Positions 1-64,000 of a DNA stretch of 64,000 nucleotides are shown one piece after another. The position numbers and the translations under genes were made by a program. Source of the DNA: Callorhinchus milii. Lineage: Eukaryota. Positions within the stretch are counted from its first letter, which is position 1, and every line of letters starts with the position of its first letter. Below the pieces are notes generated by a model. That model was given only the letters and a program-made list of their open reading frames with translations, ran no database searches and was not told where the DNA came from. The DNA is taken from the NCBI RefSeq assembly GCF_018977255.1, contig NW_024704742.1:137764001-137828000 (forward strand), written 5' to 3'.

Positions 1-1490
1 CATCACTCCTCTCCTTAACAATACCTGCCGTGGACCCTTTCCTGTTCTCAAACTGCAGCCCTATCTCCAACCTCCCTTTCCTCTCCAAAGTCCTGGAAAG
101 AGTCGATGCTTCCTAGCTTCGTCTTTCCTTTCCGGCCACTCCCATCACGAACCCCTCCAATCAGGTTTCCATGCCACCCACAGCATGGAAACAGCCCTGG
201 TCAAAGTGACAAATGACATTCTGTTCATCGGCAACGAGCGCTGCCTCTGCCTCCTCATTCTCCTTGACCTCTCTGCTGTCTTTGGCACTGTTGACCATTC
301 TATCCTCATCTGCCGCCTCTTCTCTCACCTCAACCTTCACGGTTCTGTCCTTGAATAGTTGATATCGTACCTCTCACAATGCCTCCACTTAATCTCCAAA
401 AACATTTTGTCCTCTAGCCCCGCACCGTCTCGTGCGGAGTTCCTCAGGGCTCTGTCCTTGGTTCCCTCCTCTTCAATATCTATATGCTCCCTCTTGGTGA
501 CATCATCCGCAGACATGGGGTCAACTTCCACATGTATGTGGATGACACCCAACTCTCCCTCTCTGCCTCTACCCTTGACTCCAGGACCCACTACTCTCCT
601 GACACAATGTCTGTCAGACATCAAGTCCTGGATGAGAGCGAACTTTCTACAGTTGAACGTCAACAAGATCGAGGCTCTCCTGATTGGCTCCCGTCAGCGA
701 CTCCTCACCTCAGGCGCTGACAGCATTACCGTCCATGTTGCACACTCCCTCCACCTCACTGAGCAGTACGGAACCTTGGGGTCTTGTTTGACCCTCAACT
801 TTCTGTCTTTCTGTCCCACATCTGTGCCATGACCTGCTCTGCCCTCCCCCGCATCCACAATATCGCCCGGCACCGCCACTGTCCCATACCAAAGCCACTG
901 AAACCCTCATACAGCTTTCATTGCATCCCGGCTTGACTGCAAACTCCTTGTTTGTCGACCTCATCAAATCCTCCCTCCATAATCTACAGAACAGTCAGAA
1001 CGCTGCAGCTCATGTCCTCTCCCACACCATACCCTCTAAGCCCCATCCTGGCCCGACTCCACTGGCCTCCCATCACACAGAGGATACAGTTCAATATCCT
1101 GGTCATCACCTTTCAAAGCCCTTGAAGGCCTCGCTCCCCCCTACCCCTGTGACCTCCTAACACACTATCAACCTCCTCAATCCCTCCGCTCAGCGGGCTC
1201 CAGCCTGCATCACGTCCCCCGCCTGCACTCCCACCAATGACGGGCCGGCCTTCAGCCACTCTGCACCCACCCTCTGCAACTCCATCCTGCAGTGCCTCCA
1301 CATCACCTCTGCCTTGCCTCTTTGAAGACGCATCTCAAGACCCTCCTCTTCAACCGTGTTTTTGATCAACACCCTTCCCCCATTGCCCTTCACGCTCCCC
1401 AATCCCGACCCCCAGCTCGAGTCCAACACACCAACTTTCCAGGGCTTTGGGCCTGACATGAAAGACAATATACAAATTTACTTTGTTGTA
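1..1490 (+). mobile_element. L2 LINE, decayed RT and 3' end
   Basis: Fragments such as PFLSKVLERV, DLSA.F.TVDHSIL, PQGSVL and MYVDDTQL. Confidence 0.9.
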
Positions 1491-2361
1491 TTTTGTTTCT
1501 TTAGATATTTGTTAATAAGAAATATTTAAGATCAAATGTGTAAAACATTAGTATTTCAGACATTTGATAATCACAAGAACATAAAAGAGGTTTGTGTGAA
1601 GAAAGTGTCCGGCCTCAACCACCCTTCCTGGTAACCGCTTCCAGCCATTAATTACCCTCTTTACAAAGAAATACTTCCTGGTATCTGTTCTTATTCAGGG
1701 TCACAACACTGACCCTGTGCCCTCCTGACGTACCTGAGAGCAATGACGTAGTTCTTATCAAATCCGTGAAGACAATCAATAAGTTCTACACTGTCCCCTG
1801 TCGGGTAACTAAATATTGCTGTTCTGATGGCAGTGCAGTGTCTGGGATGGTAACCAGTCTGTCTTGTTCCGACACTGATGGACCTGGTCGTGTGTTTAAG
1901 TTTTGCTTTACTCGGAGGGTAATCAGGGATTGGAACAGGTGGCCAGGAAGGGTGGCTGAGGCCAGGACACTGGGACTCATTTAAAAAGCAGTTGATACTG
2001 TGATTGGGAGTGGGGGGGTGGGTGTTCTGTAAGGATAAGACCAGATGGACCTTCTTCATTCAGACCAATCCTGGACTTGTGAAAAACACATTATTTATCG
2101 TTGGGAAGCTTCCCGCTGCTTGTCCAGCGAGGATCACCCTGGGCTTTAGCTTGTAGGGTTAACAGGAGACAAGTGGGAAGAAACCCTGTCCCCAGTAACA
2201 AACTAAAGTCTCCTCCTTTTGATACCATGTTTCTTGTGCTAATTAACACATGAGGAACAGGGTAAGGAATGAGACAAACATCGTCTGTAACATTGCGTCA
2301 CTGATGATTCATCTGTTCATTCACCCCTTTCCGTGTCCCACAGAGACAAGAGATCTCTTAC

Positions 2362-2746
2362 CAACAACCTGCAGCCGTGACATGTCCTGTGTCACCTGGT
2401 CCTGTTGGTACGTCTTCCTTTATAAACATGACGTGTACGTGACAGAAATACCGTCCGGTGTCGTTTAACTCCAGGCCCCTGATCTTCAGGGAAGCGTCTC
2501 CATCTCCCACATTCCTGACCAGCTTGTAGCGATTTCCTTCATTCACTGTCTCTGACTCCCCGGAGTTGGTGTGGGCGGTGAGGCCAAGAGTGTAATTAAA
2601 CACCAGCTGCCCATGTGGCCTCCCTCTCCTCCAAAGCACTGTGACTGTGGCACGATTCTGGTATGTGTTGGGGATGGTGAAGGAGCAGGGCAGTGTGGCA
2701 TCACCTCCCTTGGTACCAGTCACTGACCGGAGCTTCTCTTCATGAC
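2362..2746 (-). pseudogene. Siglec-15-like gene A, V-set domain 2 exon with +1 frameshift near its 3' end
   Basis: ctcAG acceptor and GTAAGA donor. ATLPCSF...LW...ASLKI..L...DTGRYFC motif. 385 nt versus 384 nt for the gene B paralogue; the extra base lies near 2409-2413. Confidence 0.8.
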
Positions 2747-3286
2747 CTGAGACAGGAACAGGATTGGAATAGTGCAGAGCAGTCAGTGTGACAGAGTACA
2801 TGTTACACACTGTGAAATCCTGGATATGTTACCTGCTCTTCATGGCACCATCTCCCTCAGGCCTGTGCTCCTCACTCACCCTGTGTGAGCCTATGGGCAG
2901 CACAATGTCTCACACACAAAACCTGGGATTTTTTTAGGACCAATAAAATAATTACTGGCAAGTGTAGTGACTGTTTTGCAGCGAGTTTACTCAGATGATG
3001 GACCCCCAATGGTCATGAAGACTCCAGGATTCTACCCTGCACCCTGAAAGTTAATGAAAAGCCAATTCAGATTGAGGATTGTTGGTGAAGACCGAAGGAG
3101 AAAACCCCTCCTCATGTGTTGGGGCAGCCGATTGCCTGATACATACAGAAATATGTCACCATTGTAAAGAGTATCTAAACCAGAGAGTGAGTACTACATA
3201 TATATCCACTCTGAGTATCTAATTCAGAGAGTATTATGCACATGTTGGCAAGTGCAAGGCTTGGGGACACCAGAGTATGTGTTTGG

Positions 3287-3400
3287 GATTCAACCAACGA
3301 AAACAGCATAATATTAATAATAATAACAATTTGGAATTCAACCAACGAAAACAGCATAATATTAATAATAATAACAATAATAATAATAATAACAATAATA
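3287..3400. repeat. About 48-bp tandem duplication followed by (AAT/AAC)n
   Basis: attcaaccaacgaaaacagcataatattaataataataacaat occurs twice. Confidence 0.9.
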
Positions 3401-3469
3401 CCTACATTTGGAGTAATGTTGTTGAGATGTCTCAAAGTACTTCACAGAATATACAGTATTGCCATTAAT

Positions 3470-3795
3470 AAAAATAATAATAATAATTATTATTGATACA
3501 GCGCTTTTCATGTCTTTAGATGTCTCTGTTCCCTGTGATGGACGGTGTGCAGCAGAATATGCTGTAAAGTGAATTGACTGTATATTTGTGGGTGAAATGC
3601 AGCAGCCAAGTGCGCACAGCAGTGTCCCACAAACAGTCGTGGATTGATAATGACCAATTTCTTTTTCTCTTGAGGCATTATTATCAGGCGTGTGGCGTCA
3701 GGAAACTTGCCCAAGGTTTGACACTGCTGGGAATCGAACTCAGGCCTTCTCGCTTGTGAGGCGAGTGCTCTAACCACTACACTACAGGACTCCAC
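3470..3795 (-). mobile_element. Older SINE copy; related copies at about 5280-5640, 9220-9830, 18165-18530, 27190-27390, 51780-52110 and 52725-52980 (all minus)
   Basis: Shared gagtgctctaaccactgagctacaggactc head and gcagccaattgcgcacagc body. Confidence 0.8.
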
Positions 3796-4431
3796 AGCAC
3801 AGTTGGCCATTGACGGCACTGTGTGGCAAGCTTCCTGCTGCTTGTGTAGATCTGTGGTGTTATTGAGCTGAGTGGGAATGGTCGCGCCCAGTGACTGGTC
3901 TGCCAATGAGGCTGATGCCAAATCAGCAGTGCCCTGGAGTACTGCGACCGCCTGGCTCAGGAACCAGACTAGAGACCCCCACAGAGGGTTGACTCCTGCC
4001 CGACGTCCTGTGGCCTGGTATGTCACTGTGGAGCCAGTCCCTGCTTTACACCGGCTTTGTGGTGGGAGAACCTTACAGGGCAGTTTGTGACCTGCCAGCC
4101 ACCTTGATGTTCTCGAGATCCATTGCCACGTCCCAGGCTTACTGATCACCAGCTGCTGAATCCAGGTCCTCATGTGAGGGGCCTCGGCAAATAGACAACC
4201 CCACAGTGAGGCCGCCTCAGCCTCCAGGTGCTCAGTGACAGGTCAGTGTACAGCACAGCCCTCCCTCCCTGCAGCCGCTCACTCACTGTCACCTGTCAGC
4301 TCCCTGCTACACACCGTCCATCACAGGGAACACTGGCTCTCTATTGCCCGTCCTGGGACGGGACACTTCCCACTGACTCCGGCCCCAGTGAGGAACGTCA
4401 CGTCTCATTCCCACTTCCCATCGTTCCTCAC

Positions 4432-4821
4432 CTGTAACAATCAGACGTGCTCCGGGGTCAGTTTCAAACTTTCCGTCCCCACCCTGGAGCTCCACACGAC
4501 AGGACCACAGCGTATTATTATCCTCTCCCCTCAGTTGGTTTATCTTTATTGTAGCGTCGTTCCTCCTCGGGTTCCCAATCACTCGATATCGCTCTCCCTC
4601 GTTTACATCAATGACATTTTGATACTTTCCCTGTGAATCCGGCCTATAATTTGTATATTTAATATACACAGGACCAGTCCTTCCTGCCTTCCACATGATG
4701 GTGATGTTCCCTGTGTATCTGGGGTGAGGGGGAGTGAACTTGCAGTACACAGTGACCGGTGACCCTAACCTGCCGGTCACTGTATCGGGGGTCTCCATCG
4801 TCCAGCCATTCTCACTGAGCC
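4432..4821 (-). CDS. Siglec-15-like gene A, V-set domain 1 (intact, essential Arg in CRVE)
   Basis: cacAG acceptor and GTGAG donor, 390 nt, phase 1-1. WTMETP...VYCKF...W...YRVIGNPRRND...SCRVEL...RLIVT matches human Siglec-15 as I recall it (WSMQVP...LPCTF...FRLLGNPRRND...FCRVEF...RLHVT). Confidence 0.9.
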
Positions 4822-6047
4822 CTGTGAGGACACACATGGTGTAATGTGAACCAGAACACAACATAAAAGCAAACAGGTAACACTGAGCTTGTACAAGAGC
4901 TTGGTTAGGTCACAGCGGGGAGTAATGTGGATAGTATTGGGATCCCCACTGTAAGAAGGATAAAAAAGTGATGGAAAAGTTGCAGCTTAGATTCACTGCG
5001 ATGTCCCCAGGGTTTAGCGGTTTAAGTTTGTAAAGGAGATTTGAAAGGTTGGGGCTTTTTTAGCAAACTGAGAAGGTTAGGGGTGACCTGATAGCGGTCG
5101 CTAAACCTCAAAGAGTCACAAAAGATTTTCCTCTCATCAGCCAGTCAGTCACAAGAGGAATAAATCTAAAACAATCACAAAAAATTAACTAAGAGAGGGT
5201 TAGAAACCTTCACTTTACACAGAGAGGATGGGATTGTGGAATCCTCTGCCACAGACGGAGTTGAGGCAAAGTCCGTCAATAATAATAATGAGTCTTGCAT
5301 TTCATACAGGTTTGATCACATCTTCGAGATGTCTCAAAGTGCATCATAGAATACACTGTAAAGTGAATTGACAGTATATATTGTGGGCGAAACGCAGCAG
5401 CCAATTGCGCAGCTGTGTCTCACAAACAGTCGTGGATTGAACAACATATTTATAATTTTTTTTGAAGGAATTATTCCCCACGAAAATGTGAACCACCAAT
5501 CAACTAACAACCAGGTTCCTACTTACTGCTAAGTAAACAGAAGCGTGTGGTGAGAGGAAAATTGCCCAACTTATGCTAATTGAACCCAAGTCTCTTGCCT
5601 GCGAGGCGAGTGCTCTAACCACTGAGCTACAGGAATCCACAGTCAAGTCAATAAAAGGGAATTGATGTTCGAAGAGGAGGAAATTAAATGGTGTTGGGGG
5701 GAGGGAGAGTGAGCGAGACACAGGGTGGGACTCAGCGTCATGTGAACAAAATAAAACTTGTCAAAATGGAATGAACGGGCGGAGGGGCTGTTTTCATGCT
5801 ATAAAAATACCATCATACCTTTCATGTCGGGAGGACATCAAGAGAGGGGTGAGGGGAAGGGACTGTGGGATGGAGTTCCAAAGGGTGAGGCAAACACTTA
5901 CACTGTGGGGCTCAGTGAGTAACACAGTTCTGTTCAGTTTAGAGACGGGAATCTTATTTGCAGGAGATATCACATGACTGTAATTATTCCAGTAAAAGGT
6001 AAAGCAGTAATTAAAGCCAGTCAGGTTTCTGATTGGAAAGTACGTAC

Positions 6048-6099
6048 GGGAGGCAGAGGCTGACAGGACCAGGGTACAGAGCACAGCTCCCAGCATCAT
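6048..6099 (-). CDS. Siglec-15-like gene A, exon 1 (signal peptide MMLGAVLCTLVLSASAS, ends phase 1)
   Basis: ATG at 6099, 17 mostly hydrophobic codons plus 1 nt, then donor GTACGT. Same 52-nt size as the signal exons of genes B and C. Confidence 0.85.
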
Positions 6100-6230
6100 C
6101 GTCCCTCACTCAGGACACACTCCTTCCCCGCGCACGTCTGCCTCGCACTGGCACAGCTGGTCACCCTTCTCTTTCCTTCCTCCTCTAGTTCTGTGGTCAC
6201 CACCAGAGCTCCACCCCACACATCCGCTTT
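6100..6230 (-). promoter_or_regulatory. Candidate proximal promoter/5' UTR of gene A (RUNX TGTGGT, E-box CAGCTG, Ets-like GAGGAA)
   Basis: Motifs at 6192-6197 and 6154-6159. The block is retained at 17818-17940 upstream of gene B, and A/B homology ends shortly beyond it. Confidence 0.35.
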
Positions 6231-6639
6231 GTTCTGATGCTCCGTCATGTTTCTCCCCAACACTAACCCGCCCTCACCCCCTGTCACAGTAACTGGGTGA
6301 CTTTTAATGCTCTATTACATTTCACACCCTTTTTATATTCGCAGCGTTTACATGGGAACACAAGAATTTGCTGATGAAGACAAAGGTCCATCTTGTTTGC
6401 CTTCCACCATCCTGGTAGTCGCTTGACGTGTCATGTCCCAGTGTATCCCAAGATATTATTTTTCTAGCAGAACTCTAATTTGTTCTTGAAACAGACAACT
6501 CTCTTTGCTTCCACCATCTTCCTCAGGAACCTTCCATAAGTTTCCTACTCTCTCACTGAAATACCGATCAAATGTTTTAATAACCTTTCCATTTCTGTAT
6601 TTGATGCAGAATTTGTAATGTTAGAAAGTCTTGAAGGTT

Positions 6640-6990
6640 TTCAACAGATCGTGACTGTGTTCATGGACAAACACAGCAGCGAGTTTGCACACAGCGATAT
6701 CACAAAAACAGTTAACTATGTTTTTGTGAACCATTAATCTGGTTGATCGTCGCGCAGGAAGCCGGGAGGAACTCGCTTCTCTTTTCCATCAGTGTCGAAG
6801 GATCTTTAATGTCAGTTAAACAGGTTCTTGGTTTAACGTCTCGTCTGAAGGACGGCAACTCTGAGGATGTACAGCTCCCCCTGGGCTGGAGCATCAGCCT
6901 GGACTCTGAGCACAATCCCGACATGGGCACGAACCCAGGCTTTAGACCCAGAGGTGAGAGTGTGACTGACTGAGCCAAACTGACTTCCTG
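6640..6990 (-). mobile_element. Older DeuSINE-like element (SacSINE1/AmnSINE-type); similar at about 29480-29650, 39030-39380, 39700-39970, 52110-52400 and 59630-60900
   Basis: tRNA-like head plus tgccgtccttc.gatgagacgttaaacc and Deu-domain-like segments. The family name comes from recalled similarity, not a search. Confidence 0.6.
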
Positions 6991-7119
6991 CGTTATGTTA
7001 AGGTCAGAGAAGTGGAGCCGCTGTCCATGTGATTTGTTGGTTTACAGCACAGAAGCCTTCCCCCCCTCTGCTGTCTGTGCTGGTGATCGCTCTTTACTGG
7101 GGCTCTATACGGCAGCTCT

Positions 7120-7360
7120 CTGTGTGTCTATGATTGTGTCTCTGTGTGTGTGAATGAATGTGTTCATCTTTCTCTATGTGTCTGTGTGTGTGTCTCTCTC
7201 TGTGTCTGTGTTTGCGTCACTCTCTGTGTGAGTGACTGTGTGTGTCTTTCGCTCTCTTTGTGTCTGTGAGTGAATATGTCTCTCGCTATGACGTGAGTGT
7301 ATGTTAGTCTCTCTCTGTGTTGGTCTCTCACTGTGTGTGTGTGAGTGTCTCTCTGTATGT
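7120..7360. repeat. Degenerate (TG)n/(TC)n microsatellite
   Basis: Direct inspection. Confidence 0.9.
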
Positions 7361-7769
7361 CTGTACATGGTGGAGGCCTTGAGAGCTCTGCAGCTCATGT
7401 CCTCTCCTGCACCTGGCGCTGTGACCCTGTCACCCCCACCCTCGCCCGGCGTCACTGGCTCCACTTCCCGCAGAGGATAGAGTTCAAAATCCTCATCTTT
7501 GCCTTCAGGGCCCCCACGGCCTCGCTCTTTCCTACCTCTGTGACCTGCTAACCCCATATCAATTTGCGCACTCCCTCCACACAGCAGGCTTCGGCCCACA
7601 CCAGGTCTGCCCTCCTGCCCACCATCAGGAGTGGGCATTCAGCCTCTCCGTCCCCACCCTTTGGAACTCTACCCAACAGTCCCTCCACTGCGCTCCCACC
7701 CTCGCCTCTTTCCAGGTACGTCTCAAGATCCGCTGCTTCGACATTGCCTTCGGGAACTCTCCTACAGCA

Positions 7770-9110
7770 ACAGCACAACAACAAAATTACATTTGTAAGC
7801 ACCTTTCACGTCGTGAGGACGTCCCAAATTGCTGGACAGACAGAGTTACGGACCCGAACTGGGGGTTGGGGTCGGGGAGTGTGGAGGGCAGTGGGGGAAG
7901 CAGGGAGATCAAAAGAAATGTCGAAGGGGAGGGTCTTGAGTTGGGTCTTGAAGTTGGCAAGGGAGGGGGCGATGCGGAGGGACTGCGGGATGGAGTTCCA
8001 GTGGATGGGGTCAGAGTGGAAGATGTCCCGCCTGCCAATAGTAGCGCAAGTGAGGCGGGGAACATGATGCAGGGCAGAGCCCACTGAACAGAGGGAGTGA
8101 GCAGGATGGTAGGTGGTTAGAAAGTCACAGAGGTGGGGGGGAGCAAGACCATGGAGGGTTTTAAATGTGAGGACCGGGGTCTTGAACTGTATCCTCTGGG
8201 TGATGGGAAGCCAGTGGTGTTAGGCGAGGATAAGATCATGGAGATTAGTGCGGGAGAGGATACAGGCTGCAGAGTTCTGGATGATCTGCGGCTTATGGAG
8301 GGAGGAGTTGGGGAGGCCGAGAAGCAATGGGTTTGCAAAGCCAAGCCACGATGTAATGAAAGCGGCCTGCGGGGTGAGACAGTGGCGGAGCCGGGCGATG
8401 TTGCAGAGGTGGGAAGCCAGAGCGGGTCGTGATGCATATGTGGGGTAGAAAGGAAAGTTTGGCTCAAACAAGACCCCGAGGTTCCGTGCTGCTCAGTGAG
8501 GTGGAGTGTGCAACCATGGATGGTGGTGCTGTCAGCGCCTGAGGTGAGGAGGTGCTGACGGGAGCCAATCGGGAGAGCCTCGGTCTTGTTGACGTTCAAC
8601 TGAAGGAAGTTCGCTCTCATCCAGGACTTGATGTCTGACAGACATTCTGTCAGGACAGCAGTGGTCCTGGAGTTCAGGGTGGAGGCAGAGAGGTTCAGTT
8701 GGGTGTCATCTGCATACGTGTGGAAGTTGACCCCATGTCTGCGGATGATGTCACCGAGAGGGGGCATATAGATATTGAAGAGGAGGGAAACAAGGACAGA
8801 GCCCTGAGAAACACTGCACGAGACGGTGGGGATCCCAGAGGAGAAGCCGTTTGTGGAGATGAAGTGGAGGCGGTGTGAGAGGTACGATCTGAACCAGTCA
8901 AGGACAGAGCCATGAACGTTGAGGTGAGAGGAGAGGCAGTGGATGAGGATAGAATGGTCGACGGTGTCGAAGGCAGCAGAGAGGTCAAGGAGGACGAGTA
9001 GACAGAGGGAGCCCTGGTCCCAGATAGACAGAGCGTCATTTGTCAGTTTGTCACTCCGACCCTCCTTGCCCTCCGCCATCCCTGATCCCAACAACTCTCC
9101 TGCACGGATC
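7770..9110 (-). mobile_element. L2 LINE fragment (tail-to-tail with a plus-strand L2 piece at about 7360-7730)
   Basis: ORF 8117-9094 with [18 protein letters not shown] and YADDTQL. Confidence 0.92.
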
Positions 9111-9901
9111 TAAATGCCTGACTGTCCAACCTCTTGGGATATCCTCCCAATGTGAACGGCGCTATACAAATCTAAAGTTGTATTGTCATTTTCTTTGTAA
9201 TAAATCTTGCAATTGATACAATGCGTTGTCACATCTTTGAGACGTCTCATAGAGCTTCACAGAGTATACTGTAAAATGCATTGACTGGGTATTTTTAAGG
9301 AGAAATGCAGCTGCTAATTGCATACAGCAGTGTCCCACAAACAAAGTGACCAAATTACTTTAAAAACAATTTTTTTGAAGGGAGTATTACACTAAAAGCG
9401 ATCGACTGACCTGTTTAGTTCCCACTGTCTGATAGGTAAACAAAGGCACGTGGAGGAAACGTACAGCGCTATACAATCTAATGTTGTATTGTCATTTTGT
9501 ATTGTAATAATCCTTCCCTGGATATAGCGCATTATCACGTCTTTGAGACGTCTGAAATCGCTTCACAGAATATACTGTCAGGTGCATTGCCTCTATATGT
9601 TGTCGGCAAAATGCGGCAGCGAATTAAACACATCAGTGCCAGTCGTGGATTGAGTGAACAACTTTTTTTTAAGGGATTATTACCTTCCGGAAAAGCGATC
9701 GACTTAAACAGAGGTGTGTGAAGTAAGGAAACTTACCGATCTTTTCACCCTGTCCGGGAATTGAACCCAGATCCTCTCACTTGCGAGGCCAGAGCTCAAA
9801 GCTACAGGACCACTAAGCTACAGGACTCGATTATTGTCTCACAGATTCACCCGCCTGCAGACACACTAACCCACACGACTGAGTGATACCTTCACAAGTA
9901 T

Positions 9902-9907
9902 TTTATT
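9902..9907 (-). other. Probable polyadenylation signal (AATAAA) of gene B
   Basis: TTTATT on the plus strand inside a block (about 9890-9950) homologous to 20995-21060 downstream of gene C. Confidence 0.5.
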
Positions 9908-10579
9908 CAGTCATTTGGAAAACAGAACATTTACTAAGGAGCACAGGTTTAGTAGCAAAAGGAGTTCATGAGAGAGTCCCATTCAATGTCTTGGAATCAA
10001 CGATGTTCTTCAAGGTTGGAGGTTGGAGGTTCCAACAACCCATTGGAAAGGATGAGATTCCAGGAAGCCGCGAGGAGTTGATGAGATGTGTGAAGTTGAA
10101 GGCACGGGATGAGCACAACCCCTGAATACACTGACCGTTTCACAGTGGGTGAGAAGAACGGTGAGATCAGGATTCTCACTGCAGCGATTGGAACAGAGGT
10201 AAGAAGTCATCTTTTCAAACACAGCTATTTAGAACATGGAAGGCTTTGACATGAGTGGCTGCTGGAGGTCATAACCTTCAACCTAACAGCAACAACGTGC
10301 ATTTATACAGCGCCCTTCACATGGGGCAGCATCTCGGAATGCTTCACAGTGGCGTAGCCTGATGCCAAGCCGGGGGGACAGAGGAGGTGACTGTGAACGT
10401 CGTCGAAGCAGCTCAATGCTATAATGGGAGGACTGCAGGCTGGCGTTTACTGCAAGGATGAGATCTTATAGGCCAAAAGGTCTCGATCATTAGAAGCTCT
10501 GCCTCACCTGAAGCTCTTGTGATCTTGTACGAAACACTTTCATGGCCACTGGAGACAGGCACAGGTGAGAGAGCGGGAA

Positions 10580-10629
10580 CTATACAGAGCTCCTTCTTTT
10601 CTTGGCCTCAGGATGGAGACGCCTTGAAT
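10580..10629 (-). CDS. Siglec-15-like gene B, terminal coding exon (tail DSRRLHPEAKKRRSSV*)
   Basis: Polypyrimidine tract plus catAG acceptor; homologous to 22260-22410 of gene C. The phase-1 reading follows the TM exon. Confidence 0.6.
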
Positions 10630-10962
10630 CTATGAGTGAAGAAAAAGAATGAGATCATGTTTCAGCCAAACAAACACTGTTATTGGGAGTCACGGGTTCC
10701 CATGTTCTCAAAGGCTCAACAGAATCGCAAAATTACACCTCGTCTCAGCCCTTGAGATGTTTTGCCCATAAACCCAGGGTGGTACAGAAATGGGGTAAAT
10801 CCAACAACAACTTGAGAGGAACAAACAGGGACTGAGGCAGGGAGTTCCAGAGATTAGGGTCATAGTGACAGGAAGCGCAGCCACTGATGCTGGTGTTGAG
10901 GGGTCAGGGGACGTGCAGCAGGCCTGTGCAAAGAGGGTGGGCAGAGCAGTGGGGTACAAGGT

Positions 10963-11291
10963 GTGGAGTCCTGTGGCTCAGTGGTTAGAGCACTCGCTTT
11001 GCAAGTGAGAGACCTGAGTTCAATTCCAGGCAGAGGGCGAAACCTTGGGCAAGTTTCCTTACTCCACACAGAGCCTAATAATAATCCCTCCAAAAACCAA
11101 AAAACAATAATAAATTGGTCATTTTCAATCTACGACTGTTTGTGGGACATTGCTGTGCGCAATTGGCTGCCGCGTTCGCCCACATATATGCAGTCAATTC
11201 ACTTTACAGTGTATTCTGTGAAGCGCTTTGGGACGTCCTCCCGACGTGAAAAGCGCTATATCAAATGCAAGGATTATTATTATTATTATTA
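10963..11291 (+). mobile_element. Young full-length tRNA-derived SINE (Deu-domain-like body, L2-type tail, (ATT)n)
   Basis: A box TGGCTCAGTGG, B box GTTCAATTCC, TTTGCAA loop (Ala-TGC-like). Flanked by an apparent AAGGTG target-site duplication. Confidence 0.9.
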
Positions 11292-11393
11292 TAAGGTGAT
11301 GGAGAGTAACTGGGAACTTTTTAAGACTTGTGAAAAAGTTAAAGACTGAACGGTCTGACCGTCTGGAATTGTGTTTTACAGACAAGAACAAAC

Positions 11394-11768
11394 CTTGTGT
11401 TTTACAGAGGAGAACGATCCCGATCACCAACAGAAAGAGACATTTAGCTGCTGGCATCAGCCACAGCATCGCAGTGATGAAGCTGCCATCACTCTGTGGT
11501 CCAGGTGCGAGGATGTCTCGGGCGTCTCTGCCCTGTGTGTTCTCAGCTACACAGCGGTAAGTTCCCCTCAGCCTCGGGCCCCGGATCTCCCCCACGGTTA
11601 GATGCTTGTCCGGTACATGTGTGACTGGCGTGTGGCTGGTGTTAATGGGCAGCGTGTTATTATCAGGGTCAATCCATGTGATGTTAGCCAGTGGTTCCCC
11701 CTCAGCCGAGCACACAATGTCACCTCCGGCCACGAGGGACAGACTCAGGATGACGGCCGGAGCTTCAG
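11394..11768 (-). CDS. Siglec-15-like gene B, C2-set domain plus transmembrane helix with Lys
   Basis: VCSAEGEP.A.ITW...GTYRCVAEN..G resembles the Siglec-15 C2 domain (LCTAEGEPP...YTCTAANSLG). TM is FITAMLWLMPAAKCLFLLVIGIVLL. Donor GTTTGT is conserved with gene C. The acceptor is at 11768 or 6 nt downstream (both in frame). Confidence 0.88.
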
Positions 11769-11809
11769 CTATAAAGAAACACAGAGTTATTCTAACCAAA
11801 CAACTGTCC

Positions 11810-12495
11810 CTATGGTGTCTGTGCTGGTGCTCACTCCCCCACTGGAGCTCTCTACTCTAACCCCATTCCCTGCTCTCTCTCCCCATGGTGTCTGTGCTGG
11901 TGCTCTCTCCCCCACTGGAGCTCTCTACTCTAACCCCATTCCCTGCTCTCTCTCCCCATGGTGTCTGTGCTGGTGCTCACTCCCCCACTGGAGCTCTCTA
12001 CTCTAATCCCATTCCCTGCTCTTTCTCCCCATGGTGTCTGTGCTGGTGCTCTCTCCCCCACTGGAGTTCTCTACTCTAACCCCATTCCCTGCTCTCTCTC
12101 CCCATCGTGTCTGTGCTGGTGCTCTCTCCCCCACTGGAGCTCTCTACTCTAACCCCATTCCCTGCTCTCTCTCCCCATCGTGTCTGTGCTGGTGCTCTCT
12201 CCCCCACTGGAGCTCTCTTCTCTAACCCCATTCCCTGCTCTCTCTCCTCATCGTGTCTGTGCTGGTGCTCGCTCCCCACTGGAGCTCTCTACTCTAACCC
12301 CATTCCCTGCTCTCTCCCCATCGTGTCTGTGCTGGCGCTCGCTCCCCACTGGAGCTCTCTACTCTAACCCCATTCCCTGCTCTCTCTCCTCATCGTGTCT
12401 GTGCTGGTGCTCGCTCCCCCACTGGAGCTCTCTACTCTAACCCCATTCCCTGCTCTCTCTCCCCATCGTGTCTGTGCTGGGGCTCACTCCCCCAC
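11810..12495. repeat. About 73-bp minisatellite, about 9.5 copies, in the gene B V2-C2 intron
   Basis: Unit atggtgtctgtgctggtgctcactcccccactggagctctctactctaaccccattccctgctctctctcccc, starting at 11812, 11885, 11958, 12031 and so on. Confidence 0.95.
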
Positions 12496-12839
12496 TGGTG
12501 CTCTCCAGTTCCACTCCAAACACGTTTCACAATTCGTTTTTAATATTTGGGTCTATTCGGGACCCAGCGCTTTGCGACGTCCTCCTGATGTGAAAGACGC
12601 TCTATAAATGTACTTTGTTGTTGTATTTTCTGGAGTTTCTGTAGATATTTGTTAATAAGAAGTATTTCATTTCAAATGTGTAAAACATCAGTGTTGAATG
12701 TATTTGATAATCACAAGGTCACGAGAGGTTTGTGTGAAGAAAGTGCTTCAGCCCATTTGATCTCAATCTTCCCGTCCCCCCCAACCCACTGTCGATGTTA
12801 CAGCATCAAGCTCTTTCTGTTATGAGCTCCAGTATCATA

Positions 12840-13200
12840 GCAACATAGGAATTAGGAGTAGGAGTAGGCCATTCGGCTCCTCGAGCCTGCGCCGCCATTA
12901 AATAAGATCATTTTCTAACCTAACTCAATCTGTCCGCCTTATCCCCATATCCCTTAATCCCTCTATCCTTTAGAAAGCTATCAATCTCAGTCTTGAGTAT
13001 GTTCAAGGACTGAGCAGCTACAGCCTTCTGGGGTAGGTAATTCCATAAATTCACTACCCTCTGAGTGAAGAAGTATTTCCTCAACACTGTTCGAAAGGGC
13101 TGTCCCTTAATCTTAAGACTGCGACCCTCGTTCTAGATTCTCCTACCAGGGGAAATAGTCTACTCTATCAAGCCCGATAAGAATCTTATATGTTTCTATG
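12840..13200 (-). mobile_element. CR1 3' end fragment (gene B specific); other CR1 pieces at about 4880-5280(+), 20550-20915(+), 21230-21760(-), 24670-25625, 27900-28760(-), 29040-29280(-) and 33680-34320(-)
   Basis: Shared aggagtaggccattc.gccc.tcgagcc 3' UTR motif and RT C-terminal fragments. Confidence 0.8.
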
Positions 13201-13944
13201 TGTCCTGGCCTCAACCACTCTCCCTGCTAACCGATTCCAGTCATTAATTATGCTCTGGGCAAAGAAATATTTCCTGGTATCTGTTCTTATTTTGCCCATC
13301 ACAACACTGACCCTGTGCCCTTCTTGACGTATCTGAGAGCAATGACGTATTTCTTATCAAATCCTTGAAGTAAAGTTCCACACCGTCTGCTGACGGAAAA
13401 TTAAATATTGCTGTTCTGATATCAATGCAGTGTCTGGGATGGTAACCAGTCTGTCTTGTTCCAACGCTGAGGGACCTGGTCGTGTGTTTTGCTTTACTCA
13501 GAGGTTAATCAGGGATTGGAACAGGTGGCCAGGAAGGGTGGCTGAGGCCAGGACACTGGGACTCATTTAAAAAGCAGTTGATACTGTGATTGGGGGAGGG
13601 GGGGGGTGGTGTTCTGTAAGGATAAGACCAGATGGACCTTCTTCATTCAGACCAATCCTGGACTTGTGAAAAACACATTATTTATCGTTGGGAAGCTTCC
13701 CGCTGCTTGTCCAGCGAGGATCACCCTGGGCTTTAGCTTGTAGGGTTAACAGGAGACAAGTGGGAAGAAACCCTGTCCCCAGTAACAAACTAAAGTCTCC
13801 TCCTTTTGATACCATGTTTCTTGTGCTAATTAACACATGAGGAACAGGGTAAGGAATGAGACAAACCTCGTCTGTAACATTGCGTCAGTGATGACCTGTT
13901 CGTTCACCTCTTTCCGTGTCCCACAGAGACAAGAGATCTCTTAC

Positions 13945-14328
13945 CAAACACCTGCAGCCGTGACATGTCCTGTGTCACCTGGTCCAGTTGGAATTCTTTC
14001 TTCATAAACATGACGTGTACGTAACAGAAATACCGTCCGGTGTCGTTTAACTCCAGGCCCCTGATCTTCAGGGAAGCGTCTCCATCTCCCACATTCCTGA
14101 CCAGCTTGTAGCGATTTCCTTCATTCACTGTCTCTGACTCCCTGGAGTTGGTGTGGGCGGTGAGGCCAAGAGTGTAATTAAACACCAGCTGCCCATGTGG
14201 ACTCCCTCTCCTCCAAAGCACTGTGGCTGTGGCACGATTCTGGTATGTGTTGGGGATGGTGAAGGAGCAGGGCAGTGTGGCATCACCTCCCTTGGTACCA
14301 GTCACTGACCGGAGCTTCTCTTCATGAC
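13945..14328 (-). CDS. Siglec-15-like gene B, V-set domain 2 (intact, no essential Arg)
   Basis: 384 nt, phase 1-1, AG acceptor and GTAAGA donor; LPCSF...W...DTGRYFCYV...RLQV. Confidence 0.88.
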
Positions 14329-14933
14329 CTGAGACAGGAACAGGATTGGAATAGTGCAGAGCAGTCAGTGTGACAGAGTACATGTTACACACTGTGAAAT
14401 CCTGGATATGTTACCTGGTCTTCATGGCACCATCTCCCTCAGGCCTGTGCTCCTCACTCACCCTCTATGAGCCTGTGTCCTGCTCACATGGAGCATAAAC
14501 ACCAGCATAGACCAGTTGGGCCAAATGGTCTGTTTCTGTACTGTATATTCTATGTAACTCTATGCAATGTCTCACAGGCACCGCCCACAATAGGGCCCTC
14601 AGTCTTTGCTCATCCAATCACTCTGAAGCAGCGCCTCCTCTCTGCTCTGATTGGGCTGATCTCATCAATTCTACCAATCGATTGTTTATCCGTTCTGTCA
14701 ATCACTGACCGACCCTCCCACCGCCAGCCAATAGAGAGCCAGCTCCTGGTGGTCAAGATGGGTTGAGGAAACAAGAGAAGGTTTTGTTGTTGTCACTGTT
14801 TATTGACTCTCACTGTCACCTGTCAGCTCCCTGCTACACACCGTCCATCACAGGGAACACTGCCTCTCTATTGCCCGTCCTGGGACGGGACACTTCCCAC
14901 TGACTCCGGGGCCCACTAAGTAACATCACGTCT

Positions 14934-16500
14934 CAACAACAACAACAACCACTTGCATCTATATAGCGCCTCCACGCAGGGCAGCATCTCAGAGTGCTTA
15001 CGTGGCGTAGCCTGACTCCAAGCCGGGAGAAGAAGGGAGGTGGCCGTAAGCATGGTCAAAGAGGAAAGTTTTCAGATGGGACCTGCGAGAGGGGAGAGGG
15101 GTCGAGGCGGAGCGATTGAGGGACAGCGTTTCAGAGTTTGGACGTAGTGTCTGAAAGCGCGATATCCAATGGTGATGCGGAGGGTGCGAGGAACGAGCAG
15201 GAGGTCGGAGTCAGTCGAGCAGAGGCACCAGGTAGTGGATTGGGGCATGTGGAGGTCGGAGAGGTAGGGAGGTGCCAGGGAGTGAAGGGATTTGAACATG
15301 AGTGTGAGGATCTTGAAGTCAATTCATTCGGTGATGGGGAGCCAGGGGAGCCTGGTCAGAACATAATATAACATAACATGTAGGAACAGGAGTAGGCCAT
15401 TTGGCCCTTCGAGCCTGTCCCGCCAATCAATCATGGCTGACCTTCTAATCTAACTCGAGCTAATACCATAACCCTGCCTTATCCCCATATCCCTTAATCC
15501 CTGGTTAAAGGGAACTGGTGAGATGTGGGTATGGAGTTTGGTTTGGGTCAGTATGTGGGCGGCAACGTACTGAATGAGTTGGATCTTTTGAATTTGGAGA
15601 AACCGGTGAGGAGTGGGTTGGAGTAATCCAAGTGGCAGGTGACAAGCGTATGCACGAGGGCTTCAGCTGCATTGAGGTACAGTCAGAGGCAGGCAATATG
15701 GTGGTGGTGGAAGCCGTCGATCCTGGTCAGGGATTGGAGGTGGGGGAAAAATGATAGCTTGGGGTCAAACTGAACACCTAAGTTGCGCACTCATTCAGTG
15801 AGTCTGAGGGAGAGCCCAAGGAGGGTGAGGAGTTTAGATCTGCAGAAGTGAAGACATTGACAGGAGTCAAGGAGTATGGCTTCTGTCTTCCCCATATTCC
15901 ACTGCAGGAAGTTAGTTTACACTCATCCGGGCCTTGATGTCTCCCAATCAAGCTGATAGAACATTGGCGGACCTGGAGTTGGTACTGGAGGAGGCAAAGT
16001 AGATTTGTGTGTCATCCACAAACATGTGGATGTGGAAGTTTACCCCATGTCTGCGGATGACATTGCAGATAAGGAAAAGAAGAGGGTCAAGGATGGAGCC
16101 CTGGGATAACCGGGGGGTTACCGGGCGGGGGCGGGAGGAGAAACCATTTGCTGACATGAAATGGAGGCAGTTGGTTAAGTAGGACTCGAACCATGTGAGT
16201 GCGGTCCCATTAAGGTAGATGAGGGAGGAGAGCCGATGGAGGAGGATAACATGGTCGACTGTGTCGAACGCAGCAGAGAGATCCAGGAGAACGAGGAGGC
16301 AGAGGGGGCCCTGGTCACAGATAGAGAGAATATCGTTTGTGACTTTGACAAGTGCTGTCACTGTGCTGTGGGCAGTCAGGGCAAAAACCAGACTGCAGGG
16401 GCTCGAGGAGGGAGTGGAGGGAGAGGTGTGACCGAAGCTGACCTGCAACGATGCATTCCAGGACTTTAGCAAAAAAGTTAGGTTCCAGATTGGACATCAC
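14934..16500 (-). mobile_element. L2 LINE inserted in the gene B V1-V2 intron (absent in gene A), with a nested CR1 3' end at about 15360-15505
   Basis: RT motifs in ORF 15948-16472. Gene A is contiguous across the site (cacgtctc|attcccactt). Confidence 0.9.
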
Positions 16501-16525
16501 ATTCCCACTTCACATCGTTCCTCAC

Positions 16526-16914
16526 CTGTAACATACAGACGTGTTGCACAACTGGTTTGAAACTTTCCGTCCTCACCCTGGAGCTCCACACGACAGAAAA
16601 ACAGTTTATAATCGTCCTCTCCCCTCAGTTGGTTTATCGCTATTGTAGCGTCGTTCCTCCTCGGATCCCAATCACTCGGTGTCGCTCTCCCTCGTTTACA
16701 TCAATGACATTTTGATACTTTCCCTTTGAATCCGACCCATAATTTGTATATTCAATATACACAGGAGCAGTCCAGCCTCCCAGCCACCTGATGGTGATGT
16801 TAAATGTGTATCTGGGGTCAGGTGGAGTGAACTTGCAGTACACGGTGACCGGTGACCCTAACCTGCCGGTCACTGTATCGGGGGTCTCCATCGTCCAGCC
16901 ATTCTTACTGAGCC
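16526..16914 (-). pseudogene. Siglec-15-like gene B, V-set domain 1 exon with -1 frameshift (or a sequencing error)
   Basis: 389 nt versus 390 nt in gene A. One base is missing at about 16663-16669 (GGATCCC), giving a TAG at 16640-16642. Restoring the base gives ...IG(D)PRRNDATIAINQLRGEDDYKLFFCRVELQGEDGKFQTSCATRLYVT with normal splice sites. Confidence 0.8.
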
Positions 16915-17765
16915 CTGTGAGGACACACATGGTGTAATGTGAACCAGAACACAACATAAAAGCAAACAGATAACACTGAGCTTGTACAAGAGCTTGGTTA
17001 GGTCACAGCGGGGACTAATGTGGATAGTATTGGGATCCTCACTGTAAGAAGGATATAAAAGTGATGGAAAAGGTGCAGCTTAGATTCACTGCGATGTCCC
17101 CAGAAATGAGGGGTTGAATAATAATAATAATAATAATAATCCTTGCATTTAATATAGCGCTTTTCACGTCAGGAGGACGTCCCAAAGCGCTTCACAGAAC
17201 ACACTGTAAAGTGAATTGACTGTATATTTGTGGGCGAACGCACAATTTTTGTGGGTTTCAGTTACTAAGAGAGATTTGAGAGTTTGGGGTGAGGGCGACC
17301 TGATAGAGGTCACAAAGGCTCACAACACAAAAACAACAAAACAACAAAAACAACAAATTATATTCTTATAGTGCCTTTCACGTCGGTAGGACAGCCTAAG
17401 ATGCTGGACTGTGAGGCATTGCACTCGAGCTGGAGGTTGGCATCAGGAGAGGTGAAGGACAGGCATGGTAGGGATAAGAGGGTCTTGAGACAAGTCTTAA
17501 AGGAGGCAACAACAACAAATTACATCTGGAAAGTGCCTTTCACATCGGTAGGATGGCAAGTGAAGTGTAAGGGGAAGGGACTGTGGGATGGAGTTCCAAA
17601 GGTTGAGGCAAACACTTACACTGTGGGGCTCAGTGAGTAACACAGTTCTGTTCAGTTTAGAGACGGGAATCTTATTTGCAGGAGATATCACATGACTGTA
17701 ATTATTGCAGTAAAAGGTAAAGCAGTAATTAAAGCCAGTCAGGTTTCTGATTGGAAAGTACGTAC

Positions 17766-17817
17766 GGAAGGCCGAGGCTGACAGGACCAGGGTACAGAGC
17801 ACAGCTCCCAGCATCAT
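17766..17817 (-). CDS. Siglec-15-like gene B, exon 1 (signal peptide MMLGAVLCTLVLSASAF)
   Basis: Near-identical to gene A exon 1; donor GTACGT. Confidence 0.85.
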
Positions 17818-18659
17818 CGTCCCTCACTCAGGACACACTCCTTCCCCGCGCACGTCTGCCTCGCACTGGCACAGCTGGTCACCCTTCTCTTTCCTTCCTC
17901 CTCTCGTTCTGTGGTCACCACCAGAGCTCCACCCTCCGCGTGTTATTCTGATCCTCTGTAATGTTTCTCCCCAACACTAACCCTGCCCCCGCCCCATGTT
18001 ACAGTCCTTTCAATTTTTTAAAACTATTTTTAGTACTATTTTTAACAATGTGGCATTGTCTTCAGTTTTCTTGCATTTTCTTGGTAAAGTTCTGATTCCT
18101 TTCCTCTTCTCCTGGAGACCGCTCCACCATCGCCTTCTGGTGCCTTAACCAAGCGGCCATTCTTGATAATAATAATCATCCTTGCATTTGATACAGTGCC
18201 TTATCACATCTTCGAGATGTTTCAAAGCGCTTCGCAGGATATACTGTAAAGTGAATTGACTGTATATTTTGTGGGCAAAACGCGGCAGCCAATTACGCAG
18301 TGTCCCACGAAAAGTCGTGGATTGAGCGACCAATTTTCTTCTTTTTTTGGAAGGAATTATTACCACCAGAAAAGCGATGTGCCAATCGACTGACAACCGG
18401 ATTCCTACTTACTGCTAGGTGAACAGAGGAGTGTGGAGTAAGGAAACTTACTCAACATTTCACCGTCGGGAATCGAACCCAGGTCTCTCGCTTGCAAGGT
18501 GAGTGCTCTAACCACTGAGCTACAGGACTCCACACAACGCTCACCTCCAAATATTCCACAGTGTATCATGATACAGTTATCAAAAGTTCTTCCTGGCTGA
18601 TGTAACCCCTCCCCAAACCCCGGGTGGGTGCTGTGCTGAGGACCAAGTTCGAGAGCCAC

Positions 18660-20230
18660 TACGTCCCGAGGCTCTGGAACTCCCTTCCTCAGTCCCTTCG
18701 CCTCACGCTCTCTCTTCCTATTTTCAGGTCTCGGGTGAAGACTTTTCTTTTCGACCCCGCCTTTCCCCACCCTCTGTCACCAAACTCATCCTATCCCTGA
18801 AACCCACCACCTGCTCCCTTGACCCCATCCCCACACCACTCCTTATCTCTCAGCTCCACCTCCTTGCCCCACATATCACAGACATCATCAACCTATCCCT
18901 CTCCTCTGGCTCTGTTCCCATTCTCCTAAAAACTCCACCATCACTCCCACTTTGAAAAAACCCTCCCTTGATGCGTCGCAGCTATCAAGCTACCGGCCCA
19001 TCTCCAACCTCCCCTTCCTGTCCAAGGTCCTTGAAAGAGTTGTCGCCTCCCACCTGCGCTCTTTCCTCTCCACCCATGCATTATTCAAACCACTTCAGAC
19101 GGGTTTCCGTGCTGCCCATAGCACAGAAACTGCCCTGGTCATGGTCACCAATGACATCTTGACCATCCGCGACCAGGGCTCCCTCTCCTCGACTTATCAG
19201 CAGCATTCGATACAGTCGACCACGCTATCCTCCTCCATCGCTTGTCCTCCCACCTCAACCTTCAAGGCCCTGTCCTTGAGTGGTTTAGATCGTACCTCTC
19301 CCACCGTCTTCATTTTGTTTCCACAAACGGCTTTTCCTCCACCCCCCGCACTGTCTCGTATGGTGTCCCTCAGGGCTCTGTCCTCGGTCCCCTCCCCTTC
19401 ACCCTCTATATGCTCCCCCTGTGGTGACATCATCCGCAGACATGTCAAAGCCATCAGGAACCTCGGTGTTCTGTTCGACCCTGAGCTGTCCTTTCTTCTT
19501 CATATCCGCGCCACAACTGGCACCGCCTTCCATCACCTCCGGAATATCACCAGACTACGGCACTACCTCACCCCTCACGCGGCTGAAACCCTGGTCCACG
19601 CCTTTATCAGCTCAAGGCTGGACTATGGGAACTCTCTCCTCGCCGGCCTTCCCGGCCCTCCCTCCACACTGCAGCTCACTGCAGCTCGTGTACGTCCCGC
19701 ACCAGACACCGCGACCACATCACTCCCACCCTCGCCCTCACCCTCACCCTCGCCCTCGCTCGCCTCCACTGGCTCCCCATCCCCCAGAGGATCGAATTCA
19801 AGATCCTCATCCTCACCTACAAGGCCATTCACGGCCTCGCTCCCTCCTACCTCTCCAACCTACTATCCCCCTCCCTACCTGCCCGTATCCTCCGTTCCTC
19901 TGGCTCCGGTCTGCTGCACGTCCCCCGCCCCAACCACCCTACCATCGGTGGTCGGGCCTTCAGCCTCTCAGCCCCCAGGCTCTGGAACTCCATCCCCCAG
20001 TGCCTTCGCCGCCTCCTCCCTTTCCTCCTTCAAGACCGGTCTCAAGACTTTTCTCTTTGACCGAGCCTTCAGCTCCCCTCTCGACTCTCTACCCCCTCCT
20101 CGCTCCCTCCCTTCCCTCCCCTCACCCTGACCATTTCCTCCCTGCTTGGGTCATAACCCAACTGTACAGCACCCCAGGACGTCCTCCCGACGTGAAAGGC
20201 GCTCTATAAATGGAATCTTGTTGTTGTTGT
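18660..20230 (+). mobile_element. L2 LINE RT and 3' tail
   Basis: ORF 18952-20130 with YRPISNLPFLSKVLERVV; tail ggacgtcctcccgacgtgaaaggcgc...(GTT)n. Confidence 0.92.
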
Positions 20231-21802
20231 TCTGGTCACCTTCCTCCCCCTGGCTCGGCACCGGGATCCGTTGCTGTGAAGCGCTCTGAGACGCCGTCTG
20301 GCGTGGAGGGCGCTATATAAATCCAAGTTGTTGTTGTTGTTGTACAAGGACAAAAGAAGGATTTTGAAGTTCACCCATTGAGATACTGAGTTAGTGGAGC
20401 TTGGCAAGGAATGGGATAATGTGGGGCTTGAACGCACGACTCAGAGACAAGAGTGTTAGCAACTGAACGAAGCTGACTCCCAATAGGTAATGGGTGCACA
20501 GAGACTGGTGTGGGAGAAGGTGAGGAAAGATAGTGAAAGATTATTCCCACTAGTTGGAAATTGGTGTCACAAACCCAAGTTTGACAACCTCACTGAGATT
20601 CATTGAAGAAACTAAAACCAGGGGTCACAACCGTAAAATCATAGGCCGGCCCTTTCGCACTGAGTTGAGGAAGAAATTCTTCACTCAAAGGGCAGTGAAT
20701 GTATGGAACTCACTACCCCAAAGGGCTGTTGACGCTCAATCCTTGAACATATTCAAGACTGAGATAGATAGATTTCTTATTGCAAAAGGGATTAAGGGAT
20801 ATGGGGATAAGGCAACTGGTATTAGCTGGAGTTAGATTAGAAGATCAGCCATGATTGAATGGCGGGGCAGGCTCGAAGGGCCAAATGGCCTACTCCTGCT
20901 CCTACATGTTATGTTATGCTTTGTTATGACTTCAGTTTGGCTCTGAGCCAAGCCCAATGCAGAAACATTAGCCCACAGGACTGAGCGATACTTTCATAAA
21001 GTCTTTTATTCTTTATTCAGTCACTTCAAAAGCAGAACAATTACTATTGACCACAGAATGCCTATGTTTAGAGGCAGAAAGAGTTTCTAAGAATACCTGA
21101 TACAAGGTTCTTGTAGTAAAAGTTATTGTGTTCATCACAAAATTGTGTTGGATAAAGGTTCTTTGGAGGGATCTCATGCCTCCAGAACATTCACCCGACC
21201 ACCACAGCATCAAGCCACTTTTTAATTTAGCCTTAGTGTCCTGGCCTCAACCACCCTTCCTTAGCCATCTGTTCTAGTCGTTAATTACTCAGTAAAGAGA
21301 AACTTCCTGTTATCTGTCCTGAAATTGAGCTCTTCAACTCTGTGACCTTATGTTCCACTGCCTAGGAATATCCTAAAGTATTGATCTGAGTTTACTTTCT
21401 CAATCCCGTTTAAAATGTTATACACTTCTATGAGGTCCCCCCTGAATTGTCTTCTCTCAAGACTTCAGATTCCTCGCTTGTTGTTGTTCACAACTCATTC
21501 CTATAACACTGGGGATTATCCTTGTTGCTTTCCTCTGCATTGCTACTTGGGCCTGGGTGGCCCCTTAATGTCCTGGTGACCAGAACTGTATGCAATTCTC
21601 TGGGTGTGGGTTGACAAGAGCATTAAATTCAACAATTTAGCAATATAGCCCAGCATCCTGTTTGCTTTGTGTTCCTTAAGGTTACTGTTCCTCAGCTGAA
21701 GAGGTAATGTCCCTGCAAAGCTGACCAGCTTTTTTCTGATCTTCTGGCTGGGAGACAGACAAGTCACAGACAAGTTTGCGTGCCTTGAAGTTTTGAGAGG
21801 CC

Positions 21803-21970
21803 TGTGGGCTGGAGACTGTGACAGGTCTGTGGGCTGAAGGCTGTGACAGGTCTGTGGGCTGAAGGCTGTGACAGGTCTGTGGGCTGGAGGCTGTGACAGG
21901 TCTGTGGGCTGAAGGCTGTGACAGGTCTGTGGGCTGAAGGCTGTGACAGGTCTGTGGGCTGGAGGCTGTG
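21803..21970. repeat. 25-bp minisatellite, about 6.7 copies
   Basis: Unit ctgtgacaggtctgtgggctg(a/g)agg. Confidence 0.95.
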
Positions 21971-22391
21971 AGTGATCAATAAACTGACAGTATGAGAGCA
22001 GTGCATTGTGTCTGTAGGCCGTGTGAGAGGTACAAAGAGGCCTGAGGCCTTGACCACATGGCTGGCCTGAGGTTTGGCACAGTACAGTGTAGAGCAGGGA
22101 GGTTGGGAGTGTGTGAGCATGTAGGAGGGGAGGAAGGACACCGAGGAGCCTGCAATCCTCCAGGATAAGGGTCGCTGTTGAGGTCAATGCTGTAATGGGA
22201 GATGGCAGCCTGAGGATTACTGGAAGGAAGCGATCTTATGGTTTGAAGGATCTCTGTTATCAAATGTTCTCCTTCGTTGAAGCTCTTGTGATCTTGTATG
22301 TGTCACCCTCAAGGCCACTGGAGACAGGCACAGGTGAGAGCGGGGACTATACAGAGCTCCTTCTTTACTTGTCCTCAGGCTGGAAACAGAT

Positions 22392-22396
22392 TCAAT
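22392..22396 (-). CDS. Siglec-15-like gene C, terminal exon start (G+AT = Asp, then TGA); the remainder is 3' UTR to about 20990
   Basis: tttcccacAG acceptor homologous to gene B 10629. AATAAA signals at 21005-21010 and 21012-21017 on the minus strand. Confidence 0.5.
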
Positions 22397-22499
22397 CTGT
22401 GGGAAAAGTAAAAGCATTTACTGTCCTTGTTTCAATGAGAATGGGATCACTTTTCAGCCAATCAATCGCCATTTTGAGTGCTGCTTAAGCAATTGCCAT

Positions 22500-23560
22500 C
22501 ACTATCTCCATTAATGGTTTTTCCTCCCACCCACACCAGGTCACCTGCAGTGTACCCCAAGGCTCTATTCTTGGCCTTTCTACATAGTTCCTAGCCTTGA
22601 TGTCACCCGCAGACACGGGGTCAACATCCACATGTATACGGATATCACCCAAATCTACTTCTCGTCCAGTTGGACTCTAGATCCACTGATGTTCTGTCAG
22701 CTTGCTTGTCAGACATCAAGGCCTGGATGAGCACAAACTTACTGCAATGGAATTTTAACATGACTCCTCCTAAGCCCCTGTCAACATTTTCTCTCATGTG
22801 GCTCTGACCTCCTCACCTTCCCTGGATAATCCCTCAGATGCACCAAATCTGTGCATAATCTAGGCGTCAGGTTTGATCTGCAGGTTCTTTCCTACCCCAA
22901 ATCTAGTCCCATCTCCATTAAATTGCCCACGTCTCACAACTTGCACTTGGGCCCTTCACGCAGGGTAGCATCTCGGAGCGCTCACATTCAATGCAGCCGA
23001 AACCTCATCCATGCTTTCATCACCTTCCACCTTGATTATTCCAATGCCCTCCTCATTGTTTTCCCTAGCTTCACTCTCCACAAAATCCAGTTAATTCAAA
23101 CCTCTGCCTATACTTACCCACAGCAAACTGCCTACCCCCACCACACCAATCGTCGCCAAGCTCCACTGGCTCCTTATCACAGAATGGATAGACTTCAAGA
23201 TTCTCACACTCGTGTACAAATCCCATCACGACCTAGCTCCTCCCTCACTCATAGACCTGATTACTCCAAAATCCACCATATGCCCACTCTGCTCGGCTGG
23301 CTCTGGCCTCCTGCTGGTCTCTCGTTCCTTCTGCTCGACCATCGGAGGCCATGCTTTCAGTCACTATGCTCCAAAAGTAAGGAAATCTCTCCCTCAATCC
23401 CTCCGTCTTGCCTCCGAGTCCTTACCCCTTAAAGTCCTTACTCTTTAACCTTGCTCATGGTCACCCCACCCCCCCACCCCAGCTCAGTGTCAGGCTCCGC
23501 CATTGTTAAACGCTCTGAGACGCTATCCCGCGTAAAGCTCGCTATGTACATGCAAGTTAT
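22500..23560 (+). mobile_element. Decayed L2 fragment (smaller L2 pieces at about 23690-24060, 25620-26000 and 28010-28270)
   Basis: Similarity to the other L2 copies. Confidence 0.8.
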
Positions 23561-24107
23561 ATTTGAAGGCATGGGGTCCCATGTTCTAAATTTGATGAAT
23601 CAACACAGTCCCAAAATTCCACCTGGTCACAGCTGTGAGATGTTTTGTCTTAAATCTAAATTGGTGCAGAAATGGAGAAATCCAGTCTTAATTAGCAACT
23701 TTTTAAGACATAAAGTCTCTGGCTGCTTCATGTCTCCAACCCCACTATCGGCGGTCAGGCTTTCAGTGTATCTGCCACCACTCTCTGGAACTCCGTCCTG
23801 GAGTACCTTTAGCTTTCCCCTTCCCTTGCCAATGTGAAGCACTCCCGCTTGAAGGGCACTATATAAATCAAGTTGTTGTTGTTGTTGTTGCCTCCTTCAA
23901 GGTCCGAGTCAAGATCTTCCTCTTTGACCGCACTTTCGGACATCTTTCCCCCCCTTACGACCATCATCCCGGATCCCCACGTTCAGCTCAGGTGCAAACC
24001 CTGGACTGTCCAGTGCCTTGGAACATTCTCCCGGCATGAAAGGCACTGTGTAAATGTATTCATATTGCAAAAAAACGTGTGAAACTTATAAAGCATCAGT
24101 GACAAAC

Positions 24108-24488
24108 CTCCCATTTTACAAACGAGAATGATCCCCGTGACCAACATAGTGAGAAATTTAACTAAGGGTATCAAACACAGTATCGCGATGATGAAACTGC
24201 CATCTCTCTGTGGGGCAGCGACGAGGATGTCTCTGGTGTCCCTGCCCTGTGTGTTCTCAGCTACACAGCGGTAAGTTCCCCTCAGCCTCGGGCCCCGGAT
24301 CTCCCCCACGGTTTGATACTTGTCCGGTACGTGTGTGACTGGCGTGTGGCTGGTGTTAATGGGCAACGTGTTATTCTCAGGGTCGATCCATGTGATGTTG
24401 GCTGGTGGTTCCCCCTCAGCCGTGCACACAATCCCACTTCCGGCTCCATCACCGGCCACGAGGGACAGACTCAGGATGACGGCCGGAG
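24108..24488 (-). CDS. Siglec-15-like gene C, C2-set domain plus transmembrane helix with Lys
   Basis: IVCTAEGEPPANITW...GTYRCVAEN; TM is FIIAILCLIPLVKFLTMLVTGIILV; donor GTTTGT; 381 nt, phase 1-1. Confidence 0.85.
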
Positions 24489-26607
24489 CTTCAGATTTAA
24501 AGAAACAGTTATTTTCGCTCAATAAACTCTTCACAACATCACACATCGGATCTGGATGGAGAAGGCTCCTTGGCCCATCTGATCTCATGCCTCCAGTGTT
24601 AGCAAAAGAACCAGAGGGGAGATGAGTTTTACGCAATGACTTGTTACAGTCTGGAATCACTGTTGAAAGATTATTAGGAACATAGGAACAGGAGTAGGCC
24701 GTTCAGCCCATCGAGCCTGTTCTGCCCATTTAATTAGATCATGGCTGATCTATTACTAGATTATTTCTAGAAATTACTAGAATCTAGAAATTACTAGAAT
24801 TTCAAATCCAATTTCCCGCTTTCTCCCCATATCCCTTAATACCCCGACCTACCAAAAATCTGTCAATCTCTTTCTTGAAGGTGTGGATGGATCCAGCATC
24901 CACGACCTTCTGGTGGAGAGAGTTCCAGATTTCTACCACCCCTTGACTGAAAAAAGGTTGGTGGAATCGTATTCAATAATAACCTTCAAAACCGAACTGT
25001 ATATATATTTGAAAAGGAAACATTTGCAGGGCTATGGGGAAAGAGAAGGGAGAGTGGAACTAGTTGGGTAGAGCCAGCACAGGCATGATGAGCTGAATGG
25101 CCTCTTCCTGTGCTGTATAATACTATAATTATTTCCTGGCAACCTGTTCCATCTCTGAGTAAAAGAAAAATTCATGGTGTCCTTAAGTTGCCAGTTGTAA
25201 CTTTAAACCTGTGTCCTAAAGTATTGCTCTGGGTTTCCTTTTTTAATCCAATTTAAAATATTACGCACCTCTATATGGTGCCCTTCCATCCAGGTGTAGA
25301 CATCATCTCTCAAGAAAAGGTTTAATCATTGCTCACAGCTCATTCCTCTAAAACTTTGGATCACACTCATTTCTCTCCTCTGCACTTGCCTCTAGGGAAC
25401 AGGAATAGGCCATTCAGCCCCTTGAGCCTGTTCCTCTATTCTATTAGATCACGGATGATTTGTACCTCAACTCCAATTACCTGCCTTTGCCCCATATCCC
25501 TTGTTACCCGGACCTAACAAATATCTATCCACCAGAGTCTTGAAAATTTAAATGGATCCAGCCTTTTGGGGAAACAGTTGATCCATCCACAGCCTTTTGG
25601 GGAAACAGTTCCAGATTTCCAACAACAACAAGATTACACTTGTATAACCCCTTTCACATCGGGAGGACGTCCCAAGGCGCTGGACAGTGTACAGCATTTC
25701 AGACCCGAGCTGGGATCAGAGTTTTGAGGCAGAACTTGAAGGAGGCTAGGGAAGAGGCAGAGTGATTGGGGGATGGAATTCCAGAGGTTGGGGGCAGAGT
25801 GGCTGAAGGCTCTCCCGCCAATGGTGGGGCTGGTGAGTCGAGGGACGTGGAGTAGACCGGAGTCGGCTGAGCGGAGGGAGCAGGCGGGTTGATAGGGGTT
25901 AGGATGTCGCAGAGATAGGGTGGGGCGAGGCCATGGCAGGTGAGGACCAGGATCTTGAATTGGATCCTCTGAAGGATAGGGAGCCAGTGGAGTTAGATGA
26001 AAATTCCACTACTCTTAGTGTGAAAAAAGCAGTACTGCAGGGCACTGTTGATGACAGCATAGCTCATCAGCAGGACTTGGAAGGGCAGACCAGTCAATGG
26101 GAGCAGGGAATCCAACCACTCAGCTCCTATTAATCCTGCAAGCCAAAACCTAAACATGTAGTAAGCTTCTAGCTGGATAAGCAACAGGAAAAACTTGTCA
26201 GACAGCGTTTTCAATGGCAAATTATATGATTTTAGCTGGTTAAATTGTAGCTGGTACCCCAATACACACTCTGGGTTCCCCACGCCTCGGATCTCTGGAA
26301 TAGATAAGCAGAATGCTCACATCGTGGGTGACACTGACATATTGTGAGCAACTGTTTCCTGATGTAACCATTTGCTTTGTATTCCAGTCAGTCCAGTCAA
26401 AATAGAATTTTTTAAAAAATGTATCTCAAAGAAGAGAAACCAAAGAGGTACCTGGATTGATATGGCATTAGCCCATTCATCCTAATGAGATCTCCATATG
26501 TTACTCTCCGGTAACATGGTAATATGTGGAACCATGCCACATGTTATATTCCACTCCAGTGCATCCAAACCCGTTTGCCTTGACGCAGTAACTGAGGTTT
26601 CACTTAC

Positions 26608-27024
26608 CGACGACCCGCAGCCACATCTGATTCTGCGTCACATGTTCCTGTGTAGTGTGTCCATGAGACACATGTCCCTGCGTCGTGTGTTCCTGCGTCG
26701 TGTATTCCTGCAGTGTGAACGTGACGTGTACGTGACAGAAATACCGGCCGGTGTCATTTAACTCCAGGCCCCTGATCCTCAGGGAAGTATCTCCATCTCC
26801 CACATTCCCGACCACCTTGTAGCGATTTCCTTCATTCGCTGTCTCTGACTCCCCGGGGTTGGTGTGTGAGGCGAGGCCAAGCGTGTCATTAATAAACGGC
26901 CGGCTTTGTGGATTCCCTCGCCTCCAAATGACATAGATATTACTTGGGTGAATGCCTGGCATGGTGAAGGAGCATGGCAGTGTGGCATCACCTCCTTTGG
27001 TACCAGTCACTGATAGGAGTTTTC
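26608..27024 (-). CDS. Siglec-15-like gene C, V-set domain 2 with repeat-expanded F-G region
   Basis: Paralogous to the V2 exons of A and B; donor GTAAGT. The ancestral acceptor is deleted; the in-frame gaAG at 27026-27025 is inferred as the acceptor (417 nt). Confidence 0.8.
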
Positions 27025-27434
27025 CTTCATGAGAGAGGAAGAGGATTTTGAGAATGGGCTTCAGTGAATGTCACTGGATAAAGATGCAGGTTAGCAATCA
27101 GGGGTTTACATGTAATATTCCACAGTTTGGGGCTCCCCGTTGCAGCAAGGAAATGTTGGAGATGGGGAGGGAGCAGCACAGAGTCACTAGGATTATTACC
27201 CCTGGAAAAAGGATTATTACCCCTGGAAAAGCAATCCACGAATCGACGAACAAATGAGTATCTACTTACTGATAGTTAAACAGAGGCGTGTGGAGTAAGG
27301 AAACGTGCCCAGTGTTTCGCCCTGTCTGGGAATCAAACCCAGGACTCCTGCTTGCATGGAGAGAGCTCTAACCACTGAGCTACAAGAGTTCATGCAATGA
27401 CCCCAAGCAGGACCTACCACCCTCGGTTACTCAC

Positions 27435-27839
27435 CCATCACCAGGAGAGTAGTTTCAGTCGAGCTCACGAGCACCTCAGATCCGTTGCCAGTGAGTGCCA
27501 CCCAGCACTGGTACCTGTGCTGACTGTCAGGCAGAGTGAGCTTCTCCACCGCCAGTGAGGCGTTCATCTCCCTCGGGTTCCCCGCCAGCCAGTACCGCCT
27601 GCCCGCGTTCCGATGGATCAAGTTCTCAGATGTATTGGACGGAGCATTGAGTGGGAGGTAGTTTGTGCAGTTGAACACTACAGCTCTGCTGCTTTTTCTC
27701 TTTGTTGTCCATACGACTGAGATGTTGCCTTTATACCCGGGGTCGGGGAGTGAGAAGCTGCAAAGCAGAATGACAGAGTCCCCTTCCCAGCCAGTCACCA
27801 TTTCAGGGGCTTCCATCACCCAGCCGTCATCAACGGCAT
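27435..27839 (-). CDS. Siglec-15-like gene C, V-set domain 1 (intact; Trp at the essential-Arg position)
   Basis: gcAG acceptor and GTGAGT donor, 405 nt, phase 1-1; WVMEAPE...LLCSF...VVW...FNC...YWLAGNPRE.NASL...YQCWV. Confidence 0.88.
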
Positions 27840-30489
27840 CTGCCAGCAAACAATAGGGCACAGAGGGCGAACAGGACACGCAATCAATTAAATCAATATC
27901 ATAAGAATAGGAGTAGGTCATTCAGCCTCTCGAGCCTGTTCCGCCATTCCATTAGATCACCACTGATCTGTAACCCCAACTACAATTAACCGCCCTTGAT
28001 ACACTGATCTACGTCCCCCACCTCGCCCACCCCAACATTGGCGGGCGGGCCTTCAGCCACTCTGACCCCACCCTCTGGAACTCCATCCCGCAGTCCCTCT
28101 GCCTCACCCCCATCTCAAGACCCTCCTCTTCGTCCATGCTTTTGATCTCCCTGCTTCCCCCCCTTGCCCTCCACCCTCCCTGATCCCGACCCTCAGCTGA
28201 CTGCCCAGTGCCCTGGGATGTCCTCCCAACATGAAAGGTACTATACAAATGTAATTTTGTTGTTATTGTTGCTGACCTAAACATTTACCAGCTCAGTCTT
28301 GAAAATTTCAATGGATCCAGCATCCACAGCCTTTTGAGGAACAGAGTTCCAGATTTCCACTCCCCTTTGCATGAAAAAGTGTTTCTTGATTTCACTCCTA
28401 AATGGCCGAGCTCTAATTTTAATATGGTGCATCCCTTTTTCTGGAGAGGAAAGTTTCTCTGTAGCTACCCTATCAAATCCCTTTATTAATAATGATAATC
28501 CCTTCAAAACCAAAAACAATAATAAATTGGTCATTTTCAATCTACGACTGTTTGTGGGACATTGCTGTGCGCAATTGGCTGCCGCGTTCGCCCACAAATA
28601 TACAGTCAATTCACTTTACAGTGTGTTCTGTGAAGCGCTTTGGGACGTCCTCCCGACGTGAAAAGCGCTATATCAAATGCAAGGATTATTATTATTATTA
28701 ATTAGATCCTCAATCTTCTAAACTCAAGTAAATACTGACCAAGTATTCTCTTGAGTTTAGACCCTCTTGGGAGAGAGTAGAGTGCTCATTCCATTCCAGA
28801 TAAACAGAAATTTCATAGTACAGTATTGTAGAATCCTCGGTAGTTTGGTTTGTGGACTCTTAAGCACGGTGATAGATTTCCTCTTGTATCAACACCCGGC
28901 TGACCACAGACAAAGTGTCTGCGCTCTTACTGGAACCCTCGATTCTAATCTAGTTTCTAACGTTAAAATGATGCTAATTTTAGAGCACATGAGCTACCAG
29001 AACAAAGGCGCAGTTAAAGAGTTTCTCGTCTTATTGAATCCCTTTATCATTTTAAAAACAAACCTCGATTAGATTAACTCTCAACCTTCCAAACACAAGG
29101 GAATACAAGCCAAGTTTATGCAACGTCTCTCCATAATTTAACCCTTTAAGCCCTGGTATCATTCTGGTGAATCTGCGCTGCACCCCCTCGAGAGCCAATA
29201 TATCCTTCCTAAGGTGCGGTGCCCAAAACTGAACACAGTCTCCAGATGGGGTCTGAACAAGGCTCTGTAAAACTGTCAATCAATCAATCTCTTTCACTCC
29301 ACATAACATGCCTCACAGTGAACCACACGACAGGTGCAGGTGCCAAAGGTTCAGGTTTAGCTCAATTTTGATAATCCTTCCATTTTGATACAGTGCCCAT
29401 AACATCAAATTTAGTGACTGTGTATTTATATTCAAAGGCATCAGGCATTTTGCTCACAGCAATGTTCCGTAGACAGCCATGACATGAATGGCCAATTATT
29501 CTGGTGGGATTATTGGTCAGGACACTGGGAATATCTTCACAGCGCAGCCCTAACACTGCGCTGAGATTCAGCTTGGACCGTGAGCTCAAAGTCCTCGATC
29601 TGGGCCAAGAAGCAACAAGCTTCTGACCCAGAGTTAAGAGACAGGCTGTCATTTGAGTGTCGTTTGAATGTCAGCGTGGACGTTTGAAGCTCAAAAATCT
29701 ATTGGCTTCAGTTCAATTTTTCATGTTGTCATTGGGTCCTGTTCCAAGTGACTCCCTTTCAATTAAATATCAAACCCATATTATCTTTTACATTGGCATT
29801 CCAAATGAAGTCGTATAATTCTGCTTAACCCTTTATCCCTTCATATCATTTCGCCCACAAAATAGTCAATTCAATTCACTTTACAGTATATTCTGTGAAG
29901 CGCTTTGAGATGGCTAGAAGACATGATAAGGCGCTACATCAAATGCAAGGATTGTTATTATTATTATCTCCTGAGATTGTGGCCTTGTCAAACAGCACTT
30001 AATATTGGGATAAGGATCACTACTCTGAGGGGGATGGTTGGCCATGACACTGGGAGAAACTCCCTTCTCTTTTCTTGTCATGTAATTGCTAACATCCACC
30101 CAAATAAATAGACTGGACCTTGGGTTAGCATTCCATCTACTGAATAATGCATTTCTGCATATTTCTGTACTGGAGTATCAGCCTAGACTGTGAGTTCAAC
30201 GTTCCTGAGACTTGAACCCAGGGCCTTCCACTGTCTGACCCGCACGAAAACCCATCACTGATTAAGCGTTTTTAAACAGTGAGACTTCCATATACGTATG
30301 TCACGTATACATGGGATATTCCTTGTGTCTGGAATGGAATGCGCACTCTCTCCCTGGAGGGAGGCATCCTGCTTACCTAATTCCAGATAGTATTAGGCAC
30401 AGGTTGGTGAGAGCCGAGGCTTGGGGACTCCGGAGTGTGCGTTGGGATAACTGCTGGAATCAAATCATCTAAAATCATCATGGTCTTGG

Positions 30490-33425
30490 AGCGCATGTGC
30501 TTAAATGCACGGAGTTTAGCAAACAAGATTGGTGAGCTGCAGGCTCAAGTGGTCATAGGGGAATACGATGTAGCAGCAGTAACAGAGACTTTTGTTGTTA
30601 AGCAACAAAAAAAGAGCTGTTACACGGGTTGGGGTATACTATAGACCACCAAATTGTGGGAAGGAAATAGATGAGCAGATCTGCAAGCAGATTTCTTACA
30701 GAAGAATGGTCAATAGAGTCGTGATAATGGGGGACTTTAATTATCCCAACATAGACTGGCAAAACAACAGCGCAAAGGGCAAGGAGGGGGAAATATTCCT
30801 AAAATGCATACAGGACAACTTTCTTGATCAGTACGTTTCCAGCCCAAAGAGGAAGGAAGCAGTGCCAGATCTAGTTCTGGGGAATTAAGTAGGGCAAGTG
30901 GAGCAGGTTTCAGTGGGAGAGCATCTGGGCAACAGTGATCATAACATCATTAGATTCAGAGTGCGTATGGAAAGAGACAAGGAACCATCTGAGGTGAAGA
31001 TACTCAACTGGAAGAGGGCAAATTTTAGTGAGTTAAAAAGGGATCTAGCCAAGGTGGACTGGAAAGAAAGATTGGCGGGTAAAACAACTGAAGAGCAGGG
31101 GGAAGTCTTCAAGGATGAGATAACTCGGGGACAGAATAAATACATTCCCACAAAAGGGAAAAGTAGGGCTTCCAAAGGTAATTGTATCTAGAATGAAGCA
31201 GAAAAAGGAGGCATATGATAAATATGCCCAAATGTCAAACCCAAGATACAGAAGACAACCAAACAGAATATAGGAAGTGCAGAAGAGGTTTGAAAAAGGA
31301 AATAAGAGGGGCAAAAAGATCATATGAAAAAAGGTTAGTGGGTAACATTAAGGGAATTCTAAAATATTTTACAAGCATATCAATAAAAAAAGGCTTGTCA
31401 AAGGTAGGGTGGGGCCAATTAAGGACCAAAGGTGAAATCTTATTGTGGAGGCTGATGTGCTGAATGAGTACTTTGCATCTGTCTTCACAAAATAAATGGA
31501 TGCACCAAATGCCGCAGTATTGGAGGAGAGGGGAGAGGAAATGGATAGGATAAGTATAAACAGAGAGGAAGTACTGAAAAGGTTGACTGGGCTGAAGGTG
31601 ATAGGTCGCCTGGTCCGGAAGGGATGCAGCCGAGGTTACTATGGGAGGTACGGGTACAAATAGCGGAGGCTTTAGCTACAATTTTTCAATCTTCATTGGA
31701 CACAGGAGTGGTGCCCGAGGACTGGAGAGTGGCCAATGTTACTCCTCTGTACAAAAAGGGACAGAAGGACAAACCTGGGAACTACAGGCCAGTCAGCCTA
31801 ACATCAGTAGTGGGGAAACTCCTGGAGACTATAATCCAGGACAGAATAATAATCCCTCCAAAATAATAATAAATTGGTCATTTTCAATCCATGACTGTTT
31901 GTGTGGACGTCCTCCCGACGTGAAAGGCGCTCTATAATGGAATCTTGTTGTCGTTGTTGTGTGACACTACTATGCGCAATTGGCTGCCGCGTTTCGCCCA
32001 CAGATATACGGTCAATTCATTTTACAGTCTATTCTGTGAAGCGCTTTGAGATGTCGAGAAAACGTGAAGAAGTGCTATATCAAATGCGAGGATTATTATT
32101 ATTATCAATAAATCTTCACTTAGAAGAATATGGGTTAATTAGGGACAGCCAACATGGATTTGTTAAAGGCAAATCTTGTCGAACAAATCTAATAGAATTT
32201 TTTGATGAGGTAACGGAGAGGGTGGATAAAGGTAGTGCATGTAGTTGATGTAGTTTATATGGACTTTCAAAAGGCATTTGACAAAGTGCCACATGAAAGA
32301 CTTGTAAGAAAAATAGAAGCCCATGGAATAAAAGGGACAGTGGCAGCGGATCCAGAACTGGCCCGGAGACAGAAAGCAGAGAGTTGTGGTGAACGGCTGC
32401 TTTTCTGACGGGAAGGAAGTAATACAATGGCGTCCACCAGGGATCGGCATTAGGACCACTGCTCTTCTTAATATACTTAATGATATGGACTTGGGTATAG
32501 CAAGTACCATTTCCAAGTTTGCGGACGACACAAAGTTAGGGAGGGGGTAAACAGTGAGAAGGATAGGAGCCGACTGCAGGAAGACATAGACAGATGGTAA
32601 AATGGGCGACACATGGCAGATGAGTTTCAATGTGGAGAAATGTGAGGTAATGCATTTTGGTAGAAAGAATGAGGGGCAATATAGGCGGTAATACAATCTT
32701 AAAGGGGTAAAAGAACAGAGAGACCTGGGGGGGGGGCAGGTAAATGAATCCTTGAAGGTGGCAGGACAGGGAGATACGGCTGTAAAAAGGGTATATGGGA
32801 TACTGGGCTTTATAAATAAGGGCATAGAGTACAACAGTCAGGAGGTTATGATTAACCCATATAAACACTGGTTAGGCCTCAGTTAGAATACTGCGCCCAG
32901 TTCTGGGCCCGACACTGAAGGATGTTAAGGCATTGGAAAGGGTACAGAGGAGATTTATGAGGATGGGACCAGGAATGAGGGACCGTGATGATGAGGAAAG
33001 GCTGGAGAGGCCGGGATTATCCTCATTGGAGCAGAGAAGGTTACGAGGAGACCTAATAGAGGTCTTCAAAATCATGAGGGGATTTGATAGATTAGAAAGG
33101 GAAAAACTGTTCCCACTGGTGGGTGTGTCAGTGACTCGAGGTCACAGATTCAAAATGGTCTCTAAAAGAAGCCGAGGGGAGGTGGGAAGAAATTTTTTCA
33201 CGCAGCAAGTCGTTCGAATCTGGAACGCATCCTGAAAGGGTGGTCGATAACTACTTTTAAAAACGAGGTGGACGGGTATTTGAGGAGGACGGGTTTGCAG
33301 GGTTATGGGGAAAGGGCCGGGGAGTGCGATTGACATTACATTGCTCTACTCAAAGAGTCGGCACAGACTCGATGGGCCGAATGGCCTCTTTTTGTGCTGT
33401 ACGATTCTATGATTCTATGATTCTA
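30490..33425 (+). mobile_element. CR1 LINE, most of ORF2 (endonuclease and RT) plus 3' UTR, frameshifted, with a nested SINE/L2-tail insertion
   Basis: CLNARSLANK, VGVYYRPP, MGDFNYPNIDW, SDHNII, NYRPVSLTSVVGKLLE, QHGFVKGKSC; (ATTCTATG)-like tail. Confidence 0.93.
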
Positions 33426-34781
33426 TAAAAATGCATAGCTTGCCATTATATCACTGTCTGGCAAGCTTTCCTGCTGTTTGTCCAGTTAGGACCACCCTAC
33501 TCATTAGGACTTTGGCTGTGCCCAGTGACTGATCTCCCCTTCTAGTTCCTGCCGATGAGCCAGGCTGGTTGTGTTGCCATCGGAAGTGCCCTGGGATGCT
33601 GCACACCTGCCTGACTAAGGAACCGGACTGGAGACCGTCACAGTGGATTGTTTGATTCCGACAGTCCGTTGCCAAGCATAGAAACAGGAGTAGGCCATTC
33701 AGCCCCTCGAGCCATTCTATAAGATCAAGGCTGATCTGTAACTCGAGTCCAATTACCCACCTTTGCCCTAAATCCTTTAATACCCTGACCTAACAAATAA
33801 CTATCCACTTCAGTCTCGAAGATGTGTGTGGATCCAGCATGCACAGGCTTTTGGGGGAGAGTTCCAGATTTTCACTAGCCTTTGGGTGAAAAACTGCCTC
33901 CTGATTTCTCTACTAAATGGCCAGTTCTAATTTTAAGATTATGCCCCCTTGTTCTGGATTCGCCCACCAGAAGAAATAGTTTATAATAATAATAATAATA
34001 ATAATAATAATCCTTGCATTTGATATAGCGCTTTTCACGTCAGGAGGACGTCCCAAAGCGCTTCACAGAACACACTGTAAAGTGAATTGACTGTATATTT
34101 GTGGGCGAACGCGGCAGCCAATTGCGCACAGCAATGTCCCACAAACAGTCGTAGATTGAAAATGACCAATTTAATTATTGTTTTTGGTTTTGGAGGGATT
34201 ATTATTATGTGCAGCTATTCTATCAAATCCCTTTATTATTTTAAAAATCTCAATCAGATCACCTTCTAAACTCAAGGGAACAGAGACCAATTTTATGCCA
34301 CCTGTCCTTATAATATAACCCTTTTAGCATGTCACCTTAGAGCCAGTTTATCTCCTTGGAGCCAAGTCTGCTACAATGAGTTTGCCGATCTCTGTCAAGG
34401 TTGCGTGTGGGTTAACGTGTACTTTCCCAAGGTTGGGGCTGAGAGAAACAATCAGGCTTTCTTTGCTCCTTTACAGTGCCCTCAAATGGTAGCGTGTGGA
34501 AGTGCTAGGGTGTTCGAGGATGCCCTCCACATTAAGCACTCCTTGCCTGGATCGCACAGGAAGGGCCACGTGTGCCGGGTACCGGAGAGTGACCAGCGCC
34601 AACCAAGAGGTTGTGCAATCCTGTAGCTTATTGGTTAGAGTGCTCGCCTCGAAAGTGAGAGGACCCAGGTATTATTCCCGGGCAAAACCTTTGCAAGTTT
34701 CCTTACTCCACACTCCTGTTTACCGAGCAGTAAGTAGGAACCCAATTGTCAATTGTTGAATCACTTTAAGGGGATAAAGCG

Positions 34782-35112
34782 GTGGAGTCCTGTAGCTCAG
34801 TGGTTAGAGCACTCGCTTTGCAAGTGAGAGACCTGAGTTCAATTCCAGGCAGAGGGCGAAACCTCGGGCAAGTTTCCTTACTCCACACAGAGCCTAATAA
34901 TAATCCCTCCAAAAAACCCAAAACAATAATTAAATTGGTCATTTTCAATCTACGACTGTTTGTGGGACATTGCTGTGTGCAATTGGCTGCCGCATTCGCC
35001 CACAAATATACAGTCAATTCACTTTACAGTATATTCTGTGAAGCGCTTTGGGACGTCCTCCTGACGTGAAAAGCGCCATATCAAATGCAAGGATTATTAT
35101 TATTATTATTAT
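34782..35112 (+). mobile_element. Young full-length SINE, same family
   Basis: Near-identical to 10963-11291. Confidence 0.9.
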
Positions 35113-35281
35113 TATAATAATCCCTCCAAAGATAAATAAAATAATAATTTGGTCACTCAATCCACAACCTTTTATGAGACACTGCTGTGCGCAATTGGCT
35201 GCTGTTTCACCTACAAAATATAGTCATCTCAATGATGGGATATGGCTCTATATCGAATTGCAGGATTATTATTATTATTAT

Positions 35282-38200
35282 CCCTCACCTCCCTCCAGCA
35301 AACCCACCCACAGTTCCCTCCAAAATGTTTGTTTGCTCTCAAACAAAGCCCTCACCATCCACGACCTCATCCTGGATGAGCACCTCAACATTCTTGGGCT
35401 CACCAAAACCTGGCTCTCCCCGAATAACCCCATCCCCCTAGTTGAAGCCTCCCCCCTCAGGCTACTCTTTCTACCCCTCCCCCCCACGTCCAAACCAACA
35501 TGGTGGCGAATTGGCCCTCATCTCCAAAGCCTCCCTTGGTCTCACCCGCTACTCCTCTGGCTGCTTCCCCTCCTTTGAGCACTTCATCCTCTTCCAACCC
35601 TCTCTCCCACTGAATATTCTCCTGGTCTACCACCCCCCACTAAGCCCCCCCTGGCTCCTTCCACACACACATCTCTACTCTCCTCTCTTCCCTGTCTCTC
35701 TGCTCCGAATGCCTGCTCATAATGGGCGATTTCAACCTCCACCTAAACTCCCCTTGCACCACTTCTTCTGACTTCACTGCCCTCCTCTCCTCCCTAACCC
35801 TCACCCTTCATTTACATTCACCGACCCACAATCGCATCATCACCCACGGCCTTGACACTTCCTACCTGAGTATAGTGGACACGGCCATCTCGGACCACTT
35901 CCTCATCTTCTTCTCCTCTCACATCACTCTCTCCTCCACGAAGCCAAGCCCTCAACCATTCTTTACCGCCCATGGAAAAGGCTACCCACTGAGACCCTCA
36001 CAAAGGCCTTCACATCCTCAAATATCCTATCCCTCTGGCCTTCCACCTGCGGAGATCCTGAAGCAGCCAACCAGCCGCTCCATGATCACTTCTCCTCCAC
36101 CTTCAACTCTCTCATCCCCCTGAAATCCAGGACCATTTCCAAACCCACCCGATCCCCCTGGTATAACAACCATCTCCGCCACCAAAAATCCCAAACCCGG
36201 CTGCTCGAGCGCAGATGGTGGAAAACTGGCCTGACAGTTCACTGCAAACTGTGGCTCGAGCATCTCCACAGCTACCGCCGTTCTTTGACACGCGCAAAAA
36301 CGGCCTTCTACTCCAACATCATCTTGGAGGCTAAACACAACCCTAAAATCCTTTTTTTCACCACCCACTACCTCCTCCGTGCCCCCCTCAGGCCTCCTCA
36401 ATCTTCACATCCAATGCCAAGTGCGAGGAGGTCATGGACTTCTTTTCATCCAAAATACACAACATCCGCCAGGCAGCCTCATCCTCCTGCTTCTTGTCAC
36501 CCACCACCAACCCTCTCCGTCCCCTTCACCCTCCCCATCATCAGCTCCTACCACCACCCCCATTTCTTCCTCCCCATCGCTCCTTCCTCACTCTCACCCA
36601 CCATCACCTAATGAAACCCACCACCTGCTGCCTCGACCCCCTTCCCACCAATTTGCTGGTCACCCAGCTCCCCTCCTCTGCTCACTACTGACTGATGTCA
36701 TCAACCAGTCCCTCTCCTCTGGATCAGTCCCTGCCTCCCTCAAAACTGCTGTCATCACCCCCATCCTCAAAAAACCTTCCCTAAATCCCTCAAACACCAG
36801 CCACTACCACTCTATTTCAAACCTGCCCTTCCTCGCAAAAGTCCTAGGACACATTGTTGTAAATCAACTCCGCGCACACCTCTCCTCCCACTCTCTCTTC
36901 AAACCCCTCCAGTCCAGATTCCATCCTGTCCACAGTACAGAGACTGCGCTTGTAAAGTCTCAAACGACATCCTCTCTATCTGTGACCAGGGCTCTCTCTC
37001 TGCCTCCTTGTCCTCCTGGACCTCTCTGCCACCTTTGACACAGTCGATCACGTCATCCTCCTCCACCGCCTTTTCTCCGTCATCCATCTCAGTGGGACCG
37101 CACTCGCCTGGTTCGAATCCTACCTCACAAACCACCAGCAGTACATTTGCACAAACAGCTTCTCCTCCCACTCTCACCAGGTTACCTGTGGGGTACCCCA
37201 AGGATCCATCCTTGGCCCCCTCCTCTTTCTGATCTATATGCCCCTCTTGGAGATGTCATCCACGGCCCTGGGATCTATTACTGTGAAGCGCTGTGAGATG
37301 CTGTCTGGCGTGGAGGGCGCTATATAAATCCAAGTTGTTGTTGTTGTCCAAAGAATGGCAGCATTGTTTGTCCTTCTATTCCAAGGTAATCTTGGAGGGC
37401 AAGGACAACCTCAGGCTTCTCTTCTCCACTGCCAACCAGCTATGCTGTCCACCCTCTCATGCCTGGCCCATCCTCTCCTCCAACTCCTGAATTTCCTTGA
37501 GACCCAACTTGAAGGGATATGTTCAGGCCCCTCCGACTTCCCAATCGCCACTCGCTTCCCATCTCCCCCTCACACTTCGGCCCCTATCCATCCCTCCCTC
37601 CACACCTTCAAACTTGTCTCCCCCTCCTCTCTGACCACCACCTTAACCTGCATGAAGCCCACCACCTGCTCCCTCAACATCCCCACCCCTCTACTTACTT
37701 CCCAGCTCCACCTCCTCGACCCTTTACTCTCAGACCTTGTCAACCTCTCCCTGTCAACTGGCACCGATCCCACAACATGGAAACAGCCTTGGTCAAGGTG
37801 ACAAATGACATTCTGTCCATCTGTAACCAGGGCTCCATGTCTCCTCGTCCTCCTCCACCTCTCTGCTGCCTTCAAAACTGTGGACAACTCTATCCTCCTC
37901 TACTGCTCTCCTCTCACCTTATCCTTCAAGGTTTTGTCCTTGAATAGTTCAGATCATATCTCTCACACCAGCTCCATTTTGTCTCCACAAATGGCTTCTT
38001 CTCTAGTCCCCGCACCATCTCGTCTGGTATTCCTCAGGGTTCTGCCTCGGTCCTTTCCTCTTCAATCTGTACATGCTCCCTCTTGGTGACATCACCTGCA
38101 GACATGGGGTCAACTTCCACATGTACGCAGATGACACCCAACTCTTTCTCTCTGTCTCCATCCTCGACCCCAGAACCACTGATGTCCTGCCTGTCTGACA

Positions 38201-38830
38201 TCAAGTCTTGGATGAGAGCTAACTTTTTACAGTTGAACGTCAGCAAGATTGAGGCTCTTCTGATTGGCTCGCACCGTCACCTCCAAATCTCAGACACTGG
38301 CAGCATGAACATCCATGGATGCACATTCCACCTCACCAGGAACCTTGGTGTCTTGTCCTTTCTCCCCCACATCCGGACCATGACCGCTCTGCCTTCCCCC
38401 ACCTTCATGACATTTCCCAACTCCATCACTGCCTCACCCCTCAGGCCCCAAAACTCTCATACATAACTTCATTACAACCAGGTTGACTATTGCCAACTTC
38501 CTGCTTGTCGGCCTTCCCAACTCTTCCCTCACAAGCTGCAGATCATCCAGAACGCTGCAGCTTGTGTTCTCTCCCGCAACAGGTTCCGTGACCTCTTCAC
38601 ACCCACCCTCGCCCAGCTCTACTGGATACCCATCCCTCGCTGCCTCCCTTGTCTCTTTCAAGGCATGCCTCAAGACCCTCCGGCTACCCTCCTAGCTCCA
38701 CCCCTTGCCCTCCACCCTCCCTGATCCCACTCACCCCCACCCCTGGCTTGGGTCCTAATCCCTGACTGCTCAGCACTTTGGAATGTCCTCCCGAAGTTTT
38801 GCAAACAAAGCTTTACAAATTCAATTTTGT
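35282..38830 (+). mobile_element. Two consecutive decayed L2 elements; the first retains an endonuclease region
   Basis: NVCLLSNK...DLIL...LGLTKTWL (APE-like endonuclease) followed by RT motifs; the second copy starts at about 37350. Confidence 0.88.
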
Positions 38831-39406
38831 ATTGTACTGTTGTATTGCACAAATACATAGTCACTACACATAACAGCAATTACTGTGAATTACTGTAGTT
38901 CCTGTAATTACTGTGAGTGTAATAAATGTGAAGCAGTTTGAGAGATAGGGCAGAGTAAAGTGCAAGTCCTTTATTTTCCAATAAGACAATAGGTCTTTAT
39001 ACTCAAGTAAACCTCAAATAACTTTCTTGGCAATGAGTCAGAAAGTTGTGAGTTCAAGCCCCATGTCAGGACTAGGCTGACTGACACTCGAGTGCAGCGC
39101 TGCATTGTCAGAAGTGCTGTCCTTCGAATGAGACATCAAACCAATGTCCCATCTGCCTGTTCAGGTGGGCGATAAAGATCCCAAACCCAGAAGGGAGTTT
39201 CTCTTGGCCAACAATCCCCCAGAAATAAATCATTCACTTCAGGGTTATTTGTGAGACATTGCTGTGTGCAAAAAGGTTGCTGCATTCCTCTAAAAATATA
39301 CAGTCACTACACTTTACAGTAAAATCCTGGGAAATGTTTTGATATCTCGACAACAAGATAAGGTATTATGTCAAATGCAAGGAAAATTACATAGTAAGGT
39401 ACTTAC

Positions 39407-39458
39407 ATGCGACTTGGGCGGTCGCTAAGAATGCAGACAGCGCAATCCACAGTATCAT
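39407..39458 (-). CDS. Siglec-15-like gene C, exon 1 (signal peptide MILWIALSAFLATAQVA, ends phase 1)
   Basis: ATG at 39458, 17 hydrophobic codons plus 1 nt, perfect GTAAGT donor, same 52-nt length as A and B. Joins in frame to the 27839 exon. Assignment to gene C across an 11.5-kb intron is inferred. Confidence 0.7.
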
Positions 39459-41739
39459 CCTCTAACCTTCGGGTGGTGATTTTGGACTGATTAATTTTGT
39501 TCTGTGGGTTTTCTCAATTCCTGTGCTTTGTTTCAGAGGTGGTACACAGTATTCAAGCCCCGCCTGTCCTCACTTAACCCTTCGACTGCCAGTGATAAGT
39601 GTACTGTACATCTTACTTTGGCAGAGTGCCTGCCATGTCAAAATGCCTCAGAGCTTCACATTTCACTGCTGTCAAGTGTAGTGACGTGCAGTTAAACCAG
39701 ACAAGTGGACCTGCTGTATACGGGATAAGAAATTAAACCGAGGTCCCATCTGTGTATGTTCAGGTGGATGTTAAAGGTTCCATGGCACTTTTGGTGAAGA
39801 AGAGAGTTTGGTGTTCTGGCTAAATACAATTGGTCACTCACTTCATGCATGGTTATACAACACTTTTGTGTGCAAACTGACTGCCAAGCTCATCTACAAA
39901 ACAGTCACTACACATTACAGTAAATCCTTTGAGACACCCTCCCAACGTAAAAAGGCACTGTATCAAATGTTGTTCTGTGGATTTTCTCAATACTTTATTT
40001 CAGAAGTGGTACAGACAATATTCAAGCCCCACCTTGTCCTGGCCTTCAAAGCCATCCACGGTCTTGTTCCACCCTACCTCTGCAACCTATAAAAACTTTA
40101 CCAACTTGCTCGCTCCCTCCACTCTGCAGGCACTGGCCTGTTCCATGTCTCCTGTCTTGCCTGCTTCAACATCGGTGGTCGGGCCTTCAGCTTTTCTATC
40201 CCCACCCTCTGGAACTCCATCCCGTAGCCTCTCCTCCTCATCCTCTCCCTTGTCTCCTTCAAGGCCCGTTTCATGACCATGTCTTCGGTCATTTTCCCTC
40301 CTCCACCCTCCCTGTCCCCACCTCACTCTGATCCCAACCCCCAGCTCAGGTGCAAATCCTTGACTATCTAGCGCCTTGGGACGTCTTCCCGATGTGAAAG
40401 GTGCTGCGTAACTGTAAGTTGTAGTTGTTATAAGGATTATTACCTTTAATATCCACCTGAGCTGGCAGGTGGGACCTCGATTTAACATCTCATCTGAGAA
40501 ACAGTACCTCCAACAATGCAGTGCTCCCCTCCTGTACTGCACATGAACCTCAGTCTGGAGTGTGAGATCAAACCCCCTTTAGTTTAGAGGCAAGAACCCT
40601 GTCACCAAAGTCAGGTTTGACACATGACACCCCCCTGAATGTAACAGGAAATACTTTTGCTTATCTGTGATGCAAAGACTCCTGCTTGCGTTGTAAAAAT
40701 CAGTGATTTACTCAATGATTCATTTAATTACTTACAATAAAAACCCACTGAAATACTTAATGGCTGGAGCAGAACGTAATTTCACAATCTAATTCCCATG
40801 TTTAAAGGTCTATTTACCTGTTCTTTCAAACATTTGTTTTGCAACTTTAACAAATGAAAAACAGACCTGATGATCCCTCCAGCCTTCACACACAATCACA
40901 AGATTGCTTCGGTGAAGAGAGTTCATTTCAATCTCATCCTTCAAGAAAGAGTTTCACACTCTCTCGGTGTCCTGGCCAACAATCCCCCCCACCAAAATAA
41001 ACTTTTGTCACTCATTTATTTCATGGCTGTTTGTGGGTTACTGCTATATGCAAATCGGCTGCCACAAATACAGTTGCTACACTTTTCAGTAAATCCTGTG
41101 AAGCTCTTTGTCAACATGATAAGGTGCTGCAGCAAATACAATGATTATTATTATTTTATGGTGATAATAATCCTCGCCCACCCGTCCTCCCATTTTCAAA
41201 AAAGTCCCAGTATCCTGGAATGCTAACTCAGTTATTAATTATCCTCTGGGTAAAGATATATTTCCATGATCCTCCTCTTCCCCCTCCCCTTCTCTGCCAA
41301 CTGGCCTGCTCAACGTCCCCTGACCCACTATGACTGGGCGACCTGCAACCCTTTGCCACTTTGCTCCCACTCTCTGCAACTCGCTCTGTAATTCCCTCCT
41401 CCCTGTACCCACCATCTCCATTTTTAAAATTCTTCTAAAAACCTATCTCAAATATGTCTAAGACTTCAGTCACCTCCCTCTGACCCTCCCTGTCTCCTCT
41501 GTGAAATTCTTTGAGATCTTTACTGCGTGAAAAGGCCTGCCTGTAAAAGTGCACTTTTCCTTGTGCAGTAAAATGCAATTCTCCAGCACAAAACATATTT
41601 ATTTAAGAAATTTGCATTTATATAGCGGCTTCTATCAAATAATCTAAAAGCACTTTACAGTATTTTCCATCAGGCGGAGCGCTTTTTTAACCTAGGCAAA
41701 AGTCATGGCCAATTTGTACACAGCAATGTCTCAAAGACA

Positions 41740-42620
41740 GCAATAATACAATACAATACAAAATTACATTTGTAAAGTGGCTTTCACATTGGGGAGGATG
41801 TCCCAAGGCGCTGGACAGTCAGGTATGTGGACCCGAGTGCGGGGGAGGGTGGGGGGGGGGGGGGAAGTAGGGGGGGGTTTGGATGAGGAAGGGTGGAGGG
41901 CAAAGGAGGGTGGCCAAAGACACGGTCAAAGAGAAGGGTCTTGAGACGGGACTTAAAGGAGACAAGGGAGTGAGGGAGGTGAAGGGAATGGGATGGAGTT
42001 CCAGAGAGTGGGGGCAGAGACACTGAAGGTCCAACTGCTGATGGTAGGACAGGTCGGGCAGAGAATGCGGAGCAGGCCGGAGCCTACTGAGCAAAGGGAG
42101 CGGATAAGGGGTTAGCAAGTCACAGAAATAGGAAGGGGCAAAGCCATGGAGGGTCTTGATGGTGAGGATGAGGGATGCAGAGCCAGTGGAGCTGGGTGAG
42201 AGTGGGGGTGATGGGGTCATGGAGCCTGATGCGGGAGATTATGCAAACTGCAGAGTTCTGGATTATCTGCAGTTTGTGGAGGGAAGAGTTGGGAAGGCCA
42301 ACAACAGAAAGTTGGTGTAGACAAGCCTAAGTGTGATGAACACGTGAAAAGGGTTTCGGCGGCCTGAGGGGTGAGACAGTGGCGGAACAGGGCGACGTTG
42401 CTGAGGTGGGGGAAGGCAGAGCGGGTCATGGCACAGATGTGGGGTAGAAAGAACAGTTGAGGGTCAAACAAGATGCCAAGGTTCTGGACTGACTCAGTGA
42501 GGTGGAGTGTGCATCCATGGATGCAAGCTAGCGCTTGAGGTGTGGCGCCGTTAATGGGAACCAATCAACAGAGCCTCAGTGTCGTTGACATTAAACTGTA
42601 GAAAGTTAGCTCTCATCCAG
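41740..42620 (-). mobile_element. L2 3' fragment (another at about 40030-40430, plus strand)
   Basis: Similarity to the other L2 copies and L2 tail. Confidence 0.85.
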
Positions 42621-43623
42621 GTCAGCTATAAGACAATTAACTCATTTATCTTTGGACAAGACATTCAACGAAGGTCCCATTTATTCAGGTAGTACTATTG
42701 GTAAATGAGAAAGGAATTTCTCCTGGTGTCCTGGCCTAGAATCCCCAGATAGTTTTTGGCCAGCCAGGTGTCTGACACACGCGGAAACCCATTGCCGTGC
42801 TTAAGAGTTCCATCCAGAGTGGGAGTGTTTGGTTGCAGATAAAAAAAATTAAAGTGGTGTTTTTTCAGGCAAGTTGAGAGTGTGAGCATGAGGCAGCGGT
42901 GAGCAAACCACTTTCAATCAAATCCCAGTTGTGGAGTTTAACATTGTGTCTGTTCGAACTGCAAATTAAAGGTACCTTGGTGCTCAGGAAATAAAGTCGT
43001 GTCTGCTTAATGTTAGACAGTAAAATTCTGTTAATTGAATCTTAAATTGAAAGTGAAAATTATTTAGTTATCCAAACTATTCATATAACCAGAGTACACT
43101 CACCTCCTGGAGCTCGAGGCACGTAGCTCTGAGCTGAAAATGCTCTTCTCCGCCAATCAGACCCATCCTCACTCGCACGTGGCCGATCACCAGCGATCTC
43201 TCTGGGGAGGGGAGGAGGAAGGAGGAGAGGACAGCAATGATGTTCTTGATGTACTGTAGAAGGCAGCGATATTTTGCCAATAAAATATATATTCTGTGAA
43301 GTGCTTTGTGACGTGATAAAGCGCCATATTATATATTATATCAAACGCAAAGATTATTATGTGGGACCATGTGTTTATCTGGACTCAGATTAATTGCTTT
43401 TTGTACAAATAGTAACAGGGAAAATTCTTCATAAATTTAAAATACCTAGTGGCATCCTCTTTTGATTTTTTGATTTGCAATCTAAAAGCAACATTAGACA
43501 ATTATAACCTTACACCGCTGTAACAATAAGTAAACACAAATGTTTGTATGTCTTAATGTACCAGGAGCCATGGTACATTAAGAGAGAAGTAAATAATTAT
43601 TTGGGGAGGACTAGTTTGCAGGG

Positions 43624-43946
43624 CTATAATAATAATAATAATCCTTGCATTTGATATAGCGCTTTTCACGTCGGGAGGACGTCCCAAAGCACTTCACAGA
43701 ACACACTGTAAAGTGAATTGACCGTATATTTGTGGGCGAACGCGGCAGCCAATTGCGCACAGCAATGTCCCACAAACGGTCGTAGATTAAAAATGACCAA
43801 TTTATTATTGTTTTGGGTTTTGGAGGGATTATTATTAGGCTCTGTGTGGAGTAAGGAAACTTGCCCAAGGTTTCGCCCTCTGCCTGGAATTGAACTCAGG
43901 TCTCTAACTTGCAAAGCGAGTGCTCTAACCACTGAGCTACAGGACT
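43624..43946 (-). mobile_element. Young full-length SINE, same family
   Basis: Reverse complement is near-identical to 10963-11291. Confidence 0.9.
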
Positions 43947-44129
43947 ATAGGGAAAGAGAGCGGGGGAGTGGGATTGATTTGGAAGCTCTTTTCAAAGAGC
44001 CAGCACAGACAGTATGGCCGGTTGGCTTCCTTCTGTGCTGTATAATTCTACGATAACATTTAACGAGGAGAGGTGTTATGTGGTGTGTGAAGGCTCGGTG
44101 AGCGCACCTTGAGTCGATGGCCATTTTTA

Positions 44130-44910
44130 TGTGCAATTCTGACAACCTCCTGATTGGCTCGTGCCAACGTCTCTGGACCTCAGGCTCTGGCAGCATCAAC
44201 CTTCATGGTTGCACACTTCAACTCACCAGCCAGTCAGGAACCTGGGTGTCTTGTTCGACCCTCAACTGCCTTTTTGTTCCCCACATCCAAGCCATGACCC
44301 GCTCTGCCTTCCCTCACATCCGTAACATTGCCCGACTCTGCCACTACCTCACCCCTCCAGGCTCGACTGTGCAAACCACCTGCTTGTCGGCCTTCCCAAC
44401 TCCTCCATCCACAGGCTGCAGATAATCCAGAACTCATGTCCTCTCCTGCACCAAACTCCGTGACCCCACCTCCCCCACTCACGCCCTTTCCCTTTCCTTC
44501 AGAGGATCCAGTTCAAGATCCTGGTCCTCACCAACAAAGACCTCCATGGCCTCGTCCCACCCTACCTCTGTGACCTCCTAACCCCCTACCAACCCGCACG
44601 CTCCCTCCGCTCAGCCGGCTCCGGCTGCTCCATGTCCCCCGACCCACTATCGGCTGGAGAGCCTTCAGCCGCTCTGCCCCCAACCTCTGGAGTTCCATCC
44701 CCCAGTCACTCTGCCTCACCCCCTCCTTAGCCTCCTTCAAGTCCCATCTCAAGACCCTCCTCTTCGACCATGCCATCGGCCACCCTTCTTCCCCTCCCTT
44801 CTCTCCCCCTGACCCCAGCTCGGGTCTGAAATGCTGTACCCTGTCCAGCCCCTCGGGAGGTCCTCCCGACGCGAAAGGCGCTGTGCACATGTGATCTCGT
44901 TGCTGTTGAT
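44130..44910 (+). mobile_element. L2 3' fragment
   Basis: Closely similar to 49250-50100. Confidence 0.88.
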
Positions 44911-46330
44911 TCTGAGTCGACAGCCGTAGTGCGATTCGGTGGCTCTGTGACCCCCCAGCGTGAGCCGAGGTTTCCCAGTGTGACCCCCAGCCGCCCGCAC
45001 GCGGTCCCCACGTGGGCCGTGTGCCCCCTCGTTCCCCCGCGTCCGGTGGGCCGCCCGGCAACTGGGGCCTTGGTCAGGCTTTCGACGCGGTGTCGCTACG
45101 CGAAAGGCGGCGACAGTCACATCTTCAAGACTGGGGTGGGTGGACGTGGGTCAGGTCAGGACATCGGGGGGTACAGGGAAAAGGGCGGGTAACTGGGGTT
45201 GAGGAGCAGATAATACCATGGAATGGGGGTTCAGGCCTGAGTGGCCTTCTCCCGCTTTTATGTTGAAATAAAATTGCCCCATTTCAGCAGCAAACCTGTA
45301 GCCGCAGCTTTGAGGCTCGGGGGGGGGTGGTGGTGGTGGTGGGGGAGGGGGGGTTGGGGGGCAGAGGTGACTGTGCCCGCGGGGGAGGGGGTGACAGGGC
45401 CGCGGCCCATGTTGACCGGATGGAAGTGGTCGGCGGCCGCCATGTTGGTGCGGGGCGCGGCGCGGGCTGCGATTGGTCGGCTGTGCGCGGCCGCCATGTT
45501 GGTGCGGGGCGCGGCGCGGGCTGCGATTGGTCGGCTGTGCGCGGCCGCCATGTTGGTGCGGGGCGCGGCGCGGCGCGGCGCGGGCTGCGATTGGTCGGCT
45601 GTGCGCGGTTCTCCATGTTGTTGCGGGGCGCGGCGCGGCGCGGCGCGTGCTGCGATTGGTCGGCTGTGCGCGGCCGCCATGTTGGTGAGGGTCGGGCACC
45701 CCCGTCCCATCCGGCATCCTGATTGGTCTCGGGCCCCGGCCGGCGCGGCGGCGCGGCGTGCGAGTGAGGGGCAGCTGAAGCGTGGCCGCGAGAGGAGCGG
45801 GAGGGAGGGAGCCCTGTCTGGTAAGAGCTGTGACAGCAAACAGGGCGCTGAGAGAGAGAGGGAGAGGGGGAGGGAGGGGAGAGAGTGTGTGGTGTTGTGG
45901 GCGTCTCTCTCTCTCTCTCTCTCCCGCTCTGTGACTGTGAGAGGCGGGAGCCGTGACTCCATGTCAGTCACTGACTGAGGGGAGAGAGGCCGCGCTTCCC
46001 GCTGCCGACTACAGGTGGCGCTGGCGCTGGCGCCCCCCACCAGCCCAGTGATACACCCCCTCACAGTGTCCCCCCCCACAGCCAGGCCACGTGCTAACCA
46101 CGTGCGTGACCCCCCCCCCTTCCCCTCCCCTTGGTTTGCTTTCGCTGACAAGTAAACACTGGTGCACTTGTCTGTTCTGGTAAATTGGCTCAATTGCGTC
46201 CCTGGTATTTGTGTCTGTGACGGCAACTGTCGGGGTTTCAAAGCGAGAGATAAACGTGGAGCAGCCGGAGCCGCCGAGCGGGGGGAGCGGGCGGGGGGAG
46301 CGGGCGGGGGGCGGGGGGTGAGGAGGTCAC
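44880..46330. promoter_or_regulatory. CpG island, probable (bidirectional) promoter of SLC5A6
   Basis: Very high GC and CpG density compared with the rest of the window; multiple CCAAT, YY1 and GC-rich motifs; the only such island upstream of SLC5A6. Confidence 0.7.
45434..45690. repeat. 54-bp GC-rich tandem repeat (about 4.3 units; two units carry an extra 10 nt of GCGCG repeats)
   Basis: Unit gcggccgccatgttggtgcggggcgcggcgcgggctgcgattggtcggctgtgc. Confidence 0.95.
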
Positions 46331-47990
46331 AGAGGTAGGGTGGGGCGAGGCCATGGAGGGCTTTGTAGGTGAGGACCAGGATCTTGAACTGGATCCTCTG
46401 AAGGATAGAGAGCCAATGGAGTCGGGCGAGAGTGGGGGAGATGGGGTCACGGAGTTTGGTGCGGGAGAGGACACGGGCGGCAGAGTTCTGGATTATCTGC
46501 AGCCTGTGGAGGGAGGAGTTGGGAAGGTCGACACGCAGGGGGTTTGCACAGTCGAGCCTGGAGGTGATGAAGGCACGAACAAGAGTTTCAGTGCCTGAGG
46601 GGTGAGGGAGTGGTGGAGTCGGGCGATGTTACGGAGGTGAGGGAAGGCAGAGCGGGTCATGGCTTGAATGTGGGGGAGAAAAGACAGTTGAGACTCGAAC
46701 AAGACACCCAGGTTCCTGACTGGCTGGCGTGTGCAACCATGGAGGGTGATGGTGCCGGAGCCTGAGGTGCTGAGGGCCAAACAGGAGGGCCTCAGTGTTG
46801 TTCACATTCAACTGTAGGAAATTTGCCCTCATCCAGGACTTGATGTCCGACAGACAGTCTGTCAGAACAGCAGTGGTCCTGGAGTTGAGGGTGGGGGCAG
46901 AGAGGTAGAGTTGGGTGTCATCCACATACATGTGGAAGTTGACCCCATGTCTGCGGATGATGTCACCGAGGGGGAGAATGTAGATATTAAAGAGGAGACA
47001 AGGACAGAGCCCTGGGGGGCGCCAGACGTGACAGTGCGGGGGCTGGAGGAGAAACCGTTAGAGACAACAAAGTGGAGGCGGTGAGAGATAGAAATCGAAC
47101 CAGGCAAAGGCAGGTCCGCGAAGATTGAGTAAGGCAGAGAGACAGTGTATGAGCATAGAGTGGTCGACAGTGTCGAAGGCGGCAGAGAGGTCGAGGAGGA
47201 CAAGGAGGCAGTGGGAGCCCTGATCACAGATGTTCAGAATGTCATTAGTGACTGTGACCGGGGCTGTTTCCGTGCTGTGGGCAGCGCAGAAGCCGGATTG
47301 GAGGGATTCAAAGAGGGAATGGCGAGAGAGAAAGGAGCGGAGTTGGGACGCGACAACTCGTTCCAGGACCTTTGTAGAGGAATGGGAGGTTAGAGATGGC
47401 GCGGTAGCTGGTGAGGAGGGATGGATCCAAGGAAGGTTTTTCAAGATGGGGATGATGACGGCTGTTTTTAGGGGGGTGGGAACTGAACCAATAAGGAGGG
47501 ATTGATGACATCGGACAGGGGAAGGGCTAGAAGGTGGAGCTGGGAGATGAGGAGAGAGGTGGGGATGGGATCGAGGAGGCAGATGGTGGGTTTGAGTTTG
47601 TGGACGGTCTTGGTGAGGGAGGGGGGGTGGGAGAAGGAGTATAGGGGAGTATGGGTGGTGGGTGGGTCATGAGGAAGAGGTGATGTGGGGGTGGCTGTGG
47701 ACGGGGATGAGGTGGCTGAACGTATCCCCTCGGTTTTAGATTCAAGGAAGTCCAGCATCTCCTTGCAGTTGGAGTTTGAGGAGAGGATGGGCGAGGTATG
47801 GGAAGGTGGACGGAGGAGACGGTTAGTGGTGGAAAAGAGAAAGCTGGAGTTGTCCTTTGTCTCCAAGATAACCTTGGAGTAGACGGAGGATTTGGCGGAG
47901 GCAAGAGCACAGCGGTAGATTTTTGACAATGCAAATTTATAGGTGTATAGCGTCTCTTGTGTTAGGAAGACGTCCCAAGGCACTTGTTCT
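46240..47990 (-). mobile_element. L2 LINE fragment
   Basis: RT motifs in ORFs 46629-47444. Confidence 0.9.
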
Positions 47991-48329
47991 TTTCTGCTGT
48001 AATCCAGCTGTTTGTTATTGGTGAGCGAGGTGAGGCCTGCTCATCCCCATTAACCCAATTAGATACAAACATTCCACTTCGGGAGCAAGGGTTATCTGCT
48101 TCAGACAAGGCCCTCCACACCCCAAACTCTTCTAGGCCCCAAATTGTCAAAGGACAATGCAGACGTGAACCTCACCAGGTGATGGGATGGTGTCTTCAGC
48201 AGGACAAGCCCGACCTGAGCTCGTGGCTCTGCCTTCCAGTATCTCTACTTCCTCTGCGTGAGGAATGCCCTGCATTTTCCTTATCACAAGCTACAGGTGC
48301 AACTAGAGTGGTTTTAAAGCACTACCTTT

Positions 48330-48655
48330 GTGGAGTCCTGCAGCTCAGTGGTTAGAGCACTCGCTTTGTAAGTGAGAGACCTGAGTTCAATTCCAGGCAG
48401 AGGGCGAAACCTTGGGCAAGTTTCCTTACTCCACACAGAGCCTAATAATAATCCTCCAAAACCAAAAACAATAATAAATTGGTCATTTTCAATCTACGAC
48501 TGTTTGTGGGACATTGCTGTGCGCAATTGGCTGCCGCGTTCGCCCACAAATATACAGTCAATTCACTTTACAGTGTGTTCTGTGAAGTGCTTTGGGATGT
48601 CCTCCCGACGTGAAAAGCGCTATATCAAATGCAAGGATTATTATTATTATTATTA
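48330..48655 (+). mobile_element. Young full-length SINE, same family
   Basis: Near-identical to 10963-11291. Confidence 0.9.
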
Positions 48656-48659
48656 ATAT

Positions 48660-50105
48660 TATCATCCAAAACTCTGCAGCTCGTGTCCTCTCCCGCATCA
48701 GACTCCATGACCCCCTCACCCCCAATCTCGCCTGGCTCCACTGGTTCTCCATCTCTCAGAGGATCAAGTTCAAAATCCTCGTCCTCATCTTCAAGGACCT
48801 CCACAACCTTGCCCCATCCTACCTCTCTGACCTGCTAACCCCTTATTAACATGTCTGCTCCCTCTGCTCTGGAGGCTCTGGCCTGCTCCATTTTCCCGGC
48901 CCAGCCCACTATCAGCGATAGTACTCCATTCCACATTCTCTTCATCTGCTCCCCCACCACCACTCGGGTCCTATTCCCTGACTGTTCAGCGCCTTAGGAC
49001 TTCCTCCTGACGTGAAACGCACTTTACAAATGTAATATTGTATTATGCTGCTGTTCGCTTCCCCCCCGGGGCTCTCTACTCCAATCTCATTCCCTGCTCT
49101 CTCCCAATTGTGTCTGTGCTCGAGCCCCCACTGAAGCTCTCTGCTAATCCTATTGCTCTCCTCTCTCTCTCTCTCTTTGTGTCTGTGTCAACAGACTGCC
49201 TATCGGACATCAAGTCCTACATGAGGGAAAATTTCCTGTAGTTAAATGTGAACAAGACTGAGGCCCTCCTGATTGACTCGCGCCAGCGCCTCAGCGCCTC
49301 AGGCTCTGGCAGCATCAACCTCCATCGTTGTACACTTCAACTCACCAAGCCACCAAGTCAGGATCCTGGGTGTCGTGTTCAACCCTCAGCTGTCTTCTTC
49401 CCCACATTCAAGCCATGACCCGCTCTGCCTTCCCTCACCTCCGTAACATCGCTCGTCTCCGCCACTACCTCACCCCTCAGGCCACTGAAACTCTTGTTTA
49501 TGCCTTCATCACCTCCAGGCTCGACTATGCAAACCCCCTGCGTGTCGGCCTTCCCAACTCCTCCCTCCACAGACTGCAGATAATCCAGAACTCTGCAGCC
49601 CGTGTCCTCTCCCGCAACAAACTCCGTGACCCCATCTCCTTCATTCTCGCCCGACTCCATTGGCTCTCTATCCTTCAGAGGATCCAGTTCAAGATCCTGG
49701 TCCTCACCTCCAAAGCCCTCCATGGTCTCGCCCCACCCTATCTCTGTGACTTCCTAACTCCTTACCAACCCGCCCGCTCCCTCCACTCAGCCGGCTCCGG
49801 CTGCTCCATGTCCCCCACCCCACCCGCCCACTATTGGCGGGAGAGCCTTCAGCCACTCTGCCCCCAACCTCTGGAATTCCATCCCACAATTACTCTGCCT
49901 CGCCCCCTCCTTAGCCTCCTTCAAGTCCCACCTCAAAGCCCTCCTCTTCGACCATGCCAATGGTCACCTCCCTTCTCCTCCCCTCCCTTCTCCCCCCTTG
50001 ATCCCAGCTTGGGTCTGAAATTCTGTACACTGTCCAGCGCCTTGGGACGTCCTCCCGACGTGAAAGGCGCTATACATATGTAATCTTGTTGTTGTTGTTG
50101 CTTGT
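48660..50105 (+). mobile_element. Two L2 3' fragments (about 48660-49050 and 49190-50105)
   Basis: ORF 49328-50083 with AFITSRLDYAN; L2 tail with (GTT)n. Confidence 0.88.
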
Positions 50106-50499
50106 CCTAGCTCTCTAGTCTAATCCCATTCTCCTGCTCTTTCCCCATCGATGGTGACTATTAAGAAACTAGTAACAGTACGTGACAGTAATTGTGAAAC
50201 ACTTTGAGAGGTTTCCGTAATAGAGGTTTCTATTAAAATACAAGTTCTTCCTTGGATCATGTCTAAAGCTGTGAAGTAATCCACTGATTTGAAGGGTTGT
50301 GTGCCTCGCTATTTCCCAGACTTCAGATAGATTTGATCCTTCTTATGTGTCTCAAAAGTTCATTTTAGTCACACAGCTTAATCTGTCAGAAGCATTCCGT
50401 GCCAACTTTCATTGTGACGTCTTGGCTCAGGAGGTAACTGTCTCGTCTCTGGATCAGGAGACTGTAATAATAATAATAATAATCCTTGAATTTGGTATA

Positions 50500-51760
50500 C
50501 AGCAACTTGCGCCCAACAATTTATATAACGCCCTCCACGCAGGGTCGTGTCTCAGAGCGCTTAGCAGTGGCGGAGCCTAACTCCGAGCCAGGGGTAGTGG
50601 CCGTAAGCATGGTTGAAGAGGAAGATTTTCAGGTTGGACTTGAAAAACGGGAGAGAGGGGGCAAGGCGGAAGGATTGAGGAAGAGTGTTCCGGAGTTTCG
50701 GGGTGTAGTGGCAGAAAGCACGACCTCTGATGGTGGGGCAGAGAGTGTGGGGTATGAGCAGTGCCAGTCAAGCGGAGCCTCCAGGTGGTGGATTGAAGAG
50801 TGAAGAGGTAGGGAGGTGCCAGAGAGTGAAGGGATTTGAACACGAGTGTAAGGATCTTCAACTCAATCCATTCAGTGATGGGAAGAACTGGTGAGATGTG
50901 GGTACGGAGTCTGGTCCCGGTCAGTATGCGGGCGGCAGAGTTCTGAGTGAGCTGGATCTCTTGAATGGTAAAGCTGGGGAGACCGGCGAGGAGTGCGTTT
51001 GAGTAATCCAAGTGGGAGGTGACAAATGCATGCACAAGGGTTTCGGCTGCATTTGGGATAAGGTAGGTCAGATGTTGCAGGCAATGTTGCACAGGTGGAA
51101 GAAGGCGGTCCTGGTCAGGAACCGGATGTCGGGGAGGAACAACAGCTGAAGGTTGAACTGGATGCCTTGATTGTGCACTGGTTCGGTGAGTGTGAGGGAG
51201 AGACCAAGGAGGTTGAGCAGTTCAGATCTGCAGGAGTGAAGATGTTGACAGAAACCAAGGAGTATGGCTTCCTTCTTGTCCACATTCCACGTGCAGGAAG
51301 TTTACACTCATCCAGGCCTTGAATTCTGCCAGACAAGCTGTTAGAACATCGTCAGACTTGGAGTATTAATACATGCATGCGGATGACACCCAAACTTACT
51401 TTGCTTCCTTTGCATGCATGCATGTATGTACGTAAGTACATACATACATGTTTGCAGATGACATCGCCCCGAGGGAGCGTATAGATGAGGAAAAGAAGAG
51501 GGCCAAGGATGGAGCCCTCTGTTACCCCTCAGGTGTCCGAGCAGAGGGGGGAGGAGAAACCATTTGCTGAGGTGAAATGGAAGCGGTTGGTTCTGTAGGA
51601 CTAGAACCATGTGAGTGCGGTCCCACTAAGGTGGATGGGGGAGGAGAAGCAGTGGCGGAGGATGGCATGGTCGACTGTCGAACGCGGTAGAGCGATCCAT
51701 GAGGATGAGGAGGCAGATGGATCCCTGGTTACAGATAAAGAGGATGGCCTTTGTGACTTT
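50500..51760 (-). mobile_element. Decayed L2 (another at about 52990-53500, plus strand)
   Basis: ORF 50577-51092 with LVHAFVTSHLDYSN. Confidence 0.85.
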
Positions 51761-54700
51761 GACAAGCGCTGACTCTGTGCTGTGATTTAGCGCTTTATTA
51801 CATCTTCGAGACGTCTCAAAGCGCATCACAGAATATACTGTAAAGTGAATTGAATGTATATTTTGTGGGCGAAACGCGGCAGCCAATTGTGCACAGCAGC
51901 GTCCCACAAACAGTCGTGGATCGAGTGACCAAATTATTATTACAATTTTTTTGAAGGCACTATTAACCCCGGAAAACTGATCGTCAATCGACTAACAAAA
52001 AGTTTCCTTCTTACTGCTAGGTAAACAGAGGCATGTGGAGGCGTATCACATCTTCGAGATGACTCAAAGCCCTTCAAAGAATATACTGTAAAGTGAATCA
52101 ACTTTATTTTGTGGGAGAAAATGTACAATAGATTGGTATTCCGAGTGATATTAGGAGGAGCGGTGCATTGTCAGAGGTGCCGTGCTTTGAGGATGTTTGA
52201 GGTCCCATCTATCTGCGTTTTCAGGTCAAAATTAAGGATCTTGCAGGGCTATTGGAAAAGAGAAGGGAGTTCCCCTGGTGTGCTGGCCGCCAGTCCTCCA
52301 GATTAATCGCTCATTTGTTCTTGTGTTGTTTCTGGGACTTTCTTGGGTGCAAAATGTCCGCCACATATTCTGAACAACGACTCACTACATGTGACATTTT
52401 GAATCATTCAGTTGTGGTAAACTGCTCGGAAAAAAAATCATATCTTGCCTGTAATCCGCTCCATGTTATTGCTACTAAATAGAGATTTGCTGCAAAATGT
52501 CTGTCACTTTCCTCCCTCCAGCATTCGTTCCTTCTGGTGATTTGTTAAAGCGAACTTCTTGAAACATCTGTAAATCCTTCCCCTGGCTATCTACATCTGT
52601 GTTATGTGTATTAGTATTATATCTGTGAGAGAACACAGACCCACATCCCTCCAGCCTCCATCCTCCAGCCTGGTGCTTGTGCTCCTCCCCACTATCACAT
52701 AGCCTTCTATTAATAATCCTTCCATTTGATTTTTTGGCCCCTTTTCACGTGAGTTGGAGAATGCTAAGACATCTCAAAGCGCTTCACAGAATATTGCAAC
52801 CGTATATTTTGTGGGCAAAATGTGGCAGCCAATTGCGCGGAGCAGCATCCCACCAACAGTCATGGATTGAANTTTTTTTTGAGGGATTATTACCCCCAGA
52901 AAACGATCCACCAATCTGCTGACAATCGTGTTTCTACTCACTGCTAGGTAAACAGGTGTGTGGGGTAAAAAAAAATCTTGCCTAAGGCTTCTTTAGTGCT
53001 GGAAGATACTACCTACCTCACTCCAAAAGCCACTGAAACCCTGGTCCATTCCTTTGTCACCTCTCAGCTGGACTATTCAAATGCCCTCCTCGCCGGTCTC
53101 CCCTCCACTACCATCCATAAAATCCAGGTTATACAAAACTCTGCCGCCCGCATTCTTACCCGCACCCCGATTACCCCAGTCCTGGCCAGACTGCACTGGC
53201 TGCCTGTCCCAGAGAGGATCGACTTCAAGATCCTCACCCTTGTCTTCAAATCCCTCCACTCTTCTGCGCCCCCCCCGACCTCTCTGATCTCCTCTCTCCT
53301 CAAATAGTGCCCGTTGCCTTCGTTCCACCGGGTCTCTCCTCCTTGTTCCCCGAGTCCTCGGCTCCACCCTCGGTGGTTGTGCCTTCAGCCACTACACACC
53401 GAAGCTCTAGAACTCCCTTCCTCACTACCTTTGCCCTCTCTTCCTATTTTTAGATCTTGGCTGAAGACCTTTCTTTTCGACTGCGCCTTTGGTCACCTTC
53501 CTCCCCTCCCCGAGGGACACATTTCACCCACAAATATACAGTCAATTCACTTTATTCTATTCTGTAAAGCGCTTTGAGATGTCTAGAAGACGTAAAATGC
53601 GCTATATCAAATGCAAGGATTATTATATATATTTTTATTCTACTTACCTAATGCTGGAGAGTATTAGTTGTGGGTTGGGGGCCCCAGAGTGGCTATAACT
53701 GCTGGAATTTAACCAGCTAAAACCACATCACTTGCTGTTGAGAGCACTGTCTGGTAAACGTTTTCCCGAGTGTCCACTTCCTATTGCAGTTTTGTGTTGC
53801 TGGATTAACAGGAGCCGAGTAGGAAGAATGGCTGCCCCAGTGACTGCTCCTGTGATTGCAGACCATCTGGTCCCTCTATATCTTGGTGACATGTTTGCCA
53901 TCACATTGTCCATCTCAGAGACCTTCAAACTATAAAATTGGTGGTGAGAATGGGAAAGTCATTTGGTATTGTTTTGGTAAAGTTGTCACATGGCCAGAAT
54001 CTTAGACACCAATTAAATACCATCTCGCCATTCAGCAATTAACTAAGTATCACAGGAAGCTGCCTCAAATTGTGGGATGAATGTAAAATTATTATTTAGT
54101 CTAAAACTTTGTTGAGAGTTTGATAACAATTGGGACATATGTAACATTTACTTTGTTCCAAGCAATATTTGATCTTGTTATGTGTTGTGTGATAACTTTT
54201 AACCTATTTCTTCATGAGCATTTCACTGGAGGACAGCCAGGAAGATTGCCTTGGATCAGAACAGACTGTGACATGTTTTATTTCTTTAACAGTCTGCTGA
54301 ATCTGTTCTCTGTTCCCTTCACGCCATTGCAACTTTTTATGTTTGGTCAACAAGGCCATCATTGCCAAACCAAATCATTGAGAGTTCCACATCTATTTGT
54401 CTGGCATGGAATAGTTTGTGGAGAGATGCATCCTGTTCATCCAATGCTGGAGTGTATTAAGTACAGGGTGTAAGAGTTAAGCTAAAACTGCAGTCTACTA
54501 CAGTAGAGCACTGACAAGCTTCCTGCTGCTTGTCCAACTATGACCACCCTACAACCCGTTAGGGCTTTGGTTTGCAGGGATAACAGGATCTGAGTGGGAA
54601 AATTCCATGTCCCCAATGACTGCTCTACCCATCCCAAGTCCTGCGAATGAGGCATGCTGGCTGGTCTGTCATTAGCATGTACTATATACCGGTCTCGCTC

Positions 54701-55457
54701 GGGAACTAGTAAGACTGCCACAAAGATCAACTCAATTCCATTCAATATTCCTTTGTTTTCAGATTTCCAGCATTTACAGTATTTTGTGTTTTGTCCAACA
54801 TTCCTTTGCTCGGCACTTCACCTTGGAGCTAACGTTCTCTTAAGAGACTCTGCTTACCTCCACCCCCACCGTGGATTGATAGTCATTGCAGTTTATAGGA
54901 GTGAGGTGATTTGGAATGAAAATTAAAATTGCCATTTAATTACCAGTGAAACAACAAACTGAGGTCCTGGCTGCTTGAACTAGTGGACACTAAAAATCTC
55001 ATGACACAGTTGGAAAAGAGAAGAGAGTTTCTGGCTGATGATCCCCCAGATAAAACTGGTCCTTGTCACATACAAAATGGCAGCTGCCTTTGCCTAGGAT
55101 TTTTTTTTGACAGTTAGTACAGCAAAAAGCATTTTGGCTTTGTGGCATGATAAAGTGCTATAAAAATACGAAGTCTTTTGTCTAAATGGGGAGGGAAGGA
55201 GGGGTAGGAGCAGTTTCTCAGAACAATCAGCTTTTATTCTAAGGTCAAATTCTTACTGGGATTATGGAGTACATTTCGACTTAATTTCCCCTACCTACCG
55301 CCATTCCACCTGCTTAAGATTTGGAGCGTATAAAGCTGCTATCACCTGATTCCGAACTCTCACTTGTGAAATGCGTGTTTGTGAACTGCGTGTTTGTAGG
55401 GAAAGGGTTGTGCTTTGTCTGCTGTTCACTAAATTCTCTTATCTTGTTTCTCCATAG

Positions 55458-55538
55458 GCTGACAGCAAGCGCCTTGGACGTGATGTTATTTGGACGTGAT
55501 GTTATTTGGGTGACTGCGCTCGCTATCTGAGCCAAGCC
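55458..55538 (+). other. Candidate non-coding 5' UTR exon of SLC5A6
   Basis: Strong acceptor tctcttatcttgtttctccatAG and donor GTAAGC, about 440 nt upstream of the ATG; contains a short direct duplication (ttggacgtgatgttatt). Confidence 0.35.
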
Positions 55539-55976
55539 GTAAGCCCTCGTGATGCCCTTGCTCCCAAGTCTCCTTCAAATCTCCTCATTGGCCAGTTTGT
55601 TTTCTTTGGAACGATTCCCCAAGCGGTTAATGCTGAATCTTCTAATTCTCGTTTAATGAAAGGCTTACACTAAAGAAAGTTCTTGTGCCAACTTGCCCCC
55701 CCCCCTCACCACCCCCACATTCCACATGAGTCTCCGAGTGATTTTGCAAGGTCTTGGTGCAGTGAATGTTAATGATTCCTGCACTCCATAACCAGCAATT
55801 GCAATGTTGACTGTGAGGTGTTCTCCAATCCTGATCAGACTTGATTTACCCCTTTGAACCCTGTGTCTTCTGACTTCCCATGAGCTGCCCGGCCACCTGG
55901 ATGTTAGCAGCCTTCGCTGGACTCAACATCTCGGCTGCTCGTTACCACTTTTAGCCGAAGATCTGGCAACTGGGAA

Positions 55977-56324
55977 ATGGCCTCTCCTGCAATCATCCAC
56001 TTTACTCCTATCGACTATGTCATCTTTGTCCTGCTCCTGGTCCTGTCCTCTGCTATCGGACTGTTCTACGCCCTCTATGGCGGGAAACAAAGGACCACGC
56101 AGGAATTCCTGCTCGCCGATCGCAGCATGGGCTTCCTGCCGGTAGCTCTGTCGCTCCTCGCCACCTTCCAGTCAGCGGTGGCCATCCTCGGCGTCCCGGC
56201 TGAAATTTACAGGTTCGGCACCGAATACTGGTTCCTCGGCTGCTCCTACTTCCTGGGACTCCTCATCCCAGCTCACATCTTCCTTCCTATGTTCTACCGG
56301 CTCAGACTTACCAGCACCTATGAG
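55977..56324 (+). CDS. SLC5A6: Sodium-dependent multivitamin transporter, first coding exon (116 codons)
   Basis: [16 protein letters not shown]...[51 protein letters not shown] matches SMVT; donor GTAAGA. Confidence 0.95.
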
Positions 56325-57567
56325 GTAAGAGGGCATTGGTTACTCAGCGATCCCTCGGCAAAACGGACGGCGGCGGGAGGGGGATGACGGCAGCCAGGTA
56401 TGGGGAAGGGGCAGAGTCGGAGAGACAGCACCAGGGAAGGAAAGGGAGAGGGGCAGCAGAGGGAGGGAACAGAGGGAGCGAGAAGAGGAACCGAGGCTGG
56501 GAGGGGCAGAGGGATAGAGAGAGCCAGGAGAAAAATATTAGTACTGTATAGAAACTGGCTTCTAAATTAAGAATTTTTCACAATTCGTCATTTTAGTAAT
56601 AATACTTGCATTTGATGCAGCTCATCACGTCTTTGAGACGTCTCAAAGCGCTTCACAGAACATACTGTATATTGTGTGGGTGAAAGACCATGGTATTCAG
56701 ACTAGGACACTGAGGAATTGTTTTAGTCTCCTTCACTGCCTCTCTGTGTTGTGCCACTTGTGTTGTTTTAGTGAGCTAAAAAATTAAGTTACCAATTCAC
56801 AGATGCCTTACAGTTTGGCTGCTGTCCTGTTACAGTGAGGCTGGAGGACACAACACAACCAAAATAGAGGTGGTCAGTAAGTAACCTGATTCTCAGTTAT
56901 TTGCAGAGCGGTGAGAGATTATATAAACTTCAGTGGTGAGCCCAATATCCACAATGATTCTGAATATGAAAACAGTGCAGATATCAGGTCATCACACAAA
57001 ACACATTATACCGTCTTTGCAAATCATTGGGAGTTATACAGTTACTATAGTGTAACTGTGCAAGTCAGCCATTTCTCCTCCCCCACACAGTGACTCTTTG
57101 CCTCTATTTGTCTCTCCCCTTTCTACTCTCTTTCGTCTTCCCTTTATATATCTCTATATATCTCTCTCGCTGTGTCTTTCAGACTCCTCTCTTTATCTTT
57201 TGTGTCTTCTGACTTTTTTTCGTGCTTACGGTCACCTCCCCCTTCTTCCCGGCTCGGCATTGCTTATCGTTCTGAGACACTAACCCTCGTGAAAGTTGCT
57301 ATATAAATGCAAGTTGTTGTTTTTAACTCTGAAATCTCTGTAATTGTCTGTCTCTCTCTCGCTCATCTCCCTTCCTCCCACCCTCCATTCTCTCTTTTAT
57401 CTATATAACAGATCTATGTCAGTTTGCTCCATCTTGTGCTGCTGGGTAGAGAAAAGGTTGCTGCTGATTACAGTGCTTGCATATGTGATGGCAGATTTCT
57501 CCACTAAATTTCAAAGCCACTTTATCTCCTCTGGATCTGCAGTTATCTGAGATGTGGATGTACATTA

Positions 57568-59614
57568 CATATCAAGAAAAAAAGGCTCGTCAAAGGTAGG
57601 GTAGGGCCAAATAAGGACCAAAGGTGAAATCTTATTGTGGAGGCAGAGGGCACGGCTGATGTACTGAATGAGTACTTTGCATCTGTCTTCACAAAAAAAT
57701 GGATGCACCAAATGCCGCAGTATCAGAGGAGAGGGGAGAGGAAATACATAGGATAAGTATAAACGGAGAGGAAGTACTGAAAAGGTTGACTGGGCTGAAG
57801 GTGATAGGTCGCCTGGTCCGGACGGGATGCAGCCGAGGTTACTATGGGAGGTACGGGTACAAATAGCGGAGGCTTTGGCTACAATTTTTCAATCTTCATT
57901 GAACACAGGAGTGGTGCCCGAGGACTGGAGAGTGGCCAATGTGACTCCATGTACAAAAAGGGACAGGAGGACAAACCTGGGAACTACAGGCCAGTCAGCC
58001 TAACATCAGTAGTGGGGAAACTCCTGGAGACTATAATCCAGGACAGAATAATAATCCCTCCAAAATAATAATAAATTGGTCATTTTCAATCCATGACTGT
58101 TTGTGTGGACGTCCTCCCGACGTGAAAGGCGCTCTATAAATGGAATCTTGTTGTTGTTGTTGTGTGACACTACTATGCGCAATTGGCTGCCGCGTTTCGC
58201 CCACAGATATACGGTCAATTCATTTTACAGTCTATTCTGTGAAGCGCTTTGAGATGTCGAGAAAACGTGAAGAAGTGCTATATCAAATGCAAGGATTATT
58301 ATTATTATCAATAAATCTTCACTTAGAAGAATATGGGTTAATTAGGGACAGCCAACATGGATTTGTTAAAGGCAAATCTTGTCTAACAAATCTAATAGAA
58401 TTTTTCGATGAGGTAACGGAGAGGGGATAATGGTAGTGCAGTTGATGTAGTTTATATGGATTTTCAAAAGGCCTTTGACAAAGTGCCACATGAAAGACTT
58501 GTAAGAAAGATAGAAGTCCACGGTATAAAAGGGACAGTGGCAGCGGATCCAGAACTCACTGGGAGACAGAAAGCAGAGAGTTGTGGTGAACGGCTGCTTT
58601 TCTGACTGGAGGGAAGTGTACAGTGGTGTCCCCAGGGATCGGTATTAGGACCACTGCTCTTCTTAATATACATAAATGATCTGGACTTGGGTATAGCAAG
58701 TACCATTTCCAAGTTTGCGGACGACACAAAGTTAGGGAGGGGGTAAACAGTGAGAAGGATAGGAGCCAACTGCAGGAAGACATAGACAGAATAGTAAAAT
58801 GGGCGACACATGGCAGATGAGTTTCAATGTGGAGAAATGTGAGGTAATTCATTTTGGTAGAAAGAATGAGGGGCAATATAGGCTGATAATACAATCTTAA
58901 AGGGGTAAAAGAACAGAGAGACCTGGGGGTGCAGGTAAATGAATCCTTGAAGGTGGCAGGACAGGGAGATAAGGCTGTAAAAAGGGCATATGGGATACTG
59001 GGCTTTATAAATAGGGGCATAGAGTACAAGAGTCAGGAGGTTATGATTAACCCATATAAACACTGGTTAGGCCTCAGTTAGAATACTGCCCCAGTTCTGG
59101 GCCCCACACTATAGGAAGGATGTTAAGGCATTGGAAAGGGTACAGAGGAGATTTACGAGGATGGGACCAGGAATGAGGGACCGTGATGATGAGGAAAGGC
59201 TGGAGAGGCCGGGATTATCCTCATTGGAGCAGAGAAGGTTACGAGGACCTAATAGAGGTCTTCAAAATCATGAGGGGATTTGATGGGTTAGAAAGGGAAA
59301 AACTGTTCCCACTGGTGGGTGTGTCGGTGACTCAAGGTCACAGATTCAAAATAATCTCTAAAAGAAGTAGGTGAGAAGTAAATTTTTCACGCAGCGAGTT
59401 GTTCGAATCTGGAACATTGCCTGAAAGGGCGGTCGAGGCCGATTCGATAACTACTTTTAAAAACGCGGTGGACGGGTATTTGAGGAGGACGGGTTTGCAG
59501 GTTATGGGGAAAGGGCTGGGGAGTGGGATTAACATTAATTGCTCTTTTCAAAGAGCCGCACAGACTCGATGGGCCGAATGGCCTCTTTTTGTGCTGTACG
59601 ATTCTAAGATTCTA
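57568..59614 (+). mobile_element. 5'-truncated CR1, near-copy of 31376-33425 including the nested insertion; lies in the SLC5A6 intron
   Basis: Direct sequence comparison. Confidence 0.93.
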
Positions 59615-61018
59615 CTGTGTCAGCCTGGGAGCACTCTTACCTCTGGATCTGGTTGTGAAAGATGATCTAGAGAGTTCATCTCTCTCTAGTTTTTGAAGTT
59701 TCAGTCCATGCTGACATTACCGTGCAATGCTGGAGGAGCTTTCCATTGCCACGTCTTTTGGAAAAGATGTTAAACCAAGATCCCATTTTGGATGTTACTT
59801 GCTGAGGTGGATGTTGAATAAAAAGAGAACTTCTCCCAGTATCCTGGCCAACAATCCCCCAGTTAAAATTGGCCATTAATTACATGGCTGTTTGTGGGGT
59901 ATAATATGAGTAAAAATTGGCTGCCATATTTAATCTTCAAATGCACAGTCCCTACACTAAACAGCAAATTCTATGAAGTGCTTTGAACCAAGTTCAACAA
60001 CGTGATGAGGTGCTATATCAATTCCAGAAATTGCAGCTCAGGGGAAGTCGCAAAGCCCACCAATACTAAACTGGTACTAGTTTATTCAATGAAGATAGCT
60101 ATTTTGATCCCAGTTCCCTGCTCTATCCGTTTACGTTCTTCCTCTTGAAATTCTTATTCCCTCTTAAATTCTTCTCATGCTTAAAGAGTACAAAATGTGC
60201 TTGGTGGAGTCACTGAGCAGTGACAGTTTGAGGATTGAGATTGACCTTGTGTTTGGTCCAACGCCTTATCACTTCGAAACATCTCAAATTTGTGTCACAC
60301 CTTGAGTTACTTTGAAGTTCGGTGACCGTTGCTCTGTAGGTAAATGTAGAATTAATCTGATATCTGGATTTCAGATTACCGGAGACGTCAAAAGAGCTCC
60401 CTGCGTTTTGGAAATAGTGTCACGGGATTTTTTAACATCCATCTCGCTTTATCGTTTCATCTGAAGGATGAGAGTCAGAGTACCTCTGACAATGCAGTAC
60501 CTCTCTATCTAGTCTGTGAGGTTAAATGTGAATGCATTAAAGTGTCAGCTTGGCTCCGGGTCAGAAGGTTGTGGCTTCAAGCCCCATGTTGGAGACCTGA
60601 GCTCACAGTCCGAGCTGACGCGCCTTGTGGGATGTTAAAATGAGATCACATTCGTCTGTTGAACAGCTGCGATCTTAAAAAAGAGAAGGAAATTTCTCCT
60701 AATGTCCTGACCAACAATCCTCCAGGTTGTTCAGCCGTTTACCCCATGGTATTTGTGCCAAAATGGTTGTGTTTAACTGCAAAAAAAGTCACTTCAGATA
60801 AGACATTAAACTGAGCTCCCGTCTGTCTGCCTGGCCAGGATCTCTCTGTCAGGTGGACATTAAAGATCCATTGGCTTTCGAAAAGAGAAGACTGGTTTGG
60901 CCGAGTGGCCTGTTTTTGTGTTGTAAATTCTGCGGAAATGTTTGTGAGACTGGGTTGTGGCTCGTTCCCTCACATCAGCATGACTACTCACCCCTCTTCC
61001 CCTGTGTTTTTTCCACAG

Positions 61019-61084
61019 TACCTGGAACTCCGCTTCAACAAAGCCACTCGACTGTGTGGGACGCTGACCTTTATCTTTCAGATG
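61019..61084 (+). CDS. SLC5A6: SLC5A6 second coding exon (YLELRFNKATRLCGTLTFIFQM)
   Basis: Polypyrimidine tract plus cacAG, GTGAGT donor, phase 0-0; continues the SMVT sequence. Later exons lie beyond the window. Confidence 0.95.
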
Positions 61085-61339
61085 GTGAGTGCAGCGCGCT
61101 GATGGACAATTGCGGTGGATCACTCAATTGAAAGCGGGCACGAGCTGCTCGACTGGAATCCAAACCATGTCACAACAGCAACAACGTGCACTTTCCACAC
61201 AGGGTCAGTGTCTCAAAGCCCTTCTCAGAGTCAAAGGAGAATACCAAGCAGGGCTTTGACCACAACAGCAACAACTTTCATTTCAAGAATTATAGAATTA
61301 TACAGCACAAAAGGAGGCCATTCGGACCATCATGTCTGT

Positions 61340-63860
61340 GCCGACCACCAAATAGTGGGAAGGAGATGGATGAGTAAATCTGCAAGCAGATTTCAGACAG
61401 ATGTAAAACCAATAAGAGTAGTGATAATGGGAGACTTCAGTTATCTTAACATAGTCTCACAAAATAACAGTGTAAAGGGCAAGGAGGGGGAAGGATTCCT
61501 GAAATGTGTGCAGGATAACCTTCTGGATCAGTATATTTCCAGCCCAATGAGGAAGGAAGCAATGCTGGATCTAGTTCTGGAGAATGAAATGGGGCAAGTG
61601 GAGCAGGTTTCAGTAGGAGAGCAGCTGGACAACTAATCAATTAGGTTTAGAGTATTTATGGAAAGGGACAAGGAGCAATCAAAGGTAAAGGTACTGAACT
61701 GGAAGAGGGCTTATTTCAGTGAGTTAAAAAGAGATCTAGCTAATGTGGACTGGAACGAAAGATTTGCAGATAAAACAGCTAACGACCAATGGGAAGCCTT
61801 CAAAGAGGAGAAAGTTCGGGGACAGAACAAATACATTCCCACAAAGGGGAAAGGAGGGTATCCAAATATCTCTGAATAAATAAGGAAATTCAGGTTAAAA
61901 TAATACAGAAAAAGGAGGCTTATGATAAATGTTAGGCCCAAAATACAGAAGATAATCAAATAGAATATAGAAAGTACAGAGAGAACTGAAAAAGGAAATA
62001 AGGGGAGCAAAGAGATTGTATGAGAAACGATTAGCGGGTATAAAAAGGAACCCTAAGGTAATTTGTAAGCACATAAAGAATAAAAGGTTAGTCAAAGGTA
62101 GGGTGGGTCCAATTAGGGACCAAAGAGGAAATCTTGTGGAGGCAGAGGGCATGGCTGTTGGTCTGAATGAATAGTTTGCATCTGTCTTCACAAAAGAAGA
62201 GGATGCAGCCAATGCCACAGCTTTGGAGGAGAGAATAGAGAAATTGGAATAGGATAAGAATAAACCGAGAGGAGATACTACAAAGGTTGTCGTTGTTCAA
62301 AGTAGATAAGTATCCCGGTCCGGATGGTTTCCATCCTAGGTTACTGAGGGAAGTAAGGGTGGAAATAACAGATTTATGTATGTTAGCTCCCAGACCGCTG
62401 CTCTTTTTCTCCTTTTAGCCAGGGGACTGGGGAAAGGCAGATGTTACTCCTATTTTTAAGAAAATAACAAAAGTTAGTTTGACGTCCATTGTGGGTAAAT
62501 TATGGAGACTCTTATTAAGGATAAAATCATGGAGCATCTGAACAGAAATAAAATCATAAATGATAGCCAATATGAGTTCATGAAGGGAAGGTCTTCACAA
62601 TCTAATTTACTGGGTTTTTTTGACTTTGTGACAAGGGAGCTTGATAAGGGTAAGGCTGTGGACGTTGTATATCTAGATCTAAGCGCTCTGAGATGTCGTC
62701 TGGCGTGGAGGGCGCTATATAAATCCAAGTTGTTGTTGTTGTTGTAAGTAAGGCCATTGATACAGTTTCTCTTGAGAGGCTGGTACTGAAAGTTTAAAAA
62801 AAAGTGGGAATCAGTGGAGGTATATTACATTGGATACACAATTGGTTGACCAGAAGAATCCAGATGGTGGTGACGGAAAATGTTCCACAAGGGTCTGTAT
62901 TGGGACCTCTTTTGTTCAATATTTTTATAAATGATCTGGAACTAGGAATTGCGAGCACAAGTGGCTAAGTTTACAGATGGCACCAAGCTAATGAAGATGG
63001 TTGATTGCGAATCTGAACAAGACAGGTTATAGGAGGATTTGAATATACTTGGGAATTGAGCAGATCGGTGGCAGATGAAATTCAGTGTGGAGAAATGTAA
63101 AGTACTTCCCACGTGGACACACAAGCCTGGAAGTGACTATTATTTGGATGGAAGGAAAATAATATGTATGGAAAATGAAAAGGACTTGGGGGTCCTGATT
63201 GACAATAAACTGAATGTGTCCCAATAATGCTCTGTGGCAGTGAGTAAAGCAAACCAGGTGTTGGTATTAAAAGATCAATAGCAGCCGAAATAGTGAGGTA
63301 ATCCTGCCATTGTATAAATCTTTGGTGAGACCATACTTAGAGTATTGTGTGCAGTTCTGAACGCCGCAGTACAAAATGGATATTGGGAAATCGAGAAGAT
63401 ACAGAAGACAGCAACCAAAATGACTGAGGGACTGGAAGGACTGAATGATAAGGAGCGACTGAGAAAAATGTTCACCCTGGAAAAGAGAAGATTGAGAGAC
63501 AACATGATAGCTGTCTTTAAAATTCTAAAGGGGCTAGACAATATAGATCATGACAGGCTGTTTCAACTTGTCAGATATAGTAGAACCAGAGGACACAGCC
63601 TGTGATTGAAGGGGGGTAAATCAGAACCCATGTACCAAACCCTACTTCAGTAGCAAATAGTGAACCTGTGGAACAGGCTTCCTAGGGAGACTGTTGAAGC
63701 AGGAAGTGTTGATTCTTTCAAACAGATAAGATAGTTTTTTTTTAGGAAATAACATTATGGGATATAGCATAAAGGTAGCTTGAGACATATGTACATGCGA
63801 CCGCCAGGAAGGTGGAAGGCGAACTAAATGGACCTTGGTCTTTCTTCGTCCAGCATTTCT
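61340..63860 (+). mobile_element. CR1 fragments (endonuclease part to about 62370; RT and 3' end of another subfamily from about 62400)
   Basis: VIMGDFSY, QYEFMKGRSSQSNLLGFFD, VDVVYLDL. Confidence 0.88.
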
Positions 63861-64000
63861 TATGTTCTTATGTTCTTATATGTTTAATATTTGACCACTT
63901 AGTATTCAACTGTTTCCTCTCCTTATTATATTTCACGTCCTCCCGACATGATAGGTGCTATACAAATGTAATTTTGTTCTGTATTCTTCCTTCTAAAATA

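Follow-up and report, generated by a model that had tools for sequence, protein, structure and literature searches.

The minus strand of the 64-kb window (the whole stretch of DNA analyzed here) from Callorhinchus milii (elephant shark) carries a series of exons for immunoglobulin (Ig) domains, which raises the questions of which receptor family they encode and whether a second V domain is particular to this locus. The explanation that accounts best for the data, and which is considered likely, is that these exons make up the right-hand end of an array of Siglec-15-family receptor genes arranged in tandem.

Three minus-strand genes (A, B, and C) were found in the window, one intact and two broken as assembled (Table 1). 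The Ig-domain exons were located at the places given in a preliminary description of this DNA, and Pfam recognized two V-set domains followed by an Ig_3/I-set domain. The gene layout was a signal-peptide exon (52 nt in each of the three genes), two V exons, an exon with the C2 domain and the transmembrane (TM) segment having a central Lys, and a tiny last exon. The splice junctions were GT-AG throughout, and all internal exons were phase 1. Besides these genes, the window contained only one more, seen as an SLC5A6-like exon (55908–56384). The 3′ side of the cluster is outside the window, and no ITIM exon was present within the 64 kb. The presence of multiple copies of the receptor gene in C. 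milii, as suggested previously, was confirmed.

Table 1. Positions of the exons of genes A, B, and C in the window.
Feature	Positions	Strand	Content
Gene C exon 1	39407..39458	-	Signal peptide with start codon, MILWIALSAFLATAQVA; 52 nt; phase-1 end; GTAAGT donor
Gene C exon 2	27435..27839	-	Membrane-distal V-set (V1); YQCWVALTG, Trp at the site of the essential Arg of Siglec-15
Gene C exon 3	26608..27024	-	V-set (V2); YFCHVHV, His at the Arg position; Thr/Gln/His-rich insert ahead of the G strand
Gene C exon 4	24108..24488	-	C2-type Ig and TM helix together; TM Lys codon 24157-24159
Gene C exon 5, coding part	22392..22396	-	Last codon (Asp) completed, TGA directly after
Gene B exon 1	17766..17817	-	Signal peptide, 52 nt
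Gene B exon 2	16526..16914	-	V1, 389 nt; CRVE (Arg present); 1-nt deletion near 16666
Gene B exon 3	13945..14328	-	V2, 384 nt, open, in phase
Gene B exon 4	11394..11762	-	C2 and TM; TM Lys codon 11443-11445
Gene B exon 5	10580..10629	-	Short tail DSRRLHPEAKKRRSSV and stop
Gene A exon 1	6048..6099	-	Signal peptide, 52 nt
Gene A exon 2	4432..4821	-	V1 intact; GNPRRND and CRVE (Arg present)
Gene A exon 3	2362..2746	-	V2, 385 nt; one extra base near 2412

Gene C is intact: five GT-AG exons with phase-1 junctions gave 1260 nt (419 aa and the stop), and the length of about 419 aa predicted earlier was recovered exactly. The exon at 39458, proposed before as the signal exon, was the only strong candidate for a signal-peptide exon in the 27.8–46 kb region searched, and genes A and B have signal exons of the same length. 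The resulting first intron is 11.6 kb long; this intron, as well as the joining of V1, V2, and C2 in C. milii, is predicted by gene models. Since the last Asp codon abuts TGA, the protein ends in ...VCKMGD, which resembles the ...KIKD end of the shark orthologues. The C. milii protein P0001 (XP_007907096.1, SIGLEC15 isoform X1) was 99% identical to gene C. Gene C is best read as the chimaera version of a V-V-C2-TM(Lys) gene kept in sharks and rays.

The claim that three genes assemble in frame held for gene C, but V1 of gene B and V2 of gene A are frameshifted. The C2/TM exon of gene A is absent from the window, as the remainder of this gene is located past the left edge. The 1-nt deletion in V1 of gene B, relative to gene A, results in a stop after about 107 aa. 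Compared with V2 of genes B and C, that of gene A has one surplus base, and the donor is therefore reached out of phase. The tail of gene B (DSRRLHPEAKKRRSSV) was 100% identical to that of RefSeq LOC103174418 (P0003). Genes A and B shared 91–94% identity across the aligned blocks flanking and including exons and are, by this comparison, the younger pair. Gene C was 33–37% identical to genes A and B in V1, which is the most divergent region between the paralogues, 66% in V2, and about 85–89% in C2.

The Siglec-15-family identity, as put forward in the preliminary description, was upheld by the V domains. In the PDB search, V1 and V2 of gene C each had human Siglec-15 (7zoz) as the best solved-structure match, with E values of 1.8e-10 and 3.2e-10, respectively (about 1e-10). 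The closest short non-chondrichthyan proteins obtained in an exhaustive profile search were annotated as SIGLEC15 and came from lungfish, coelacanth, frog, birds, and mammals. The motifs said to match Siglec-15 were all present and aligned to the human protein: GNPRRND and CRVE in V1 of gene A, CRVE in V1 of gene B, and CTAEGEPP in C2 of gene C. The last one, however, is generic to C2/I-set domains. For C2, the Ig domains of RPTP (receptor tyrosine phosphatase) outscored Siglec-15 in the PDB search.

Genes B and C have a Lys residue midway along the TM stretch, and the motif flanking it is common to bird, lungfish, and coelacanth SIGLEC15. The AlphaFold model of P0003 (mean pLDDT 81.6) had three beta domains and a helix at residues 368–402, with K382 in the central position. 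In sharks, a single exon covers the C2 domain and TM, and the arrangement is the same in bird SIGLEC15, where residues 146–266, including the TM Lys, map to one exon. The gene-structure feature of Siglec-15, i.e., phase-1 Ig exons and a fused C2 and TM exon, is present in the cluster. By analogy, the TM Lys would recruit DAP12/DAP10; the TYROBP (DAP12) entries were mammalian only among the matches listed.

The two-V architecture had been suggested to mark a possibly undescribed family, a view that annotated V-V-C2 orthologues were to refute, and such orthologues exist; nor is the extra V a local novelty. The family is already present in automated gene catalogues: V-V-C2 orthologues from C. milii and more than 10 sharks and rays are found in RefSeq/Ensembl, many of them named SIGLEC15, and full-length V-V-C2-K proteins ending in ...KIKD occur in more than 10 species. 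In the literature, no paper studying the chondrichthyan V-V-C2 family was found. In the V tree, in which lamprey was the only outgroup, V1 and V2 of gene C were placed inside the jawed-vertebrate Siglec-15-type V clade (100/99 for its separation from lamprey). One clade (98/95) united V2 of the V-V-C2 genes with domain 2 of the V-V-TM genes. As placed by the trees, the second V predates the chimaera/shark-ray split and is common to a related chondrichthyan V-V-TM family; it is thus ancient and chondrichthyan-wide, and independent V-V forms are seen in lungfish, gar, characin, and axolotl. The V-V pairs of bony fish were within-species sisters. The V tree was a five-way polytomy of bony SIGLEC15, chondrichthyan V-C2, V-V-C2 domain 1, V-V-TM domain 1, and the domain 2 clade. 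In the C2 tree, the shark V-V-C2 and V-C2 genes were sisters and together sister to bony SIGLEC15, with a support of only 84/75, which is compatible with co-orthology of the V-V-C2 and V-C2 genes to SIGLEC15.

Three other explanations were weighed. It is very unlikely that the mature receptors are V-C2 as in mammals, with one V exon skipped or used alternatively and V-V-C2 being a prediction artefact. Because all internal exons are phase 1, either V exon could be skipped with the frame kept, and predicted isoforms lacking most or all of V1 are known from whale shark (P0022), Hemitrygon (P0021), and Scyliorhinus (P0018). However, both V exons are open in chimaera, sharks, and rays, have conserved cysteines and core motifs, and form each its own conserved clade, which implies selection on both. 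Moreover, the complete V-V-C2 model is found in more than 10 independently annotated genomes and in two Chiloscyllium assemblies, and a dedicated V-C2 gene is already separate in elasmobranchs. Less improbable, but still unlikely, is that genes A, B, and C are all functional and the frameshifts either stem from errors in the assembly or consensus or represent null alleles of the sequenced individual. Here, P0053 corresponds to the V1 exon of gene A with intron read-through and differs by just two residues, and P0003 carries V1 of gene A within an intact 414-aa V-V-C2-K protein; gene A therefore has an intact counterpart, be it an allele or a near-copy. Genes A and B are otherwise open, and their splice sites are intact. 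On the other hand, P0003, whose locus was searched for but not found, may be a separate paralogue and not an allele of gene A, neither indel (gene A ~2412, gene B ~16666) is located in a homopolymer run, and substitutions were found close to both. The dN/dS between genes A and B was ~1, which is compatible with relaxed constraint.

The third explanation concerns ligand binding. In Siglec-15, a link of the Lys to DAP10/12 and R143 have been described, and the F-strand Arg (human R143, C-R-V-E) is required for sialic-acid binding (PMC7226832). This Arg is absent from V1 of gene C, where Trp is found instead. The same V1 site is occupied by Leu in most shark/ray Lys-type orthologues and by Cys in the ITIM twin P0004. 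In V2, it is His in genes A and C, Tyr in gene B, and His in nearly all relatives. As the essential Arg is lost in gene C and most shark/ray Lys-type orthologues, the “Siglec” function is doubtful. The family could then no longer be lectins, but B7/NKp30-like protein-binding immunoreceptors merely descended from the Siglec-15 stem, a reading that we consider plausible, yet with the odds somewhat against it. In addition to the replaced Arg, it is favored by the next-best solved relatives of V2 in the PDB search after Siglec-15, which were CD276/B7-H3 and TIM proteins, and by V1 being the most divergent domain between the paralogues. Against it, the Arg is retained in V1 of genes A and B, Heptranchias, Mustelus, and Narcine, and non-canonical glycan binding is known in other Siglecs.

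Returning to the array of Siglec-15-family receptor genes, Lys forms and ITIM-tailed forms were compared. The C. milii proteins P0003 (Lys) and P0004 (two ITIMs, VIYSEV and VIYAVV) were 88.7% identical over 373 aa, and P0064 bears two VIYSVV motifs. Elsewhere, Lys/ITIM pairs were 82% (Heterodontus) and 77% (Heptranchias) identical, and the ectodomains of the ITIM-tailed paralogues were 77–89% identical to the Lys forms, C. milii among others. Since the Lys forms have such twins, the family probably consists of paired activating and inhibitory receptors. The gene C product would be a type I membrane protein and have hardly any cytoplasmic tail. By analogy with Siglec-15, its mid-membrane Lys would pair with an ITAM adaptor of the DAP12/DAP10 type by way of the adaptor's aspartate, and through this proposed pairing the product would act as an activating receptor in myeloid or NK-like cells. 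The fast-diverging distal V1 is the probable ligand-binding domain. Given the Trp in V1 of gene C and the His or Tyr in the V2 domains of the window at the Arg site of Siglec-15, the ligand may not be a canonically bound sialoglycan. We tentatively propose, with less than even confidence, that cartilaginous fish have an ancient paired activating/inhibitory system from the Siglec-15 stem, where an extra V was gained early, the Lys arm lost the Arg and its distal V became fast-changing, and the V-C2 neighbor keeps the lectin role. If this is true, the Lys arm would be a counter-receptor directed at pathogens or at ligands other than sialoglycans, much like Siglec-5/14 or the activating KIR forms.

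Of the systems already known, bony-vertebrate Siglec-15 (human 7zoz, with models from bird, frog, and coelacanth) resembles the cluster in that neither V domain had a better sequence match and in sharing GNPRRND and FCRVE with genes A and B. In both, the exons are phase 1, and C2 shares its exon with the TM helix after it, whose central Lys is within the shared ...IK(V/F/L)LLLL... stretch. Siglec-15 has one V, whereas genes B and C and all Lys-type orthologues are V-V-C2. Its tail is longer and has an S/T-Y-E-N motif, compared to 1–16 residues in the C. milii cluster, and it is a single-copy gene, not a tandem array. It also has the essential Arg, which gene C and all V2 domains are without. 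Bird SIGLEC15 adjoins EPG5 and bowfin SIGLEC15 has other neighbors, whereas the neighbor in the C. milii window is SLC5A6-like.

The shark and ray RefSeq models of the V-V-C2-TM(Lys) type (e.g., Heterodontus P0009, Cetorhinus P0006, Pristis P0012) are variously named SIGLEC15, SIGLEC12, CXADR-like, or CD276-like. Like gene C, they have the five-exon layout and the two V clades and end one residue past the TM exon. Their TM is near-identical to that of gene C (LCLIPL(I/V)KFLLLLITGIIL), and they were 43–45% identical to gene C over 94–97% of its length. Their V1 has mostly Leu at the Arg site, not Trp or Arg. The extra C. milii copies (genes A and B, P0003) are unlike these models in having a diverged TM and a 16-residue tail. 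The elasmobranch V-C2 “SIGLEC15” genes (Carcharodon P0057, Cetorhinus P0203, Amblyraja P0077) belong to the same family and are located on the same chromosome as the V-V-C2 gene (in Cetorhinus, about 31 kb away from the V-V-C2-K gene), and in C2 they and the V-V-C2 genes are sister groups. They differ by having a single V with FCRVE (Arg present), an uncharged TM, and a longer tail. As the V-C2 gene has the Arg without the Lys, and its V-V-C2 neighbor has the Lys, the hallmarks of Siglec-15 are divided between two neighbors.

Lungfish SIGLEC15 isoform X2 (Protopterus XP_043934105.1, P0043) is V-V-C2-TM(Lys) like the cluster, but, unlike in gene C, the Arg is present in both of its V domains. 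The V-V forms of lungfish, gar, Metynnis, and axolotl differ from the cluster in that the two V domains within a species are the nearest mutual relatives, which points to recent, independent duplications. Paired activating and inhibitory Ig receptors are known from Siglec-5/14, KIR2DL/2DS, and LILR. These differ from the cluster in V-domain lineage and taxon, and the C. milii window is without an inhibitory member; the likeness lies in near-identical ectodomains combined with either a charged TM and a short tail or an uncharged TM and ITIMs, as in P0003 versus P0004 and P0064, and P0009 versus P0023.

The gene models of the three minus-strand Siglec-15-like genes (A, B, and C) were rebuilt from DNA (table below). 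The window as a whole was rich in interspersed repeats and eukaryotic in composition, and its six-frame reading gave Ig-domain open frames at three places, all on the minus strand. The coding sequence of gene C comprised 1260 nt, yielding 419 aa and a stop, the same length as in the preliminary description (~419 aa). The product is a type I membrane protein in which two V domains of the Siglec-15 type are followed by a C2 domain, a transmembrane (TM) helix carrying a lysine at its centre, and a tail of one residue. Its predicted distant signal-peptide exon was the sole good candidate across 27.8–46 kb and, at 52 nt, is as long as the first exons of A and B; the only other match was located inside a SINE copy and was rejected. 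Before its G strand, the V2 of gene C has ~16 additional residues rich in Thr, Gln, and His (EYTTQEHTTQGHVSHGHTTQEH), which neither the A/B copies nor the shark orthologues possess.

All three genes had been described as assembling in frame; the exons and the intact gene C were confirmed, but genes A and B were frameshifted in this assembly. The V1 exon of gene B had one base fewer than that of gene A (at ~16666), and its translation ended after ~107 residues. The V2 exon of gene A had one base more than those of genes B and C (at ~2412), so that the donor is reached out of phase, and no C2/TM exon of gene A was found within the window. Thus, one of the three copies in the window is intact. 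No further exons of the family or ITIM tails were detected in 28–64 kb of the window.

Features of the window, with positions in window coordinates
Feature	Position	Strand	Remarks
Gene A exons	6099-6048, 4821-4432, 2746-2362	-	
Gene B exons	17817-17766, 16914-16526, 14328-13945, 11762-11394, 10629-10580	-	
Gene C exons	39458-39407, 27839-27435, 27024-26608, 24488-24108, 22396-22392	-	GT-AG throughout; exons 1-4 end in phase 1
Thr/Gln/His-rich stretch, gene C V2	26640-26720		
First coding exon, SLC5A6/SMVT-like gene	55908-56384	+	Best PDB match SMVT, E 4e-48; Pfam SSF
Minisatellite	11807-12505		73-bp unit, 9.6 copies, 95% identity
SINE copies (~330 bp)	10962-11291, 28489-28700, 33983-34207, 34782-35123, 43626-43946, 48329-48655		94-98% mutual identity
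LINE reverse-transcriptase ORF	8120-9109	-	Pfam RVT_1, E 4e-20
Decayed LINE relatives (pieces)	1-1500, 37769-38638, 46300-47440, 49191-50103		
GC-rich island	44000-46000		63.7% GC; long repeat-derived ORFs
54/65-bp tandem repeats in the island	45433-45691		
Single N	52872		

The minisatellite occupies the gene B intron between V2 and C2/TM, and some Ensembl-type C. milii models (P0084, P0013) run into it. The SINE heads were tRNA-like (ARAGORN tRNA-Ala; Rfam tRNA matches), and the close likeness of the listed copies points to a family that is young and was active recently; elsewhere the window also has older copies. Decayed LINE relatives were numerous, and one LINE insertion sits where the downstream intron of gene A continues. 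The SLC5A6-like gene (sodium-dependent multivitamin transporter) was the sole non-Ig gene seen and is transcribed away from the receptor cluster.

In Pfam, the receptor gave V-set, V-set, and then Ig_3/I-set, and human Siglec-15 (7zoz) was the best PDB match of both V1 (E 1.8e-10; next 1.8e-3) and V2 (E 3.2e-10; next CD276, 5e-8), so the extra domain is another V of the Siglec-15 type rather than one borrowed from elsewhere. The C2 domain is not diagnostic: when it was compared alone against PDB, Ig domains of RPTP and contactin outscored Siglec-15, and the CTAEGEPP motif, previously taken as a Siglec-15 match, was therefore rejected as a specific signature and regarded as generic. In an exhaustive profile search, the closest short non-chondrichthyan proteins were annotated SIGLEC15 of lungfish, coelacanth, frog, birds, a mammal, sturgeon, bowfin, and gar. 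A shared motif surrounds the TM lysine in the window receptors and in bird, lungfish, and coelacanth SIGLEC15, and C2 and TM share one exon in the window genes as in bird SIGLEC15. The AlphaFold model of P0003, a C. milii paralogue of the lysine type (414 aa), had three beta domains and a helix (368–402) with K382 at its centre; Foldseek with this model returned generic three-Ig proteins only. Synteny was uninformative on SIGLEC15 orthology, with only the SLC5A6-like exon beside the cluster in the window; bird SIGLEC15 adjoins EPG5, and bowfin SIGLEC15 has other neighbours.

Gene C was found to be already modelled in RefSeq, as the C. milii SIGLEC15 isoform X1 (P0001, XP_007907096.1) matched it with 99% identity over 96% of the query; this match also assigns the window to elephant shark. 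The 5′ end of P0001 is dubious (~43–44 kb, without a signal peptide), and its last donor is read through. The first exons of this older model (43105-43203 and ~44 kb) adjoin the GC-rich island. The same protein search retrieved full-length relatives of ~400 aa from >10 sharks and rays, covering 88–100% of gene C (genera including Cetorhinus, Chiloscyllium, Heterodontus, Mustelus, Rhincodon, Pristis, Hypanus, and Mobula), under inconsistent RefSeq names: SIGLEC15, SIGLEC12, CXADR-like, CD276-like, and uncharacterized. These align end to end (signal peptide, V, V, C2, TM), the TM being almost invariant (LCLIPL(I/V)KFLLLLITGIIL) and the C-terminus following 1–2 residues further on, and the exon layout was identical in three shark loci. 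The preliminary description had considered an undescribed family and had named existing annotation of V-V-C2 orthologues as a ground for refuting it; such orthologues were already present at the level of automated annotation, while no paper describing the family was found in the literature library searched. Overall, the cluster belongs to the Siglec-15 family and has a real two-V architecture, as first read, but this architecture is ancient and already catalogued, and only one of the three copies is intact. A search for transcript-sized contigs of a shark orthologue gave genomic records only.

The history of the domains was examined with a V-domain tree rooted on lamprey proteins (P0080, P0132), which were used solely as an outgroup. 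In these proteins, Siglec-15-like V domains are repeated three or four times in tandem, and some have Y-Y-C-R including the arginine; both proteins are unnamed or "uncharacterized", and within the P0080 cluster a Petromyzon protein bears the name "junctional adhesion molecule-like". The V domains of jawed vertebrates formed a single clade (branch supports 100/99) of five lineages, the branching among which was not resolved: bony-vertebrate SIGLEC15 (87/87), chondrichthyan V-C2 genes (100/100), the V-V-C2 V1 domains (92/79), the first domains of a chondrichthyan V-V-TM family (100/99), and a joint clade of V-V-C2 V2 domains and V-V-TM second domains (98/95). The last clade places the V-V arrangement before both the V-V-C2/V-V-TM split and the chimaera/elasmobranch split; the two-V architecture is thus ancient. 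The V-V pairs of lungfish, gar, Metynnis, and axolotl were sister domains within each species and therefore represent independent duplications. The V-V-TM family lacks C2 and was observed in sharks and rays outside the window (P0048, P0074, P0109, P0125, P0126, P0163). Its second V is sister to V2 of the window genes. ITIM tails are present in most members and a TM lysine in one; RefSeq lists all of them as "uncharacterized", on chromosome records that also carry V-V-C2 genes.

In the C2 tree, chondrichthyan V-V-C2 and V-C2 genes grouped together as sister to sarcopterygian/tetrapod SIGLEC15 with moderate support (84/75), and the ray-finned fish sequences branched outside this group. V-V-C2 and V-C2 genes are ~31 kb apart on one chromosome in the basking shark. 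Co-orthology to SIGLEC15 after tandem duplication in the chondrichthyan stem would be the simplest reading.

Genes A and B are the product of a recent duplication, with differences of 2.6–7.5% in the noncoding flanks of their exons and 2.9% in the V2 exon. In V1, the exons of A and B differed by 11.3%, four times the 2.6% of the intron directly upstream. This excess could come from patchy gene conversion from another paralogue or from past diversifying selection; synonymous and non-synonymous sites were equally diverged (dN/dS ~1), and positive selection on V1 was not accepted, as patchy gene conversion or relaxed constraint explains the 11.3% equally well. Gene C is older than the A/B pair, with identities to A/B of 33–37% in V1, 66% in V2, and ~85–89% in C2. 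An older origin of its V1 lineage than that of the A/B V1 was not adopted, since monophyly of the C. milii V1 domains was not rejected in the AU test (p = 0.26). The divergence in A/B and in gene C marks the distal V1 as the variable part; this would be compatible with a ligand-binding role and also with gene conversion or relaxed constraint. P0003 may be an allele of gene A or else another copy; its genomic locus was not on record when looked up.

In the literature, Siglec-15 is presented as an activating lectin of V+C2 layout that is single-copy and conserved "from fish to mammals"; its hallmarks are R143 for sialic-acid binding and a TM lysine for DAP10/DAP12 (PMC7226832). The lysine was present in genes B and C. 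At the arginine position, V1 had Arg in P0003 and in the two broken copies, A and B, and Trp in the intact gene C; most shark/ray lysine-type orthologues have Leu, the ITIM-tailed P0004 has Cys, and V2 domains nearly always have His. FCRVE is retained in elasmobranch V-C2 genes, whose TM is uncharged. With Arg in V-C2 and Lys in V-V-C2 genes, the Siglec-15 hallmarks are divided between neighbouring paralogues.

Two C. milii proteins (P0004, P0064) had an ectodomain nearly that of P0003 (88.7% over 373 aa), followed by a TM without charge and a two-ITIM tail; lysine/ITIM pairs of this kind were also found in Heterodontus (P0009/P0023) and Heptranchias. Since the window contained no ITIM exon, genes of the P0004/P0064 type are located elsewhere, probably further along the cluster. 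We infer the "Siglec" and "DAP12" functions of the cluster by analogy with Siglec-15 and other DAP12-coupled receptors: the gene C lysine would pair with an adaptor aspartate, ligand binding by V1 would lead to ITAM signalling, and the ITIM twins might oppose the signalling of the lysine forms. As the arginine is lost in gene C, its ligand may be other than a canonically bound sialoglycan. A search with human TYROBP gave mammalian clusters only among the best 120 listed, with no bearing on sharks, and a literature search on DAP12 in sharks gave no useful report.

Because the sequences are present in RefSeq under inconsistent names, the immediate practical value lies in their consistent classification. 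If confirmed by expression and binding, the cluster would offer an early case of paired receptors evolving within the Siglec lineage, and the Arg/Trp/Leu/His forms would be natural variants for probing non-sialoglycan ligands of Siglec-15-type V domains. Unlike in the single-copy picture of Siglec-15, ITIM twins coexist with lysine forms in cartilaginous fish, and whereas Siglec-15 is treated as a single gene with one V domain, cartilaginous fish have a gene cluster and an ancient second V.

Follow-up and report, generated by a model that had tools for sequence, protein, structure and literature searches.

Two neighbouring receptor genes of the elephant shark, Callorhinchus milii, are each interrupted by a frameshift in one of their two V-set exons, V2 in gene A and V1 in gene B. 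There is about an even chance that these are young disabling lesions, or base-call error, in an array of paired receptors that evolves by birth and death. Each gene would have acquired one single-base frameshift independently, and their location in different V exons of adjacent genes would most simply be a coincidence. Judged by their sequence, A and B belong, side by side, to a large tandem array of Siglec-15-like receptors with two V domains. In the assembly as it stands, neither gene can yield its full-length protein.

Organisation of genes A and B

The window analysed here is a 64,000-nt stretch of Callorhinchus milii MU249832.1 (137764001-137828000; assembly GCA_018977255.1), in which window position x corresponds to MU249832.1 137764000 + x. 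Both genes lie on the minus strand, and their exons were delimited from AG/GT sites and an A/B alignment (Table 1). Seven further close paralogues on the same chromosome (L001, L002) served for comparison.

Table 1. Features of genes A and B (window coordinates)
Feature	Position	Strand	Remarks
Gene A signal-peptide exon, CDS	6048..6099	-	52 nt; MMLGAVLCTLVLSASAS; phase 1 end
Gene A V1 exon	4432..4821	-	390 nt; intact V-set; CRVE arginine; GNPRRND motif
Gene A V2 exon	2362..2746	-	385 nt; +1 frameshift in the FG-loop region
Gene A insertion site	2411..2418	-	GGAAGACG vs GGAAACG in paralogues D and G
Gene A intron 3, start only	1..1857	-	runs on past the window edge
Gene B signal-peptide exon, CDS	17766..17817	-	52 nt; MMLGAVLCTLVLSASAF; phase 1 end; includes ..GCCTCGGCCTTCC
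Gene B V1 exon	16526..16914	-	389 nt; -1 frameshift at codon 83
Gene B deletion site, G run	16667..16669	-	ATTGGGATCC vs ATTGGGGATCC in paralogue H
Gene B V2 exon	13945..14328	-	384 nt; intact V-set
Gene B C2-set + transmembrane exon	11394..11768	-	369/375 nt; TM lysine AMLWLMPAAKCLFLLVIGIVLL; contains segment GEPLANITWIDPDNN
Gene B last coding exon	10580..10629	-	DSRRLHPEAKKRRSSV, then stop

The signal peptide of gene A matches the first 18 residues of the NCBI model P0128 at 100%. Its 372-nt C2 and transmembrane (TM) exon and its ITIM-like tail exons lie outside the window, 0.8-6.2 kb before position 1 (L001:2682-8058). The C2 exon of A is marked by a DGAG insertion, and codon 103 of its V1 is ACG. 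The corresponding C2 exon of gene B has an AG acceptor at 11768 and another, in frame with it, 6 nt away at 11762. All Ig exons of A and B are phase 1-1.

The exon lengths given in the initial annotation, 385 nt (+1) for A V2 and 389 nt (-1) for B V1, are reproduced by the AG/GT bounds and the A/B alignment. Among the paralogues, all eight V1 exons are 390 nt long, open and bounded by AG/GT, and the six V2 exons are likewise open with AG/GT sites and measure 384 nt, except for one of 369 nt. Frameshifts therefore affect 2/18 V exons of the sampled family (A V2 and B V1), while 14/14 paralogue V exons are open; two broken exons in 18 are a modest load.

In gene A, the G strand of V2 is out of frame after the insertion and the exon ends in phase 2. 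The ancestral frame at the V2 3' end is that of B (..MSRLQV.), as shown by gene C and the other paralogues. The resulting stop, at codon 289, falls 13 codons into the C2 exon. In gene B, translation stops at codon 109, 8 codons past the frameshift. A premature stop caused by a frame-disrupting lesion, the mark of a pseudogene, is thus present in both genes. Each stop is followed by further exon junctions, and nonsense-mediated decay would therefore be expected to act on the normally spliced mRNAs.

Gene A could regain its frame through a cryptic donor (CAG|GTTGTT), which lies 7 nt upstream of the regular site; the product would be full-length, but with the G strand of V2 scrambled. The CAG|GT is present in the sequence and the resulting ORF is open through the C2, TM and tail exons tested. 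However, the regular donor, TTG|GTAAGA, is undamaged and far nearer to consensus, and the 17 residues DVPTGPGDTGHVTAA would replace the ..MSRLQVV G strand, which is conserved in paralogues and in other species, so that the V2 domain would probably not fold. Use of this donor is very improbable.

Age and origin of the lesions

Gene A V1 is sister to gene E V1 (1.3% different, support 96/96), and gene A V2 is nearest to G (1.0% different). Gene B V1 lies outside all other copies, about 11% from every one of them, on a terminal branch of 0.11. A and B are evidently not sister duplicates. Compared with seven paralogues, A V2 shows no unique substitution, only the insertion. On this comparison the A lesion is therefore either very young or an error.

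Gene B V1 carries 23 unique substitutions, all within the exon (columns 92-382, a 290-bp tract), compared with 5 across 1169 sites in the flanks and V2 (p = 2e-10). Simple neutral decay was rejected as the sole cause of this pattern, given that divergence in the exon is about 14 times that of its flanks. The B V1 branch has an omega of about 1.1, and dN/dS between A and B is about 1 in both V exons, over so few sites that relaxed and diversifying selection are not separable. Amino-acid changes in B V1 affect 4/48 deeply conserved positions and 19/80 others (p = 0.03), with one invariant glycine replaced (G37F). Once the register is restored, both cysteines, the tryptophan, PRRND and CRVE are present. 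To judge from these features, the exon does not look like a long-dead one. A search for an in-frame B-type V1 protein, by exhaustive profile-free A-V1 search and word-indexed searches, found none; the matches were limited to other paralogues and older chimeric models.

The initial annotation had placed the B deletion beside a short C run. The C/G-run locale holds, but it is the run itself that is shortened, from GGGG to GGG relative to H. A miscall in B is plausible because of this shortening, and the B lesion may be either young or a base-calling error. The insertion in A, as that annotation had also noted, lies outside any homopolymer.

One or both indels could thus be assembly or polishing errors in a repetitive array, with both genes intact as SP-V1-V2-C2-TM in the animal. 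This reading is possible, though clearly less probable than the one favoured above. A one-base contraction of a G4 tract relative to the H type is a classic long-read or polishing error, and copies that are 94-99% identical invite mis-mapped polishing reads. The sparing of conserved positions and canonical residues in B V1 is consistent with an error, as is the departure of A V2 from the family consensus by the inserted base alone. The A insertion, in contrast, is no homopolymer length change. Models from an older assembly were considered as a check on A V2 and set aside: the nearest, P0132 (106/109), reads in frame through the insertion site as KETYQQDQVTQNMSRLQVV, in agreement with an error in A, but it differs from A and is a chimera, its V1 being equal to that of gene F.

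That the unique changes of B V1 mostly spare deeply conserved positions is a counterpoint to the favoured reading of young disabling lesions.

NCBI gene calls were also rejected as transcript evidence, being chimeric in this cluster. LOC103188796 runs from a methionine inside B V2 into the 5' part of the B C2 exon, and then from a cryptic GT inside that exon to a cryptic AG inside the A C2 exon. LOC103174418 joins the V exons of E to the C2/TM exon of F, and LOC103188797 joins H to I. Among the NCBI models there is no complete ORF for A or B, the sole local model being the one that begins within B V2.

Domain identity and signalling modules of the array

At least nine close copies of the array are found within some 190 kb, alongside gene C, which is more divergent. 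Paralogues D to I have the same exon set as A and B. V2 exons differ by 0.5-5.5% between array copies. In all copies, and also in elasmobranch relatives, two V-set exons precede the C2 exon; no copy has the single V-set and single C2-set ectodomain of Siglec-15.

The best match of gene A V1 in the PDB is human Siglec-15 (7zoz, E = 1.9e-15), in which CRVE aligns to CRVE, and Pfam assigns it to the V-set. V2 also matches human Siglec-15 best (E = 1.9e-8). NCBI names shark relatives Siglec-15 or Siglec-12. The initial annotation rightly described V1 as arginine-bearing and V2 as lacking it: the arginine of CRVE is present in V1, and its place in V2 is taken by Tyr in gene B and by His in other copies.

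The C-terminal modules fall into two types. Gene A has an uncharged TM segment followed by VIYSVV (ITIM-like) tail exons, and gene B has a TM lysine (AMLWLMPAAKCLF) and a short tail. By sequence, the lysine is found in B, C, D, F and H, and the uncharged TM with the VIYSVV tail in A, E and I, so that both forms are mixed along the array. Near-identical ectodomains joined to opposite C-terminal modules in adjacent genes would mark this as a paired activating/inhibitory array, in which the family is probably evolving by birth and death with gene conversion. A literature search for shark or chimaera Siglec-15 returned nothing relevant, and the array is apparently undescribed.

On their own, the two frameshifts are of a type that any array of immune receptors with fast turnover should show, and one is perhaps a base-calling error. 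As markers, they would indicate that the elephant-shark array is still undergoing gene loss, and A and B may serve as natural test cases of whether a Siglec-15-like receptor with two V domains can do without V1 or V2. Of more interest is the wider context: a large array of such receptors with mixed TM-lysine and ITIM-like tails, in which the TM-lysine members are repeatedly without the V1 arginine.

Comparison with known Siglecs

Siglec-15 (human structure 7ZOZ) is vertebrate-wide, binds sialylated glycans and is associated with DAP12. Its TM lysine and short tail (PMC6941304, PMC6288428) are both found in gene B. Besides being the best structure match of both V exons, it shares GNPRRND and the F-strand CRVE arginine with V1. 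Unlike Siglec-15, the shark genes are multi-copy and have two V-set exons instead of one, and about half of the shark copies, including A, combine an uncharged TM with an ITIM-like tail.

SIGLEC11/16 and SIGLEC5/14 are adjacent pairs in which an activating gene (TM charge, DAP12) stands beside an inhibitory one (ITIM). Gene conversion keeps their ectodomains nearly identical, and a small indel or a fusion deletion commonly inactivates one of the two genes. In contrast to these pairs, the shark array has at least nine copies, and its lesions affect single V exons of a two-V ectodomain. Paired Siglec loci and arginine mutations have been summarised (PMC6288428).

The shark receptors also resemble human SIGLEC12 (Siglec-XII) as two-V Siglecs, and one shark relative is named Siglec-12 by NCBI. 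A polymorphic frameshift is present in SIGLEC12, whose splice forms contain either one V domain or two. Unlike the shark genes, it is CD33-related, ITIM-bearing and richer in C2 domains, and it is not close in sequence. Its essential arginine is mutated, and it has two V-set domains (PMC6288428).

Exon skipping as a source of protein

Protein could arise from A or B only through transcripts in which the broken exon is skipped in frame, a formal possibility. The initial annotation had stressed that the partner V exons are intact and that every Ig exon, being phase 1-1, can be skipped in frame, and both skipped ORFs are indeed open: SP-V2-C2/TM-tail of B encodes 284 aa, and SP-V1-C2/TM-tail of A is open across every exon tested. 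Each in-frame product would keep the V domain that the other has lost, so that the lesions are complementary, the pattern expected of subfunctionalisation at the level of sequence.

It is unlikely that both lesions are real and tolerated by skipping, with A producing V1(Arg+)-C2-TM plus an ITIM-like tail and B producing V2(no Arg)-C2-TM(Lys). A slightly smaller chance still is given to lesions that are real and fixed, with inhibitory A showing only the Arg-bearing V1 and activating B only the Arg-less V2. If skipping occurred, a two-V Siglec would have its binding domains naturally uncoupled across an inhibitory/activating pair. A precedent exists in CD33, in which in-frame skipping of exon 2 (D2-CD33) removes a phase 1-1 V-set ligand-binding domain (PMC9954446, PMC6712934, PMC7992807). 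Unlike in A and B, where it is a formal possibility only, skipping in CD33 is documented and driven by an exonic SNP.

A search of the signal-peptide, partner V and C2/TM exons and the splice sites found no further disabling mutations in A or B, and this intactness is in line with skipping. However, the splice sites of both broken exons give no support to it because they are the same as those of the intact paralogues, and no other change that would promote skipping is seen. No exon-skipped isoform is found among the NCBI models at A/B, which are themselves unreliable here. The A lesion is too young for selection to show, and by chance two lesions would fall in different exon types at about even odds.

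The initial annotation had gone further, proposing that the duplicates partitioned the two V domains and that A without V2 has the canonical Siglec-15 layout. As A and B are not sisters, there would be no common ancestral function to partition; their signalling types also differ. Nor would A acquire the Siglec-15 layout by skipping V2, because only B, and not A, has the TM lysine. The alternatives offered alongside this proposal, pseudogenes or sequencing error (especially in B), are better supported than partition, and they accord with the favoured reading of young lesions or base-call error.

As a separate observation, the lack of any other lesion in A and B fits either very recent lesions or continued exon-skipped use.

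The V1 arginine is unusable in 4/5 sampled TM-lysine genes, through the frameshift in B, Trp in C and Cys in D and F. This association of the TM lysine with V1-arginine loss (Fisher p = 0.048, uncorrected for relatedness) is consistent with skipping in B, which, if true, would fit the wider loss in TM-lysine members. A rule that activating copies lose the V1 arginine was rejected: H has the TM lysine and keeps Arg, and relatedness is uncorrected. In elasmobranchs, Leu occupies the V1 arginine position in 6/6 TM-lysine orthologues seen, so loss of V1 in an activating member such as B would follow the trend.

Frameshifted V exons in the paralogue array

The exon bounds of genes A and B, two of the minus-strand, two-V-domain Siglec-15-like genes in the window, were set from the A-to-B alignment together with AG/GT sites (see table). 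A protein search with A V1 and look-ups of protein clusters point to Callorhinchus milii, and the fetched loci put the window at MU249832.1:137764001-137828000 (GCA_018977255.1). The signal-peptide (SP) exon ends in phase 1 and, as stated in the initial annotation, every Ig exon of both genes is phase 1-1. Seven further close paralogues, named D to I, have the exon set of A and B and are located on the same chromosome, in L001, downstream of A, and in L002, another locus. All of their V1 (8/8, each 390 nt) and V2 exons (6/6, 384 nt, with one of 369 nt) are open, and AG/GT sites are present at all of these V exons. Frameshifts thus affect only 2 of 18 V exons, A V2 and B V1, which confirms both as real outliers and bears out the frameshifts first annotated.

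Exons and related features of genes A, B and C (window positions unless L001 is indicated)
Feature	Position	Strand	Remark
A SP CDS	6048-6099	minus	
A V1	4432-4821	minus	390 nt
A V2	2362-2746	minus	385 nt
A C2+TM and tail exons	L001:2682-8058		outside the window, 0.8-6.2 kb before its start
B SP CDS	17766-17817	minus	
B V1	16526-16914	minus	389 nt
B V2	13945-14328	minus	384 nt
B C2+TM	11394-11768	minus	
B last coding exon	10580-10629	minus	
Gene C, more divergent third gene	~24.1-27.8 kb	minus	V1-V2-C2/TM order as in A and B
V2 FG-loop hypervariable region	A 2395-2430, B 13975-14010	minus	also in L001 and L002 V2 exons

At window positions 2411-2418, A V2 reads GGAAGACG where the paralogues D and G have GGAAACG, in agreement with the earlier placement of the insertion outside a homopolymer. 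It falls in the V2 FG-loop region, which is hypervariable across otherwise near-identical copies (KETYQQ, MEGSHQ, KKEFQL). In F this region has lost 5 codons, and in C TQEH-like repeats expand it (window ~26620-26730). In A, the insertion shifts the conserved G strand (..MSRLQVV) that follows out of frame, V2 ends in phase 2, and the full-length ORF meets a stop at codon 289, 13 codons past the start of the C2 exon. The inserted base is the only change unique to A V2 in a comparison with seven other copies, and the lesion is therefore either very young or not real. In B V1, the intact copies of H read ATTGGGGATCC and B reads ATTGGGATCC, a G4 run contracted by one base (G run at 16667-16669). 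The single-base deletion is as annotated, but it lies within this G run and not merely beside a short C run; the ORF meets a stop 8 codons further on, at codon 109. An assembly error in at least one of the lesions is a doubtful explanation, and would more probably concern B than A.

Divergence of B V1

B V1 contains 23 unique substitutions, while the other V1 copies have 0-6, and its terminal branch is 0.11 compared to a median of 0.015. Across 1169 sites of its flanking introns and V2 exon, B has just 5 unique changes, so that the divergence of B V1 (23/389) is about 14-fold that of its surroundings (Fisher p = 2e-10). Simple neutral decay since an ancient inactivation does not account for an exon so much more divergent than its own introns. 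The divergent tract is confined within the exon (columns 92-382), and changes are elevated to a similar degree at synonymous and non-synonymous sites (omega ~1.1). Amino-acid changes are rarer at sites that seven elasmobranch relatives conserve (4/48 vs 19/80, p = 0.03), and include G37F at an invariant glycine. The changes form multi-base clusters in the BC, C-C', F and FG/G regions, a pattern that suggests either gene conversion by a divergent copy outside the sample or diversifying selection in the past; homogenisation of everything but the tract is also possible. Under any of these three explanations, the frameshift itself need not be old.

Relationship of A and B

The initial annotation proposed that A and B are duplicates that partitioned the two V domains. 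They are not a sister pair whose single ancestral function could be divided: A V1 is sister to E V1 (1.3% different, support 96/96), A V2 is nearest to G V2 (1.0%), B V2 is nearest to F V2, and B V1 is about 11% from every other copy. Their predicted signalling modules are opposite, ITIM-like in A and TM-lysine in B. Judged by these sequence relationships, A and B are neighbours in an array under concerted, birth-and-death evolution. Two independent young lesions, complementary by coincidence, in such a decaying and renewing receptor array have about an even chance of being the correct account; A and B would each have taken one of them.

Both V1 and V2 are assigned to Pfam V-set, and human Siglec-15 (7ZOZ) is the top solved-structure match of both. 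In V1 (E = 1.9e-15), GNPRRND and the F-strand CRVE arginine are aligned, and in V2 (E = 1.9e-8) the arginine position is occupied by His or Tyr. Loss of V2 from A would leave V1-C2 on an ITIM-like receptor, an arrangement that, contrary to the initial annotation, does not match the Siglec-15 layout; loss of V1 from B would leave V2-C2 on a TM-lysine receptor.

Exon skipping and gene models

Both exon-skipped ORFs are open, as anticipated from the exon phases: SP-V2-C2/TM-last exon of B encodes 284 aa, and SP-V1-C2/TM-tail of A is open across all exons tested. Skipping of a V-set exon is known for CD33 (PMC9954446, PMC6712934). Nevertheless, functional reciprocal skipping in A and B is improbable. 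The broken exons share their splice sites with the intact copies, and there is no sign of a shift towards skipping. The frame of A would also be restored by a cryptic donor 7 nt upstream, with loss of the V2 G strand; this rescue is very improbable.

The sole NCBI CDS over the A-B region, LOC103188796 (218 aa), is chimeric and runs from B into A, with window 13946-14011 and 11692-11769 joined to L001:2765-8058. It starts at a Met inside B V2 (window 14011), exits the B C2 exon at an internal GAG|GT, resumes at the homologous AG|GT inside the A C2 exon and runs on through the A tail. Likewise, LOC103174418 fuses E V exons to the F C2/TM exon, LOC103188797 joins H to I, and older-assembly models are mosaic. 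Possible origins of such models are read-through splicing, hybrid haplotypes or mis-chaining of near-identical copies, and the models count neither for nor against exon skipping. Shortly before the C2/TM exon, intron 3 of B contains a 73-bp minisatellite (9.6 copies, 95% matching, window 11807-12505), into which older Ensembl models extend.

Variation across the array

B, C, D, F and H contain a TM lysine and a short tail, while in A, E and I the TM is uncharged and the tail exons after it encode VIYSVV (ITIM-like) motifs. In G, a long SDGDRQ-like repeat run replaces the short stalk after C2 (L001:68055 to locus end), and the gene runs past the end of L001. A usable V1 arginine is missing in four of the five TM-lysine genes (frameshift in B, Trp in C, Cys in D and F), and the F-strand arginine is kept in A, E, G, H and I. 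The TM-lysine orthologues called Siglec-15 in six elasmobranch species carry Leu at the V1 arginine position and His in V2.

The A C2 exon contains a 12-nt in-frame insertion (DGAG, L001:2700-2720), of a kind also found in C and H; B, D, E, F and I have none. H contains three tandem V1 exons (L002:11205-14605), two identical and the third 2.8% different, all translated in series in a 738-aa NCBI model. Extra SP exons (L001:9982-10063, 28200-28281 and 31386-31467) are distant from, or duplicated ahead of, their own V1; one is located 9 kb upstream of D V1 and two precede E V1, and they serve as alternative first exons in NCBI models.
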